Source: Epithemia pelagica
Taxonomy: Eukaryota; Protista; Bacillariophyta
Direction: 5' to 3'
Assembly: GCA_946965045.2 (NCBI GenBank)
Contig: OX337234.1
Location: forward strand, 3,038,001 to 3,102,000
DNA: 64,000 bases
The notes under the pieces are model-generated. The model was not told the DNA's origin and did no database searches. It worked only from the letters and a program-made list of their open reading frames with translations. This document shows positions 1 through 64,000 of this stretch, in pieces. Numbering within the stretch: the first letter of the stretch is position 1; every line of letters starts with the position of its first letter. The translations under genes were made by a program, and so were the position numbers.

Positions 1-2
1 TA

Positions 3-260
3 TCAAATGCACGAACAGGACATAAATTGCAGGGAAGGTCGTTGCGTCATTTGGTGATTAGTTCATGGGACTATACGGATAATTGGGTGTATGTGTGTTT
101 GTCTCGTTGTGCCACTTTGAATGGTTTGTTTTTGCGGCAGCCGTTAAATTTGGACAAAACAAGAGGCATTTCGGAAGAGTGTGCGAGATTCTATGAGTTG
201 TTCAGGGAAACTAAACAGCTACCAGAAAAGGTTGTTCTGTTTGAGGAGGAGAGGGGATAG
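3..260 (+). CDS. C-terminal end of a Pif1-family (SF1B) DNA helicase, open at the window edge; probably a Helitron-like/TE helicase
   Basis: Frame 3 reads SNARTGHKLQGRSL...NWVYVCLSRCATLNGLFLRQPL, matching helicase motifs V (HKxQG) and VI (YVxLSR) of Pif1 proteins; stop at 258-260. Confidence 0.8.
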   Translation, partial: SNARTGHKLQGRSLRHLVISSWDYTDNWVYVCLSRCATLNGLFLRQPLNLDKTRGISEECARFYELFRETKQLPEKVVLFEEERG

Positions 261-270
261 TACCGCTTTC

Positions 271-472
271 GATGTTTTTGGATTGACACCAGTCCATTTC
301 CGTCAAAAATTTGATTCGTGAGGTCCAGTTCTATCATCCGTCGGCCTTGCGTCGTTCCTTGTCCGTTCCAATCGATTGTTTGTGTACAAATCAAACATGC
401 ATTGATGGTTTTGGATTGACAGTCCATTGCCGTCAGAAATTTGAGTCGTGAGGTCCGGTTCTATCATCCGTC
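271..472. repeat. Two imperfect direct repeats of about 70 bp (271-342 and 404-472)
   Basis: GATG(T/G)TTTTGGATTGAC(ACC)AGTCCATT(T/G)CCGTCA(A/G)AAATTTGA(T/G)TCGTGAGGTCC(A/G)GTTCTATCATCCGTC; 5 substitutions and one 3-bp indel; 61-bp spacer. Confidence 0.9.
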
Positions 473-558
473 ATCAGACAGCCAAATCGGGCTTTCATTT
501 GTCTCATAAATTCTGTGAGATAGATTTCTGTTGGGTTGTTGGTTAAATAGTCAAGATC

Positions 559-1326
559 ATGTGCCGTTATATTGAATTGTCCTTGGATAGTTGTGATTTT
601 GGGACAAGCGATAAGTCAGTGGAGTTTCAGGTTCAGGTTGGTCTGTCAGCTCGCTGGCGGTTCAAGGGAGTGTGTCCACGGGACACACGGATGGCTGTGC
701 ATCGCCAGAAGGTTGCTGATGCATTGGAAGTTGAGGCTTGTTTGATTGGGTTAGTCTGTTTCACGACGAATCGGGCGGTCAGTGGTCGTGAATGTGTCGG
801 TGACCAGTGCTGTGTGGGAGTTCGGTGGGCTGTGAATCCAAATGAGAGGAATGAAACCTGGGGGTTCGAACGTGCAACACCAGATGACTTCGTGCTGCGT
901 GATACGTACAATAGATATTTTTGTTGTGAGGCCAACGAGTATGTTGATCTGTTGAATGAGTGGGAGCGTGGGTATGATTGTTCCTTTCCGTCTGGTCGCG
1001 AATGGCCGGTCACGTTCCAAGAAAATGTGGTTAATTGGCTGTCTTGTCGTGTGGCTACGAATGCATTGTTAGGGGAGTTCACCGTCATTATTAACTGTTA
1101 TTGGAAGGTTCGCCATGTTAAGGCGGAGTTGTATAAGTTTATGGGGGTCGATCCAACTTTTATGATTCTTAAAAAGTCAGGAGAGAGTGCGGAATTGGAT
1201 GACGATGCAGCGGTGATCCAGGAAATTTATGGGGAGAATTGTACGGCGGTTTTGCAGTTGTCCTTGGATGTTGAAATGATGGTCAAGTTGGTGGCAGGGC
1301 ATCCATTGTTGTGTTTCTTTCGTTAA
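559..1326 (+). CDS. Hypothetical protein (255 aa) with a possible C-terminal ubiquitin-like domain
   Basis: ATG-started intronless ORF. The last ~75 aa (FTVIINCYWKVRHVKAELYKFMGVDPTFMILKKSGESAELDDD...TAVLQL) follow the beta-grasp pattern V..VK..I....G.P....L...G..L.D. Confidence 0.5.
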   Translation: MCRYIELSLDSCDFGTSDKSVEFQVQVGLSARWRFKGVCPRDTRMAVHRQKVADALEVEACLIGLVCFTTNRAVSGRECVGDQCCVGVRWAVNPNERNETWGFERATPDDFVLRDTYNRYFCCEANEYVDLLNEWERGYDCSFPSGREWPVTFQENVVNWLSCRVATNALLGEFTVIINCYWKVRHVKAELYKFMGVDPTFMILKKSGESAELDDDAAVIQEIYGENCTAVLQLSLDVEMMVKLVAGHPLLCFFR

Positions 1327-2678
1327 ATCGATTTAGTCATGTGAGCGGGTAGACAGGGGTCTTGAGTGTTGCTGTATGGTTTGGATGGCATAATGAAACT
1401 CTAGAAATTAAATTTATTCTCCTAGTCATGTTTGTTATGGAACTTTAGTGTCCCATCTCATAGTGGGTGGATCTCAGGTTGTTTTGATCTACACTTTCCT
1501 CTTCCTGTTTTGACGTGGACCGACGTGGTGAGGTGGTTGTGATTTATTGCGGACGCTAGCCCCAGCCGTCATGGGGGGTATGGGTGGGTCAGGTTGGCGT
1601 GGTAGGTTATGAGCCCTTTTATGTTTGGGTGGTCGTTGAACTCAGACGTTCCATCCCGAAGGGTACTGTCTCGCTAAATCTTCGCTCACAAACGCGACCA
1701 TTTCTCGATTTGGCCTCACAACTCACAAGCAAGGCATACGAGCAGGTATCCAGTAAGTACGAGTATTTAGCAGAGACGGTAGTTCGTAATTGGTGGTTGT
1801 AGTTCGTGGCTGCAGGGTTCGGGTGGGAGAAAGCAGTGGCATCTGGCAAATGTGAAATGACAGAGCAGTCGACTAACCTGCAATTAATAAAAGGAATGAC
1901 CACTCCTTTGCGACTGTGTATTCTTTCCTTGGAGTGGTGGGGCAAACGGAGTGGACAAGGACAGACTAAACCGTAGTGGAGTTTTCATATATTAAACTAC
2001 TAGCTAAGAGCATGAAGACGCAAAAACCAAGTCAAATGAGTTGCATGGTAAAAGGTGCCGTAGTGTGCCTTTCCTTTATGGAAGCGAACCATCGCTACCA
2101 ACTTTATTTCTTGTGTAGTTTCTTCTTCGCCCTCACCTTTTGAACCCCTAGACTATAGTTCATGTTTCTTGCTCTGCTTCCAAACAACCTATTGCATCAT
2201 GCCGTAGACAATAGGATGGAATGGTTTCAAAAATTTGTATGCGAAAGGTGGTTTAGGTAGAATTCTAATCACAAGAGTTCTCTGTTTCCCGCATTGCTCT
2301 GGATTGAACATTTTCAGAGCAAGACGAGAGGGGCAAAGCCAAGAAATTCTTGACTTTCAGTGTGACGACTTAAGTCATTTTCAAAAGGAGTCATTTCAAC
2401 AGTATGAACAACAAGGGAGATGTGCTGGAGGCAGTCGAAGTGCGTGGTCGTTTTTATTAGCGCTCTTGAATGTTTTTGTGGGAACACCAAGTCAAGAACA
2501 TACCACGACCACTGCAGTTGTTTTTGGATGCTTGAACAATACAAGTGTTCCATCATCCACAGCTGCGTGGAGAAACTCCTTGTTTCAATCAAGATGTCTT
2601 CCACTGCAGGAAGCCTCAACTAGCGGGAAGAAAAAGCGCTTGTCACTACCATTCTCTCTCTCTCCATCTGTATACGAG

Positions 2679-3704
2679 TTACACATCTTGTCGTTGCATG
2701 ACGGAAACTGGACTGTGGTTCTTCAAACTGCCCGGCGTTTTGGAGTGACTTGTTGAGGTGTTGTTGCTGGCAGCGTTGTTGCTGGTGGCGTCCTCGGCAG
2801 CATTCTGCGCCGACGATGCCGTTGCGGCATGATTCTTGCGGCTTTCATAATCGTCCAAAATGGGTTCCAAATCCTCAAATTCGGCCACCAAGACACCGGC
2901 GAATAACGTGCTGAGTTTGGCTTGTGTTCTTTCCACATCTCCGACCGACATTTCCGCATATCGTTCAATGTATCGAAAGAATTTGGCTTGCACCTTGTGT
3001 GGAAAGACTTGAGGGTCCAGGCCTTCCACAGCATTCAGGACGGCTGCCAGGCCCACTTCGGATGGTTTGACAAAGACCAAGGATTGTTCGGCCACGGCCA
3101 ATTCCGTTTGAAAGCGAGCATAATCAAAAATGGCTTCGGCCACATCCTTGTGCACCGCCGAGGGCAACAGAGCGAGAATGTGAGCCACAAAGGAGAGGCA
3201 GGTGGGCCCGTTCACACGCCACTTGATGGCTTGCAACATGATTTGCTCCATTTCGACGAACTCCATTTCCTTGTAACAGCCTCGACTCAAATCCGCCAAG
3301 AGTGAGGTTTCCATTTCCAAGGGTTCATGAAGCTTAATGGCCACGTAGAGGGCGGTCATGGCTGCCAATTGGTACTCTTTGCGATTGCACAAAGCGGACC
3401 GTCCCTTGGGAGAACACAGGTATCGGTCCAAATAGGACATGCCAATGGCCACAGTTTCGCGCCGAAACTTGCAAAAGTCCACCACTTGATAACACCATTC
3501 CGCCATTTTAATGCGACAATCACTGTCCACTGGTTTGCTGGAACGTCGTCGGTAGGGCGCACTGTCCGATATGTAGTCCTTGACTCGATAGGTTGTCTGC
3601 TCTTGAATGCGAAGAATGGCGATCCGATCCCCAATTTCGGAACGTTCTGTTTTGGGTAGAAGGGCATCTTCCAAAGGCACCGGATGCAAGGACAAGGGCG
3701 CCAT
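2679..3704 (-). CDS. Cyclin, diatom-specific cyclin type
   Basis: Cyclin box: CRIKMAEWCYQVVDFCKFRRETVAIGMSYLDRYL...YQLAAMTALYVAIKLHEP...MEQIMLQAIKWRVNGPT; ATG at 3704. Confidence 0.93.
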   Translation of the reverse strand: MAPLSLHPVPLEDALLPKTERSEIGDRIAILRIQEQTTYRVKDYISDSAPYRRRSSKPVDSDCRIKMAEWCYQVVDFCKFRRETVAIGMSYLDRYLCSPKGRSALCNRKEYQLAAMTALYVAIKLHEPLEMETSLLADLSRGCYKEMEFVEMEQIMLQAIKWRVNGPTCLSFVAHILALLPSAVHKDVAEAIFDYARFQTELAVAEQSLVFVKPSEVGLAAVLNAVEGLDPQVFPHKVQAKFFRYIERYAEMSVGDVERTQAKLSTLFAGVLVAEFEDLEPILDDYESRKNHAATASSAQNAAEDATSNNAASNNTSTSHSKTPGSLKNHSPVSVMQRQDV

Positions 3705-5477
3705 TGTGTAACACTGTGTTGCTGCTAGCTACTTCCTTATCGTACGGGTAACGCGGTAAATTTCAGTGTCGGAAATGGCACTTTTGCTGTTCTTTCGCTT
3801 TATGTCAGCTGCTTCTTTGCAATGTATAGTCTCAATGCTTAATCAAGGCACAGCGGTGTTGTGGTGATTCTGCTTTTGAGGATAGAGAGGGGAGAGAGAA
3901 ACGACGAGTAAAAACCACCAAGGAAATTGGCGCTCCAATGTGTGTTGTTGTGTTGTTGTAACCCAGTGGAACGTCCAATGAGGGAATAAGCCCAACAAAC
4001 ATCTATGCGCGCCAGAGACGCTTGTTGGGGAGCAATGGGGGTGGGCATGGGGTGCAGACATTGGGAAAGGGTCATTATGTCACGGTCGGATTTTGGGTTA
4101 TTGCCCCTGAATACGAATAAGCCCGAACAGGGCTCTACGACATACATTTAGTATTGCCCTGACATTTCATTTCTAAAGCCTCCTCTCTTCATTGGCTTTG
4201 GGAAGGAGTTTCACTGAACACTTCACCCCCCAAAACATTTCGTGTCATTTGCGGGAATGCAGTCACAAATAATTCGATCTATAGGTTTTAGGTCGTAGAC
4301 AGCCCAGAAAGAGCTACTGGGAAGTTGGCGACATACATATAGGTAAACTACGAAGAAGGAATGAGAACCACGACATTATCCCTCATCACTGCAAGCAATG
4401 GTTTGTTGAGGCGGGACTTGTCTCTCTCTCTACTTGGTAGAAGATAGAAAGACGCCGAGAGCGAGGCACAAAATAGGAGGCGTCTCGATGCAATCGCGCT
4501 TTGAATCATGTACTAGTATGTTTGTTGAAACAAACTAGGTATATTCCGAACCCTTGGACTTAACACACGCTCGAACATGCATGACTCTCAGGCATCCATG
4601 ACTCTACTCGTAAGGCGGGTATGGTGCAGTGACTGGTTAAAACGATGAGGCACCTATACAATTATTTGCCGGTACAAACCAATGCTTTGCGCGCATTCGG
4701 TACTCGCACAAAAGAGTTTTGACGAGACCAAGCAAGTAGCCTCCACACAAACCATACCACCACTATATGGACAGAGGGAACCATTTTTTTTGTCGAAATG
4801 GAGCATCCGTCTTGTTTGGGAACTGAAGGGTCTTGTTCGTGCGCCTCTCTCTTACTCTCGCAATGTGCTGGATACAAACAATCACCACAACCACTGAAAT
4901 GCTAGTGAGAAAGCTATTGTTGTAGCCGTGTGGAACAGTTGGTAATGGTCACCTCCTTTTGGTGCTTACTCCGCAGTAGCGGCGTGCGACCTGTTGTACG
5001 AAACGTTACATCCACATTATTGTGCTTCCACCGAGCACATGCGACTTCTGCGACCTGGCTACGACTATAAAACTAGCAGCTGTATCTGTCTGGTACCCAT
5101 TGGCGGTGGCATCCACGCCTACCAAATGGGGCTAAGTTGCATCACAGTTCCATAAAACCACGTGTCGGTGCTATCCATGGACTGTTTGTAGCAAATGTCA
5201 ATGCTTCGCCAGTCCAAACCATTCTGACACGTATTCAAACTACCTAGGTGTAGACCACAGTTGCCCTAAAACGAATCATTCTTATTAGTGGTAGTGTTAT
5301 AAAAGGTATGAGCAAGAATACAAAGGAATGAGTGAGTTTTGTTGCACGAGTGTGGCGTCGTTTCGTGTGCAATGCATGAAAATGTAAAAGTACAAGAGAA
5401 ATGGTTCGTCCGAGATACCCAAGTGTTCCGAACAATCATCATTGGAAGTAAGTGCATGGCGTTGTGGTTGGACGGAA

Positions 5478-7973
5478 TCATCGCAGTGAACCGGGGACAT
5501 AGCCTTGCAATGTCACGCGTCGGGCCCAGTTTCGGTAATATCGGGCTTCGCTGGCGGTCGGAAAGGGACTATTGTTCGAATTGGAATTGGAATTGCTGTT
5601 GGCATTGTAATTGTCTTCTTCATTCGCCATGTTGTAGAGATTGTAGTCATAATAATTGTTGTCTTCATCTTCTTCATTGTTGTCGGGTTGGTCTTCCTCC
5701 TCCTCTTGATTGTTGTAGTAACTACTGCTACTATCGTCGTCCAACAAGAGCTTGCGACATTCGGCAAACAAATTTTCAATGCCACCATTGGGGATCGCCA
5801 CACTTTGATCGGGCATGTGACCATAAATTGTGGCATACAAGACGGTGGCGAAAACATACGAGCCATGAACCGAGGCATGCATTTCATCGTCGACAAAGAG
5901 TTTTTCCCAGGCCGTTGGATCGTCTTCGTAAATAGCCAAGTAGGTCAATCCAATTGGTGCCACCAACGGCGTTTGGTCGCTGGGCAAGACACTGGCCAAG
6001 GCGTCCACATATTCTTGGACACCAGAGTAAATCAATGCTTGAAAGTCCTCAACGTCATCACCCAAACCGGTCATGTTGGTTTGGTTGCTCCAAAAGGCAT
6101 GGGTATCGACCAAGACGGGAATGGCACCCGTGCCCGCCAAGAGTGGACCATAGCCATATTTGAGAGCATAAATGGATTCTTCCTTGGCCTCCGCGACAGC
6201 CATGCGCTTGGTTTGATCCACCAAGACAATGTAATCCCATCGTTCCGTCATGCTGACATTGGAATATTGGAGATGTTCCGTCTCGTATTCATAATAACCT
6301 TCATCGACAATACACGGATTCTTGTAATCATTAATGTAGGCATTGTCATTGTTTCCATAGGTCAAGATTTCATCGTAGCCATACATAATCTGCGCCACGG
6401 TGCAGAGTCCATAATCGTAAATGGCCTCGCTATCGTCGCCGTGGTCTCCATAGTAATAGTTTTCCGCCATGAGAGCCTTGTCTGTCCTCCAGGCATAGTA
6501 CATGCCATTGCCGCGCATGAGCATATCGGGCAAGGACCCGGCCGAGGAATGAATGACGGAATCTTGGTGAATGTGACCGTCCGAAATGGCTTCCATGAGT
6601 CGAGGAATGTCATTGACATAAAAGTAGGATCCGCCAATAAAGGCCACATTGAGATCGACATTCCAATCAACAGCGGCGTGATCGACCAAATCGGATACCG
6701 TAGAGAAGAGTCCTCCCTTGCGATTGGCAACCAAGAGGGCCACGAGCAAGACAGCCGCAATCGCCGCTGCCACCCCAAGTCCCTTGTTTTGTCGAACCTT
6801 ACTAACCAGTCTCTGCACAAACCCAAAATTTCCATCGGTCGCCGGAACCTTGCTGGGAATCAAATCGTCACTGTCCACACCGCGACTTTGCAGCACTTTG
6901 GTACGCAGGGGTACACCGGATGTCGAGGCTGCGTGAGTGGGACCATCATCTCGAACCCGGACATAATCGGTCGTCGCTTCCGGAACATCCTGACTCCGCG
7001 CGGCCAAAATGGGATCGCTGCGTCCTTCTTTCGCTCGTCGAGAAGGAGGCATGAGAGTTGCCGAAGCCGAAGTGCTATTGTTGCTGGAACCCTTGGTGGG
7101 CGATCGAGACGAAGAGGCACCACCCAATCGAAAGGTCCGATCCCACGATTCGGTAATCATTTGCATCAAGGCACCCCCAATCGGCCAAGAGGGTGTACTA
7201 TCCCCAGAACTCGTGGACATGGACAAGTCTACATCTTCGGCGCGTGTGTACGAAATCGAGTCTCCTTCACGACCATCGCGAGTCGAAGAGGAAACTTTGG
7301 CAGTCGCCGATCGCGGGGGTTGTTCAATCACGGGCCCCGAAGCCGAAGAGGTAAGAGACATTGTTTCCTCTACAGCACTGCTTCGTTTGGGTTTGGGAGG
7401 TGTTTTGGTAGGAGTTGGTTTGGATGCTGCTGCTGCCTCTTCTTGTTCGTATTGCACCCGATCGGTGGAATAAAACATGCGAACATTGGGTCTCGGTCGT
7501 TCGTCCTCTTGGTTTCGCAACGCCGAAGGTGGTGGTGTTGTCTTACTGGAAGATCCACGGCCTCGAGATCCGGCTCGTCGTCCTTGTCGTTGTGGTTTGG
7601 AGGGGGTTGGTCTGGAGGAAGAAACCGAAGTTTCCGCACTCAAATCCGCCAAAACGGCTTGGGCACTCATGGGACCATTTCGTTGTTGTTGCTGTTGTTG
7701 CGACCTACTAGAAGTATTGGGGGTGGTATTGGGAGCGGGCGATCGACCCTTGGATTGTTTGTACGATGGCGGAGTCTTGCTCGGGGTCGATTCGCCTCTA
7801 CGACCACCCGCCTTGCGGCCACTTCCAAACGGAGACATGCCAGTACGACGAGAAGACCCTCGACTAGTCGAATACGATCCTCCAGAAGTGGAACCAACCA
7901 CTCTTGCTCCTGCTTCCTCGTCCTCGTCGCTCCACATGGAGCTATTCGTCGACTCTTGAGATTTACTTTTCAT
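5478..7973 (-). CDS. Type II membrane protein with a C-terminal SGNH/GDSL-hydrolase-like domain
   Basis: Long S/R/P-rich disordered N-terminus, then a TM helix (GLGVAAAIAAVLLVALLVA), then NVAFIGGSYFYVND, WDYIVLVDQ, VAPIGLTY and DDEMHASVHGSY (DxxH-like block V). The computed ORF starts at TTG 8057; the first ATG is at 7973. Confidence 0.7.
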   Translation of the reverse strand: MKSKSQESTNSSMWSDEDEEAGARVVGSTSGGSYSTSRGSSRRTGMSPFGSGRKAGGRRGESTPSKTPPSYKQSKGRSPAPNTTPNTSSRSQQQQQQRNGPMSAQAVLADLSAETSVSSSRPTPSKPQRQGRRAGSRGRGSSSKTTPPPSALRNQEDERPRPNVRMFYSTDRVQYEQEEAAAASKPTPTKTPPKPKRSSAVEETMSLTSSASGPVIEQPPRSATAKVSSSTRDGREGDSISYTRAEDVDLSMSTSSGDSTPSWPIGGALMQMITESWDRTFRLGGASSSRSPTKGSSNNSTSASATLMPPSRRAKEGRSDPILAARSQDVPEATTDYVRVRDDGPTHAASTSGVPLRTKVLQSRGVDSDDLIPSKVPATDGNFGFVQRLVSKVRQNKGLGVAAAIAAVLLVALLVANRKGGLFSTVSDLVDHAAVDWNVDLNVAFIGGSYFYVNDIPRLMEAISDGHIHQDSVIHSSAGSLPDMLMRGNGMYYAWRTDKALMAENYYYGDHGDDSEAIYDYGLCTVAQIMYGYDEILTYGNNDNAYINDYKNPCIVDEGYYEYETEHLQYSNVSMTERWDYIVLVDQTKRMAVAEAKEESIYALKYGYGPLLAGTGAIPVLVDTHAFWSNQTNMTGLGDDVEDFQALIYSGVQEYVDALASVLPSDQTPLVAPIGLTYLAIYEDDPTAWEKLFVDDEMHASVHGSYVFATVLYATIYGHMPDQSVAIPNGGIENLFAECRKLLLDDDSSSSYYNNQEEEEDQPDNNEEDEDNNYYDYNLYNMANEEDNYNANSNSNSNSNNSPFPTASEARYYRNWARRVTLQGYVPGSLR

Positions 7974-8627
7974 TCTTTGTCGAGCTTCGTCTGGAGCCCC
8001 AATGCTCAATGCTCGACACACCCGTAACCAAAAATTTTCGTTTCTTCCAAACCACAATCAATTTGAACTTGCGCTCGCTGTCTTGTTGGGTGCCTCATTC
8101 ATTCCTGGGGGTCGCCGAGAATTTCATGGAGAGGAACAGCTGGGCTGGCGTTTCAATCTGGCGAGGCTCATTTGACGTTATTTTAACGGAGTAGCTACCT
8201 AATTCAAACTGGACGTTGATAATTCGGGGATTAAACAACCGTTATCGACATGAGCCGGCGTGAGAATCCCACACAGCTTGAAAAAGATACTTAGGAATCT
8301 CAACGGATTGACGGGACTGCCACCGGCGGCAAGTCGTGTTCGGAAAATCGTGCGGTCCGTCCATGGACGCATCGCGAATAGGTCTCGGAAGTGGACTAAC
8401 CTTAATGTATATAGGGATTAGGGATATACTACGACTAGCTAGACACTGTGAATCGAATAGTTCGACATGGATGAAATGGTCAACAGGAGACAGACACACA
8501 ACGTTAGTCCTGCACAATGTAAAGCATGGGACACGATGGGAAACAACGGTTGTCTTTGGCGACAACTGAATCTTACACAACACACATAAATGGTTCAACA
8601 TTTCTTCCTTGGCTACATGTTAGCCAA

Positions 8628-10973
8628 CTAGGAAGGTTGGTAGGATTTCATAACGCTTTGGGCCACGGCGGTGGCAAAGTGGACTGGAACGGCATTCCCA
8701 ATGAGTTGCCGTTGTTGGGAAGGAGTACCACTCAACTTGTAGGTATACGGAAAGCTCTGTAGTGTGGCACGTTCTCGAACTGTCACAAAACGGTTCAAGG
8801 TGTGATGCTTAATGGGTCGTTGACATCGGACCGTTCGAGCAAAGTCGTCGACACATTGACTCAAACGATCGTATTCCTTGTTGGTGGCGGTTGGTGGTGG
8901 TTCGGATGCTGTTTCTTCAATCCTGTGATCGTCAACTTTGACACCGTCTACAAAGACACGACCATTTCCTGGTACGGGTGAAACGTCTGCCAACGGTTGC
9001 AGTGCCTCACGGATTCGTAATTTTCGTGGGACGGGCACTGGCACGGAGGGTAGCTCGACCGTGGGAAGAGCCGCAACGATCCACACACGACTTCGACTTT
9101 GGGGATCTCCATAATCTTTGGCATTGGCAATAAAGATTCGAACTTGATAGTTGAGCAACAGTAAATCTGTAATAATTCGTTCTGGATACGAACGATTGTC
9201 TTTGTGAAGCATACCAGTGACATTTTCCAGAGAGGCAGTGGTGGGTCGGAAGAACTTAATGGCTTTTACAAATTCGTAGGATGCTTCATTGTTGCGGCGA
9301 TCGTTCGTCCCTCCGTTGCGATTGGCGGCCGAAAAGCCTTGACAGGGGGGACTTGCGTGAATGTGATGTGGGAAGCCTGGCTTGGGGTATCCCGGGGCGT
9401 TGTTCGAACACTTGTCCATAAAGATATCAACTCTTTCTTGGTACGTTTCCAGGCCATCGTGTCCCCTGACGTGGAAGCTGGACTCGTTGCGTTCCAGGGT
9501 GGAAATGGCATCGGGACTATGGTCCACGGCGTATTTCGGGATCATACCAGCCGCGCAAAAACCCAACGCAGATCCACCGGCCCCAGCAAACAATTCCATT
9601 AAGATAGGGTGTTCAAGAGCCAGTTTCCGTAGTTGCCCCTGATCTTTGCCTGGAAAGGTGAAGGATACATTAAAGCCTTCGGCATGTTTCTCCTGGTCGG
9701 GGTTATTTTCATAGACGCACTCTGGTGTTGCATCCAATGTCACTCGGTCACCCAAGTTTTTCACCGGAACCCAGAGGTCGGAACGCTGCTTCCAGATCAT
9801 TTTATCTTTGGAATGGTTCACAGCGCGCCAAGTCTCATTTGTTCTTAGCAGTTCTGCCATTTCTCGTCCTAGAAATGTCTCTTGAATGTCAATGTACACC
9901 TCACTGCAACGGGCAACCTTGCGTTGTTGAATACAGCCAAATTCGGCCAGTCGCACAATACAATTCGTTCCCTTTAAAACGAACTGAAAAGTTTCATTCT
10001 CGATGAAAAGGCGGTGCTCGTGAAAGACTCGTGCCCGGTTGTCTTCTAGTCTGGGCCACGTGTGCAAACGTCTCAGAACAGAAGGAGATGATGATGACCG
10101 CGACGATTCGAACCCATCGAATTGGGTCAGGGTCGGGTTGCCCAAGCATTTTCGTCTTTTAGATACAGTTGGGGGTTCCTTCCCGTCAGCTGACTGTAGT
10201 GGCGTGCCATCCTGGACGGAATCAATGGATACCCGATGATGCAGATGATCCGGAGGTGGTTCGGTATGGTTATCAAGATCATGGTCATCCTCATTAGGTA
10301 TCATGTAATTCTGTGTTAAGATGCTCAGCTCTCTCTCGGATAAATCAAGTTGTGACTCACTGTCTTGGACCAGATCGACATATTTCTTGTTGTCACCATC
10401 ATCCATAATATCCTTGTCGTTCTCCAGTTCGATAATGGAATTTATATACGGCTCCGACTGCGATGAAGAAATGATATTGTCTTGTTCTGTCTTCATGTAT
10501 ACAGAGTCCTCATCATTGGGCGGCAGCTTTCTATCTGGGCTGTTGTTTCGGTTCCCGTTTGACACGGCATGTGGAACGCGGGTTTTGGTATCGCCATGGA
10601 CAGCAGATGAACATGTTGGTGTGGGAGGATTGAAAGCATGATCCATTTCCATGCCATGCATACCTGGGTTTCGCTCGTATGATGAATAGCCCATGCCATT
10701 GTTTCTCGTTGTTGGTGTGCTCATGGATATGACAGAAGCTGGGGCTGATTCTGTCGCAACGGAGGTGTTTGTGTTTCCTGCTTGGTTTTGTGGACTTGCT
10801 TGTCTTTCCATCGAATGTTTTCTCATAATCTTGGCCTCCATTTCAAAATACTGAGACGGTAGGCTACCGTAAGAATCATTGTCATCGTCTTCGTCCTCCT
10901 GTTTTATATCGGAAGAGTGATGGAAGTTGTGGGTTCCTGCATTATCGCTTTTCCATCCGTGGTTGCCCTGCAT
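8628..10973 (-). CDS. DNMT4: DNA (cytosine-5)-methyltransferase, RID/Masc1 (DNMT4)-like, copy A
   Basis: Motif I ELFAGAGG, IV HASPPCQGFS, VI SLENVTG, VIII DYGDPQSRSR, IX TVRERATLQSFP, X QLIGNAVP. Post-motif-IV GGTNDRRNNEAS resembles Masc1/RID as recalled. First ATG at 10973 (computed ORF starts at TTG 11024). The C5-MTase call is firm; the subfamily is less so. Confidence 0.88.
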   Translation of the reverse strand: MQGNHGWKSDNAGTHNFHHSSDIKQEDEDDDNDSYGSLPSQYFEMEAKIMRKHSMERQASPQNQAGNTNTSVATESAPASVISMSTPTTRNNGMGYSSYERNPGMHGMEMDHAFNPPTPTCSSAVHGDTKTRVPHAVSNGNRNNSPDRKLPPNDEDSVYMKTEQDNIISSSQSEPYINSIIELENDKDIMDDGDNKKYVDLVQDSESQLDLSERELSILTQNYMIPNEDDHDLDNHTEPPPDHLHHRVSIDSVQDGTPLQSADGKEPPTVSKRRKCLGNPTLTQFDGFESSRSSSSPSVLRRLHTWPRLEDNRARVFHEHRLFIENETFQFVLKGTNCIVRLAEFGCIQQRKVARCSEVYIDIQETFLGREMAELLRTNETWRAVNHSKDKMIWKQRSDLWVPVKNLGDRVTLDATPECVYENNPDQEKHAEGFNVSFTFPGKDQGQLRKLALEHPILMELFAGAGGSALGFCAAGMIPKYAVDHSPDAISTLERNESSFHVRGHDGLETYQERVDIFMDKCSNNAPGYPKPGFPHHIHASPPCQGFSAANRNGGTNDRRNNEASYEFVKAIKFFRPTTASLENVTGMLHKDNRSYPERIITDLLLLNYQVRIFIANAKDYGDPQSRSRVWIVAALPTVELPSVPVPVPRKLRIREALQPLADVSPVPGNGRVFVDGVKVDDHRIEETASEPPPTATNKEYDRLSQCVDDFARTVRCQRPIKHHTLNRFVTVRERATLQSFPYTYKLSGTPSQQRQLIGNAVPVHFATAVAQSVMKSYQPS

Positions 10974-11270
10974 GGTATGATACGTTTGCTTTCTCGTTTT
11001 CCGTTTCGAGGTGATTTCACACAAAGCGTTTGTTGTCCGTCCTTGCTATCTCTCTCACACCTCACACCGGTGCTCCGTGGGGAGCAGTAGTGATGATCCT
11101 CTCGCGTACTCCTTCTAGTAGGAGTAATCACTCCCTCTAATAGAACTTTCTCTTTGGCTTTGGAGGGTTCACTTCAATAGATCAGGATTTGCTCTTTCGA
11201 AGATACACATAAAATGATGAGAGACGCCAATAGAACTGTCATGCCCCGAACAAAACAAAAAGAAAAAAGT

Positions 11271-11314
11271 GTGACAAGGGAACCCCTGCGGCGGTTAACG
11301 TCTTGTGCGCGCAG
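11271..11314 (-). promoter_or_regulatory. Conserved upstream element of DNMT copy A
   Basis: The minus strand carries CTGCGCGCACAAGACGTTAA (11295-11314), identical over 20 bp to 55941-55960, followed by TGTCAC (11271-11276). Confidence 0.7.
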
Positions 11315-11727
11315 GTGCAAGGAAATTAGAAGTTATCGGACCGGCTCACGTTTTGGGGGATATGTGCTCACGGCACACGGCACGCACACCGGCCGAAACA
11401 TGTCCTCGCACAAAATGTCGTTGGCAAAGTCTCCAGACATCAGAATCAGACCGCTACAATACGACCTACCGGTAGATACTACGACAGATCTTCGTCAATC
11501 GTCACTTCCGCGCTCTATTTCCCTACCTAGGCGATCATAAACCTAAAAGCTTCCCCCATCTTTGTTATGAACTTCTTTTGATGCGATATCAATCATGCAT
11601 CGCCTCTAGACAACCGATCCAATAGAACCGTCCCAGATTGTTCAGGAATTCCCCCATGCTGTATGAGCCCAACTTTTCGGGAATTCAATCCCCTGTTAGA
11701 CACTCAGGCTAGGTCATCCCAATCAGT

Positions 11728-14430
11728 CTATGCTTGGACCTTGTCAGTGTCTGCCTTTTGATAGGACTGCCCAATGCTTTGAGCCACAGCTGTGGCAAAG
11801 TTCACGGGGACGGCGTTTCCAATCAGTTGTTTCTTTTGGGGTGCCGACCCACTAAACTTGTACGTAAAGGGAAAACTCTGTATCGTGGCACGTTGTCGAA
11901 CCGACATGCATTGATCCAATACCTGATGCTTTATAGGTCGTTGACACCGCACCGTGGGTGCAAAATCTTGGCATGGACCGAAAGTATCGCACTCGTTCTT
12001 CAGTGTCGTTTCTTCAATGCTGTGATCGTCCACGGCAATTTCAATGCCATTCTGCATAATATGGACTCGGCCATTTCCTTCCACGGGGTCAATACCTTCC
12101 AACGGAGCAAATGCATCCTTAACTGTGAGTGTTCGTGAGGCTGGCGGTGGAACGGGTGGTAGCGGGACAGTGACACGAGCGGCAAAGATCCACACACGAC
12201 AACGACTTTGTGGATCGCCATAGTCTTTGGCATTGGCAACAAAGATTCGAACTTGGTAGTTCATCAAGAGAAGTTCTGCCACAATTTTTTTTGGATACGA
12301 AATACATCCAGGTCGAAGCATGCCAGGAACGTTTTCAAGTGAGGCCGTCGTGGGCTGAAAATATTTGATCGCTCTCACAAATTCATACGATGCTTCATTG
12401 TTGCTGAGGTCATTGGTCCCTCCCGTCCGATTCGCTGCCGAAAAGCCCTGACACGGGGGACTTGCATGAATGTGATCAATATCGTGCGGCTGGGGATACC
12501 CTTTTGTTTTCCTTTCACACTTTTTCAAGAAGATCATGACGCTCTCTTCGTACGTTTCCAGGTCGTGCTTTAGTCCCATAACAGAAAAGTGAGACTTGTT
12601 GCGTTCCAGGGTGGAAATGGCATCGGGATTCAGGTCAACGGCATATTTTGGGATGAGACCAGCTCGTGCGAATCCCAGTGCGGCGCCGCCACCTCCTGAA
12701 AATAGATCCAAAACAGTAGGATGATTGCCTATTGGTTTTATTGGATCCATGCATTCCTCAGTGACGAGTGAAAAGGATGCCTGATATCCTTCACCATGTT
12801 TCTCCTGATTGGGATTAATCTCATATACATACGCAGGCTTGTTGTCTAGAGATACCTTGTCTCCCAATTCTCGTAGACGGGCACAGAGAGTAGTTTCTTG
12901 TTTCCAAAGGAGTAAGTTTTTGGAGGGGTGTTGGTCAATCCACCGTTCATCTTGTATGACTTGATTTGCCATTTCGGGTCCCACAAACGTGTCATCCAGA
13001 CAAATATACATAACATCACAATAGGCGCAATAAAACTTGCGTTTGGCGTCCAAATCAATTCGTGATATGGTGACGAGAAAGCCTTTTCCTTGCATTTCAT
13101 ACTGAAAGGTTTCGCCCACCATAAAGAGTCGATCATCGATGAAAATACTCTTTCCATCGTCGCTCAGTTTTGGTCTGCTGTGTCCACGTTTTGGAGCAAA
13201 AGATGACGAGGATGAACGCGATGAATTGGGCCAGTGATGTTTCAGTGTTGATTTGGTGGTGGAGGATTCTGGTTCCTTCAAAGACGCAATGGGTTCCTCC
13301 TTCACATCTTCTTGTAGAAAGTCATCTGAAAGAACGTCCGTTGATTCTAGATCCGAGCAGTCTGGATCATCTGAGGTAGTTGCCTCGTGCTCGACGTTCT
13401 GATTGTTCTCCGTAATGTTGGTAGGGGTCGGCACACCTTGTGTCAAGTCAATCAATTCCTTCTCCGTCAACTCTTCGTCTTCATCCACCACCAGGTAGTC
13501 CTCGTTGGCGATTTTCTCCTTCCAGAACTGTAATCGCTTCGTATGGTTGGTGGATCCATTGTTTTGGTCGTTATCTCTACTTTTGGTTTGTTCTGGCACG
13601 TTATTGTCATCAAATTTCGTCGGATTTCTGTCATGCTCTTTATTGTTGGTATGCTCATCCAAACATTGATCTTTGGAATCAACATCGGACATTTCCGGTT
13701 GATCACTTTCATTGGATTGGTGATCCTCGGCGTTCTCGTGATCCTCATTTTCACGCGCAGTGCAGTTGCTTTGGTTCGTGGATCCATTGTTTGGGCCGTT
13801 ATCTCGACTGATGGTTTGTTCTGGCACGTTATTGTCATCTAACTTCGTCGGATTTCTGTCATGCTCTTTCGTGTTGGTATGCTCATCTATACATTGATCT
13901 TTGCAGACAATATGGGACATTTCCGGGTCATCACTTGTGTTGGATTGGTGGTCCTTGGCGTTCTCTTTATCCTCATTTTCACGTGCAGTGAAGTTGCTAT
14001 GGTTTTGTGACAAGGAAAAGTGTCGGGTCGTACTTTCCAGGTCGTTACTGCTGTTTAGGTTGCTGTTATGGTTACTCTCATCTTTTTGTGGTTCCCCTGT
14101 ATGACTGGTAGCTTGTTCTCCTGGAGCAAGACTGGGGGTGGTCGTCTCCTTTGTGTTTGTTGTGCAAACCGGATTGGATTTTTTGGTAGACCACATGGAA
14201 TCCAACGTGGATTGGCGTTTGTCCCATGATGCAACACTAGCCGTGTCATTCGTGTTCGATTGGCTGGACACTTTTATCCCCAGCCAGTCCGATAATGTTT
14301 GTTGGCGTCGAGGCGCTCCATTGGGGGTATCATGATGGATTGGTAGGCTCGATCGTTTTCGTTTCTTTTGTTGCTTGGAGGATGATGGCGTCGTCGTGTC
14401 CGATCCTGTCGGGGCTTTGGCGGCCATCAT
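11728..14430 (-). CDS. DNMT4: DNA (cytosine-5)-methyltransferase, RID/Masc1 (DNMT4)-like, copy B
   Basis: DLFSGGGG, HASPPCQGFS, SLENVPG, DYGDPQSRCR, SVRQRATIQSFP, QLIGNAVP. The computed start at 14610 is GTG; ATG 14430 (MMAAKAP) is preferred because the shared promoter motif lies between the two. Confidence 0.88.
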   Translation of the reverse strand: MMAAKAPTGSDTTTPSSSKQQKKRKRSSLPIHHDTPNGAPRRQQTLSDWLGIKVSSQSNTNDTASVASWDKRQSTLDSMWSTKKSNPVCTTNTKETTTPSLAPGEQATSHTGEPQKDESNHNSNLNSSNDLESTTRHFSLSQNHSNFTARENEDKENAKDHQSNTSDDPEMSHIVCKDQCIDEHTNTKEHDRNPTKLDDNNVPEQTISRDNGPNNGSTNQSNCTARENEDHENAEDHQSNESDQPEMSDVDSKDQCLDEHTNNKEHDRNPTKFDDNNVPEQTKSRDNDQNNGSTNHTKRLQFWKEKIANEDYLVVDEDEELTEKELIDLTQGVPTPTNITENNQNVEHEATTSDDPDCSDLESTDVLSDDFLQEDVKEEPIASLKEPESSTTKSTLKHHWPNSSRSSSSSFAPKRGHSRPKLSDDGKSIFIDDRLFMVGETFQYEMQGKGFLVTISRIDLDAKRKFYCAYCDVMYICLDDTFVGPEMANQVIQDERWIDQHPSKNLLLWKQETTLCARLRELGDKVSLDNKPAYVYEINPNQEKHGEGYQASFSLVTEECMDPIKPIGNHPTVLDLFSGGGGAALGFARAGLIPKYAVDLNPDAISTLERNKSHFSVMGLKHDLETYEESVMIFLKKCERKTKGYPQPHDIDHIHASPPCQGFSAANRTGGTNDLSNNEASYEFVRAIKYFQPTTASLENVPGMLRPGCISYPKKIVAELLLMNYQVRIFVANAKDYGDPQSRCRVWIFAARVTVPLPPVPPPASRTLTVKDAFAPLEGIDPVEGNGRVHIMQNGIEIAVDDHSIEETTLKNECDTFGPCQDFAPTVRCQRPIKHQVLDQCMSVRQRATIQSFPFTYKFSGSAPQKKQLIGNAVPVNFATAVAQSIGQSYQKADTDKVQA
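13549..14004 (-). repeat. In-frame tandem duplication, 2 x 228 bp (76 aa), in the N-terminus of DNMT copy B
   Basis: NHSNFTARENEDKENAKDHQSN...NNGST followed by NQSNCTARENEDHENAEDHQSN...NNGST; units at 13777-14004 and 13549-13776. Confidence 0.93.
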
Positions 14431-14530
14431 GCCGTATCCTGAATTTGCTCTTATGCTGTTCGTCTGTGAACTCGATCCAGTTCCATCTCGAGACGAACAA
14501 AATGTCTTTTGCTGCTCCCTCGCTGCGGCT

Positions 14531-14557
14531 GTGACAGCCCAAAAAATCTTGTGCGCG
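14531..14557 (-). promoter_or_regulatory. Conserved upstream element of DNMT copy B, in a divergent promoter shared with URB2
   Basis: Minus strand CGCGCACAAGA (14547-14557) followed by TGTCAC (14531-14536). Confidence 0.6.
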
Positions 14558-14805
14558 TGGGGTGGTGCTGCGAAAACCATCCCCCCATGCCCCATGCTCG
14601 CGCCCGTCACGCCCCGTTCGCTCTTTCGAAACGACGCAGGTCAGACGCCAGAGATCCTTCCAACACATCAACTACAGTTCCAGATCCACCATCCATCAAT
14701 CGCATCCCGTTTTCTTGAACAGGAGACAAGATCAAGCAAGTAAAGGAACAGAACTGCACTAATACCTCGGAGTTTTCTTTCTCCGTCAAGGGTAGAATAT
14801 CAGAT

Positions 14806-17800
14806 ATGCCAAATGCGCTCAAGAGCCGGAAAAGTTCGAGTACCAAAAAGAAGAAGCGCAAGACAAGAGAACCATCAAATGACGACGAGGATGATCATGA
14901 ACTAGGCAAGAGTGAGAACGACACACCCTCCATCGAGCGGATAACCGTCACCGAATCCCAAGAACCACAGCCCTCCGTATCGAATGAAAATGGCAAAAAG
15001 AACGCATCGTTTCCAATACAAGCGCCATCACAAACGACAGATTCATCCAAACCGACTCCTTCGCCCCTCCATGAACCGAAACAGGATCCGATGGAAGAGT
15101 TGCTTCCTCATTGTATTGAATTTTCCGATGGCATTCACAAGAACAAAAAGAGTCACGGTCCAACGGTTCAGGACCCCTCGCGCAAAGGCTTTGTTCGCTC
15201 GGTCCATGTGTTGGTCGAGTATTTAGAACAAGCACAGGCAGACGAAAAGCAACTACAACAAGAACAACAACAAAATGAGATGACGAATCCTAATCCAACG
15301 ACAACGAAGGACCAACTTCTTGGTCGCTCTATGAAGGAAACTATTGCACACTTGTTTTTCCCTTGGGTGGTTTCGCAATTGCAGTTTCTCCAAGGAGCCC
15401 CTCCTTCTCCTGCCACCTCTTCGGTCATCACAACGACGACGAAAGCCTCTACAGCACCAATTCTCCAACAAGAGCTGGACCGTCCCTTTCTGTATCGCTG
15501 TTTCCATATTTCGTTGCGGACCTTGCTGCCGGTGGGATCTTTGACGGAAACATCAAGACAAAGCCATTCTTCTTGGTCCTCCCACTTGAAGAATGGGAAC
15601 CTCAGTGTCGTATCCGCCATTTTGACGCAAAGTACCTTGGCCAAACTCATTCCACCCCTTTTGGAGTATGCGTTGCAAGCGCCAATCCATTCAGAGAAAA
15701 TAGCCACGAAAGCATCAGTGAAGGAAACCCAAACAGCCAGACAACTCTACAGTGCCCTCTTGTCTTTTCGCGATTCGGTTCACGAATCCATCTTGTTTCG
15801 ACCCACATTGGAAAAAGCACTCGGGTCCTTGGTTGTGCCCTTAGCCGATTCAATGTCGATTGGATTAACTGCTGGTGTGTCCTTGGAGGAAACCTCATTG
15901 TCCACGGACATGTCTCTTTCGTTGACTGTCACCACGTTGCAATGGCTGCATACAACAGTCCTGCCACGAGGAAATCCCAAAACAACCTTTCACTTGCTCG
16001 TTCAACCCAGTATCCTTGCGGCCCTTTCCAAACTCTATTACGCTGATCCATATCGCAATGGCCAGAACAAAGACAACATGTTCCCGCCAAATGCGCTCAA
16101 GAGTTCCTCTGGCATCCTCCCTCTGGATAAGAACCAAACGGACAACCGTTCTTTCGCATCTTCAGACTCTAATAATACAGTGTCTTGTTGGATTCATAAA
16201 ATGGTGGCTCATGGTATGGTCAGTTGTCACCACCATTTGGAAGGATTGTTGGGTATTCTCTTGCAACGCAGACGACGAAGACAACAAGAAGGACCGCAAA
16301 ATCAAGATGTTGCGACAGATAAAGACTATCCATTGGAAACGAACAAAGCCTTTCGAAGTTATCAAGAGGAACTGGTCGCTCTTTTGGAGTCGGGCTTTCT
16401 CTGGCCCAAGGAGAGTTCCACTGCACAGGACGAGAACATGAACACTGATACGATGGTGGTGACGCAAAAACAAATACTGGCATGTATACGATTTCTTCCA
16501 GTGGTTTGGCAAGAGTTTTTGATACAATTCGATTTGTTGAAACTCTCGAAACACGGCCAACACGTTCAGAAGAAACAAAGGACCGATGCGTCGTCCTCCT
16601 CTGCCTTGACCTCGTCTGCCAATGCATTTGAATTCTTTCAACTCATGGCAACGCCACTCCTTTGTTTGTTAAACAATGAAGATGATCATACATTGGACCG
16701 TGTCATTGCTCTGGAAGCCCTGTCTCAACTGACCCGTCTCTTGTTTGTACACAATGTCTACATTGCCTCGCAAGACGATGCAATGCAAAGTCAAACGCAC
16801 TTTCTGGAATCCATTGTTACGTCACTCTTGGAAGTTCAACCGCGTCATCCCCGCATGGTGGACCAAGGTAACGCATCCATCCCAACCAAGACCCCGTCAG
16901 AGGAGAGTGCCTTGGCTCACAGTATTGGTACATTGAAACACTTGTTGCAATTGAATCACCACTTGCTACATTCGCGTTTGGTCCCTGTACTTTCCATGGT
17001 TTGTTCTTTTTCCGTCCCCACCAACCCGGTACATCGAGATGACGACCACCCAACAAATCCCGCTTCCGATATGGCTGTCGACTTTTTTGTGGGTCTCGTG
17101 GACACGTATCAGAAATTGCGCCAGTCCACCTCTCTGGTCCACTCGGTGTTACAAGTCATGAGTTCCCTGTCGTCTACCTCCCAGAAACACGGTGATGGAA
17201 GCAAGGCCTTGCTCTGGCTCTTGCGTCGCGCCAATGTTCAAATGGCATGGTCCTCGGCCATGCACCATAGTCCTTCGAGTGAGATCCAGACCCTGTTGGA
17301 GACGTTGAGTCAGTGGTTTTCTCAAACTGCTTCTCTCGACGACAAGATTGGGGATGGTCCGCTGGACGCTTCTATGGAGAATAATGAAGAGAATGAAAAA
17401 ACTAAGAGTAGTGAAAAAGCGAACAACGAGGGTGCTTTGGATGACACCTTGGACCTTGCCACGGAATTCACAGTGTCACTTTTACAGTCAGTACCAGTAA
17501 ATCAGACCACAGCTTCGAGCGTTTCCGAGTTGGTGATGAAATTTAATCGCTCCGTCGTAGCTCCTCTCTCCGCTCATCAATCTGCTACTAGCGTAAATGC
17601 CTCTGCTTTGAAACTATGTGCTTGGTTGATTCGTCTGCAAGAACAATGTGCTTTCTGGCTCGGACGGCAACATGAATTGCTGGAGATTCCGCCAGGTGTT
17701 CAGGACCAAGTGCGTAGTGCTTGCAATCGATGCAAAAAGGAAACCAAAGATGTGCATACGTTTGATTCAGAGCCTGATAAGGAAGCTTTAGTACTTTTGG

Positions 17801-20274
17801 TGTCCCATCGAATGGAACAAATTGCACTCTTGCTTCACAATGAACAGTTGGCTCAAGTACATGCTGATGAAACAATTAGCCACGAGAGTCATGATAAATC
17901 TGGTCGACAAACAAGCTTGGAAAAGGAAGGAAGAGATTTGGCTGCTCTATTGACGAGCATGGCAGGGAACGACAAAGAGGCCTCTTCTGACGGTTCTTTG
18001 CCCAGTGGGTGGATGAGTATTGCACCTTGTGCTCATGTTTGGACCGCCTATGCCACGGACGAAGCATTGAACAATTTTCTGTCTCATGTTTTAAAGGCCC
18101 TATCAAGAGAAGCGATTTCGGAACAAAGCAAAATAGAGCAAAAAGTGGCAATGAACCTCGTCACTGATATTGCATTTCTTGACAATCAACGAGTTGGATC
18201 CATACTTTTCCAAATTGCACTAAACTGTGCGATCGATTGGATGGCCGAAGCATACGCTCTGGACAAAGGAAAATGGGCGGACTCATTAGCAAGCTTGTCC
18301 AGAAGATCACAAGGATCATTGCTAGACGTTGACGTTTTCGAAAAAGAGATGGAAAATTGCAAACTGGATCACAAAAAGGCAGACGCGTCTCTAACGTTCA
18401 ACGCCATCCTATCAGACACAGCTCGTCTTCTTCAATTCACCAATGGACTTCCCTCCAGCTTGCTTGAAGCTGGGGATGTGGCGCTATCCTTGTGCACCAC
18501 GGCATGGTTGGAATGGGTGATATTGTCCAACATTGGCAAAACCAAGGTTGATACCTTTAACAGATCCAGCATGATGTTGGCAAGTCCGATTCGTTCTCTT
18601 CTGGAAAAAACACTTGCACTTTACACAAGTCGGAAATGGGAAAGTCATTCGACAGCAAACACGTCGACCGGTGATTTTCTGGAGGGGCAGTTCACCTATC
18701 TGAACTACATGCTGTCGTCAACACAACAACTACTTTCTCTAAATGACAGAGAAGAGTCTCATGAAGGCATGAAAGACTTTATGATGGCAAGTGAAAGTCT
18801 TCTGGACAAGCTCTGGTGCCACCTTATACGAATGATTGCAATTGACCAAGATGGCTCGGGGAATCATCTTGGTCGCGTGGTAAATATGGCGGAAGTGGAA
18901 CAAAAGATCTCCTCTCCACGACGTTCTTCTTCGTCCAAAAGACCAAACCTAATCATGGGATTGCTGACCATCAAAAGTTTACTTTCCGGTGCGGAGCGTG
19001 CACGGGCAAGTTTCTTGGGCAAGGACCGCGATAAGCAGTCAGGCTTTTTGCTCAATCTATGGCACCAATGCTGGAAGTCCTTTGGATCGTTAACCAGCCG
19101 TTTTGCCTTTGGATTGACACACAAAGAGCTTTCCCGTATGGTTCTGGGAGATTTGGTGCGATGGATGAAACATTGGGGGATTCGGGAAGAAGGAGCTCTG
19201 ATACGCCTTCAAGATTTAGTTAAAAAGAATCTCAAAGAGTTGGATACTGGAGACAATGCCCAAGCCCGTCATACTCTCCATTATGGTCTTGCATGTCTTG
19301 TACAGATAAATCCTTCCCCGTCACAGGTGGCAATGATACTGGACGAGCTCACCAAAGAGACAAACGACAAGCGTAGCAAGAGTCTACTCGAGGCAACCTT
19401 TTGCCAACTTTTGAAAGACCTCGAGTCTACCGACTGCTACATGGCTGTTCAAAGGTGTCTTTCCTTGCGACGTGATTCCAAGTCCCCAAAATCATTGTCT
19501 GTAAGTTTGCGTGTTTTCACACTTGTCATGAAGCTCAAGGAAAATGATTCCAGTGTCATTACACAGGTTGTCAAGGACAAAAGTCAGGAAATCTTGTCGC
19601 TGGCTCTACATCCATTGTACCCCTTCCGACAGAATGAAAGTTGTGACCATGTGGCAAGAAATGTTGCCTTGTGGCAAGATCATGTTCAAGAAGCGAATCA
19701 TCTACTATGTGCTCTTATTCGACGCAAAGACGTCCTGGTTCTTCAGGAAAAGGATCTTGCCATCATTTTGTCCTATTTGAATCTTGTACTTAGTGGGAAA
19801 GCCTTGGAGGAGAAGAAAGAGGACACTTCAGACGTCTCAACACCTGTCTTTGTCAGCTGCAGCCGAACGCTTTTGCTGTTGTTGCAACGATGTGCGAAAC
19901 AACTGTATGCATGTGTTCCTCTGGTAATCTCGGTTTTGCACTCGTTCTGGATTTCCTCCATGACAAACATGATGGACAAAACTGATATTGCTCTTTGCGG
20001 CAACGAATTGTGTCGATTGTCCGAGGCCTTGGTTCCTCACAGAGAAGTGTACAAGAAACACGTCATTCCTCTGTTGCTGGACTTTGTGCGCCGGCTTGAC
20101 CAACAATCCCTCTTGGTCAAGAATGCACTGTTACCGTCAGTTTATTGTTTGTTGGATCTTTTGACCATTCATGAACAACGACAACTCAACGCACTCATGG
20201 ACACCACGTCCAAATCCAACTTTCGATCCATCTACCAAACCTATCAAAAGCTGTTTGCCTACAAAGGGCAGTAG
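14806..20274 (+). CDS. URB2: Nucleolar pre-ribosomal-associated protein Urb2/Npa2
   Basis: 1822-aa helical protein ending in the Urb2 C-terminal signature LVPHREVYKKHVIPLLLDFV...LLPSVYCLLDLL...NFRSIYQTYQKLFAYKGQ. Confidence 0.85.
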   Translation: MPNALKSRKSSSTKKKKRKTREPSNDDEDDHELGKSENDTPSIERITVTESQEPQPSVSNENGKKNASFPIQAPSQTTDSSKPTPSPLHEPKQDPMEELLPHCIEFSDGIHKNKKSHGPTVQDPSRKGFVRSVHVLVEYLEQAQADEKQLQQEQQQNEMTNPNPTTTKDQLLGRSMKETIAHLFFPWVVSQLQFLQGAPPSPATSSVITTTTKASTAPILQQELDRPFLYRCFHISLRTLLPVGSLTETSRQSHSSWSSHLKNGNLSVVSAILTQSTLAKLIPPLLEYALQAPIHSEKIATKASVKETQTARQLYSALLSFRDSVHESILFRPTLEKALGSLVVPLADSMSIGLTAGVSLEETSLSTDMSLSLTVTTLQWLHTTVLPRGNPKTTFHLLVQPSILAALSKLYYADPYRNGQNKDNMFPPNALKSSSGILPLDKNQTDNRSFASSDSNNTVSCWIHKMVAHGMVSCHHHLEGLLGILLQRRRRRQQEGPQNQDVATDKDYPLETNKAFRSYQEELVALLESGFLWPKESSTAQDENMNTDTMVVTQKQILACIRFLPVVWQEFLIQFDLLKLSKHGQHVQKKQRTDASSSSALTSSANAFEFFQLMATPLLCLLNNEDDHTLDRVIALEALSQLTRLLFVHNVYIASQDDAMQSQTHFLESIVTSLLEVQPRHPRMVDQGNASIPTKTPSEESALAHSIGTLKHLLQLNHHLLHSRLVPVLSMVCSFSVPTNPVHRDDDHPTNPASDMAVDFFVGLVDTYQKLRQSTSLVHSVLQVMSSLSSTSQKHGDGSKALLWLLRRANVQMAWSSAMHHSPSSEIQTLLETLSQWFSQTASLDDKIGDGPLDASMENNEENEKTKSSEKANNEGALDDTLDLATEFTVSLLQSVPVNQTTASSVSELVMKFNRSVVAPLSAHQSATSVNASALKLCAWLIRLQEQCAFWLGRQHELLEIPPGVQDQVRSACNRCKKETKDVHTFDSEPDKEALVLLVSHRMEQIALLLHNEQLAQVHADETISHESHDKSGRQTSLEKEGRDLAALLTSMAGNDKEASSDGSLPSGWMSIAPCAHVWTAYATDEALNNFLSHVLKALSREAISEQSKIEQKVAMNLVTDIAFLDNQRVGSILFQIALNCAIDWMAEAYALDKGKWADSLASLSRRSQGSLLDVDVFEKEMENCKLDHKKADASLTFNAILSDTARLLQFTNGLPSSLLEAGDVALSLCTTAWLEWVILSNIGKTKVDTFNRSSMMLASPIRSLLEKTLALYTSRKWESHSTANTSTGDFLEGQFTYLNYMLSSTQQLLSLNDREESHEGMKDFMMASESLLDKLWCHLIRMIAIDQDGSGNHLGRVVNMAEVEQKISSPRRSSSSKRPNLIMGLLTIKSLLSGAERARASFLGKDRDKQSGFLLNLWHQCWKSFGSLTSRFAFGLTHKELSRMVLGDLVRWMKHWGIREEGALIRLQDLVKKNLKELDTGDNAQARHTLHYGLACLVQINPSPSQVAMILDELTKETNDKRSKSLLEATFCQLLKDLESTDCYMAVQRCLSLRRDSKSPKSLSVSLRVFTLVMKLKENDSSVITQVVKDKSQEILSLALHPLYPFRQNESCDHVARNVALWQDHVQEANHLLCALIRRKDVLVLQEKDLAIILSYLNLVLSGKALEEKKEDTSDVSTPVFVSCSRTLLLLLQRCAKQLYACVPLVISVLHSFWISSMTNMMDKTDIALCGNELCRLSEALVPHREVYKKHVIPLLLDFVRRLDQQSLLVKNALLPSVYCLLDLLTIHEQRQLNALMDTTSKSNFRSIYQTYQKLFAYKGQ

Positions 20275-21275
20275 TGAGAAAAGGTCGCATTTGTCCTGTC
20301 TCAGTATCTATGTTCCTGGAGGACGAAACCCTTGGAAGATGTTGCCACGACGACTAATCCAGTCGGCAAGTCCGACCAACAACGAAATCACAATGTCTTG
20401 CTTGTTCGTGTTCAAGAATCCTCCTCAGAGTTTCTTACCGTGTTGTCATTACACGTTTGCCAATTGTTGAGTTGGTTTTGTCTGCACAAACGAAACGTAA
20501 TCATACGTCCTCTTGAAGCAACCTACACATGGATGAATCTCCAACCGCAAAGTGTTTCTGTTCAGGCACCTGTGAGAGAGATATTTCTATTAGAATCACC
20601 TCATTCCATTTTGTCACCGCGACAAATACAACAGTGATGGCGTTGCTGTCTCTCAGTCGTACTGCTGTCCTGTTCACGAGAATTCAAGGACTGTGGAGAG
20701 GGGAACGTGACGATGGACCGTCGTCTACGTGGTGCTCTTTTATAGCTCAGAGCGACTGCATCGAATGTGATTCAAGGATGTTTCTCTTGGACAGCCTTTG
20801 TGTGGTCGTAGGTTGTTTGAAGATTGTCAAAGCTGTACGTCGCTATGCCACAACGAAAACCATGAACCAGCCCAGTGCCAATGTTCGATTCGCTTTCTTC
20901 GTTTGGATGGAACTTTTGGTCATCTCGCGCATCACATGGTCACCACCACAAATTTGTGAGCTCCTCGTGCATTCCAGATTCTGGCACAGGGCCTATGACA
21001 AATCCATGATGTTCCAAGTTCCAAGGCTTCCCATTGGGGTTATCTGACGTGTAGGTGGTGTGACAAGCCGACTCTTGCCCATGGCTGAAGTTCAAAACAA
21101 AAAACGAACAGAAAACCGAACGCTTCGCATTGGAAGGGTTGTTCACTTAAGCGCCTTTTCAACGTCATTCCATTTTTGTTCAGTCGCGTTTCAGTTGTCG
21201 GAGAAACCGACGGACAATTGTGCTCATAAAACAATCCTAACGCAAAATCAAAGACGAATAGTTCTATACCACACC

Positions 21276-22583
21276 ATGAAGACGCAATCTACTCGGCATC
21301 CAGTCCATCGCGAAAGCTCAGTCGGGTCCCATTGTACCAATGTGCCATCTCTGCGTAAAGCGTGCTGTTGCGGAGTGTGTTTCCTGTCCATGTGCCCAAG
21401 TTCTGTTTGCGGCAAACTGGACTCTACAACCCACATGCCATTTCCGGGCCAGGATCTGGCCTTTGGCTACCTTGCTCTGGGAAACAGCCACAGTCATGAA
21501 GCTGGGCGTACCAGTTTCCCCCGACTACCGGCTTTGGTTGGCCAAAGTCATGCTGCCTTGGCGGTTCGCACCACAGATACCGAGCAACAACCTGGCACAA
21601 CGCCAATTAGCTGCGACTCCAAGATTCCAGTTGGTCTCTTTGGGAGGAACGAGTATCTTCATCCGATTAACAAGAATTCCATTCCAACAGAGGCTTCTGC
21701 TAACTTACACCGAGACCCCTTTGATCCCCGATTTCGAAGCAGCCACAGGTGTTCCAAACGAGCGGTTGCCCAAGTGAACCAGCGACTTCACCAGCGTTTG
21801 AAAGCGAACCTGCCATTCAAGATCTTTTGTGACCTGGACGGTGTCCTTGTTGACTTTGAAGCTGGTATCCAGAAACTTTTGGGACGGTCCACATCTGAAT
21901 TGGACAAACCCACCATGTGGCGTTTGATTGCCGAGTCCAATACAGCCTTTTTTGAGACTTTGCCATGGACGGCTGATGGTCCTCGACTCTGGAATGCGAT
22001 TCAACATTTGAACCCTGACATTTTGACAGGAGTCCCAGATCTTCCATGTTCCCGGATGGAAAAATGGCAATGGTGCAGTCGACATTTGGGAATGGAGGAA
22101 TGTCGACTCATTGACATGGCAGGAGAGGACGACTTTGATCATGCCATGGTCAATGACACACCCCGGGCATGTCCGAACCAAAAGAGAAAAAGACGTGTCG
22201 CCAATATCATTACCTGTTGGTCGTACAACAAACACTATGAAAGCGGGGAGAATGCAGTCTTGATTGACGATCGCATTGCACTCAAAGAGTCTTGGGAAGC
22301 CAAGGGTGGAATCTTTGTTCACCATACCAACACGGATACTACCTTGACCAAACTTGAGGACCTCGGGATCTTGGCAAACTTCCAAAAGACACGTCGTTCG
22401 TCAACGCAATTTTTGTTCATGAATTGCATACGAGCCAACAAGAATGGTGCGGGAGGTCTGGCCTTTCCATCGCAGCTGTGGGATTCCAGCAGGGTGAGGA
22501 CTTGCTCTTTCGGTCCTGACTACAAGTCGTTGAAAAGCTCTCGTTCCAGCACACGAGTATTGGCTCCCGAGATGAGGCCCTAG
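21276..22583 (+). CDS. HAD-superfamily 5'(3')-deoxyribonucleotidase-like protein
   Basis: KIFCDLDGVLVDFE (DxDGV motif I), FFETLPW...G..LW, ILTGVP, VLIDDR (motif IV). First ATG at 21276; the true start and any introns are uncertain. Confidence 0.8.
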   Translation: MKTQSTRHPVHRESSVGSHCTNVPSLRKACCCGVCFLSMCPSSVCGKLDSTTHMPFPGQDLAFGYLALGNSHSHEAGRTSFPRLPALVGQSHAALAVRTTDTEQQPGTTPISCDSKIPVGLFGRNEYLHPINKNSIPTEASANLHRDPFDPRFRSSHRCSKRAVAQVNQRLHQRLKANLPFKIFCDLDGVLVDFEAGIQKLLGRSTSELDKPTMWRLIAESNTAFFETLPWTADGPRLWNAIQHLNPDILTGVPDLPCSRMEKWQWCSRHLGMEECRLIDMAGEDDFDHAMVNDTPRACPNQKRKRRVANIITCWSYNKHYESGENAVLIDDRIALKESWEAKGGIFVHHTNTDTTLTKLEDLGILANFQKTRRSSTQFLFMNCIRANKNGAGGLAFPSQLWDSSRVRTCSFGPDYKSLKSSRSSTRVLAPEMRP

Positions 22584-23252
22584 AGTGATCGGGCCCGCCA
22601 AAGAGGGTCACAACACCCGAGTAGGTTAGTGAATAATTACATTTGATACTTACTCAAAGCGGACAGCAAATGAGTAACATCCTTTTGCTCCTATGAATGA
22701 TCAATTTGACGGTAGAAATCAAGAACGATAGAGTTATTCATCTTCTTGCCTTGTAAGCATCATGCTACCCCGTCTACCTGCTACGTGTGTGAATATCATG
22801 CTATTTTTGCTATCATAGCTAGGAGTAAATGATAGGAGTACGCCTTGGAGTATAGAGGAGTAGGAGTAGGTAGATTGTCCGACAAAGTCAGCTACCTTGA
22901 GCGGGTAGCTTGGGTAGCTCCACAGCCTCTCCAAATGAGATTTTCGTGTGAAATCGGAACAGCTCGTCTGGTATAGATAAATAAAGGGCTTAAGTATATT
23001 CTGATCTTTGCAAGATGACGTACTCGTAGTATACGAGATTTCACTCGTAACTCACGAGAAGTTTACGAGAGGAGTATAGAGTAGGGAGGCTTAAAAAGGG
23101 CAATTATCATCATGAAACCCAGAACGTACTACCTCTACGAGTACGAGTGTATGTATTGTAGGTTGTAGGTGTTGTACGAGTACGAGTAGGTTGTAGGACC
23201 TGTTCCCTCATCATATTCGGGGGCTTAGGCTCTAGCAGGAACAGACAGCCCA

Positions 23253-23273
23253 TGAATCTCGTGAAAGAATCTC
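23253..23273 (+). promoter_or_regulatory. Candidate PSR (phosphate-starvation Myb) binding sites upstream of the SurE gene
   Basis: TGAATCTC (23253-23260) fits YGAATCTH, the motif I recall for Phaeodactylum PtPSR. A near-copy AGAATCTC lies at 23266-23273, about 150 bp before the ATG. The motif is short and also occurs by chance. Confidence 0.4.
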
Positions 23274-23416
23274 GTAGATGCAAATAAGATCCATGACATT
23301 GGGGACGGATCTTTTTCCGCAGTCAGAAGTCAGAAGGTGCTGCCAAAGATTCTTGTCCGATATAGTTCGCAGTGTTTCCCATAGCCACAAATCTGGTCGG
23401 CACAGTTTCTCGCACC

Positions 23417-25405
23417 ATGAAGCTCAGCACCGTCTCTCTCCTCCCTCTTGTCCTTTGCTCCACACAGGCCTTGAATGTCATCTTGACGAACGATGATGGC
23501 TTTGAGACCGAGCTAATCCAATCTCTGTTTCGGACCCTCCGCGATGCTGGACACGACGTTGTCATGTCGGCTCCCTACGAGGGCTACGAGGGCCAAAGCG
23601 GCACCTCTGGAAAGATTGACTTTCTCCGCCCCATTTTGCCAACGTCCGAGGCGAGTCCTGGAGGCACCCTTCCAGCCGGATCTCCGGGAGTGGGACCAAC
23701 CACTGTGGAGGACAAGCAGTTCTATGTGAACGGAGCCGTCACGGGCGCTCTTTTGCACGGCATTGACGTGCTTGGTCCTCAGTTTTTTGGATCGCGCGAC
23801 GGCATTGACCTCGTCCTGTCCGGTCCCAACGAAGGCTCCAACACGGGCTTGCTCACGCCCCACTCCGGTACTGTGGCCGCTGCTGTCACTGCCATCAACA
23901 AGGGTATTCCTGCCATGGCCATGTCAGCCACTACCGATGAAGCAAACCCCGAGCTGATTGCGCAGCTCGCTCTCAAGGTCATTGACACCACCTTTCCCAC
24001 CCTTCAAAGCCTGGAAGGTGAAAACCTTGGTTTCAATGTCAACTTTCCCACCACTACAGATGGAACTACAGCGGACGACTACTCTTTGGTGGCCTCCAAG
24101 ATCGGCTTGAACGGATTGGTGGGCCTTGAGTTCATCCTCGACATGACCGAGTGTTCCTTTGCATCCGGTTTGCCCGCCTTGCCCGGCATGTGTTTGGCGC
24201 TCCCCATCACGTCGGCAGGGTACCCCGAAGACTCTGATCCTTTGAGCGAGTACAACGTCATTACCGGCTCCGACAATCCTCGTCAGATTGCCATCTCGTG
24301 GATCGATGGCACCTACGCGGCTACTCTTCCCGAAGGAGTGGAGCTGGATTTGGGAGAGGCGTTGCCTTCCCCCAATAGTGTTGCGAATCCACTCAACATT
24401 ATCCTTACAAACGATGATGGATTTGAGACTCCTCTCATTCAGGCCCTTTTCTTTGCCCTGCAAAATGCTGGTCACAACGTTGTCATGTCGGCGCCGTACG
24501 AGGGTCAGAGTGGAACCTCGGGTCTCATTCAATTCCTTGCTCCGCTCGGACCTACGGAGAATGACAGTCCTGGTGGAACGATTCTCGCTGGAGCTCCCGC
24601 CGTCGGTCTCACCACGCTCGATGGTGTCAACGGCAAGCAGTTTTACGTTGCTGGCGCCGTCACTTCGGCCGTCACGCACGGCATTGATGTGCTGGCCCCC
24701 CAGTTCTTTGGTGGCACACGGCCCGATCTGGTCATTTCGGGTCCCAATGAAGGCCAAAACACGGGTGTTGTGACGCCCCACTCGGGGACTGTGGCCGCTG
24801 CCGTGACGGCTCTCAACAAGGGCATTCCAGCCATGGCCGTGTCAGCAGATGGGGACGAGGCCAATCCGGAGTTGATTGGTGCCTTGATGGTCAAATTGGT
24901 CGAAAATGTCTATACCAGCATCCCGGCTGGATTTGGCCTCAATGTCAACTTCCCCGCCACGACCACGACCGGTTTGGGTGCACTGGATACCTACACATTT
25001 GTCAATAGTGTCGTCGGACGCAATGCCATTGTGGGTCTCAATTTCATTATGAATTTGACCGAATGTGCCTTCCTCGGTGGCGCCGGTGCGCCCTCCCCGG
25101 GAATGTGCCTTGGTGCTCCCATTGAGTCGGTGGGATACGAGGCGGACTCCAATGCACTCAGTGAGTTCAACGTCTTTAACAATGACCCCTTGGCTGTGGC
25201 GGTATCCCCCATCCAAGGTACCTACCAGGCCGATGTCTCGTTGGGGCTCACCTTGGAGCCAACGTCAGCGCCCACAATGGCACCAACGGAAGCTCCATCC
25301 ATGGCAACTTCTTCGGCCGCGTTCGTGGGTGACTCCGCCGGCAATCATGTCGTCGTCACCCTCCTTGTGTGGACCGTCTTGGCCGCCGTTGGCCTCGCCT
25401 TTTAA
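23417..25405 (+). CDS. surE: Secreted, probably GPI- or TM-anchored 5'/3'-nucleotidase with two tandem SurE domains
   Basis: Signal peptide MKLSTVSLLPLVLCSTQA. Two complete sets of SurE motifs (ILTNDDGF, GQSGTSG, SGPNEG.NTG, HSGTVAAA, FNVNFP). S/T/P-rich linker and hydrophobic C-terminus. Confidence 0.92.
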   Translation: MKLSTVSLLPLVLCSTQALNVILTNDDGFETELIQSLFRTLRDAGHDVVMSAPYEGYEGQSGTSGKIDFLRPILPTSEASPGGTLPAGSPGVGPTTVEDKQFYVNGAVTGALLHGIDVLGPQFFGSRDGIDLVLSGPNEGSNTGLLTPHSGTVAAAVTAINKGIPAMAMSATTDEANPELIAQLALKVIDTTFPTLQSLEGENLGFNVNFPTTTDGTTADDYSLVASKIGLNGLVGLEFILDMTECSFASGLPALPGMCLALPITSAGYPEDSDPLSEYNVITGSDNPRQIAISWIDGTYAATLPEGVELDLGEALPSPNSVANPLNIILTNDDGFETPLIQALFFALQNAGHNVVMSAPYEGQSGTSGLIQFLAPLGPTENDSPGGTILAGAPAVGLTTLDGVNGKQFYVAGAVTSAVTHGIDVLAPQFFGGTRPDLVISGPNEGQNTGVVTPHSGTVAAAVTALNKGIPAMAVSADGDEANPELIGALMVKLVENVYTSIPAGFGLNVNFPATTTTGLGALDTYTFVNSVVGRNAIVGLNFIMNLTECAFLGGAGAPSPGMCLGAPIESVGYEADSNALSEFNVFNNDPLAVAVSPIQGTYQADVSLGLTLEPTSAPTMAPTEAPSMATSSAAFVGDSAGNHVVVTLLVWTVLAAVGLAF

Positions 25406-25710
25406 TGTTTGTGGCGGTCGACGTCATTGTAGTTGCATATGGGCTGCTGTAAAGTCTTTTCTAATGGCAGTGTTAAAGTGGTCTATCTTTCTCTACGAAC
25501 CATCTCGAGTTCCTATACCTTGCTAATAACTATGTGTCTCCAGAAAAAACGGGAAGGTACGTGCTCGGCTCATGCCCTGTAGAATGGCTGCCCTCTACCA
25601 CTATAATCGACGAGTGTGGTCGATAGTGGGATTGATTGGCACTTGCCGATTCGTGGCGTTCTCTCGGGTTTGATTCCGTGCCATGCGCACGTGTCATGCT
25701 TGTCGACTCT

Positions 25711-27487
25711 CTAGGGTTGTCGTTCACCATTCCCCAAATAGGTGAGTTGAATCCCAAAATGATAGCGATTGTGTTGTTGCCAATGAATGGCATCTTCTTC
25801 TTGTTGCGACTTGGTCGAGTCACCGTTCTTGAGGTTGGCGTCTTCTTCTTTTGGGTGATGATTGTCATCGAAAGAGGATGGTGGAACATGTTCGTACATG
25901 GCAATCCTCAGGGGCGACGATCCCCAAAAGGTGGACAAGTGTGTTCCCGATCCCACCGGCAAGTGATCTAATTTCCAATGCGCCAAATGAAAAAACATGG
26001 TCGAAAAGGTGAGCGAATAAATATCTCGTGTATTCCACTCCCAGGTCGATTGAGACAATCGTTGCAATCGATCTGGTTCTTCAAAGGCGTGTGCCGTCAT
26101 GGGTGGAGGCTCACTGCCCGCCGGTGTCACATGAATGCGGGTCCATCCCAAATGAGCCGGAACCACAATGCGGGGCAAATCGTCCAACCGCGTTGAGGTC
26201 GTGTCATCATTCAGATGTTCATTGTTGTCGTCCTGGTTGCGGTGCGTCCTTGAACGACTAGTACTACTACGAGGATGACGACCACCGCCACCATAGGAAT
26301 AGTGCAATTGGGGACAAAATCCTTGAATGAGACGCAACAAGAGCGTTGTAAGACGGTACATCCAGGGACCGAGCTGGAGGGGTCTCAACCTTTCCCCGCC
26401 CATGTATACGCGACCCGTGGTTGGTGCCTGTTTGAATTGACCCTGTACTTGAATAATAATTTGCTTCTTATTGGTGATTGGTTGGGGTGAAGAAGAAGCC
26501 CACAATCGCGGGGACCAATAGGGATCATCGTCGGGATGGGCCGGTCGTAACAAGACCAAGAGTTTGCCTCGAAACAAGTCGGTTTCAAACTCGTACGGTG
26601 TTTCGTCATTGAGAACAAATGGCTCTGCTGTTTGTTGGTGTTGCTGTTGGACAGTGTGGGATCCATACTGACCACTGCTATGTTGCAACAATTGGACTTG
26701 CAGCATGGGAAATTTGTTGGGTTTGGAGGACGTTCCATGAGTGGATTCGTTCTTGGTATGACTCATGGTTTTCCTCCATGCACCATTCTCCTGAGCTTGT
26801 GGCTTGCGAGAACGTCGATGGATGTTGTTCTTGTTGTTGATGGGATGGTAGGGTGCCAGTGCTTGTTGCAACCAGTGCATCACAATCGTCCTCCATCTAT
26901 TAGGGGTGGATTGTGTTGTGGATTGTTGCTGACGATTTGGAACATGAGACAATGTTGTTCTCTCGGGTTTTGGTGGTGGTTGTTGGAGTGGCGTGGAGGA
27001 AGGTTTTATTAACGAGTGTTGTTCCAAACCATGCGCACCCAACACTGTATTCTTCCACGACATGCTTCTTGTGGTGAGTACCATTATCATCAGTAAGAGG
27101 AGGAGGAGGATGACCACCATTCTCCTCCCCCACGTTCTGGAGGCTGTAACTACGGAATCTGATGCATCCCATCTTGTTGTTGTTGTTGTTGTTGTTGTTG
27201 TGTTTCGAAAGTAGTTGGTCCACGACTGTTGCGTCGAACTATCCACCCTTGGTGTTCGTACTGTGGTCGGTGTGGTTGTAGTTATGGTTGTTTGTGGAAC
27301 GGTCCATCCATTCCTTATTCTCCACCAGTCAATCCAGTGGTGATCCAGTTCGAGATCCAACCATGACGACGAGGACGACGACGAAGTCGAGGAGGATTCG
27401 AACGAAGGAGCAGAGGACTGTCCAATTTCAGCCGCAAGATTGGAATCAAGAGCCGCAGCAACACAGTAAAGTGAGTGTGTATGATAC
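25711..27487 (-). CDS. DUF1769-like protein, main exon; 5' exon(s) unresolved
   Basis: PYEFETDLFRGKLLVLLR, IQVQGQFK, HYSYG, TPAGSEPP, IYSLTF..MFFHLAHWKL fit DUF1769. The frame stays open back to a TAG acceptor at 27488-27490, and a GTGAGT donor lies near 27546. Confidence 0.7.
27174..27200. repeat. (TTG)9 microsatellite encoding poly-Thr in the DUF1769 gene
   Basis: Read directly from the sequence. Confidence 0.85.
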
Positions 27488-27922
27488 TAGGTAGGTAGGT
27501 ATATGTATGAGTGGACAAGCCAACCAACTCTCGTGTCCGCCACTCACCTCCATGTCTCGCTTTCTCGTGTGGGATTTTTGGACACACCCGAACACCAACA
27601 AGGAAACCCAAGCACCTTCTATGATAGCCGCACAAACACACGGCTTCAAAACTTTTTATGGAACACGTCCTAACCAGGCTAGTACTACGTCAAGCCATAT
27701 GGAGATCTGTCTCAGTCGACAATCTTTGCTTCGTGACCACGTCAATGTTGTTTGGTGACCTCTCACCGCAAAAGCAGAGAAGACTGGTTGCTGAGGATAC
27801 ACTGGAATGATGCAGAGACAAGAATACACAGCAACAACCGTCGGCAAGAGACCAACGTCTGGTGGCGAAACGAAAGAAAAAACACAGTGGCTCCAAAAGA
27901 TCCATGCAAGATGCCAAACGCG

Positions 27923-27950
27923 GGTCAAAGGCCGCCACGTGGCAGTCGCG
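27923..27950 (-). promoter_or_regulatory. 28-bp G-box-containing element, copy 1
   Basis: GGTCAAAGGCCGCCACGTGGCAGTCGCG; 26/28 identical to 33636-33663; palindromic core CCACGTGG. Confidence 0.6.
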
Positions 27951-28785
27951 AAATTATTTCATGACAAATGACAACGTAGCGACCGGAGGAACCACGGTGA
28001 GATGGGACCATGACCAAAATATCCCCAACGGATAGAGTGCGGTTGAATACTTGGCCACCCGTTGAAAAGTGGCCAGTTTGGGATTTGGCCAGGTTACCAC
28101 GATAGTCACGTGTTAAACTTTATAGATTTTTTCCTCTCTAAAAAATGCTCAAATGAAAAATGACTCGTAGAACAACTGATGCTCTCATCGAGATCTCTCA
28201 GAATCCGGTGTTTTTTTCATGATTGGAGTGATCACCAGTGCTGGCCGTCCTGGCGCATAGCACACCTAGCTTACCTTTTTGCCATGCACAATGAGGGCAA
28301 GCCTCAATTAGCCTAATGAATGAGTCAAGTTTTTGTTCTATTACATGTAAAGTAGCTTATTAAAGCTCATAACAACAACAAGAGAGATACATTGTCCCTT
28401 CTTGGGCATCTCCTATGGACTCCTATGGAGTACTATTAGCAAACTTACACGAATGACTGGATGGGCAGAGGACAATTGAAGCAAGACCAGTGGTTGGAGC
28501 ATCATCTGTTTGCTTTAACACAGCAACAATTCAACCAGTCAACCACAACAAGCGCAGTAGAGTGTCTCTTTTGACTTTACAGAGACTGTGGAGCACTATT
28601 TTGGCAGCCTAAGTCCGTAATGTACATGTAACAACACGTACAATATTTATTTTCGGCCGTACCGTGCTATTATCACGGTGGCCAGTCAGTCAACTTTCCT
28701 GAAATTGAAGGGCCAGATTTGAAAGTGGTTTTGCGCTTGTAACTTCACAACTAATCAATATTTTTCTGCAAAAATTTTTTCCTAG

Positions 28786-29534
28786 TGTCTAGTCTACCGT
28801 TGTCCTCATATGAGGACATATCGTCATATGAAGACAAATTAGGCGCATTTCAGTTCATCGTATTCTTTGTAGCCTAGAGAAAAATGGATGGCACCATCGT
28901 TTTCCTCAGGTTTAGTTTGGTCCTGGTACCGGTTGCCAGGCTTTAATATCTTTGACAAGCATGGCAAAACTTCCCCTGAACACGGCACAACACGCATTGT
29001 CTCAACAAAAAAAAAATTTTTCTCCGACAGAGTGACGGCCCAAGCCAGAGTGATGGCCCAAGCCCAGAACTGATCAACAGGGTGACAGGAGGGGGAAGTT
29101 GTGGGATATTTGTGCACTTGACTCCAACAAAAAGGAAACGAAAGACTAAAGATGGGAGAATGACAAACCACTCATTGCAAGGACGTTGCCGTGTCTGCAA
29201 CATGAAAACAAGGTTCACGTGCTCTATTTGTGGTGATGACCAAGAACGCGGCAACGAACAGTGTGTATGGCTTTGCCACACAGAAACTGGTCGTATGTGC
29301 TTTCCTGAGCATGTGAGTAGTGAACATAATGATGTAGTTGCAGTATAGAGTCCTATAGCAACTCTCTGTTGAATTATATTAAGGATTATACGGCCGTTCA
29401 CCATGGTCGAAACACAAAAAAAGAGCAAAGTACTATCTATCCTATAGTGGATGGGATTTTGAGGTGAAAAAACACTGTCCTCATATGAGGACAAATGCTG
29501 GTTTATATGAGGACAGACATCGGTAGACTAGACA
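28786..29534 (+). mobile_element. Internally deleted piggyBac-like element with apparent CTAG target-site duplication
   Basis: The inverted repeat CCTAGTGTCTAGTCTACCG (28781-28799) pairs with 29521-29539. The perfect palindrome TGTCCTCATATGAGGACA lies at 28801-28818 and 29476-29493. The element encodes a transposase-type C-terminal Cys-rich domain. Exact ends depend on whether CTAG is TSD or TIR. Confidence 0.85.
28980..29348 (+). pseudogene. piggyBac transposase C-terminal fragment (Cys-rich zinc-binding domain); DDE core missing
   Basis: HLTPTKRKRK (NLS-like)...QGRCRVCNMKTRFTCSICGD...VWLCHTETGRMCFPEH follows the CxxC...CxxC...LC...CF..H pattern of the piggyBac CRD. Confidence 0.8.
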
Positions 29535-29668
29535 CTAGGATAGCTCTATCCAAGAGCTGTATCGATTGCGCTACTTTTTGAGTCATTTGGGTGTTTGTGT
29601 ATTGTGAGGGGATTTTTCACAGCTGGCTGGCGGCCAGCCAGTCAACCGCACTCTACTACCTAGTATGT

Positions 29669-31084
29669 ATGGTCGTCTCCCCGAGCGCCACAAAAAATTC
29701 AATTCAACGCCATGATGATTCGAGAGATGAACCATCCAATGTCGAGGCTGTATGGTTTGTCCATATTCCTTCTCTTCTTTCAACTATCGTTCGGATAGAT
29801 TCACGGCAGAAACGTCACGACGGCTCACCAATCAACGTCACGAGGATGAGAAACGTTCGACGACAAGCCCTCTTATCCATCTTGGGAGTCCTTCTCTTGG
29901 TGTGGTGTCTGACCACACAATCCTCCTGGTTGGGACCACGCTCCAGAAACACGTCCGTCAGCAGCAACAGCCAGGACCACCACTATCTCTTGCATCCCAC
30001 CGAAGAGACGTTCGTGGCACAAGGACACTCGGCCAAGGAACAACAAGAACACCAGGGTGGTCTTTCGAACCAAGCCAAGGCGACTTGGTGTCCCCAGGCC
30101 ACTTGTCCAGTCACGACCATTTGCCACCCCTGCAAACGACGCTACTTGATTCTTTTGGCGGCCGGACGTTCGGGGAGTACCACCTTGTTGCACATGCTCA
30201 ATAGTTTGCCCGGCATTCGATTGAGTGGCGAAAACAATGGTGTCCTCCACAACTTTCAATACGCCATTGACAAGACCCGATCAGTCCCCAACTGGCAGAC
30301 ACCCAACACGGCCAAGTGGACCCCTCCCACGGCATGGTCGCATTATCCAGTCACGTCGTCCAATTTTGCCTGTGTCACACAACAAATGGTCGAAGTCCTG
30401 ACACCACCACCCGCTGCACCCGAACCAAATCACGACCAGGATCCTGACGACGACCACGGTACCATTATTGGGTTCAAGACCATTCGATTTCCGCAACTCC
30501 CACAAAGTAAAACCGTCGAATTCCACAACCCTCGATTTCCAAAACCACCAACACCCAAACAAGAACACGGTCCAGGTCGTCGACTTTCACGACAACGCCT
30601 TCCGCGACCACAAATACAGTCCCAACACCAACAGCAACAGCAGCAAGAGCTCCTGGAGAAAGAACAGGAAACGCGATGGAACTTGCTTCGAGAGGCTGCC
30701 GTGTTTTTGAATGAAACCTTTCCCTGTGGACGGTTTATCATTAGTATCCGGAATCCCCACGAACGGGCCAAGTCGGTCAAACGGGCCTTTCATTCCAAGC
30801 AGTCCATGCCTACAGCCGTACGGGAATCCCAACAAAAGAATCAAAACTTGTTGGACTTGGCAACCTTGTTGGGGGGACCGCAGCGATGGATTGTCTTGAA
30901 TAGTTCGGAATGGACCCAAAATATTACCATTCTCAACGACATGGTATCGTCCTGGTTGGGCTTTGACAAGGCCTGTCATTTTGACCAGCTATTCGAGTTG
31001 AATACCCAAGGAAAGGGCTATGGGAGAGGCAACGTAACAAGTCGCTACAGGCTTCCACCGGGATGTACTCCGCTTCCGTTCTAA
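29669..31084 (+). CDS. Type II membrane sulfotransferase-family protein
   Basis: Signal anchor ALLSILGVLLLVWCL, PAPS loop AAGRSGSTTLLHMLNSLPGIRLSGEN, IIGFKTIRF. Start is ATG 29669 or, more likely, 29846. Confidence 0.82.
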   Translation: MVVSPSATKNSIQRHDDSRDEPSNVEAVWFVHIPSLLSTIVRIDSRQKRHDGSPINVTRMRNVRRQALLSILGVLLLVWCLTTQSSWLGPRSRNTSVSSNSQDHHYLLHPTEETFVAQGHSAKEQQEHQGGLSNQAKATWCPQATCPVTTICHPCKRRYLILLAAGRSGSTTLLHMLNSLPGIRLSGENNGVLHNFQYAIDKTRSVPNWQTPNTAKWTPPTAWSHYPVTSSNFACVTQQMVEVLTPPPAAPEPNHDQDPDDDHGTIIGFKTIRFPQLPQSKTVEFHNPRFPKPPTPKQEHGPGRRLSRQRLPRPQIQSQHQQQQQQELLEKEQETRWNLLREAAVFLNETFPCGRFIISIRNPHERAKSVKRAFHSKQSMPTAVRESQQKNQNLLDLATLLGGPQRWIVLNSSEWTQNITILNDMVSSWLGFDKACHFDQLFELNTQGKGYGRGNVTSRYRLPPGCTPLPF

Positions 31085-31089
31085 CCACA

Positions 31090-32190
31090 TCAATCATAAT
31101 AACAGCAACCAGGACGGCGGGTGTAGTCGTTTTGCACGGTGACAGCTTTCCACAATTGGATTGTTTCTCGGTAAGGCTCGTTGCACGGTAATCAGACCAC
31201 GATTCCGATCTGTTCAGCTCGAGAAAACAGCAAAACGAACTGCACACATCACGGCGATTCCCTGCGTTACCGGAAGGCAGAAACCTTGGTATGAATGTAG
31301 AGGAGAATGTCTAGCTTTGGAAAGGAGTGGATTGAGAAGGTACTCCATGAAAGTGTCTGGACACGATTGGCCAAGACGGCCGTTATCGTGGTCGTCAAAA
31401 CCAATAGGAAGCCCTTTCCCACATACTACTAAGCAGCCGGAGACAAGGCTGGTAACCACATACTACTAAGCAGCCGGAGACAAGGCTGGTAACGCTGGTA
31501 TGGCATGGAAGTCCACGAATGGGGACATTGGCGACGAATAAACAGTAATCGAAACCGCTGAAGAAACGTACAGTTTTTCAATCTCATGAATGCTGGTGTA
31601 GTGTTGGTAATGGCGCATATTCTGTTTTTACAGGACGAGAATATCAGTGAGGGATTGTCTAGCTACGGCATTTGGTCCTTTTGACCTCTGCTGCTGCTTA
31701 GTTCGTTGCGAGGTACAAACACCGTGATGATAGTATATGTCTTACACGGTGTTGGTGCTTTTGGTGCCTTGATGAACGTCAAAACGCCACTCCGAGACCA
31801 ATGGCAGTATGGGCGAAAATCTCTACCTCCTGATTGATGCGGTATAGAGTGGTATCATGGGAAAGATCCATGTGATACTGACATTGTGAAACCTTTGTCT
31901 TCACACCAGCAGCTGGAAAAGTCTGATATTTGGAATCAAATGCCGGAAAAGGCTTCTGCTACTACCCACGTCTTCCAAATGCTGATAGCTGACCATGGCG
32001 GATGTATGCATACTGACGATCGCTACGACAAGAAGGAATGTAGATGCGACTACGATAAATGCCATGGCATCAAAAGAAAATTCATGTTCTGTCGATGCCT
32101 TCAAAACATGCTAGGAGTTGCTGTCTATTGTGATGTCTTTCGACAGAGCAAGCCACTCCTGTACAGTGACTTGGAGCTTTTCATTACCTA
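31090..32190 (-). pseudogene. Decayed coding remnant, family unassigned
   Basis: Protein-like fragments in several minus frames are broken by stops and a frameshifting duplication, e.g. LPIGFDDHDNGRLGQ...FCLP and LPCNEPYRETIQLWKAVTVQNDY. Confidence 0.3.
31419..31492. repeat. Perfect tandem duplication, 2 x 37 bp
   Basis: CCACATACTACTAAGCAGCCGGAGACAAGGCTGGTAA at 31419-31455 and 31456-31492. Confidence 0.95.
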
Positions 32191-32337
32191 ATAGGATTCA
32201 CAACGTTACTAAGGAGTGACATGATCTTCATCAAGGCTTAAAATATCATTATGTAAAAATGACAACTGTTGGAGAGTATAATTTCCATGATAGTTCCCTC
32301 AGTTTTTGATGTGACATGTAACCTGATGTTGCACATT

Positions 32338-33528
32338 TCAAGTGCCATCCTCCTTTGTATTGGTCCTCACTCGTTTACGGGATGTTCTATTGACATCTCG
32401 AATACCCATTCCGTCCCGAAAATGAAAGCATCCGTTTGGGTTTTGTTGACGGAGTTGACAAAAACACCACGTATTCTTGTCCATTAGTGGTAATGTTGCA
32501 CATCTAGGATTCTCAACCCCACCAATCTGTGCAATATGATTCCCAAGAGTCACCAAACTGGAGCCATCCTCGATATTTCCAATGGATGGGAGAGTCCACA
32601 CGCAGTTGCGGTGCGTATCCAAGATTTCCACGGTTGGACGGTCCCCTTCCGTCACAACCAGACAGGATCCCACGGCAACCACTGCATACCAACTCATATG
32701 TGGGACGGAACGCACCGAATGAGAATAAGTGGTCCAAGTGGACGAGAATGAAATGGCTGGAGCAGTGGTGTCCTCCTTTGTCTCTTCATTGTTGCAAAGC
32801 TTTGCAACGTCCAAATACTCCACCGAATCAAGATCGTAAGAGCCTCCCACGACAAAGATTCGGTGACCAATGATCGCACTGCCAAAATATGATCGTTGAA
32901 CATTCATGGATGGTCCCGTAATGACCGTCTCGTTGCTAGTATCAATAACATCAACCGACGACAATTTCCATATCCCCCTTGGGTTTCCACCCATGACAAC
33001 AATGTAGCGATCGTGAACCGCAACAGCACAACATCCATTTCTTTTTGTTGAAAGCCGACATTTCAATGTTTTCCACGGGCTTTCATCTGTGATGCTTGTA
33101 GTTACAGATGATTGTAGCAAATAAGTGGAATCAATTCGTTCCATACAATCCAAACTTTTTAGATCCGCTCTTCCTCCAATCACGTAGATGCCTCCGTTGC
33201 ACACAACAGCGGCAAGTCCACGACGTCTCTTATTCATGGGTGGCCCTTCTCTCCACCGCTTGTTTGGGTCTGCTAGATTCAATAACCGAACGGAATCAAG
33301 CTCGCCTGGATCTGTCTCATATCCGCCCAACACGACGACGGTCTGTCTGTTGTTGTTGTTGTTGTAGCTGTCGTTGTTGTCCGTATCGGGATGATTGAGT
33401 ACGACCGATGCATGAAACCAAAGCCCTCCACCCTCATGCGGAGGCCAGTCCTCGAAATTCCATTCTGCAGTCTCATTCAAAAGCACAAGGCCCGATTGCC
33501 ATGCTTGTTCTTGCAGTGTCATGGTCAT
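32338..33528 (-). CDS. Kelch-repeat protein, intronless
   Basis: Repeated GG...W/R kelch units: VVVLGG...WREGPPMNKRR, IYVIGG, YIVVMGG...GPSMNVQRS, IFVVGG. Confidence 0.92.
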   Translation of the reverse strand: MTMTLQEQAWQSGLVLLNETAEWNFEDWPPHEGGGLWFHASVVLNHPDTDNNDSYNNNNNRQTVVVLGGYETDPGELDSVRLLNLADPNKRWREGPPMNKRRRGLAAVVCNGGIYVIGGRADLKSLDCMERIDSTYLLQSSVTTSITDESPWKTLKCRLSTKRNGCCAVAVHDRYIVVMGGNPRGIWKLSSVDVIDTSNETVITGPSMNVQRSYFGSAIIGHRIFVVGGSYDLDSVEYLDVAKLCNNEETKEDTTAPAISFSSTWTTYSHSVRSVPHMSWYAVVAVGSCLVVTEGDRPTVEILDTHRNCVWTLPSIGNIEDGSSLVTLGNHIAQIGGVENPRCATLPLMDKNTWCFCQLRQQNPNGCFHFRDGMGIRDVNRTSRKRVRTNTKEDGT

Positions 33529-33635
33529 AGACTATAAGGTTACGAGTACACCGTGTTATTATATATCGCGTTGGGTGGGGTTTTGTCAGAAAGGGTGTCT
33601 GTCGTGCGTACGCTGCAGTAGAGCTGGGCGAAAAA

Positions 33636-33663
33636 GGTCAAAGACCGCCACGTGGTAGTCGCG
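33636..33663 (-). promoter_or_regulatory. 28-bp G-box-containing element, copy 2
   Basis: GGTCAAAGACCGCCACGTGGTAGTCGCG, about 110 bp upstream of the Kelch ATG; matches 27923-27950. Confidence 0.6.
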
Positions 33664-34376
33664 GATAAAGAATGTGACAAATTTAAGCGATTGAATCATC
33701 ATCCCTATGACAGACCATTGTGGTACTCCCAAGCAGGGGTGAGTCAGAGTAACGCGTGATTGAATGCACCATGAGTAATGAGTAAGAAAATACATCGAAG
33801 ATGCTGACCCAACTGCGACCTGGACTCACCCCCGCTGGGGAATAACTAATGTGGACGGCGCGTTCGTCTCATTATTTTCTCACGCGCTCCCCATTTCATT
33901 TTTTTTCTTTGGAGGTTTGTGTTTGGTTTGGTTTGTGGTTCGAGCTGTTACTCTACGTTCGATCCGATTGATTGGTATAGAGTTTCGCATTGTGCTCGGT
34001 TTCGCTAGTCTCTCGGTTTCGAAGAAAAAACCTGTCTCTGGAACCATCGCATCACGAGGGAGGGTGTGCTGCTCTGTTTTGCTTGGACATTATTGCGTCG
34101 TCCACGGTTGGCATTCGCGAGATTCTGTGTTACCATCGACAAGAAGAACCAAACGAAAAACATACATACATCTAGTCAACACCCTGGAGACTTGGCCGAA
34201 ACCAAGGCGAGGACGAAGAAGAAAAAGACACCAACCAGGTTTTTGGTTCTTTGGAGCAAACGAAACAACGACAACATTGTCTTGTCCAACCTCGGAGTGT
34301 CGTACTCCAGCATATACAGGCAGATTGATAGTGTTCCAGACTCTTGTTGTGTTGGTTGTGTCAGCACCATTCTCTC

Positions 34377-37300
34377 ATGTCGTCCGAACAACAACAGCAA
34401 CAACAACAATTGCAACAAGTGCAGGAAGCGGCCCGTGCCGTGGTTCATCCCTTGACCGATGCTTCGACTCGTACGGCAGCCTCTCAATGGTTGGAAGCAT
34501 GGACGGCCAGTCCCCATTCGTGGTCTCTGCATGTGACGTGGTTGCAAGCCATGGTAACGATCGTTGTACAACAACAATCACTACAACAACAACAAGAAGA
34601 AATGGGCCTCTCCCTCTTGTGTTTGCAACTCTTGCAAAGCAAATTGCGCAAACAAGTGCCTCGCAATCAACCCGATCCACAAGTTGTGGTACCCATTTTG
34701 GAACCCTTGCACCACGTCTTGACTCAATTGCTTGTGTGGCTGGATCACCACAACCAGAACCTCAATTCTACCAATGCCAACAACAACAATGCCAATAATG
34801 GAGGTCCTCAAGCCTTGTTGATGCCTGCGACCATTTGTTATGCCGCCTTGGCGGTCCGGTGTGGAGGCTTGTCGACGCTCGTGTCGGAGTTGATGGTGAG
34901 TCGCTCGGCGACACCCACAACGCCTCCAACAACAGCAACATCCACAACAACAATGTCCTTGTCCTCCTCCTCCTTGTGGTTGGTTCTCAAAGTGGTCGTC
35001 CAAATCCCCATGGAATTGGGCACCTGCAACGATTTGACCACGGTTCAAGTCACGGCCGAATTGCAACCGCATTTACCAACCATATTGGAAACGTGTGGTC
35101 ACGTCCTGGCGGCGCAACAACAACAACCATCATTGGAGGACGATACGACTACTTCTCCTCGGTTGCTCGTGGCGGCCTTGGATGCGTTGGAAACTTGGAC
35201 ACGAGCGTGTCATGTCAGTCTGTCGCAATTGTTGGAGTGTGTTGTTGTGGCAACAAGACACACATCATCACCACCACCACCACAAGACTACACGAATAAG
35301 AGCCTCTTGTGGTTGCTGCTGCAACTCGTGTCGGAACCAAACCACCACCACAATACTGCTGCTGGTGGTCGTCCACCACCACCCGTTTCGTGGAAGAATC
35401 CCATGGTTCTCATCTTGACCTGTCGCATCTTGACCGAAGCCTTGGTCAGTCCCACCGATGCCTGCACACCACAACGATTGCAAGCCTGTCAACTCTTGAT
35501 GCAAGCCATGCAACCACCCATACAAAACGATCCAGCAGCCAACCACCATCCTTTGACCAACTGTTTTGTGGCACCCTTGGAATATTCGACCAAGTGCTTA
35601 TTGTCCTTGTCCTCGCCAAATAACCACCACCACCACAATCCACAACAGGCACTGTCGTCGTCCTTGGGGTGGACGGCCGACGATTGTACCTCCATTGCTC
35701 ATGCGGTTGCGACGGTGGTGGGCACCTTGGTGACGGAAGAAGTGGATTGGATCGTGGCCACCGAAGGGACGGCAGCGGTATTGATCCCCCTCTTGTTGCA
35801 GGGATTACAAGACCATCCATCAATGCCAGTCACGAGTTTGGCCTTGGAATGTTGGTTGACCATTCAACAAGTGCCAACACGACAACGACTGCCCGCCTAT
35901 CAATCCGCCCAACACTTGTGGATTCCGGTCGTCACGTCGCTGATACGACGCATTGCCTATCCGACCGTCGAGTTTGTGTCGTGGAGTCGTTATTCCGAGT
36001 TCGTGTGGTCGTCTGGCGGTAGTAGTAGTAGTAGTTTGGTCGTGGAACAAGAAGACTGGGACGAATTGCGACGCTTGGTCCCCGATGTTTGGATTGGATG
36101 TTATTTTTCCTTGCGGTCGCAATTTGTTCAGTGTGTGACACACTCCATCATGACGACAATACCAACAACCATACCCACAACTTGGGTCGACCAAGAAGCG
36201 GCTCTCTTTGCCTTGACCGTCACGGCTCGAGAGATACAAACACGCCTGACCAGTAGTCATTCCACCAAGAGCATTGTCCAAGACAAGCACGACACGGTCC
36301 AATCCTTGGTCGCCTTGGCCCAATACCTGTGTCAGCTCAGTGCCACCTGGTACGATCCATCACAGGCAGCAGCATCTTTGTCAAACTCGAACCACCAAGC
36401 GTCGTCATCCTCCTATTGTTATACGGCATTGTCCGGTCCCAGTCCTCATCCCCTCTTGGTAGCCAAGGTGTGTGACTGTTTGGGTGCCCATGGTTCCGTC
36501 TGGAATGCCCACTTGGATGCCGCCGCTGTCGGACAAATTTTGACGCTCTTGACACGTACCTGGCAATGGCATGCATCCAAACAACAGTTTTCTGCGACTA
36601 CGGCGACCGCTGCGGCCAAGGCCTGGAAACAAGTCGTGGTGGCCTGTACTCCAGTACTCACCACCGCAGTGCCTCCTACGGCCCTTTCGACCATGCTTTC
36701 GCATGCCATGGAATTGGCTTTGAGTTTGGGAGAAATGATAGCCATTTCCAACCAAAACGATGAAAACGACGACGACGACGACGATGATGATGAACCTTCC
36801 ATGGAACAAGCGGTTCTCGAACTTGTGGCGGAAGGATCCGTACGATGCATTGTCCAAGTCTCGGATCCAACCGTGGTCCAAGCCTTGTTGGGAACCATGA
36901 CTCGATTGGTGGTCCAGCATGCTGACCTGGCCTTGACCCAATTGTCCTCAGCAGTCGCAACGAACCCTAATAATTCAGAGGAACTTGCACACAAGCAGCA
37001 AGCATTGTCCAATGATCTGTTTGCCTTGCAGGTCATGATTCGATTCAGTGAAACTCGTACTTCGGGCGATTCCTCTTCAACCTCACCGCTGGAGACCATG
37101 TTGTCATTGATATGGCCCCTTTTGGAACATGTCTCGCAACAACCCTGGATCCTTACGAATTCCAAGAATTCCTTGTTACCTCCCATTCTGGCCTTGCATG
37201 AACAATTGCTCAAAAGCATGCCATGGTTTGTCGCACCCCGATTTGAACCAACCATGAACTTTGTCGTTCAAGTTTTGGAAAAGACACACGATTTTAGTAC

Positions 37301-38141
37301 CCTGACCTATATGGTCAGTGCCATGGAAACCTTTTCGGGCGGTAACGGTGTGGTCTTTGACTTTGGTCCTTTGTTGACCCATGTGTATCGTGTTGTTTCC
37401 TCCGTCTTGTATTCCAAACAATCACAACAAACACCATCTCCTCGTACGGCGCTATCTATGACCACTGCGGAAGGTGACTCGTTTTTGTTGTATGTAATGA
37501 TTGGGGGATTTTTTCTCTTGTGTGGACGCTCGCTCTTGTATGCGCCCTTGGCGTTGCCGCAATGTCCCGTCTTGTCAGATGTGGTGACCTTGGCAGTAGC
37601 ATGTCTCGGAGAATGTCAGGGGGAAGCCAATTCGACACGACAGGTGCTCAACTTTTTGACCAAATTTTATGGTTGGCGATCCTTGCCCCTTTCCACCGAA
37701 CACAAGAGGAGGTTGGAAGAACAATCGTCCAGTGTATTGGACAATCTCATGATGCAACATGGACCACGTGTAGTACAGGCCTGTCTGGAAATGCTTCTGG
37801 GGGGATCACAAATTTTGTGGGGATCCAGTAGCGATTGTCTCTTTGCTCTGGTCGCTGCCACCACAACGACGACAACGACTGCAAACACGAGTCCGACTCA
37901 TCCAAATCAAACGGCAGCGACTTCGATTCATGCCGTATCACGTCCTTGGTTGGAAGCGGTTCCCATTCCACCCGAACATGGTTCGGTCTATCATGGTACA
38001 GTCATTCCCTTGTTGCTTCAAATGGCCGCACAAGGACCTACCAAACAAAAGGCCAAGGCCAGACTCTTGTTGTCGGATTTTTGCAACATTGTGCGCGGAG
38101 AAGCCTCACCCGAGGTACTCATCTCATATTCCTTGCCCTAA
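34377..38141 (+). CDS. Importin-beta-family HEAT protein (transportin-3/importin-13-like)
   Basis: N-terminal RTAASQWLEAW...SW and LQLLQSKLRK (IBN_N-like); helical repeats with LALECWLTIQ, DQEAALFAL, RFCNIVRG-type C-terminus. The subfamily is inferred. Confidence 0.7.
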   Translation: MSSEQQQQQQQLQQVQEAARAVVHPLTDASTRTAASQWLEAWTASPHSWSLHVTWLQAMVTIVVQQQSLQQQQEEMGLSLLCLQLLQSKLRKQVPRNQPDPQVVVPILEPLHHVLTQLLVWLDHHNQNLNSTNANNNNANNGGPQALLMPATICYAALAVRCGGLSTLVSELMVSRSATPTTPPTTATSTTTMSLSSSSLWLVLKVVVQIPMELGTCNDLTTVQVTAELQPHLPTILETCGHVLAAQQQQPSLEDDTTTSPRLLVAALDALETWTRACHVSLSQLLECVVVATRHTSSPPPPQDYTNKSLLWLLLQLVSEPNHHHNTAAGGRPPPPVSWKNPMVLILTCRILTEALVSPTDACTPQRLQACQLLMQAMQPPIQNDPAANHHPLTNCFVAPLEYSTKCLLSLSSPNNHHHHNPQQALSSSLGWTADDCTSIAHAVATVVGTLVTEEVDWIVATEGTAAVLIPLLLQGLQDHPSMPVTSLALECWLTIQQVPTRQRLPAYQSAQHLWIPVVTSLIRRIAYPTVEFVSWSRYSEFVWSSGGSSSSSLVVEQEDWDELRRLVPDVWIGCYFSLRSQFVQCVTHSIMTTIPTTIPTTWVDQEAALFALTVTAREIQTRLTSSHSTKSIVQDKHDTVQSLVALAQYLCQLSATWYDPSQAAASLSNSNHQASSSSYCYTALSGPSPHPLLVAKVCDCLGAHGSVWNAHLDAAAVGQILTLLTRTWQWHASKQQFSATTATAAAKAWKQVVVACTPVLTTAVPPTALSTMLSHAMELALSLGEMIAISNQNDENDDDDDDDDEPSMEQAVLELVAEGSVRCIVQVSDPTVVQALLGTMTRLVVQHADLALTQLSSAVATNPNNSEELAHKQQALSNDLFALQVMIRFSETRTSGDSSSTSPLETMLSLIWPLLEHVSQQPWILTNSKNSLLPPILALHEQLLKSMPWFVAPRFEPTMNFVVQVLEKTHDFSTLTYMVSAMETFSGGNGVVFDFGPLLTHVYRVVSSVLYSKQSQQTPSPRTALSMTTAEGDSFLLYVMIGGFFLLCGRSLLYAPLALPQCPVLSDVVTLAVACLGECQGEANSTRQVLNFLTKFYGWRSLPLSTEHKRRLEEQSSSVLDNLMMQHGPRVVQACLEMLLGGSQILWGSSSDCLFALVAATTTTTTTANTSPTHPNQTAATSIHAVSRPWLEAVPIPPEHGSVYHGTVIPLLLQMAAQGPTKQKAKARLLLSDFCNIVRGEASPEVLISYSLP

Positions 38142-38471
38142 CCACAGTTCCATCCCCCCAAACAAAACGAGCCTGTAGGGAACAACCACTGCTATCGACG
38201 GATAAGACACTCCTTCTCATATTTGTCACTTTCTAATTTTGAGAGGTAATCACATCATGTTACTTCTATTCGTTTCTTCTATATATATATATGGATTCAG
38301 TTTCCATTTGTGTAGCCTATTGTGGATGGTGAGGTTGGATATTTTTTAGATAGCCGAATGATATGACAATTCATCCCATGGATTCATGTGCATACGATGT
38401 AGACTCTGCCGGTTAACTAGAGTATACACTGAAAGGCGCGCATTACAATAGAACATGGCAGCTTTCCTTTC

Positions 38472-41149
38472 TTAGTCAACGTTCCTCCATTGTTTCGGCA
38501 AGACATCATCCCTCAAACCAATCGGATGTCGAAAGACTCCCTGTGATGGAATTCAAGTTGCACGACAAGGCTGGGTTAGAAAAAAATCTTGTTGTTGCAC
38601 CACATATGTTCCATGCTGGAGCCACATAAGCCACGTACCGGTAAATGTTGATCGCTGGCATAGGGTTTGACAAAGTAGCGAATACTGGATCGTGGATAAT
38701 GCACCAGCAGTCGGGGCACCTCGTGGTGGTACCACGGGAGTTCGGACCGGTCCACCAGGGGACTGGGATGGATGCGAACAACATAGGAATTTCGATGTTC
38801 CTCTTGTTTCCACAAGACGGTACAGGGCCAATGCATGCCATCGTAATGATTGGCATAGCCCTTGGTCGTGTAGTATTCGTATTGACTTCCATCGTCGGCG
38901 TACTGTTTCAAGACGTGAGCGGTGGTGGTATTGGCATGCCACTGGGGATTGGGCGTTTGGTAGACGGGATCTTGATCCAATTCCGAGGACCAATACACAC
39001 AAGCCGTCATGAGGTAGGGATGTTGGGGTTGATACAAAAAGTCGTCCTTACGACCCGTCAATTCTGCCAAAATGGGTTTGTTGGCACCCTCTTCATTGGC
39101 TTGCTTGGCCAAGACCCACTGATCCCGGGAGATGGGTGTGGTGGGTGGTGGTTTCCACCGTTGGACATGTTGGTGCCAGGCTCGTTCCCAGGCTTGTCCA
39201 TAATCGATAAAGATTTCTTCCCCCGGTTGAATGTCCCGTAAGGCATAAATTTCAAAGGACAATCCTCGCAGTTCCTTTTGGGCCAGTTCCTCCAAGGATT
39301 CCTGTCGCCATTGATCCGACGTGGGATCCCATCCACTGTAAAGTGTGTGGGTGTGGATCAAAATTCGAGAAACAAGCAGCACCAACACCCAAACAGACCA
39401 AAGGATTGACATGTGAGACTTTCTACTACCCTGTCGTTGCACATGACACGGTTGCGAAGCTTGACGCGTACGTACCTGGACCATCGATAATCGGCATTGG
39501 GTCCTTGGGGACCACATTGCTTGGTGCGTTTGCTGCAATGATTAATGAGAACGGCATTGGTGGTTGGACACAAGAGGACGGTACTGTGGGGATTGGAAAA
39601 GCAATAATTCATCAAGAGTTGGGTGCCGACTTGACGGGGTGGACCCTTCTTGTTCGATTCTGGTTTCGTGGTTTGGGTCTGGTTGGTGTGGTTGTCGTCG
39701 TCTTGGTCATCTTCGTCATCCTCTTCGTCATCGTCATTGACCGTGTCGGGATCGTACAGGGCCAAGACATCTTTATCCAGGATATGCAACAAGGGTGCCA
39801 TGGCAAGGCGGTCCCCTTTTTGAACCGCAAATTGCGCAAAGCCGCCTTGTCCGGCATGGGGCAAGGTACTGCGCTTTGCCACCAGGGTTTCCAAACACAT
39901 GCCATGCGCTCGAATCCATTCTGGAGTTCGCGGTGTCACACCCCGGGTCCGGGCCAAGTATTGGGGCAAGGTGTCGCGCGTCAAGGGTGCCGCCGCCAAC
40001 TTTTGGACGTCTTGCCGAGTTTCCGGCAAGAGTTGGTGGACCAAATAGGCCTTGACGGTATCGGTATCCTGGGTGGTTTCCAAGTCGTCATAGACGACCG
40101 TTCCCGTCGTGCGATTGTATGCAAATTCTTTGGTCGCGTGCGGTCCAATGCGACGCCACAAGAGGTCGGCCGCCGCTTCAAATTCGGCCGGCATGTAGGC
40201 CGTGTGCGTCCATCCGGGACCCTTGCCATGCTGACAATAGCCATAACTCATGAATAATTCTTCTCCGGCCTTTACGGCACGCGTCGAGACAAATTCGCGG
40301 CCCTTATTGTACGAAAAGGCGCCCGCTCCGGGCGAGGTGTAGCGGGGTGCCATGGAATCGTCGTAGGGGGCATCGTGCGGATAGCCGGGATCCAAGCTGG
40401 CCAAATCGCAATGATGATTGGGCAAATAGCCAAACCCAATTTGAAAATCGACACTGTCGATACCGGCTTCGTACGTGACATGATCGGGCACACCGCGTCC
40501 CCACCAATAGGGATTCCACAAATTAATCCAATGCGCTTTGAGTTGATATTTGGGAATGCTCGATTGGACTTGATTGTAGCCTTCCACCGGAATGGCCACG
40601 CCATCGGGTCCCCCCAAGACGGGTTCGTCCTTCCACAGTGGTTCCGTTGTGTAAATGCCATAGCCTGGATTGCCCTTGAGTGAGGAGGGTGCGATATAAA
40701 TACGACCTGTCGTCGTAGAGAGAGAGAAAGAAAGAAAATAACAACAACAACACACGTGAGAAAGACCAAAGACCCAAACCACACTAGACGACAACAGCAA
40801 AGGGATGTCCTAAAGAAGAGTGACCCATGTATGGTACACGAGACAGAAAACACGTACATTGTCGTGGTGGTTCCGGGGTGCTTTGATTGTAAAAGGCCTG
40901 GTCCTTGCGGCTGGACGACGACTTGGCTTGGTCCCAAAAAGTGGTGGTCCGCGACAAGCCCAGAGTCTTGGTGGAGGGCAAGGACAAGATATAACAATAC
41001 ATGGACAGGGCCAAAATGGCCACCAGCATGGCAAAATTGCGATGTTTCTTGGTGCCGCCCGTGGGCTTGTTCATTATCATTATTTTGGTGTTGTGCTTGG
41101 TTCTCGGAGTGGGTACCATTCTCATGTGCTGCTGAGAGGCAACCGTCAT
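38472..41149 (-). CDS. Signal-anchored double SET-domain protein, paralog A, 4 exons
   Basis: Exons 41149-40858, 40706-39476, 39335-38639, 38540-38472 with GT-AG introns. SET motifs YIAPSS..GYGIY, PNHH, GEELFMSYG; second SET domain STLPHAGQGGFA, LINHCS, GEEIFIDYG; end DQHLP/GVFRHPIG. The start ATG is the least certain part. Confidence 0.85.
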
Positions 41150-42750
41150 GTTCGTCGTCGTTGTCGTCGTCTGGGTGTGGTTCTTGTGGTCGTTCTCCTG
41201 GAACAACCAAAGGGCCGAGCAAAACTATGTGGAACAAGAAGAAGAAGAAGAAGATTGTGCTTTTGCAGTTGCTCAGGTCTTTTTCAATTTTGTAGTAGTA
41301 GTCACGTTTGGTTCCTTCCAAAGAACGGATATCATAGACCACACCATGAATGACAAGAAAGAGAGAAAGAGAGAGAGCCAATGGATTGCCATCCAAAGAT
41401 GCCGCCACACGAATGGTTTGTAGTTCGGGTTGGTCTCGTTCGGCAAGGGCTTGGTATTCCGTTGGTATGCCCTCTCGAGGTGCCAAAGTGGCGGGGAGAG
41501 TGGCTCCTCCGACGTTCGAGAAAATTCGTGAGACACAATGAGCGAAACGGGAATCGCTCTCTACACTAGCTAAATCAGATTTTCAATGAAGCACGTGCGA
41601 TTCTCTTTCCACACAAGATTGGAATTGGATCACTTTTCTACGATATAGGGGTATCCAATGGATGGGGATTGGGGATAGCAAATATAAGCCCATAGCTACT
41701 CGCCTTTTTCTCCTCATAGAGATACCTTGGCCCAAGACGACACAAACTGCTATACTCCTACTCCTAAGACTGAAAAACAGGTGCTTTCTTGTTGGCTGTA
41801 GTAGTATTTCCCAAAATTAGTACTACCTGTAGAACGGAACAAGAAAGAAACGGAGGTGCGTTGTCCAAACTCCGCACCTCTCTATCGAAGTGGAAGCGGA
41901 AGCGGCACAGCTTTCCTCTTTCCTCCTTCCAGCTCGACCATGAATGGAAAATGGAAGGATTCGTGTCTATAGGATGGTCGTTCCACAGGTCTCTATAAAG
42001 AAGTCTAAACGACAAAAACCCCACTTCTTTGGGTGTTGGGCAGGGATGGTGTCGCTTTTCTCCTTCGAAGCGAAATAATGGGGAAATGGATCGAATCGAA
42101 CGAATATTGGTACCGTGCGTTGTTGCGGTGTGAACCTTTCCCCTCTATTTAGAGCTTGTACGGCCACGGTTCTTCCATCCCTGACCATGAAGCAAATAAT
42201 ATTGTTCTCAACTCCCTCCACACTCCGTTTCGTAGTAATAGTATTCTGCGTTGTAAAGGTGGGTGAGAACATGGAGTAGGCTGCAATCTGCAATCATGGT
42301 CGATGGATGGTCGACCTAGATATATCCATACCTACTACAGCTCGAGCTCGATTCTCGATGCTCCCATACAATAGAGATACTATCTAGCATGATACATGAT
42401 ACTGATATTTTGTCTTGCTTTTTTTCTGCTTTTCATATTGCGAGGGTTAGGCTTTGGGGGCCATTTGTCCCCAGCACGCCAGATCGACCCCCCAACACGC
42501 CCGTCCTTCCAATTTGTTGCGCTCCGTCATTCAACGGTTCGTCTCTCACAAATTTGCCTTCTTGGACCAGCATGTCAATGAGATATGAGATCTTTGGTGG
42601 TTGCTTCTATTATACCCTTATCATCCATCTGTGTGTGTTCCTTGTTGTTGTTGTGTGTACTTCCAAGGACACCAGAGGTTTCTATTGCGACAGCACGACC
42701 GATTCTTACGGGAGAACCATTGTTGAGTAATCCATCTTTGTCGTCCACAA

Positions 42751-45376
42751 ATGTCGTTGCTGCCTCACTCTCGCAATGGCCGCATGATCTTGGCCATTCT
42801 CGCCGTGGCTCTGTATTCCTATTACATTTCCTTGCCCACCTCCATTCTTCGACAACCATCCTCTCGCAGTCCGTTTCGTGCCGCCTCCTCCACGTCTTCC
42901 TTTTATTATTACAACGACCAGGCACTCACCAACCAATCCACCCAACGACAGTGTACGTATTCTTCATCTCGACAAGGGCATGGGTTGTTCCTCGACAGCG
43001 ACATGTCTAACGATCCCTTCTCTGTCGTTCGGATGATTTGTTTCAGGTCGCATTTACGTTGCACCCTCTTCACTCAAGGGCAATCCTGGCTATGGCATTT
43101 ACACGACGGAACCGCTGTGGAAGGGCGAACCCGTCTTGGGGGGACCCGATGGCGTCGCCATTCCCGTCGAAGCCTACCGTCAACGCCAGGGTCCCAAAGC
43201 CGCCTGGAAATCGCACTGGATCCACTTGTGGGATCCCTATTGGTGGGGACGGGGCGTCCCGGATCATGTCGCCTACGAGGCCGGATCCGGTGATGTGGTG
43301 GATTTTCAAATTGGCTTTGGTTATTTGCCCAATCATCATTGCGATTTGGCGAGCTTGGATCCAGGATATCCCCAAGATGCCCCCTACGACGATTCCATGG
43401 CACCTCGATACACGTCGCCCGGCGCTGGGGCCTTTTCGTACAATCGGGGACGGGAATTTGTGTCGACTCGTACCGTGCAACCGGGGGAAGAATTGTTCAT
43501 GAGTTATGGGTATTGCGACCATGATGACGCGAGTGGTCCCGGATGGACGCAAACGGCCTACATGCCGGCCGAGTTTCAAGTGGCGGCCAACCTCTTGTGG
43601 CGTCGCATTGGTCCGCAGGCCACCCAACCGTTTGACCTGGACGAAACGACGGACACCATTCGGTACGACGCCCGTGAAATTCAAGGGATTGTTACCGAGA
43701 CGACGAATGAAACCGTCAAGGTCGAGTTGGTTCTACAGCTCTTGCCCGAAACCCCGCAAGACGTCCAAAAATTAGCGGCCGCACCCTTGACCCGTGACAC
43801 CTTGCCGCAGTATTTGGCCCGTACCCGGGGTGTTACACCGCGGACTCCGGAATGGATTCGAAAACATGGCATGTGCTTGGAAACCCTGGTGGCCCAGCGC
43901 AGTACACTGCCGCATGCCGGACAAGGCGGCTTTGCGCAATTTGAAATATCGAAAGGCAACATGATTGCCATGGCACCCTTGTTGCATATCCTGGACAAGG
44001 ATGTCTTGGCCATTTACAAAGACAATGACGACGACGACGACAAGAATGACAAGGACGCAACTCCCCAACCAGTCGGAACCCAACTCTTGATGAATTATTG
44101 CTTTTCCAATCCACACAGTACAGTACTCTTGTGTCCGACGACCAATGCCGTTCTCATTAACCATTGCAGCAAACGAACCAAGCAATGTGGTCCCCAAGGA
44201 CCCAATGCCGATTATCGATGGTCCAGGTATGTGTGCTTGTGGTGGGCGTTTTTCGGAATAGGTTCTTTGAGTGCCTCTGACATGTCTGATTCCGGATTTG
44301 TTGGTCTTTGATGGTAATTCTCGCGTCCCTTGTTTTTTGTATTGTATTTTCCTGGGTTGGTTGTGGTCGTCCATTTGAAATGAAAACAGTGGTTGGGATC
44401 CCACATCCGAAGCCTGGCGCCAGGAATCGCTCGAGGAACTCGCCGCCAAGCGCTATCGGGGATTATCGTTTGAGATTTATGCCCTCCGAGACATTGAACC
44501 AGGCGAAGAAATTTTTATGGACTATGGCGAGGCTTGGGAACGAGCGTGGCAAGACCATGTGCAACACTGGACGCCTCCTCCTTCTTCTTCCACGTCCGTA
44601 TGGATATCGGCGGCCGAGGCCAATGCCAAGGGGGGACCCATTTTGCCGCAACTTGTGGTGACTACCCAGAGTTTGACCGCCAACAATCACACGGTTCAGG
44701 TGGATACTGCCATTCAGGACGACTATCTCATGACCGGTTGTGTGTATTGGGTCACGGAAATGGATTTCGATCCACTCTATCAAGACACCAAAGCCTGGGA
44801 GGCCTCCTCATCCTTGACCATGGAACAAATCTTGAAACAGTACGCCGACGACGGTGAAGAATTTCAATACACGAATCCGCAAAAGGGATATACACAACAC
44901 GAAGATGGATTGCATTGGCCCTGTACCGTCTTGTGGCAGGAACAAGAGGAGGAGGATGGTGAACTCTTGGATACCTATGTCGTTCAACTGCATCCCAGTC
45001 CTGCGGTATCCGAGGAGGATCTCCCCTGGGCCAAACATCACATTCCACGTCTCTTGATGAATTATCCGCGATCCAGTGTTCGATACTTTGTCAAACCCTA
45101 TGCGAGCGATCAACATTTACCGGTACGTCATGAAAAACAATAGGTCCAGCTGACACAAGAAGCTGTCTATGAAATGGGGAACTTGTTGTGGACCTGGTCT
45201 TATACTTGACTTGTTGTATTTCTTTGGGTTGATTGTTTCTGAATTCTTTTCTTCCGTGGTGCAAATCGTATTATTCCTTTCCTGTTGGGACGATGGATTC
45301 GAAATAGGGTGTATTTCGGCATCCTATTGGTATGCGCGACGATATCTTTCCCAATCAATGGAAAAACATTAAGTAA
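42751..45376 (+). CDS. Signal-anchored double SET-domain protein, paralog B, 4 exons
   Basis: Exons 42751-42952, 43047-44226, 44390-45122, 45308-45376. Intron positions, phases and motifs are the same as paralog A; hydrophobic anchor MILAILAVALYSYYISL. Confidence 0.87.
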
Positions 45377-46841
45377 CATGATGTGTTCTACTAGACTACA
45401 TACGGATATGCATATCAGACGTTCAACGGGATTACAACGCACACATTCACACCGACATAATCCCCGGCCCCAACGGGGGGCCGACACAGTTTAAACGCCC
45501 CACTACTGTGCCAACTCACCGCTTAGGAGTCCCATCCATAGCCTTTCGTGATGACTTCGGATTTTCATGAGATTGAGATGGGTTTTCATGAGAAACCGAT
45601 ACATCGACCACCACTGGTCACCACAACAACCTTTAATCTGTCTTTCTTATTCAGTTACTCGCTACTAGCACAACCTTTGCTCTAAACGAAAGATCATGAA
45701 TGATATGCTACCTGAATCCGTCACCATGAGCACCAGCCGGAGCACAGACGTTGGGACTGATGATGCAGGAGTATCTGATGGCAACCTACCGAGCTCTATT
45801 CAGACGCCAGAGCTCCAAGCAGCTTTCGACAAACTTCATCAAACATTCAACCCAGCAAATGTGCCCCTGACAGTTGACAGTTCTTTGTGGCAGGAGATCA
45901 GGTCCACTTACGCCTTATCATTGGAAGAATGTTGCGCGCTCCAGAATTACGCTTGTTCCCCTCGACCTCGTGGTACCTTGCCACGCATCGAGGGCGGAGC
46001 TGTCTACCGGGTCTCTGAAGAACGTGTCCGCGCCAAGTTGACCATCTCCAATGTAAGAGGTTTTCGTCATCGGTATGTAATGGAGGCAGAGTTGTTGGTA
46101 GACTCTGGAGCAAACACGGAACTGAAACTTCCTGCACGCATGGTTCGACAACTCGGCCTTGAAACCCGTGGCAGTCTTCATTGCCGTGGCTCCACGAATG
46201 ATGTTAGAACCGTGTTGATATTCTCTCCTGTCTTTGTCCAAGTCACGTTCATCCGAGGCGGTGTCCAGGAGAAAATTGAGGCCGATCTGAGTGTCCAATG
46301 TGACCAACTCGAGTATGAGGCGGAGGCTAGCTCTCAACCTGGACCAGCGGAAAATGGGGGTGGAGACACGTTGGACACACCACAAGCGCCTCAACCGACT
46401 ATAACAGGTGCAACCCCTGGCAACAATGCTGAGACCAGCCGTATCCCAGTGGTAGATCTCTCTTACCACGAACCGGGCACACGATGCTCCATACCAACAA
46501 GCTGTCATTGGAATCCATGGAATGAAGAAACTTCGGTTGCATCCCAACAGTGAACGCCAGCAGTTGGAAATTAAAAAAGATGAAGTGATGGATGAATATT
46601 GATCGAAAGTTGATGACAGATTATTTTCTGACGACAAAAGAGTTTGAAACTCCCTAAAGACAAGCCAGTTGGTTCCATGATGTGTATTGTCCAACTGCAA
46701 CTCACAGATTAGTCTGTTTAATGCTAGACTGCCAGGGGCATCCTATTGGTATGCGTGACGATATCTTTCCCAATCAATGGAAAAACATTGAGTAACATGT
46801 GTGTTCTACATTTTAGAATATATGCATACCAGGCGGTTAAC
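45318..46841 (+). repeat. Dispersed direct repeat of about 105 bp (45318-45427 and 46737-46841), a copy of the SET-B last exon and 3' UTR
   Basis: GGCATCCTATTGGTATGCG(C/T)GACGATATCTTTCCCAATCAATGGAAAAACATT(A/G)AGTAACATG..TGTGTTCTAC...TATGCATA occurs twice in the same orientation. Confidence 0.92.
45696..46602 (+). CDS. Clan AA (retropepsin-like, AF_0612-type) aspartic protease; apparently frameshifted near 46460
   Basis: LLVDSGAN catalytic motif, LKLPARMVRQLGL. The expected C-terminal hydrophobic-Gly segment QAVIGIHGMKKLRLHPN...LEI is in the +1 frame and stops at 46600-46602; the computed ORF stops at 46553. Confidence 0.72.
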
Positions 46842-47143
46842 CTGTCACTCGGTCGGGGGATGAGAAGAGGCTGTGGCATTCCTGGCACACCGCAATCGAG
46901 TCTGAAGCAACGAAGGACGCATTAGGGGGGCACTACCATGTACCAACAGAAGCACAGTACAGCAAAGGCCACCTTGTCATTTCGCATAGTATACCGAACT
47001 CTAGCATAGGCGTAGAACCTTGGTGTGTTGGCCGTGCAGACTCTGTCAATGGACAACATCTCGCATATGGTTTTGTGGTTTGTAATGTGTGTCTTTGTTG
47101 GCTGTTGTTCTTATTGCTTCATCGGTCCAGCAGTACCTGTTCT

Positions 47144-48439
47144 TCATTGGGCTGTCGTAGGTTGTGCTGCTGGTTGCGACGTCACTCCCTGTACTCCAAA
47201 GGGCAAAGCAGTGGGATGAATCCATTGATTGCAAATCCACTTTTCTCCCGCATGGACAGGCAATCCAGCATGCCGCAGACGAAGATCGGCATGCAAAAAC
47301 ATGTCGGGCGTATAGGAGTACGATGACGACGAGGAGGAATCGGGCAAGGCGGGTTTTTCCACGGTATTCCAAAAAAAGAGGGCCGAACCCGCTTGGGCCT
47401 CGACGCAAAGGCCTTCTTTTTTTTCGTCGTCGTTGTCGTTTCCAGTGCCGGCAATTCCGGGAAACCATGTTGCTCCACCCACGGTCGGAGCTTGTAAATA
47501 GACCAGACAGGTGGCCAATCGTCCTCGACAGGTCAAGTCATTAAAGGAATTTTGATGATCGGTATGCAATTGAAATTCTTGTCCTGGTTCATACCGACAG
47601 ACTTGCAAATTTTCCAAACAGGCCGGTGGCAAACCGCTCACCCGCGAGACTTGTTCCGCCAAGGCTTGGAGGAGAACACGTTGTCGTGGTTGTTGTTGTT
47701 GGTGTGTGTTGGACTTCTGTCTTGTGGACGACATGGTTTGGTCTTGGTCCAGTGTGTCATCGTCCTTTTTGGCCGGTTCTTCTTGTTCTTGTTTCAACCA
47801 CACGGTGGAACTGGTGCGGGACGAGGATTGAGTGAGTTTGGCACCCGTGGTGGATCGACTCAAGAGGAATTGACCGTCGACGGGGTCTCGTGCTTCTTGT
47901 GCCGTTTGAATCAACTCTTGACAGGCCTGCAAGGGGACCAGGTCGTGAATTTGAATCAAGGGCGGTTCGACCGACAGCACGTGAATTCGTTGTTTCCACC
48001 GAGCCACGCTGCTCATTTCGTCCTGATTGCTGTCCCGAATCGTCGTCGTAGCCGTAAAGTCATTACTCTCATTATCATCATGATCATAATCACAATAATA
48101 ATTGTCTTCGGTATGGGCCAAGCAAGTGGCGCAAAAGTGTCGAATGTCGTCGGCCGATACGGCCGGTGTATGCCAAAAGTCGTGCAAGGGATGACAGGAC
48201 GGATCCGGCGTCGTAGGGGTAGTCGTAGTAGTTGTCGGTTCGGTGGTGGTGGTGGTGGTTGCCTCGTTGGTGGTTGTCGCAGTCGCAACGGTGGCCTCGA
48301 GACGACGGGTCGAACCGGCAGTGGTTCGCCCCCGAGTCTCGCTGGTCGGCAAGACGACGACAAAGGAAGAAGTGGGCGTCACCACCATCATCATCCGGAC
48401 GACACTGGCGAGAAGCCAAACAACAACACGAGGAACCAT
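47144..48439 (-). CDS. Prolyl 4-hydroxylase-like 2OG-Fe(II) dioxygenase, possibly plastid-targeted
   Basis: LENLQVCRYEPGQEFQLHTDH, RLATCLVYL...GGATWFP, HAGLPVHAGEKWICNQWI. The N-terminus looks like a signal peptide ending TSS|F plus a transit peptide. First plausible ATG at 48439. Confidence 0.88.
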   Translation of the reverse strand: MVPRVVVWLLASVVRMMMVVTPTSSFVVVLPTSETRGRTTAGSTRRLEATVATATTTNEATTTTTTEPTTTTTTPTTPDPSCHPLHDFWHTPAVSADDIRHFCATCLAHTEDNYYCDYDHDDNESNDFTATTTIRDSNQDEMSSVARWKQRIHVLSVEPPLIQIHDLVPLQACQELIQTAQEARDPVDGQFLLSRSTTGAKLTQSSSRTSSTVWLKQEQEEPAKKDDDTLDQDQTMSSTRQKSNTHQQQQPRQRVLLQALAEQVSRVSGLPPACLENLQVCRYEPGQEFQLHTDHQNSFNDLTCRGRLATCLVYLQAPTVGGATWFPGIAGTGNDNDDEKKEGLCVEAQAGSALFFWNTVEKPALPDSSSSSSYSYTPDMFLHADLRLRHAGLPVHAGEKWICNQWIHPTALPFGVQGVTSQPAAQPTTAQ

Positions 48440-49138
48440 GGTGAGATGATGGACCGAAACGAAACGAGAGGTTGTTGTGAAGGAGGGACTGTCTGTCTTG
48501 AGTACAAGTAGTAGAACCAAAGGTAAGGAGCACAAGGGGCTTGATTGACAAGACCCAAATGCTACAAAGAGAGAACGAGAGCGAGAGAGAGAGAGAGAAG
48601 AAACGAGACGATTTTGACTTGCGTGTTTTATGTTACGAATGGCACTGTCTACCAACTACCTACCAACCTAATACCACACAAACCAAGAACGTTGCTTTTT
48701 GTTCCTACGTGGTATCTTTCCATGATGGCAGATGGTTCTCTTGCGGATGGTGGTGGCACTTTGTTCTCTCGTCGACTCGTCGACACTCCCGACACGAAAC
48801 CACGTTGCATGTGGTTTGCCAAACTCGTGACGAGGCTCGTTTTGGTAGACGCAAAAAGAACCACCGCCTTTGGAGTTCGGAAGCTCTTGCCCCACCATGA
48901 CAGACGGTGCGTACGTATGTGGTGGGGCACGTCGACGACGGAAGTTCCCCAGAAAATCTCACAACTTGTACCGAGTACCGAGTGAGAGAAAACGGTATGC
49001 AAAATAATGTTTTAGTGCTCTATGGAAATAATTTTCGTTCATCGGTCGTTGGAGCTGGACCTATCCAGTTGCAAATCAGGGTTGTTTGACGTGCACAAAG
49101 ATGAAAGAAAGATAAAGACTCAAGAATATCGCATGAGG

Positions 49139-51526
49139 TTATTGCGAATCTTGAGTCAAGAGATACTCTTGTAGGTGCTTGTGGAACCGCAGATTCTGGT
49201 CTCGTTTCTCAGCTGCGGCCTGTGCGTACGCAGGATCCTTTCGTTGCCGCACCCTTTGGTATCGCGCCTCATGACGACGCTTTTGACGGTCTTCCGGAGC
49301 CCATGGTGGCGTGTTGCTTCGATCGACATGATGGCCCCCCAGTTTGCGGAGGTATCGGCCACCACCCGCAGAACCTTCGGTGTTCAAGGGCTGCGGGGGA
49401 TTGTTCGCACACTCCTCTCCACAACAGGTACAACAAGCGCCCAGTTCACAGACAACTTCGGGATTGGACACGGCACAATCGGCTTCCAAGACTTGCAAAA
49501 AGCCACGAGGCCAAACAATGTTACAAATTTCTGGCGGCATGGCACCCACCAAATCATTGGCTTCTAATTCCAATCGATCCATGCTCGCCATATTGGCCAA
49601 CTGAGATGGAATTTCTCCATTGAGTTTGTTTCCGTACAACCACATTTGCTTCATTTTAGACAAGTTGCCCAATTCCGATGGGATAACTCCCGTCAAACCT
49701 AGTTTGGTAAAGGAAAGGGAGGCCAAATTGGAATACTGGCCCAGTTCGGTGGGAATACCACCTCCAAGGTCGGCGTTATTGTCAATCCACAGTTCCACCA
49801 AGTCAGGCGTTTGATCGGGAGTCGTCCAAATAGTCAAATCGCCTGTCAAAAAAGAGTTGTCGGCATACATGAATCGTAGCTTGCTCAAATTAGCAATGGA
49901 TGCTACCAAGGTCGAATTGATACGATTGCCACCAATATCCAAATAAGCCAAGTTTTGCAAGTTGGCAAAGACTTGGTCGCGCAAGGGACCGTAATAAAAG
50001 GCATAGGACAGATCCAAAATTTCCAAATTCACGAGGTGGCCAATGGCTGGATGAATTCCATTATAATAGAATCCCGTATCGGCCAAATCGAGTTCCCGAA
50101 GATTGGACATTTCTCCCAACCAAGCGTTTCCAGCATCTCCATCATTGAACACCCAGGCTCTGGTCAGGACCAACACCGTCAAGGAATCCTTGAACAATTG
50201 TGTTTCGGGAGGAAAGGTACCTGTCAAAAAGTTGTAGGATAAATCAATTTCGGATACTTGACCTTGCTCGGTGCATTGAATTCCATACCAGAGACATTCA
50301 TTTGGTTCCGTCAGCCACCCATCTTCTTGGAGCCACCCTCGCGTGACCGCACCTTGACCCAGCGCGAGGCGAGTAAACTCTGTTTCCACCCAATAGGTCG
50401 CATGGTAGATGCATGCCAAGACAAAGCGTTGAAGGGTGCGCGAGGTATCATGCAACTCGGGATCGTGGTTCTCTTCGAGCCATTGCATGGCCTTGTACTG
50501 ATACGAGTCCTGGTCCAGCAGAGACAATCCAAAATCGGGCAATCGGGGTTGGAGAAAGAAGTAGAGTTCCGACGTGGGAGCATTCGATGGGTCCGCAGAG
50601 GGCAAGGATGACGGCACCGAAGATGTCGACGGCTGAGTCGAGGGAGTCTTGGAGGGAGAGATGGATGGTTGAGAGGACATGGAGGGTTGAGAGGAAGGAA
50701 CAGCCGATGTAGAGGGTGTGGACGAGGGACGTTCTGATGGTTTCGACGTTGATGGTTCTTGCGAAGGTATTCTTGATGGGAACTGCGAAGGACGGAGTGA
50801 AGGCTTGAAAGAATTGGAGGGTTCCTGAGATGGTGGTTGTGAAGGTAATCCCGAAGGAAGAGAGGACAAAGATGGCTCTTGCGAGGGTATTTCCGATGGG
50901 ACAGCAGAGGGTACCACGGAGGGCTCAAAGGAAGACGATGGTTCCTGCGAAGGGGTTGTCGATGGCCGTAACGAAAGAGATGGTTCTTGAGATGGCCGCA
51001 ACGATAACGATGGTTCTTGAGAGGGAAGATTGGATGGTTCGATTGAGGGTTCAGAGGAACTAGATGGCTCCTCCGAAGGTACAAGAGACGGCATGGATGT
51101 AGCCGATGGTTGTGATGATTGCGAAGGAGTAGCGGATGGAGCAGCGCTCGTGCTCGGTTGCCCTGAAGGAGCCGAGGATTGAGATGGTAGCTGTGAAGGA
51201 ACTTCGGATGGCATGAAGGAAGGAACGCTCGAGTCAGTTGGTACCGTAGAAGGTGAATTTGATGGCTGATCAGAGGGTTCTTTTGAGGGAATATCCGACG
51301 GCGGATTGGATGGAATCCATGAGGGGAGATTGGATTTGGATGGCTGATTGGATGGAAGCAATGAAGGAAATACGGAGGGAATTGCACTTGGTATTGTGGA
51401 GGGAGATTCCGAGGGTATGGATGTCGGCTCTTGTGCTCCTATTATTGGCACCATGGCGCACCATGTGAACAATAAAATTGCCACGGAGGAAGATCCTCCC
51501 TTTGTACGTCGCATCCAATGTGTCAT
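49139..51526 (-). CDS. Secreted leucine-rich-repeat protein with a long PSxxPS stalk
   Basis: Signal peptide, about 290 aa of PS-rich repeats, YKAMQWLE...LQRFVLACIY, WL..PNECLWYGIQC cap, LxxLxLxxNxLxGxIP repeats, Cys-rich LEADC...CTCC end. ATG at 51526. Confidence 0.92.
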   Translation of the reverse strand: MTHWMRRTKGGSSSVAILLFTWCAMVPIIGAQEPTSIPSESPSTIPSAIPSVFPSLLPSNQPSKSNLPSWIPSNPPSDIPSKEPSDQPSNSPSTVPTDSSVPSFMPSEVPSQLPSQSSAPSGQPSTSAAPSATPSQSSQPSATSMPSLVPSEEPSSSSEPSIEPSNLPSQEPSLSLRPSQEPSLSLRPSTTPSQEPSSSFEPSVVPSAVPSEIPSQEPSLSSLPSGLPSQPPSQEPSNSFKPSLRPSQFPSRIPSQEPSTSKPSERPSSTPSTSAVPSSQPSMSSQPSISPSKTPSTQPSTSSVPSSLPSADPSNAPTSELYFFLQPRLPDFGLSLLDQDSYQYKAMQWLEENHDPELHDTSRTLQRFVLACIYHATYWVETEFTRLALGQGAVTRGWLQEDGWLTEPNECLWYGIQCTEQGQVSEIDLSYNFLTGTFPPETQLFKDSLTVLVLTRAWVFNDGDAGNAWLGEMSNLRELDLADTGFYYNGIHPAIGHLVNLEILDLSYAFYYGPLRDQVFANLQNLAYLDIGGNRINSTLVASIANLSKLRFMYADNSFLTGDLTIWTTPDQTPDLVELWIDNNADLGGGIPTELGQYSNLASLSFTKLGLTGVIPSELGNLSKMKQMWLYGNKLNGEIPSQLANMASMDRLELEANDLVGAMPPEICNIVWPRGFLQVLEADCAVSNPEVVCELGACCTCCGEECANNPPQPLNTEGSAGGGRYLRKLGGHHVDRSNTPPWAPEDRQKRRHEARYQRVRQRKDPAYAQAAAEKRDQNLRFHKHLQEYLLTQDSQ

Positions 51527-52456
51527 TATCACGTCCTACTTCTTTTCTCGTGGATTGGGTGTTTCAGCGCTTCTTCTCAAAGACCAAAGAATAGGGACGA
51601 GAGGGAAGATACGAGATCAGCACATGTCTCAATCTGGTGTTTTTCTGGGTCATTCCGATTGTTGTAGAAATTTTCCTTTTCTCCCTCATTCGCTTGTCAC
51701 CGGCCACAAACGCTGCAAAACTGCGCGACTCTTCGGTCCAGGAACTCCAACCAAAAGATGAGGGGAGGCGAACCTGCGTCTTTAGGCCGACAAGTCTGCC
51801 GGTGACACTCCTAACTATTTTTGGTGAAAGAGCTCGTTCTCGTGCGCAACGGAGCGACGGCCGACCTCAACGGCTCGTATTCAAAGATTCTCTACTTGCA
51901 AAACGGTGGACATGCGTATTCTTCGGAGTATGAAGCGACCGACGGTCGCCTCATGGGGACGCATGATCCGTGACTAATACACGGGACCCAATCCACAAAG
52001 GAGTGGCGGTTGCCGTTGACAAGATTCTTCGCCTTGAAACTGGCGAACCACAGAGCGGCCAGCTCATCCGGCTTTTGGATTTTGGTGCCTACCACAGATG
52101 ACACACACACTTCTCTCTTGGTTTTTGTGTGTTTTGGGTTGTCCGCATTCATTCAGTTTTGGATTTGGATATCATCCCCCTCTTGCTCTTGCCAGATTGA
52201 TCGACAACTTTGTTGAATCTGACAGAGATTCTCTTTAGATCTCTCTCTGGTTATTCTTTTTCAAGAGAGGATAACAAAAAGAGAGACAGAGAGCGAACGG
52301 AGGACACGATACTGCGAAACAGAGGGCAATCCAGATTTGCTGGTTGGAAGATTCGATTGCGGGTCGTTCGATCTACTACGACATTCAAAAAAGAAGACAA
52401 AGCAACAACAACAACAACAACAACAACAGCAGTAGAGTGAGAGTGGATGCCAACGA

Positions 52457-55132
52457 ATGACGGATTCGATACAACCAGCAGAGGCCACTCCATACGACCA
52501 TAACAATCACCACCACCACGACGAAGAACGAGTGGGATTGCTCGCTTCGGTAGCCGCCATTCTACAACCCCAACAACACCACCATACTAGCAACAGTAGG
52601 ACGGTTTCTGCCAGGTCGTCTTCGTCGTCCGAGTCGGACTCGAATGACTCGATTGTTTCATCCACAACGGGCTTGTCGCTTCCTCCCATTATGGATGCCA
52701 ATCCTAGTACGAATCACAACAATGGACGCATTCGTCTTTCACTGGTTCCGAATGATTCGGAGGATTCGAATGCCGTGCCACTGGGAAATCGGTGGGCGGC
52801 ACCCTCCACTCGACATAACGGTGGCAGCAGTGGCAGTCGTCGTTGGACCCGTGGCTGGTTTTCCTCCACCACCACCGAGTATGCTCCCGTGGTCCACACT
52901 AGCGGTACGACCCTGTCCACCTCCTTTCCCAGTACCAGTACCTTTATGGTAGACGAACATGACGACGACCAACCAGAACAACAACAACGAGAAGAAGATA
53001 TCGGAATGGAGGAAGCATTGGTTTCGTATCAACGCAGCCGATCGCGATCGCCGACACGAATGGCCAAACCACAACAAGAGCCACACTCGTCACCACAACA
53101 ACCACAACGATCACGACAGTCACCTTCTTGTTCGTCCTTGTCGTCGTCACGATGGAAATTGGTCTTGATTCTGGGAGTCTTGGTCTTTTGCATGACCCTT
53201 GTCGTCTCCAATACGTGTTGGACCTGTACAACGTCAAAAACGTCAACAACAAGTCGTCGCTGGAACTGGTTTGGATGGTGGAGTGGTCGTTCGGGATCCA
53301 CCAACGACAACAAGAACAACCCAACAAATACTACCGAACGGACGTTTTTGCAAAACCAATTTCCCCAATTGGTCTGGCAGCCGGCCTGTCCCGAAGCACC
53401 CTACGATTATATTGGTCGATTGCAATTTTGTCAAGGTCCCACGGACCAATTCAACAATACCTACTATGGTTTTCGCTTGCAGTCCAATCAATCGTGTGGG
53501 GGATGGTCGGGACCTCATGGTCCACCACCCAATCCCGTGATTCGCATGCAAGCGGGGAAACGATATCACTTGATTCTGGAAAATACGGCGCCCCAGGATG
53601 CCACCAATTTGCATTTGCATGGCTTGCACATTGCCAGTTATGGACCAGCCGACAATGTCTTGACGCAATCCGTGGATGCCGGCAAGTGCATTTCGTACCA
53701 CTATCACGTCCCGGCTCATCACATGGAGGGTGTCCATTGGTATCACACACACTTGTTTGGACGGACCTTGGCCCAAATCAATGGCGGAGCCTTTGGACTC
53801 CTGCTCATTGATCCGGCAGACGAGAACGAGAACGACGATACCGACCAGGACGAAACCGAGTCGAGTCGGAGTAGTAGTAGTACTACTACTACGACGACAA
53901 CAACCACGACGACAGCCCCAGGACCCCTCGCACGAACCGCAACCATACCTCCTCGACCCGACTTTGTCTACCATCAACAATTCATTGTCCTGTTCACCTC
54001 CAAACGCTGGGCTCCCGAACCGCATTCCGATACTGTGGTTCCACCATCCTCCTCCCGGCACAAGAAGGTACCACATACAACCGTCAATGGCTTGCCCGTG
54101 GGAACCGCCACCCTGGACGTACCGGCCCATCAATGGACGCGACTCAGTCTCTTGGTGGTGGATACCAAAGATGCCGTGGCACGGCAAGTTCGATTCGATC
54201 CCCAGGCTTGTCACGTTCATGCCATTGCCTTTGATGGCGTGTGGCGCAATCGTGTCGGCGGGGAATCGGCCCCCGAGTCTCCCGTCTTTTCGGTGACGGG
54301 AGCCAGTCGGTTGGATGTCGCCATTCAGTGCCGTCGCGACAGTGGCATTTGGTATCGTCCCACCTACAGCGACGATCCGACTCTGCAAGAAACCACTGTC
54401 GAGAAAGATGAACCCGTACTGACGTTAAAAGTGACGGGTCACAACAACAACAACAACGACGATGATGACAATGGTGCATTGGAACTGTGGATCCCTCCGC
54501 GACCCAGTTATTTGCAATCTCTCCTGACAGCTTCGGAAACGGAGGAATTGCACTTTACCGCAGAGGACACCCTTGCGGATGGATTTGAAACCAACACGTT
54601 GCGCGTCAATATCACACCCTCCCAAATCAATGGTGTCGCCTTTTACGTTGGCATTCCGCCCTTGGCCACGTTGCATTACGGAACGGTCCAACAATGGAGT
54701 TTGGACTATACGCAGTATCATCCCTTTCATTTGCATGGTCATCACATGCAAGTCGTCTCGCCCGGTGGCTGTGGCAATGTCTATCAACAAGGCGAATGGT
54801 TTGATACCATTGCCGCCGGCTACGCCATGGATATCCAAACGCCCTGCCGGGTCCGCTTTCGATTGCGGGGCGACGATGGAGCCGCCGGTCCCGTCCTCTT
54901 TCATTGTCATACCCTCGACCATGAAACCGCCATGGCGTGGGTCAATGTCGTGAATCATGACGACGACAATGACAACAACAACGACATCAACAACCACAAT
55001 CATCCACATCATCACGTGGGCGATGCCACCACGGCCGCCGGATCCAATCCCAATCCATGGCAGGCTCCGGGGGCACCGCAAAAACCATTGGCGCAATGCC
55101 AGGCCGATGCGTGTTACCAACACAACCATTAG
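52457..55132 (+). CDS. Membrane-anchored multicopper oxidase
   Basis: All four copper-binding motifs: HLHGLH, WYHTH, HPFHLHGH, FHCHTLDHETAM. One TM helix follows a disordered N-terminus. Confidence 0.93.
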   Translation: MTDSIQPAEATPYDHNNHHHHDEERVGLLASVAAILQPQQHHHTSNSRTVSARSSSSSESDSNDSIVSSTTGLSLPPIMDANPSTNHNNGRIRLSLVPNDSEDSNAVPLGNRWAAPSTRHNGGSSGSRRWTRGWFSSTTTEYAPVVHTSGTTLSTSFPSTSTFMVDEHDDDQPEQQQREEDIGMEEALVSYQRSRSRSPTRMAKPQQEPHSSPQQPQRSRQSPSCSSLSSSRWKLVLILGVLVFCMTLVVSNTCWTCTTSKTSTTSRRWNWFGWWSGRSGSTNDNKNNPTNTTERTFLQNQFPQLVWQPACPEAPYDYIGRLQFCQGPTDQFNNTYYGFRLQSNQSCGGWSGPHGPPPNPVIRMQAGKRYHLILENTAPQDATNLHLHGLHIASYGPADNVLTQSVDAGKCISYHYHVPAHHMEGVHWYHTHLFGRTLAQINGGAFGLLLIDPADENENDDTDQDETESSRSSSSTTTTTTTTTTTAPGPLARTATIPPRPDFVYHQQFIVLFTSKRWAPEPHSDTVVPPSSSRHKKVPHTTVNGLPVGTATLDVPAHQWTRLSLLVVDTKDAVARQVRFDPQACHVHAIAFDGVWRNRVGGESAPESPVFSVTGASRLDVAIQCRRDSGIWYRPTYSDDPTLQETTVEKDEPVLTLKVTGHNNNNNDDDDNGALELWIPPRPSYLQSLLTASETEELHFTAEDTLADGFETNTLRVNITPSQINGVAFYVGIPPLATLHYGTVQQWSLDYTQYHPFHLHGHHMQVVSPGGCGNVYQQGEWFDTIAAGYAMDIQTPCRVRFRLRGDDGAAGPVLFHCHTLDHETAMAWVNVVNHDDDNDNNNDINNHNHPHHHVGDATTAAGSNPNPWQAPGAPQKPLAQCQADACYQHNH

Positions 55133-55473
55133 TAATGACAGGTGCGGGATGCAACAACAACATTACGTGCAGGAGAAGCACTCACATGTATATATATTAT
55201 AGAAGAAAGGCTCCCATCGCAACGTTGGTCGTTTCTTTTTTTGAACCAACAGACGTACCTTATTGCTCTGGTATTTTCCGTTTTGTGTACATACACCAAT
55301 GCAAAAGTTGACCGTCGAGAGTCAGAAACGGATAATATGAGATTGTCCTTTGGAGGGAACTATGAGGCTACCGAGTTGAACAAACGTTGACGAAAGGAAA
55401 GAAAGAACCCAAGCCACTACGATGGTAGCGCTACCACTTGCCCATGGATACTAGAGACTGGCTTATTGTGATC

Positions 55474-55731
55474 TCCGATAACAAGCACCCAAAGGACGAC
55501 GATGACACCAATCCCGGTGGCTCGACCAAGTCGCAACAAGAAGATGTCATTCATTCTCAACAACACAATCACTATCATTATGGGATTCACCTCACCTATT
55601 TGGGGAATGATGAACGACAACCATAGAGAGTCGACAAGCATGACGCGGAACCAAACTACCTACCTAGAGAGAACGAAAGTGCCAATCAATACCTCCATCG
55701 ACCGCACAAGGTAGCACAGCCATTCTACAGG
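55474..55731 (+). pseudogene. Truncated inverted copy of the DUF1769 gene's 3' end and 3' UTR
   Basis: Matches the reverse complement of about 25576-25873. Encodes STKSQQEDVIHSQQHNHYHYGIHLTYLGNDERQP* versus STKSQQEEDAIHWQQHNRYHFGIQLTYLGNGERQP*, and shares UTR blocks such as GAGAGTCGACAAGCATGAC, AAGTGCCAATCAAT and CAGCCATTCTACAGG. Confidence 0.9.
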
Positions 55732-55940
55732 ACCTTAGTCTCCGTCTTGCTGGCCGCATAACTGCGAGTAGTGTAGGAGTATAAGATCTCTGGAACATAG
55801 ATTATTGTTATGATATCCGTATTGGAGTACCTTGCACTCCATATTAGAGGATTGACCTAGGCGCGACTACCATGCGCCGAAGCACAGACGGAGGAGGAGT
55901 ACCTCCACTCCGACTCCGAGCGCGAAAGGACTGCATCCCC

Positions 55941-55982
55941 CTGCGCGCACAAGACGTTAATGGCTGTTCCGAATTTTGTCAC
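55941..55982 (+). promoter_or_regulatory. Conserved upstream element of DNMT copy C
   Basis: CTGCGCGCACAAGACGTTAA (55941-55960) followed by TGTCAC (55977-55982), about 220 bp before the ATG. Confidence 0.7.
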
Positions 55983-56181
55983 GGTCACACTTTGCACTTT
56001 GGGCTTTACTCCTCCCTCACAAAAACCAAGACAAATAATCATCCCCATCCCATTTTTTAGTAGTTGATTCTGATCTCCTTTTGCCCTTTTGTCCAACGAT
56101 ATACCAGTATTGTCAGGTGTCGTTGGATAGGGAATCAAAGAATCTGAATTATCGAAGGAGTACGTAATAAACTCTTTGAAG

Positions 56182-58101
56182 ATGGACCAGGACGATTTTT
56201 CTCTGGCATCAATCATGGAGGAGGCCGACGATGACGACATGACCGATGATGACGAGTACATGGAGAGTAACGGCATCATCGTTCAAAATCCATTGTCACC
56301 TTCAACCGGTCATGATATAAAGACTTTCGGTGATCTCGTCCAAGACATAATGTCACGTTCAACCGGCGATGACGAGGACATGAAGAAATACGCTAATCTC
56401 CTTCAAGACACCGAATCACCCTTGGACTTGACGGAACAGGAACTTTTCCTGTTTACACAAGGCTATCCTCTTGATGACGAAAAGGCTATGGACCACGACG
56501 ACAAGAAAAGTGATCCGGTACATTCCATTTCCGATTGCTCCACATCGGACGAAGAGGATTGGAAGGAGACTGAAACAGGGTCGTTGAAAAAGAGAAAGTA
56601 CTGGAGTTCCACCCTTACACAGAATGGCATTTCCTTGTCCAAGCGGCCGTCTTTGCCTCGTGATGTTTCCAAGAATTATGTGACGTACAAAAAGAGGAGT
56701 TTCATGAACAACAATCGACTTTTGGAAGTCGGCCAAACGTTTCGGTACTCAATAAAGGGAACACCCTGTTTTGTGCGGGTTGCTCGCTTTTGCATGGAGA
56801 TAAAGCGTCGTTTCGATTGCGCATACTGTGACGTTGTATATATTGATATACAAGATACCTTTCTCGAATCTAAACTCGCAAAGGCACTAATAAAGAGCGA
56901 AACGTGGCTAGCTGTCAACCACTCGAAGGATAAAATGAACTGGAAGCAGCGCTCAGATGTATATGTGCCCTTGGCCAAACTAGGAGAAGAAATAACTGTA
57001 GATCGGGAGCCAAAATGGACCTATGAGATTAACCGAAAGCCGGGAACGCATGGCGAAGGCTATGAAGCGTGTTTTACATACTCTGATGATGATGAAGTGC
57101 CACATAGAGCGAAGCCAGAACGCACTTATCCGAACGTACTTGATTTGTTCGCCGGCGCCGGTGGGGCAGCTTTGGGATTCGCCAAAGCCGGTATGTGCGT
57201 CAAGTACGCAGTGGATAATAGTCCAGCAGCAATTGCAACGCTCGAACGGAACAGATCCCACCTTCAAATCGCTGGCCATGACGAAGAAATGGTCACCTTT
57301 GAAGAACCCGTCAGTGTTTTTCTGGATCGAAGTGAGAAGAGAGAACTGGATTATCCCGAACCTCAAGATATTGACCATATCCATGCCAGCCCCCCTTGCC
57401 AAGGCTTTTCGACTGCAAATGTGAAAGGAGGCAAGAACGACGCAAGGAACAACGAAAAATCACTTCAATTCATGAATGCAATAGAGTTGTTTCAGCCCAC
57501 CACAGCCTCGTTTGAAAACGTGACTGGCATGCTCCGATCCAAGCATCGAGGTTATGCACAAAAGATTGTTTCTACCTTGCTTTTGAAAAAATATCAAGTA
57601 CGAATTTCCATCACGAATTCATGGGACTATGGTGATCCACAAAAACGATGTCGTCTCTGGTTATTTGCTTCCCGTCCAAATGTCGAGCTACCGGACGTTC
57701 CACCTCCGGTCAAAGAGAAGAGACGACTACGGGAGGCGCTTGGTCCCTTGTCTCGAGTTCTGCCCACACGTGGAGGTGGTCGCGTTCGAGTCGACGGAGT
57801 GATTGTGTTGGATCATTGCATTGAAGAGACCAAACTGAAGAAGAACTGTGAACATCTAAGCCAAACAGTTGGAGGGGCGCCCACGATCCTGTGTCAAAGA
57901 AACATTAAACACCACTTTTTGAACAGGTGCATCACGGTTCGAGAACGTGCAACGATACAGAGCTTTCCCCTTACATACAAGTTCAGCGGTACTTCTCGGC
58001 AACAAAAACAACTCATTGGGAACGCAGTTCCCGTGAACTTTGCCTGGGCTGTGGCCCAAAGCTTTGCAAAATCGTATCGTCTACATCTGGCTGACATCTA
58101 G
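56182..58101 (+). CDS. DNMT4: DNA (cytosine-5)-methyltransferase, RID/Masc1 (DNMT4)-like, copy C
   Basis: DLFAGAGG, HASPPCQGFS, GGKNDARNN, SFENVTG, DYGDPQKRCR, TVRERATIQSFP, QLIGNAVP; first ATG at 56182. Confidence 0.88.
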   Translation: MDQDDFSLASIMEEADDDDMTDDDEYMESNGIIVQNPLSPSTGHDIKTFGDLVQDIMSRSTGDDEDMKKYANLLQDTESPLDLTEQELFLFTQGYPLDDEKAMDHDDKKSDPVHSISDCSTSDEEDWKETETGSLKKRKYWSSTLTQNGISLSKRPSLPRDVSKNYVTYKKRSFMNNNRLLEVGQTFRYSIKGTPCFVRVARFCMEIKRRFDCAYCDVVYIDIQDTFLESKLAKALIKSETWLAVNHSKDKMNWKQRSDVYVPLAKLGEEITVDREPKWTYEINRKPGTHGEGYEACFTYSDDDEVPHRAKPERTYPNVLDLFAGAGGAALGFAKAGMCVKYAVDNSPAAIATLERNRSHLQIAGHDEEMVTFEEPVSVFLDRSEKRELDYPEPQDIDHIHASPPCQGFSTANVKGGKNDARNNEKSLQFMNAIELFQPTTASFENVTGMLRSKHRGYAQKIVSTLLLKKYQVRISITNSWDYGDPQKRCRLWLFASRPNVELPDVPPPVKEKRRLREALGPLSRVLPTRGGGRVRVDGVIVLDHCIEETKLKKNCEHLSQTVGGAPTILCQRNIKHHFLNRCITVRERATIQSFPLTYKFSGTSRQQKQLIGNAVPVNFAWAVAQSFAKSYRLHLADI

Positions 58102-58498
58102 CCAAAGACTAAGTTCCATTGTGATAATTCTGTACATGTTATACAAACTACGGTACTCCTACAATCGAAATAGGTAGCTATTCTTGTTTTTGTTATCATC
58201 TGACCAGGTCTTTGTCGACGGTCAAGCAATCACTCATAAGAGCAATTCTCCAGAGGCAGGACATCGCTGTTCGGCTCATTCCTCTCATTTGTAGATCCAG
58301 ATATGATATTATCTAGTTGTGATATTAGACATTTGCAAGTGATATAATTATTATGCAAATTGTGTGGAGATGTAGCAACTGCACTATGAAAGCATTCCAA
58401 TGTACACAAATATCGGAGAACACACCCGCATCAGCAGCAAAAAAAGAGTTCTCTTCTTCCTCTGCTATTCCTCATGGTCTTGACATTCAACAAGAAAC

Positions 58499-60744
58499 CT
58501 ACGAAGCCTCGTGGTTCGTAGCGGACCATACAAACGAGGTTGTGGAGGAAGGAGAAGCTTCCATAATGGCTTCGTCTTGTTGCTGTTGGGGTGATGTTGA
58601 ATGTGTGTGCTGTCGCCGCCCCAAGGTGACCACCATCCACACTTGCCACTCGGCATCGCGTCGCAGTCCAATGTTGGCTGGTTCATACAAGGCCCGTCCA
58701 CTGACGGCAATTCCCACATTGGTGCGCAAGTGCAATTCCCCCCACGACAAGACCCCATTGCCTTCTCGTTGTGCCAGTCCGAGACGAACTCGTCTATGCT
58801 CGGGAATGTAAATGGGAATGACGAGTCGAACATGATCCGTCGTGTCTTCAAAATGTGGTACAATCTCCGACTCATCGGAGGGACCAGCGTCTTCCGCATA
58901 CGTCAATGCCACAACTTGCAATCGTGTGACACCGACAAACGGGAGCGTTGTGGTTGTCGTAGAAGCAGCAGTGGTGTTTGGATTAGATTTCATCAGTTCC
59001 GACCAGTGTCCTGTCAAGGATGGAAGCACGGCGGCAAAGTCTCCGTGCGTCAAGGCCTCGACCAGAGCATGGGCGTTGCCAGCCGTGTAATCGACCGGTT
59101 CGAGTCGTACCATGTCGGTTTGTCGACGAGTCGGATCGTGACGGAGGGGACGACGTGAGAGAGCTTCCATCTTCCACTGACTTTGGTCCTGGAGTTGAAG
59201 GATGCGATTGGTGGCTTGATGGTTGGCGTCGTTCGTGGCTTGCTGATGCGGTAGCGGATACAAGACGGAACGGACCTGGTCGAACCAACCACTGACATTC
59301 AAGTATTGGTACAAGGAGGTGGTGAGTTGGGGAGGCAATCCCACCACTTTGCCGTGACTGTCGTCGAGGGGCAATCCATCTTCTCGCCAGTAAATGGTTC
59401 GGGTTTCACCAGGTTGCAATTCCTGGCGGGGCAGCAAAAAGAATCGTTCCTTGTCTCGTCCCAAACAGTCCAAGAGACTCAGGGAGGTTCCCGATGAGGC
59501 ATCCTTCCATTGGCTCGGAGGACCGCCAGCACTGGCTTCTTCGCGCAAGTCCTCTTCCGTTTTGATATTGGTCATGTTGACTTGACAGGCGCCATTGGCG
59601 GCCCACATGTTGTTGGCCTGTTCTTGGTTGCACAATCGAATGTATTGGGCCATGCGATCGGCCACATTCATCCACAAGGTACTTCCAAAGGGTGTGTCAG
59701 GATAGTTCCACATTTCCGAACTGTACATTTCCCGATTGCCACCCGTCATTTCCGTCACGCCATGCAAGTAGGGGCCACCCAAAAACACGAGACAATCGTA
59801 CTGCAACCAGAAACAAGAAACGAACATGAAAAGAAATGAGATGATACGTTCCCAAAGCGAGACACGACTGTACATGGCGCTCCGTTTCGGCGTACCTTGT
59901 TGGGTTTGAGATAAATGGTTTCTCGCGGCGGTATTCCATGTCCATACAAATCTCCTTGTCCATACTTGAGATAAAAGAATCCGCCATCGTAATCTTGCGG
60001 TCCCGAAAAGGCAAAGTTGACGGTAAAAAAGGTATCGGCACCATCGGTATGACTGGCCAGCCCTTCTTTAAAATCCGTATAGGTCAAGTGTTCCGAAGCT
60101 CGAAAGCCAATTTCACTCGGTGAGGGAATCAAATCGCGTGGTTTCAAACGATGCTGCGTTTGATTGGCCCGATGATAATACGACCATCCCGCCGTATCGT
60201 AGGCCAATTGAATCGTTTCTTGAATTTCGTCCACAACCGACGGAAAGAAAATGCTGACCAAGGGTGCCAAATGCGTCGGATTGTTCCCACCCATGCCTTC
60301 ATCCTTCTCCAATCCCAATTCGACATAAAAGGATCGGGCTTCGTACAATTGGGGAAAAATGGTCCGCACGCAGGCCGCCAAGGACTGGACCGCCTTGACA
60401 TGAAGGGGGGCAATGGCCCGTTCCACGACCATCAAGACGACCTTGTCGTGACGATATTCATCCTTGACTTGAAAGCCAATTCCGCGTTGATCGGCCTTGG
60501 TGGTTTCAATGTCCCGTCGTTCCTCGGGTGTCAAGTGGGTGTTTAAACAGGTTTGAATCGTCTCGTAATACTCCACGCCTTGAAAGAGGAGCGATTGCTC
60601 CTCGACATGATGTCGCCAAAACCGATCGCGAGGACCTTTCCAATCGGCCCTGTTCCCGTTGGCCACAGCTGGACTGGACCAACCGAGCAGCAAGAGCAGG
60701 GCAATGGAACTCAAGCCGATCCAAGTTCCAAGAGGCACTGTCAT
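58499..60744 (-). CDS. Secreted 2OG-Fe(II) oxygenase-superfamily protein, 2 exons
   Basis: Signal peptide, SHTDG (HxD), YDGGFF. An intron at 59801-59895 (AAG|GTACG...CAG|TAC) joins PNK to YDCLVFLGGPYLHGVTEMTGGNRE, supplying the distal His and Arg. The 3' end could include further introns. Confidence 0.75.
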
Positions 60745-61459
60745 TGTGGCAATACGGATTGTGTGTGTTGGACAAGTATCGAGCTACAATCGAGAACGAC
60801 AAACAATCCAATCCAACTCTTTTGTCGTCAAGGTTGTCGTGACAAGATTGTTGCCCTCGCGCTGCTCCATCGACTGGTTGTGCTTGGCAGCACATTCGTG
60901 TGGTGATTGTGCGGTATTGTAGCGAGAGGTGGCCGTCCACAACGCGAATTTCGGAAAAAATGAGAAGTGCCCATACATCCGTTGACGCATTTTTGTGAGG
61001 CGACCAAAGTTCGTTCAACGGCTCCACAATAGCACAGAGTGTAGAGGGACCAAGGCCAATCAACGAGTCCGTGATGTAAGTATCCGTACGAGTGTTAAGT
61101 AATACCACTGCTACCAAGACTGGCGCGGCTCATGACCAAGCCGGCCAGCTCCTAAGAACTCTTGCATTCGATAAGTATTCCAGTCGACAGACAGACTTTC
61201 TCAAAAAAGATTCCGCACGTCTCACAAATCCGAAGATTCGCATTTCGCCATCTCGTTTTTGGTGTCGGTAGCAAGATTGAATCCATCCGTTGTTGTTTGT
61301 TAGTTTGTTGAGACACACATCCACAACAAAGACACAGACAGGACAAGAGGAGCAAAAGATTCGTCGGTCGTGTCGATCTTGGTCGTTTCAACGTTCCAGG
61401 TGTTGCAAGTTGCAAGAGAGTCTCATCGTCACTGATATTGAACGACAACGCACGATTGA

Positions 61460-62479
61460 GTGTGGACACCCACCCTGGCGCGTGCTCTCACGCGCCACTA
61501 CCATCGCATCGTGACAAGCAAACATAAACCTACGGCGAGGAGTGGCAAGAAATCCAACAACCATGACACAACCGTGTTCTCCAACCCAAAAAACCAGTGT
61601 CAGTCTGCGACGAAAACGACGACGACGACTTGGTCACCACCCTCTGGAACTGGCACCGTCCATGAATCTCCTAGTTGTCCCCATCCCACTCCTCCACCGA
61701 ACCGTTCCAGTTCGAGCCAACCAGCCACCGACCGCTCTTTGTCGGTACCATACATGGGCGAGTCCAATCGAGTCGACCCCGGAGACACTTGGAGAACAAG
61801 CCAGGCGCAACAATCGTTGCTGGTATCGCGAGCACGGGTGCATCCATTGGTGAATGCTACGACTGCCAAGAGTTCTACTACCACTACCACTCGCAATGGC
61901 ACCACGGATGCGACCGACGACGAGGAGGAGTTGCAACACTTTTATGACTGTCACAGTGACAATACGGAGGAGGACTCCCACGACCATTTGTACCATACCA
62001 GCTCGTCCTCCAAGACAAACCACCACCACCTCAACGACAGTATGGTCGTTGACACATTGCTCCCATGGGACACTCCACACAAGAGTCCACAACCACCACC
62101 GACCACTGTCAAGGATTCCGAGACAACAAGGACGAGGAGCGACCCAACGACGGATGCCTTGCTCATTCGGCAAGTGGCACTATGGAGTTTGGGAATCCAT
62201 CAATTGCGTCTGATTGCCGACTCGATGGAACGTCGATTGCATCAGGCCAAACAAGCCTTGTCACAACAGCAACAATCCAAAACAACCTCCATGACATCCG
62301 CAGCACCGTCACGAAGGGAACTCGTGAATGTCATGGCCAGTGAATGTCGAGATGTCTGTCACGACTTGCTGGGACTTCTTCAATTGATTCATTCCTCGTC
62401 CTCCTCCTCATCAGTATTACAACAATCACCACAATCACCCATACAATCACCACCATCAGCATCACTATTGGGGGCGTAG
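61460..62479 (+). CDS. Hypothetical low-complexity protein with a helical C-terminal part
   Basis: 339-codon ORF with host-like poly-T/S/Q bias. It starts at GTG, so the real start or an upstream exon is unresolved; no family recognised. Confidence 0.45.
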   Translation: MWTPTLARALTRHYHRIVTSKHKPTARSGKKSNNHDTTVFSNPKNQCQSATKTTTTTWSPPSGTGTVHESPSCPHPTPPPNRSSSSQPATDRSLSVPYMGESNRVDPGDTWRTSQAQQSLLVSRARVHPLVNATTAKSSTTTTTRNGTTDATDDEEELQHFYDCHSDNTEEDSHDHLYHTSSSSKTNHHHLNDSMVVDTLLPWDTPHKSPQPPPTTVKDSETTRTRSDPTTDALLIRQVALWSLGIHQLRLIADSMERRLHQAKQALSQQQQSKTTSMTSAAPSRRELVNVMASECRDVCHDLLGLLQLIHSSSSSSSVLQQSPQSPIQSPPSASLLGA

Positions 62480-62833
62480 ACCAAACATACTACTAGACAT
62501 ACTTTAGAAAACACCGACCCACAGGATGTCAACACTTTCAAACTGCTTCGTCTTCTTCGTTCGGAGATGTCAATGGTCGTGCGATCATTCGACGGATCTG
62601 CACTGTCCCTCCAGGAGGACACCAAAAAACCTTGAGGATGTCAACAATGGCGAACAAAATAGCTCAAGATATTGTCAGAGAGCGCAGCGCCGATTTGTCA
62701 CTTCTAATCCTTCAAGGAGACTGGCTCTGAAAGCAACAAGAGGTAGATGAGTAATACTGGAGATTCTTCAGCGTGCTCCTCTAGCCGAGATTCGACCCGA
62801 TCCGATCGCCTACTCATCCAGGACATGATGCTG

Positions 62834-63463
62834 TCATCGTCCGTTACTTGACAAGTATTGTATGGGACGGAGGGTTCGTGACAACCTGGGTGTCATTGTC
62901 TCATTCCGAGAAGATTGACTGGGAGGGTTCAATCGTGACAGTCGCCCCAGAATCCGAACATCAAGGATACACGAAAGCCATAAGAAGGAGCAGCTGGTCC
63001 TTGTCCTTTGGCTGTTCGGTTCCATCCAAACTTCTTCTTCAGATGTCCCTGCAATCATGGCGTTAATAAGAAGAAGACTTTCTTTGGAGACAACAAGAAG
63101 GCCAAATGCTCTGTTTGCGAAGTATTCTCTTTCTAGGAGCCTGAATTCCCATTCTCCTTGCTGTACGAATAGAAAAATGAGAAGCCATTGCGAATTGCGA
63201 AGGACGAGGGGTAGTGGGCCTAGCTTTTGTTGTGTTGGGGTAGAGCGTGATGATGATGGTGGGCGTCCTTGCGACCGGTCGTAAGTCCCGAGTTGGGACT
63301 GGCGATAGATGCGTACGCACAGTCGCATGGTCTGCCCCGAATCGCTTGGGAGTTTAAAATTTCCCCCAGGATGGATGGCGTGGATACCGTTGCTCGCATA
63401 GACCCTGGCGTCTGGCGAGCTTACGTGTCCCACTCTCGGATGACCGCACACTCCACATCCCAT
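62834..63463 (-). CDS. Possible hypothetical protein or pseudogene fragment
   Basis: 209-codon ORF with no recognisable motif. Confidence 0.2.
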   Translation of the reverse strand: MGCGVCGHPRVGHVSSPDARVYASNGIHAIHPGGNFKLPSDSGQTMRLCVRIYRQSQLGTYDRSQGRPPSSSRSTPTQQKLGPLPLVLRNSQWLLIFLFVQQGEWEFRLLEREYFANRAFGLLVVSKESLLLINAMIAGTSEEEVWMEPNSQRTRTSCSFLWLSCILDVRILGRLSRLNPPSQSSRNETMTPRLSRTLRPIQYLSSNGR

Positions 63464-64000
63464 CGTTCAAGACTAGTTTGCAGTCGTCGCCGTGTACGAT
63501 AGTGTACACGTGTCGGCATCCAAGCAAAACGAAGACACCACGAAAGTGTCGGGGGGTCGTTCGCAGTTCCATTGAAACCGATCAAGTGTAAGGGCCTCTC
63601 GTTCCGTGTTACTATTGGATTGACAGTCCATGACAGTGCTTCGCAAAGCCGTAGCGGTTCCGACCGAAAACCCGATTGGAGTGGCACTGCTTTTCATTGG
63701 TTGAAAGGTTCGTGCGTGCATTTGCGAACGGTGCCTCCCACGAAGGGAATCTCGTCTTATTATTTTTTTGTCCACTCTAGAAGACAAAAGCGAAACTCGC
63801 TCTTTGAATTGCGTTCGGGCACCTCCTCCCTCCTCACAACCAAGCAAAAAAAGGACTCTTTGGTTTCTTCTGCCATTTCTTGCGTACCAATCTCCTTTTC
63901 ATCACCATCCACCCATTCTCATTATCCTTTTCTCATCATCAACATCATCAACATCATGGTTCAACATCAAAGAGTGAAGAAGGCCGTCTTTTTAAGCATG

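Follow-up and report, generated by a model that had tools for sequence, protein, structure and literature searches.

Diatom methyltransferases of the DNMT4 type have already been published (Ponger and Li 2005; Huff and Zilberman 2014; Hoguin et al. 2023, PMC9998398). The family occurs in 31 of 60 diatom species, its named members including Thaps3_11011, Fracy1_250079 and Psemu1_285042, and published trees put it beside the fungal RID enzymes with moderate support (PMC9998398). A 2025 phylogeny, by contrast, confines DNMT4/RID to the fungi (PMC12344493), and the phylogenetic kinship of the diatom clade with RID, Masc1, DmtA and PaRid is contested. According to the same paper, eukaryotes commonly carry orphan DNMTs that were acquired by transfer. 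Two diatoms have methylated transposons without a DNMT4 (PMC9998398), and the family is therefore not required for transposon methylation.

The window, by which we mean the whole 64-kb stretch of diatom DNA analyzed, holds three C5-methyltransferase (MTase) genes (table), and a tblastn search within it found no fourth copy or pseudogene fragment. An earlier note on this DNA described three intact genes with all motifs, a very short variable region, a GxND..N tract after motif IV and the canonical ENV in motif VI, and each of these features was recovered. All three proteins match PF00145 (E 5e-38 to 9e-45), which is the sole Pfam match in each. Motifs I (FxGxGG), IV (SPPCQGFS), VI (ENV), VIII (QxRxR), IX and X (GNAVPV) are invariant in the three copies and in canonical order, and the catalytic motifs, including E296, N297 and V298 of motif VI, are invariant or nearly so in a 45-sequence family alignment. 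The tract after motif IV, here GG.ND..NN, is conserved family-wide. The target-recognition region (TRD) between motifs VIII and IX comprises 93–101 residues, and over the matching interval is ∼100 residues shorter than that of plant MET1 (69 vs 168 residues). The three proteins share a single layout, in which an acidic tail of low complexity, which includes a short basic stretch resembling an NLS (KKRKR at aa 22 in copy 2), is followed by a BAH-like region of ∼130 residues and a complete MTase; the tails are the fast-evolving part of the proteins.

Features of the methyltransferase locus, with nucleotide positions counted from the first letter of the window
Feature	Position	Strand	Remarks
Copy 1 (lineage A)	8628..10973	-	C5-MTase gene, 781 aa, uninterrupted ORF
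Copy 1 acidic Ser/Asn-rich tail	aa 1-320	-	
Copy 1 BAH-like domain (predicted)	9642-10013 (aa 321-444)	-	
Copy 1 MTase domain	motif I 9573-9599 through motif X 8682-8699; ENV 9219-9227	-	
11-mer of copy 1	11301..11311	-	328 nt upstream of ATG
Copy 2 (lineage B)	11728..14430	-	900 aa from ATG at 14430, uninterrupted ORF; sister-genome gene call begins at the equivalent of residue 79
Copy 2 BAH-like domain (predicted)	12754-13131	-	
Copy 2 MTase domain	motif I 12685-12711 through motif X 11803-11820; ENV 12328-12336	-	
Tandem duplication in copy 2 disordered N-terminal tail	13544..13999	-	228 nt, 87% identical; repeated peptide visible in translation
11-mer of copy 2	14547..14557	-	117 nt upstream of ATG, inside 375-nt spacer with Urb2
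Cassette C	55469..58498		3-kb segment holding copy 3, not homologous in DNA sequence to the collinear sister genome
Inverted Duc1 fragment	55495..55647	+	∼87-91% identical copy of the 3' coding end (∼45 codons plus stop) of the Duc1-domain gene at 25690-25845
11-mer of copy 3	55944..55954	+	228 nt upstream of ATG
Copy 3 (lineage C)	56182..58101	+	C5-MTase gene, 639 aa, uninterrupted ORF
Copy 3 BAH-like domain (predicted)	56716-57093	+	
Copy 3 MTase domain	motif I 57139-57165, motif IV 57388-57411, ENV 57514-57522, motif X 58018-58035	+	

Sequence comparison places the three ORFs as paralogous nuclear genes of the published diatom-specific DNMT4 clade, and the host as a raphid pennate near Epithemia. 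The window proteins share clades of 49 and 78 rows, with SH-like support of 99 each (FastTree, bacterial outgroups only), with jgi_Psemu1_285042 (P0039), a protein labeled DNMT4 by Hoguin et al. (2023, PMC9998398); the 78-row clade consists of diatom proteins, the wide tree being a FastTree analysis that includes no DNMT1, RID or DNMT3/5/6 reference. The nearest relatives among the named matches listed are diatom proteins and the best non-diatom matches are bacterial, and the lists of the best 120 and best 150 matches are occupied by diatom and bacterial proteins. The earlier characterization of the genes as RID/Masc1 (DNMT4)-like thus stands in its DNMT4 half, and its statement that DNMT4-type genes are known from some diatoms is correct, but the RID/Masc1 signature EQT/EET is absent and ENV is found instead.

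Directly N-terminal to the catalytic domain is a conserved pre-domain of ∼130 residues, for which a BAH-like fold is predicted. An AlphaFold2 model of copy 3 (aa 150–639; mean pLDDT 90.6) has as its best PDB folds MET1, ZMET2 (the best match to the whole model, TMq 0.65–0.69), DNMT1 and DIM2. With the predicted fold of the pre-domain alone, all of the top 50 PDB matches are BAH domains, albeit at weak Foldseek E values (2e-3 to 5e-2) and TM scores of 0.40–0.45. By sequence the pre-domain has no match to PF01426 in Pfam and none in the PDB. Its profile matches 237 cluster representatives, PF00145 being present in 88 of the 88 that were scanned, and the pre-domain is also found in proteins of Thalassiosira profunda and Pseudo-nitzschia multiseries.

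Membership of a clade with Psemu1_285042, PF00145 as the only Pfam domain, with a chromodomain (PF00385) in a minority of relatives (P0009, P0010, P0011 and P0020), and restriction to diatoms are all shared with the known diatom DNMT4 family. The locus differs from it in its recent set of four paralog lineages, of which three lie within one 50-kb stretch, in a site occupied by one paralog here and by another in the sister genome, in a promoter motif common to the copies and in the predicted BAH-like fold, which is new here for diatom members and is not in the domain tables of PMC9998398. The fungal enzymes RID, Masc1, DmtA and PaRid resemble the diatom copies in their short TRD, PCQ catalytic cysteine and compact build, in which a single beta-rich domain on the N-terminal side immediately precedes the MTase, but they have EQT/EET rather than ENV in motif VI, and several paralogs lie side by side here without a RIP-like footprint. 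Like ZMET2/CMT3, Neurospora DIM-2 and Kwoniella DNMTX of the DNMT1 superfamily, the diatom proteins have the order BAH (here BAH-like and predicted) then MTase, and when the family profile is compared with PDB sequences, BAH plus C5-MTase enzymes of that superfamily match best. Unlike them, the diatom copies lack a chromodomain within the MTase as well as RFD and CXXC domains, their TRD is shorter by the margin given above, and their BAH-like domain has diverged too far for Pfam to recognize it.

The neighboring genes are a cyclin, 80% identical to the cyclin of Epithemia clementina, Urb2, a Cu-oxidase and similar host genes. Host genes lie on both sides of every copy, and gene order is conserved in the sister genome (ERZ21939226). 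Urb2 starts at 14806 on the plus strand, its divergent spacer being shared with copy 2. None of the three copies has a prokaryotic or mobile-element gene context, and no restriction enzyme or mobile-element partner was found beside the genes. The nearby transposons mentioned in the earlier note did not hold up: window ORFs of at least 200 aa contain no transposon domain, and nothing in the window matches the Copia or piggyBac proteins of a related genome. Copies 1 and 2 have sister-genome orthologs (P0002, 93.9% identical, and P0003, 91.2% identical, respectively) and none was found there for copy 3. Against these orthologs dN/dS for copy 1 is 0.40 overall, 0.35 in the folded C-terminal part and 0.5 in the N-terminal tail, while for copy 2 the folded part gives 0.24 and the tail 1.17. 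Copies 1 and 2 are under purifying selection over the folded part, in agreement with the suggestion that the genes are selected.

The promoter element said to be shared by the genes is also real. In the 64 kb the 11-mer CGCGCACAAGA has just three exact occurrences, each gene having one on its upstream side in its own orientation, and 200 shuffles produced no shared 9-mer or longer. Upstream of copy 1 it forms part of a 21-nt block that recurs unchanged upstream of copy 3. The 11-mer is kept upstream of A and B in the sister genome, where paralog D (P0004) has a version with one mismatch. The three paralogs are probably co-regulated through this common motif.

Taken as a whole, we consider the locus rather likely to represent an expansion of diatom DNMT4 into lineages A–D that encode chromatin-positioned DNA methyltransferases, jointly switched. 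The enzymes are probably active and chromatin linked. To judge from their motifs, the Cys of PCQ and the Glu of ENV would carry out canonical chemistry with SAM as the donor, leading to DNA cytosine methylation, with DNA as the presumptive substrate of all three. The BAH-like module may read chromatin and would position or gate the enzymes on it, by analogy with CMT, DIM-2 and DNMT1, while the upstream motif would turn the paralogs on together. The products may have a role in silencing repeats. On the opposing side, CpG observed/expected is ∼1 across the window, which therefore bears no trace of heavy CpG methylation.

Counterparts of RID/Masc1, detecting duplicated DNA in the sexual stage and then methylating or mutating it (MIP/RIP-like), would be suggested by the position of diatom DNMT4 beside RID in the published trees, by the layout of fungal RIDs, for several of which the supplement of PMC9998398 gives BAH (PF01426) and then a short PF00145, matching the layout here, and by the TRD length, ∼80 aa in PaRid (PMC6709928). 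We regard this as improbable because ENV is found in every copy here and throughout the family where RID/Masc1 have EQT/EET (PMC6709928), DNMT4/RID is confined to fungi in the 2025 phylogeny, and neither the copies nor the window have a RIP-like bias (TpA/ApT 0.43–0.54, (CpA+TpG)/(ApC+GpT) 1.17–1.27), indices that probe the mutational footprint rather than enzyme activity; diverged tandem and inverted duplicates also persist intact in the window. It is similarly unlikely that the genes are orphan MTases of bacterial or viral derivation, domesticated early, without chromatin reading and perhaps RNA-acting, selfish or of a defense type. Such an origin would account for a TRD of bacterial length, the bacterial top non-diatom matches, an identity of 23% to M.HaeIII vs 14–17% to DNMT1-type structures, and the commonness of transferred orphan DNMTs in eukaryotes (PMC12344493). 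The best single-domain bacterial enzymes reach 213–243 bits on the family profile, compared with 207–211 bits for DNMT1, MET1 and ZMET2; as bacterial single domains score as high as DNMT1, sequence similarity alone cannot settle a eukaryotic vs bacterial origin. However, DNMT1, MET1 and ZMET2 outrank both M.HaeIII (166 bits) and M.HhaI, DNMT2 is far lower (65 bits), and bacterial matches of ∼740 aa rank high artefactually, because they carry two MTase domains in tandem. The predicted eukaryote-type BAH-like fold before the catalytic domain throughout the family, the chromodomains of some members, the lack of a restriction-enzyme or mobile-element partner and the stable synteny also argue against an orphan origin.

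The local triplication proposed earlier is too simple a picture: the known family has undergone a lineage-specific expansion to four paralogs, A–D, with C at the third site here and D in the sister genome. Lineages A–D group with the Epithemia gene in a single clade (support 100/99). A single ancestral gene adjoined the gene now at 58499–59875, an arrangement retained in Epithemia clementina, and gave rise to the four lineages within the lineage of this diatom; A and B form a tandem beside Urb2, and the ancestral site is the one now held by C here and by D in the sister genome. At the position of cassette C the sister genome has a 3.7-kb cassette with paralog D, 43% identical. The left boundary of cassette C has undergone a past rearrangement, marked by the inverted Duc1 fragment there. 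The maximum likelihood tree pairs C with A (support 83) and D with B (84).

The two cassettes could be old idiomorph-like alternatives maintained as a balanced polymorphism in a species or species complex. The clean swap of gene, promoter and 3' flank between flanks 91–97% identical up to both boundaries is consistent with this, as are the intactness of both cassettes, each with its promoter motif exact or one mismatch away, a C–D path length (1.36) ∼25–45 times that of orthologous pairs (0.03–0.05), and the mosaic identity between the genomes (89.5–99.8%) expected of recombining lineages. We nevertheless find it somewhat unlikely, since the comparison is of two genomes only and flank divergence has no clear peak at the cassette. 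That C and D segregate as idiomorph-like alleles giving strains different methylation specificities is a far more speculative, very improbable extension; if true, the C/D locus could distinguish self from non-self DNA during mating or have a connection with mating type. Differential loss, from an ancestor with D and C in tandem, of D here and C in the sister genome, with A–B perhaps a block copy, has in our estimation a little under an even chance. It would require two independent clean deletions within a dS of ∼0.06 after the paralogs had long coexisted, neither flank retains a relic of the gene that was lost, the non-homology reaches through the 3' flank to the neighbor's stop codon, and the tree topology is weak, with C and D as sisters not rejected (AU test, p 0.44). 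On the other hand, duplication of a two-gene block predicts the C–A and D–B pairing and is consistent with the 21-nt block common to the A and C upstream regions, each paralog is absent from the rest of the other genome, and a foreign piece of the Duc1 3' end falls precisely on the left junction of cassette C, as repair filler would.

Three complete C5-methyltransferase genes with a short variable region had been read from the window in the earlier note, and reading frames, domain matches and alignment bear this out (table below). Each of the three ORFs matches Pfam PF00145 (C5 cytosine DNA methylase) with E values of 5e-38 to 9e-45, and tblastn found no further copy or fragment of a methyltransferase in the 64 kb. 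In a three-way alignment the conserved part comprises the last ∼470 residues, which include motifs I (FxGxGG), IV (SPPCQGFS), VI (ENV), VIII (QxRxR), IX, and X (GNAVPV). Motifs VIII and IX are 93–101 residues apart in copies 1–3, and the matching interval of the target-recognition domain (TRD) spans 69 residues in copy 3 versus 168 in Arabidopsis MET1. The three genes most likely encode active enzymes of the nucleus that methylate cytosines in DNA and are linked to chromatin. The N-terminal tails of the three copies, otherwise unalignable, have one acidic motif of short length in common, [DE]L[TS]E.EL..[LF]TQ, and it may serve in protein interaction. The pattern had no match in the Epithemia protein or in P0004, a paralog (lineage D) from the sister genome ENA ERZ21939226.

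Methyltransferase genes and other features of the window (positions in nucleotides)
Feature	Position	Strand	Description
Copy 1 (lineage A)	8628-10973	-	long uninterrupted ORF, PF00145
Copy 2 (lineage B)	11728-14430	-	long uninterrupted ORF, PF00145
Copy 3 (lineage C)	56182-58101	+	long uninterrupted ORF, PF00145
Acidic tail motif	10300-10380, 13380-13470, 56400-56480		copies 1, 2, 3
Hairpin-forming element	~8598-8627		just 3' of copy 1 stop
Cassette C	55469-58498		homology to sister genome ends at 55468, resumes at 58499 (stop codon of neighbouring gene)
Gene neighbouring cassette C	58499-59875		ortholog adjoins the Epithemia clementina family gene
Cyclin region	2679-3704		compared with sister genome
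Doubly open stretch	5478-8057		2.6 kb, 859 aa minus, 840 aa plus
SurE ORF	23372-25405		internal duplication, 23480-23960 vs 24401-24878
Inverted duplication	38633-40709 / 43044-45128		arms ~2.1 kb, spacer ~2.3 kb
63-nt direct repeats	45318-45380 / 46737-46799		1419 nt apart
ORF between direct repeats	45696-46553		domain-less

The alignment of the paralogs also shows conservation of ∼130 residues directly ahead of motif I. Numerous further members of the family have a recognisable counterpart of this pre-domain, in each case immediately in front of the catalytic domain. An AlphaFold2 model of residues 150–639 of copy 3 (pLDDT 90.6, pTM 0.90) has as its best PDB matches MET1, ZMET2 (TMq up to 0.69), DNMT1, and DIM2, all of them enzymes combining a BAH domain with a methyltransferase. 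Modelled alone (pLDDT 85), the pre-domain retrieves BAH domains as all of its top 50 PDB matches, including DNMT1 BAH1, ZMET2, ASI1, EBS, TNRC18, PBRM1, BAHCC1, and ORC1, with weak scores (E 2e-3 to 5e-2, TM 0.40–0.45). By sequence, a BAH domain was found neither with Pfam at E values up to 10 nor by profile comparison with the PDB. A profile of the pre-domain matched 237 cluster representatives among 1.84 billion proteins; 99 of the 127 new representatives have a methyltransferase domain, the others being short fragments. PF00145 is present in every one of the 88 representatives scanned, and PF01426, the Pfam BAH family, in none. The pre-domain occurs in a centric member (Thalassiosira profunda) as well as in a pennate one (Pseudo-nitzschia multiseries DNMT4), and this predicted BAH-like module would place the family structurally with the CMT/DIM-2/DNMT1/RID group and away from bare bacterial enzymes.

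Among the matches listed, the closest relatives of copies 1–3 are all from diatoms (Cylindrotheca, T. profunda, Fragilaria, Epithemia, Amphora, and Pseudo-nitzschia), some of which carry an N-terminal chromodomain, and the homolog and profile searches listed only diatom and bacterial proteins. A FastTree phylogeny of 219 rows unites the diatom sequences, 78 rows, in one clade (support 99) apart from the bacterial enzymes. This clade includes copies 1–3 together with jgi_Psemu1_285042, which Hoguin et al. (2023; PMC9998398) label DNMT4 in their supplement. They record DNMT4 from 31 of 60 diatoms, give its function as unknown, and find no more than moderate support for a link to fungal RID. According to a 2025 study DNMT4/RID occurs in fungi only, other lineage-specific enzymes being classed as “orphans” (PMC12344493). 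Multiple copies are not unprecedented, because more than one DNMT4-like gene has been reported from Fragilariopsis and Cylindrotheca fusiformis has two family genes on one scaffold. At this locus a known family without an assigned function has undergone lineage-specific expansion. Diatom DNMT4 is among the few eukaryotic DNA methyltransferase families to which no role is known to have been assigned. It is missing from the model diatom Phaeodactylum, and for this reason no knockout study of the family is known. As a lead only for the present family, the 32-kb sex-determination region of Pseudo-nitzschia multistriata has just two genes, MRP3 and a “methyltransferase” whose type is not given; expression of the latter was found to be unrelated to mating type (bioRxiv 10.1101/2023.10.11.561864).

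After the diatom proteins, the next database matches are Bacteroidota enzymes of ∼740 aa with high scores. These are tandem double methyltransferases, each domain of which scores ∼190–230 bits, and their apparent closeness is an artefact of adding the scores of two domains. Against the family profile, the best single-domain bacterial enzymes of the big database reach 213–243 bits, DNMT1, MET1, and ZMET2 207–211 bits, M.HaeIII 166 bits, DIM-2 144 bits, M.HhaI 115 bits, and DNMT2 65 bits. On similarity alone the origin could be eukaryotic or bacterial; the modelled BAH-like module and the relatives with chromodomains speak for a eukaryotic enzyme of the chromatin type.

The likeness to fungal RID/Masc1 proposed in the earlier note holds in part. 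Masc1/RID enzymes are distinguished by EQT or EET in motif VI and by a short TRD of ∼80 aa (Grognet et al., PMC6709928). The window proteins share the short TRD, but their motif VI reads ENV. Several fungal RIDs have PF01426 before PF00145, whereas diatom DNMT4 is given as PF00145 alone in the domain table of PMC9998398; another review describes RID/Masc1 as lacking BAH. The modelled layout of BAH-like module plus methyltransferase would at least fit the RID, DIM-2, CMT, and DNMT1 group. Neither the three genes nor the window has an RIP-like bias (TpA/ApT 0.43–0.54; (CpA+TpG)/(ApC+GpT) 1.17–1.27), and the observed/expected ratio of CpG is ∼1 in both. A RID-like role in repeat mutation or premeiotic methylation is possible but rather unlikely, with the single defining sequence signature absent.

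Contig ctg1356l of the sister genome is collinear with the window on both sides, and contains orthologs of copy 1 (P0002, 93.9% protein identity) and copy 2 (P0003, 91.2%), compared with 90–99.7% for neighbouring genes. We calculated dN/dS from these ortholog pairs rather than from paralog pairs because synonymous sites are saturated between the paralogs (45–55% protein identity). At a dS of 0.05–0.08 between window and sister genome, dN/dS of the BAH-like-plus-methyltransferase part is 0.35 for copy 1 and 0.24 for copy 2, that of the N-terminal tails 0.50 and 1.17, respectively, and that of Urb2 0.46. The tails evolve almost without constraint and purifying selection acts on the folded parts, a result that upholds for copies 1 and 2 the earlier view of the genes as selected. 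Identity between the two genomes is a mosaic, ranging from 89.5% to 99.8% per 500–1000 nt, which suggests recombining lineages or introgression and not uniform divergence. The cyclin gene has a dS of only 0.004 versus the 0.05–0.08 of its neighbours.

Epithemia clementina has a single family gene (JBGMNV010000180.1), and the third site, that of copy 3, is ancestral because this gene adjoins the ortholog of the gene neighbouring cassette C. Between motif VIII, which reads QGREG, and the TRD the E. clementina gene has one reading-frame change (L005 ∼11775–11790), which may be a frameshift marking a pseudogene, a small intron, or an assembly error. No A–B pair lies near the cyclin gene in E. clementina or in a third, more distantly related genome (ENA ERZ25042306), the family member of which (P0126) is not at the third-site position. 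The lineages branch as (Epithemia, ((C, A), (D, B))), with support of 100/97 for the four-lineage clade and 83–84 for the inner pairs; C and D as sisters are not rejected (AU p 0.44). The locus represents a lineage with a recent DNMT4 expansion under selection.

At the third site the sister genome has no ortholog of copy 3 and carries instead P0004 (794 aa), which is 43% identical to copy 3. The replaced segments resemble each other only weakly, at the level of the domains, apart from an element of ∼55 nt in the 3' flank of the gene; the flanks of the segment are 91–97% identical. Lineage C is absent from the sister genome and D from the window genome, also elsewhere than at this site, and each protein cluster has one member. 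At its left edge, cassette C holds 153 nt that repeat, in inverted orientation, the 3' end of the Duc1 gene 30 kb away, a mark of rearrangement. Two explanations of the exchange remain, the differential loss of different members of an old D–C tandem in each lineage and an old two-cassette polymorphism at the third site. No relics of D were found in the window flanks or of C in the sister flanks; the mosaic divergence of the two genomes (89.5–99.8%) fits with recombining lineages. The comparison covers two genomes; a search of JGI metagenomes for further haplotypes with the flanking gene returned no relative. This swap of paralogs at one site in near-identical genomes is a ready-made comparison for methylation specificity, and of the features worth pursuing, which include the BAH-like domain and the promoter motif, it stands above all. 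A conserved hairpin-forming element, TTGGCTAAC...TAGCCAA followed by GGAAGAAATGT, lies just 3' of the stop codon of copy 1 and again 3' of that of lineage D (L002 ∼12490–12520 of the sister genome), and may be a common 3'-end signal of the family.

The shared promoter element put forward earlier is the 11-mer CGCGCACAAGA, which has exactly three sites in the 64 kb, even with one mismatch allowed. They lie 328, 117, and 228 nt upstream of the start codons of copies 1, 2, and 3, each in the orientation of its gene; no shared 9-mer or longer arose in 200 shuffles. Copies 1 and 3 have 21 nt around the motif in common, and in all three a TGTCAC element follows 20–30 nt downstream. The motif is kept upstream of sister A and B, and with one mismatch upstream of sister D. 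As the remaining intergenic DNA of the paralogs has lost all similarity, CGCGCACAAGA appears to be selectively retained, and co-regulation of the paralogs through it is a reasonable inference from sequence. The 11-mer constitutes a testable candidate regulatory motif.

The other large ORFs of the window are eukaryotic host genes (cyclin, Urb2, SurE, Duc1, sulfotransferase, Kelch, SET, 2OG-Fe(II) oxygenase, LRR, and multicopper oxidase). The cyclin shares 80% identity with its E. clementina counterpart, and its other best named matches are from raphid pennate diatoms; the host belongs to the diatoms near Epithemia. The nearby transposons of the earlier note were not recovered: Pfam detected no transposon domain in any ORF of at least 200 aa, and Copia and piggyBac proteins of a related genome had no tblastn match in the window. 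Rfam and tRNA scans of the window were empty. Transposable elements are much commoner around these genes in the third genome (L004, L006), where piggyBac-like DDE_Tnp_1_7 genes surround the cyclin ortholog and P0126 sits between two Copia (RVT_2) elements.

Several duplications were also observed. The 63-nt direct repeats are 97% identical and bracket an ORF without a known domain; the sister locus matches both repeat regions and ends before the presence of the intervening DNA could show. The arms of the inverted duplication are 76–90% complementary and bear ORFs with weak SET-domain matches. An internal tandem duplication (period ∼920 nt, 74–77% identical) has resulted in two SurE domain stretches in one ORF. 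Both strands of one further stretch (5478–8057) are open for more than 800 codons with no Pfam match on either; on the minus strand the product resembles a genuine protein, the N-terminal half of which is of low complexity.

Follow-up and report, generated by a model that had tools for sequence, protein, structure and literature searches.

Introduction

Promoter elements may be retained as conserved non-coding DNA after gene duplication, for example in the histone and globin families. In animals and plants, E2F drives the promoters of maintenance DNA methyltransferase genes, and Myb/MSA sites are mitotic elements. TALE homeodomain proteins recognise TGTCA/TGACA cores, and the middle-sporulation element of yeast Ndt80 reads gNCRCAAAW; factors of both kinds operate in sexual or meiotic programmes. 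To our knowledge, few cis-elements have been defined in diatoms.

Diatom DNMT4 enzymes are widespread and of unknown function; they are described as DNMT1/RID-related, akin to the fungal RID, and some members have a chromodomain (PMC9998398). The initiator consensus is YYA+1NWYY in mammals and YCAYTYY in the stramenopile Phytophthora, and neither the oomycete INR+FPR pair nor the FPR is represented in the diatom T. pseudonana (PMC3599244).

Here we describe two short boxes upstream of the DNA methyltransferase (DNMT) genes in a stretch of 64,000 nucleotides of Epithemia pelagica DNA (contig OX337234.1, positions 3,038,001 to 3,102,000), referred to as the window. Like the footprints shared by paralogues in other families, they are short blocks kept in sense orientation and at a similar position in randomised surroundings, which would imply a shared trans-acting factor. 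Unlike those of the histone and globin genes, they belong to a diatom DNMT4-type clade, and the motif fits none of the consensuses tested. Judged from the sequence, the element is most likely a promoter module specific to this gene family.

Results

Three methyltransferase genes, A, B and C, are located in the window:

8628 to 10973, minus strand: gene A, intronless C5 DNA methyltransferase, 781 aa, with motifs FAGAGG, PPCQGFS, ENV, QSRSRVW and GNAVPV intact
11728 to 14430, minus strand: gene B, C5 DNA methyltransferase, 900 aa if the start is at 14430; alternative start ATG at 14204
56182 to 58101, plus strand: gene C, C5 DNA methyltransferase, 639 aa, PF00145

The PF00145 catalytic domain was found in all three (E values from 1e-38 to 1e-45), with motifs I, IV, VI, VIII and X intact. 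The relatives of the genes are diatom proteins, including Cylindrotheca proteins with PF00145+PF00385, and the closest relatives of solved structure are DNMT1 and CMT. This kinship and likeness fit the account of DNMT4 (PMC9998398), the comparison being one of descriptions. The upstream element had been taken by the initial annotation to place the start of B at 14430, which is not secured: the assembly has a second contig, in which the ORF opened by the equivalent ATG ends after 49 codons owing to a -1 indel, and in which the gene caller starts B at the counterpart of the ATG at 14204 of the window. The 375-nt promoter of gene B also serves a divergent Urb2-like gene, which starts at 14806.

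An 11-mer, CGCGCACAAGA, had been pointed out on the sense strand before all three genes, and exactly three exact matches were found in the window, at 11301-11311 (minus), 14547-14557 (minus) and 55944-55954 (plus), 127-338 nt before the first ATG. The 11-mer is the core of Box 1, for which a consensus of about 22 nt, GCAYCMCCC-NN-CGCSCACAAGA, can be written. The hexamer TGTCAC (Box 2) indeed follows each copy at the claimed distance of 10-24 nt:

11301 to 11318, minus strand: Box 1 of gene A, GCACCTG-CGCGCACAAGA, its upstream half 3-4 nt shorter than in B, C and D
11266 to 11276, minus strand: Box 2 of gene A, TGTCAC with GTCACACTTT common to C, 24 nt past Box 1
14547 to 14568, minus strand: Box 1 of gene B, GCACCACCCCA-CGCGCACAAGA, within the 375-nt divergent promoter
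14531 to 14536, minus strand: Box 2 of gene B, TGTCAC inside the palindrome GGCTGT-C-ACAGCC, 10 nt past Box 1
55933 to 55954, plus strand: Box 1 of gene C, GCATCCCCCTG-CGCGCACAAGA
55977 to 55993, plus strand: Box 2 of gene C, TGTCAC at 55977-55982, 22 nt past Box 1, and a second GTCACACTTT at 55984-55993

A fourth paralogue, D, lies on the second contig at the position of C (locus L002, 5275-9013), its protein being 43% identical to that of C. Upstream of D stands CGCCCACAAGA, which departs from CGCGCACAAGA by a substitution inside CGCG, followed 18 nt later by TGTCAC. Box 1 starts 338, 127 and 238 nt ahead of the first ATG in A, B and C, respectively, and stands 142 nt ahead of the ATG in D, always in sense orientation.

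For the bare 11-mer the chance expectation is 0.03 matches per window, and none of 100 dinucleotide shuffles reached three; no further copy with one mismatch occurs in the window. Extrapolated from these shuffles to a genome size of about 60 Mb, the chance expectation is about 30 copies; for the two-box pattern CGCSCACAAGA-N8-30-TGTCAC it is less than one match per ~60-100 Mb. The relaxed two-box pattern, CACAAGA-N8-30-TGTCAC, recovers the same three sites of the window only, against 0.15 expected. When one mismatch is allowed in the core, the core followed by TGTCAC occurs in the promoters of A-D only in 372 kb searched on both strands (window plus loci), and a test for dispersed repeats gave no other box copies in the window or the loci. 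Taken by itself, the sharing of TGTCAC among the four upstream regions is not significant: a common 6-mer arose in 85% of the sets resampled under a Markov model. What is significant is solely the fixed position of TGTCAC behind Box 1.

The four paralogues form one clade (SH-like 97, FastTree), with Epithemia clementina as sister. Protein identity is 39-49% among them and 44-49% among A, B and C, and their four-fold degenerate sites are 35-45% identical; neutral DNA among the paralogues is nearly saturated, and the genes are old. Neutral DNA of this divergence would not keep a core of 11/11 positions in A, B and C or a run of 21/21 between A and C, which argues that the box is held by selection, as had been proposed and as the independent finding of D with the same two boxes also indicates (core 10/11). 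The independent copies number only four, all related by descent. Box 1 was among the top matches in 5/6 pairs when the upstream regions were compared by blind pairwise local alignment (19/22 positions for C-D).

The run of identity between A and C had been given as 20 bases; it is present but is 21 nt long (CCTGCGCGCACAAGACGTTAA, 11295-11315 in A and 55940-55960 in C), and no exact match elsewhere in the two genes or their upstream DNA is as long, the coding-region maximum being 14. The remaining upstream DNA of the two genes and the protein N-termini had been described as no longer alignable, which goes too far: GTCACACTTT and GAAGGAGTACG are shared as well and are collinear, and the N-terminal halves align in part (blastp, A 187-779 with C 54-633). 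The latter island is:

11105 to 11115, minus strand (A), and 56154 to 56164, plus strand (C): third collinear A-C island, GAAGGAGTACG, exact match

Upstream of D, AGGAGTACGCG is found too, yet 5' of Box 1, and the GAAGGAGTACG/AGGAGTACGCG island probably belongs to the general intergenic motifs of the genome and not to the module.

Most factor sites require less exactness than a perfect 21-mer, which here has two more collinear exact islands on its flanks, as might be expected if the identity were a non-functional remnant of ancestry, refreshed by short gene-conversion tracts between promoters, or a product of chance. We regard this as very unlikely. Four-fold sites are almost saturated, the flanks lack any identity from which conversion could start, A and C are 45 kb apart, and B and D keep the core and Box 2 only, as under constraint and unlike conversion; chance is excluded by the shuffle, two-box and 372-kb counts.

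Paralogue D was found by protein search after the motif had been defined in A, B and C, and is an out-of-sample confirmation of the two-box element; by our own arithmetic, the chance of its two-box match within 726 nt is about 3e-5. The two contigs are 93-97% identical. The second, at 95.5% identity, carries both boxes of A and B unchanged, with 2 substitutions and a 2-nt insertion in the spacer of B; this is not significant alone, given a local divergence of about 10%. At the position of C the contigs differ:

55469 to 58498, plus strand: segment with gene C, its promoter and 3' flank; the second contig has no homologous segment in the corresponding place, where D is found instead

The boxes could be imagined as the end or recombination signal of a mobile DNMT cassette, which would explain how C and D, each with its promoter, came to occupy the same position, and an inverted pair of AGGAGTAC does surround the C coding region (56156, plus, and 58153, minus). 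It is nevertheless highly improbable, given that terminal inverted or direct repeats were not found at the ends of the C and D segments, that neither gene has left a relic beside the other, and that the boxes, rather than standing at the segment ends, are set 475-585 nt inward. AGGAGTAC is, moreover, enriched throughout intergenic DNA, and the flanks of A and B are collinear between the contigs.

Conservation of the boxes as peptide is ruled out, because the frame in which the two boxes would be read differs from copy to copy. Another reading is that the boxes form part of the mRNA leader and, instead of being DNA sites, bind a protein that controls translation or stability together with upstream ORFs. 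The distance to the ATG varies from 106 to 338 nt across copies, a possible leader length, all copies are in sense, and in every presumed leader the stretch from Box 1 to the main ATG contains one or more upstream ATGs, in D including two minimal ATGTGA ORFs. Sense orientation is uninformative in this respect, since it is inherited by duplication. RNAalifold gave a consensus structure of 0 pairs for the boxes, Rfam families had no match in the window, and both the variable spacing of the boxes (10-24 nt) and their C/G-rich, double-strand-like make-up fit DNA sites better, which makes a role in the leader unlikely.

Discussion

We consider it probable, on the pattern of conservation, that Box 1 and Box 2 constitute an ancestral promoter-proximal module under purifying selection that co-regulates A, B, C and D. 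The module would go back to the one gene from which this lineage-specific DNMT4-type clade arose, and purifying selection would keep both boxes in the four surviving paralogues while other upstream DNA diverged beyond alignment. Counting against it are the variation in box spacing (10-24 nt) and in distance to the ATG (127-338 nt), the substitution within the CGCG of D, and the absence of the core upstream of more distant homologues. The footprint of selection points to one common regulator, and Box 1 is a putative site for a sequence-specific transcription factor. If such a factor drives or gates all paralogues together, these would be co-regulated, and shared regulation is plausible.

Box 2 is possibly an initiator. 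Its TCA core, present in 4/4 copies, fits an initiator and would place it at or near the predicted transcription start, and Box 1 would then be at about -15 to -45. The TCACACT of A and C fits YYANWYY, a mammalian consensus, and a pyrimidine-rich tract follows the core in these two; B fits at 6/7 positions and D at 5/7, and the oomycete form fits none.

The initial annotation had suggested cell-cycle timing, an idea that stems from E2F-driven DNMT promoters, which likewise have a proximal GC/CpG-containing element before methyltransferase genes. In contrast to those promoters, Box 1 does not fit TTTSSCGC. Searches for E2F (TTTSSCGC), Myb/MSA (YAACGG) and CHR sites gave no pattern common to the four promoters: an E2F site of the TTTCGCGC type is present in C only, 24 nt before Box 1, and YAACGG is in none of the four. 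Cell-cycle timing is therefore unsupported, as canonical E2F or Myb/MSA sites common to the promoters are absent. Timing by sexual stage, suggested alongside it, has no support either, the idea deriving solely from the kinship of DNMT4 with RID.

Some leads toward such a programme can be named. Box 2 contains TGTCA, the core bound by TALE proteins, and GCACAAGA in Box 1 is one position off NCRCAAAW of Ndt80; the sexual or meiotic programmes of these factors would fit a RID-like role. The presence of TGTCA/TGACA in Box 2 is uninformative, since the window contains TGACA at a density of 3.1 per kb. That the boxes are the operator of a life-cycle switch for the whole RID-like DNMT4 set (for example, before meiosis), or a methylation-sensitive site of self-feedback, as the 1-3 CpGs in each Box 1 copy might suggest, seems to us quite unlikely; if true, either would be the first regulatory handle on diatom DNMT4.

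The promoter module, at about 22 nt plus 6 nt and private to four paralogues in the DNA examined, is a lead and not a demonstrated mechanism. It could serve as bait for finding the regulator, its two-box pattern appears specific enough to define a regulon genome-wide, and it would offer an easy way to ask whether these genes work jointly at a given stage.

The initial annotation had looked to conservation upstream of DNMT4 orthologues, which does not extend to distant genes. None of the eight diatom DNMT4-like genes of greater distance that were compared (L003-L006 and L008-L011) has Box 1 upstream, and as far as seen it is lineage-specific. The sole echo, a one-mismatch CGAGCACAAGA at -160 in L008, where GGTCAC follows after 46 nt, is too weak to be taken as a conserved copy, and CACAAGA matches in L005 and L009 are probably within mis-called coding sequence. 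A metagenome scan with a 20-mer yielded no related diatom loci; its single match (L007) is inside an unrelated retroelement-like coding fragment, about as expected by chance. In the Epithemia homologue, three GTCACA motifs occur within 25 nt, about 300 nt before the likely ATG, an observation that is suggestive only.

Conserved boxes upstream of the methyltransferase genes

The core sequence CGCGCACAAGA has exactly three matches in the 64-kb window, at 11301-11311 (-), 14547-14557 (-) and 55944-55954 (+), compared with 0.03 expected from dinucleotide shuffles, and none of 100 shuffles reached three; allowing one mismatch added no site in the window. As the initial annotation described, all three copies lie on the coding strand ahead of DNMT genes and each is followed by TGTCAC (Box 2); the ORFs of these genes, A, B and C, are intronless.

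8628-10973 (-), gene A, 781 aa; box start to first ATG 338 nt, gap to TGTCAC 24 nt
11728-14430 (-), gene B, 900 aa; box start to first ATG 127 nt, gap to TGTCAC 10 nt
56182-58101 (+), gene C, 639 aa; box start to first ATG 238 nt, gap to TGTCAC 22 nt

The relaxed pattern CACAAGA-N8-30-TGTCAC finds only these three sites in the window versus 0.15 expected. By ungapped comparison the upstream element (Box 1) is longer than first reported, 22 nt with the consensus GCAYCMCCC-NN-CGCSCACAAGA, and B, C and a fourth paralogue, D, share one register with pairwise identities of 18-19/22; in A the upstream half is 3-4 nt shorter. A Box 1-like sequence with two mismatches, TGCGCACGAGA, is followed 30 nt later by TGTCAC between an LRR gene and a Cu-oxidase gene (window 51838-51848 (-); 1633-1643 (-) in L002, a second-contig locus); it is kept on both contigs and is most likely due to chance.

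The PF00145 cytosine-5 methyltransferase domain is complete in A, B and C (E 1e-38 to 1e-45) with all catalytic motifs intact, and the closest solved structures are those of DNMT1 and chromomethylase. Diatom DNMT4 proteins were described as having a single DNMT domain, some with chromodomains, and as kin to DNMT1 and fungal RID, with their function given as unknown (Hoguin et al., PMC9998398). A, B, C and D fit this description and are probable members.

A second contig and a fourth paralogue

A protein search with C returned three relatives on another contig, ctg1356l, of the same ENA assembly (ERZ21939226) as the window's contig, ctg1360l. The two contigs are collinear at 95.5% (L001, the other second-contig locus) and 93-97% (L002) identity, which makes ctg1356l the other haplotype, a homeologue or a very close strain. 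Both boxes of its A and B copies are unchanged, and in B the sequence separating them differs by two substitutions and a 2-nt insertion, a pattern that fits constraint but is not significant by itself.

At the position of C, ctg1356l carries D (794 aa), 43% identical to C, with homology breaks at window 55468/58499 and L002 5274/9014. The upstream region of D, though otherwise unrelated, contains CGCCCACAAGA 142 nt before the ATG, with TGTCAC 18 nt later. By our own arithmetic the probability of this match in 726 nt is ~3e-5, the hypothesis having been fixed beforehand from A, B and C. Throughout the window and the loci (372 kb counting both strands), the core with at most one mismatch followed by TGTCAC was found only at these DNMT promoters.

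Window 55469-58498 and L002 5275-9013 hold different DNMT paralogues and promoters at the same position between flanks of 93-97% identity, and four-fold sites of C and D are 35% identical. No terminal repeats and no relic of the other gene were found in either segment. An old tandem pair may have undergone reciprocal loss, or the difference may be allelic and idiomorph-like. A 19-nt island, CTGCACTATGAAA[G/A]CATTC (18/19 identical), lies 3' of C and D (window 58379-58397, L002 8867-8885) inside otherwise unalignable sequence, about 100 nt (window) or 130 nt (L002) before homology resumes. The module itself was rejected as part of a transposon, there being no other copies in the window and loci and no terminal repeats or relics at the C and D segments.

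The motif had also been taken to place the start of B at 14430. The equivalent ATG on the second contig opens an ORF that a -1 indel closes after 49 codons (L001 6577-6804 versus window 14204-14430), and the gene call there starts at the equivalent of 14204; the start of B is therefore not fixed by the motif. The first ~75 residues may be dispensable, there may be an assembly error, or the downstream ATG may be the true start; in the last case, Box 1 would be ~350 nt upstream of B, similar to A. The N-terminal region of B contains a ~76-residue tandem duplication (window ~13540-14005 (-); …TARENED…EHTN.KEHDRNPTK.DDNNVPEQT…), also seen as off-diagonal blast matches to L001.

Selection or residual ancestry

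Is the similarity simply left over from the common ancestor? Protein identity among A, B and C is 44-49% across the full alignment and 46-54% within the best local blastp segments. Identity at four-fold degenerate sites is just 35-45%, against ~26% from composition alone. Neutrally evolving sequence is thus nearly saturated, and 11 or 21 matching bases in a row cannot credibly be neutral, which bears out the earlier proposal that the element is kept by selection. The run shared by A and C, previously counted as 20 bases, is in fact 21; it is the longest exact match in both genes and their upstream regions, the longest coding match being 14 nt. GTCACACTTT and GAAGGAGTACG are also common to A and C upstream, in collinear order. 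In blind local alignments of the upstream regions, Box 1 ranked with the top matches for five of the six pairs. The copies differ in the reading frame that runs through Box 1 and Box 2, which places the conservation at the nucleotide level.

Two other repeated sequences were observed. TTCGAAAGAGC occurs only twice in the window, upstream of A (11191-11201 (-), after Box 1) and B (14620-14630 (-), before Box 1); it differs in the B copy on the second contig and is thus probably free of constraint. AGGAGTAC occurs seven times versus 0.92 expected (window 22821-22868, 11106-11126, 47314, 55895, 56156 and 58153). GGAGTA forms clusters and inverted pairs, including TACTCCT-N6-AGGAGTA in the leader of A, is strewn through the Epithemia DNMT upstream region (L005 3960-4560), and probably represents a general intergenic or promoter motif of diatoms.

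Phylogenetic distribution

In a FastTree phylogeny A, B, C and D group together as a single clade (SH-like 97), whose sister is a protein from Epithemia clementina (100). The remaining diatom homologues, among them Cylindrotheca proteins that carry chromodomains, fall outside. Box 1 is missing upstream of eight more distant homologues, including those of Epithemia, Fragilaria crotonensis and several metagenomic diatoms. Among them just one sequence came close, CGAGCACAAGA at -160 in L008, where GGTCAC follows after 46 nt; it was too weak to count as a copy. A JGI metagenome scan with the 20-mer gave a single match, which lay in an unrelated retroelement-like ORF and is in line with chance. So far, the module appears specific to the DNMT clade of this lineage. 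Three GTCACA within 25 nt, ~300 nt before the probable ATG in Epithemia, tentatively suggest that Box 2 could predate Box 1. A ~200-nt direct repeat at the E. clementina locus (L005 4480-4830) duplicates the probable gene start, and the gene probably begins upstream of its annotated start at 5001.

Possible function

Judged from sequence comparison, the module is real, selected, family-specific and upstream, and of a general kind already known; we found no description of this motif in the literature. It is moderately interesting as a way into an enzyme family whose role is unknown. Shared regulation of the genes through it is plausible. The suggestion of cell-cycle timing draws no support from known motifs, since the A, B, C and D promoters have no canonical E2F or Myb/MSA site in common; an E2F-type site (TTTCGCGC-type) is present only in that of C, 24 nt before Box 1.

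The two boxes are probably a promoter-proximal site pair inherited from the ancestral gene, and Box 1 has the length to hold a single large site or two factor sites side by side. A TCA core is retained in Box 2; in A and C it is part of TCACACT, which matches the general initiator consensus YYA+1NWYY (as given in PMC3599244) and is followed by a pyrimidine-rich tract. If transcription started at Box 2, Box 1 would lie at about -15 to -45. That the boxes act instead in the mRNA leader is an improbable reading; upstream ATGs in all leaders favor it, whereas the lack of a consensus RNA structure and of any Rfam match in the window speaks against it. We prefer the promoter-proximal pair. The leaders of A, B and C have one or two upstream ATGs each, and that of D has two minimal ATGTGA upstream ORFs (L002 5918-5923 and 5988-5993).
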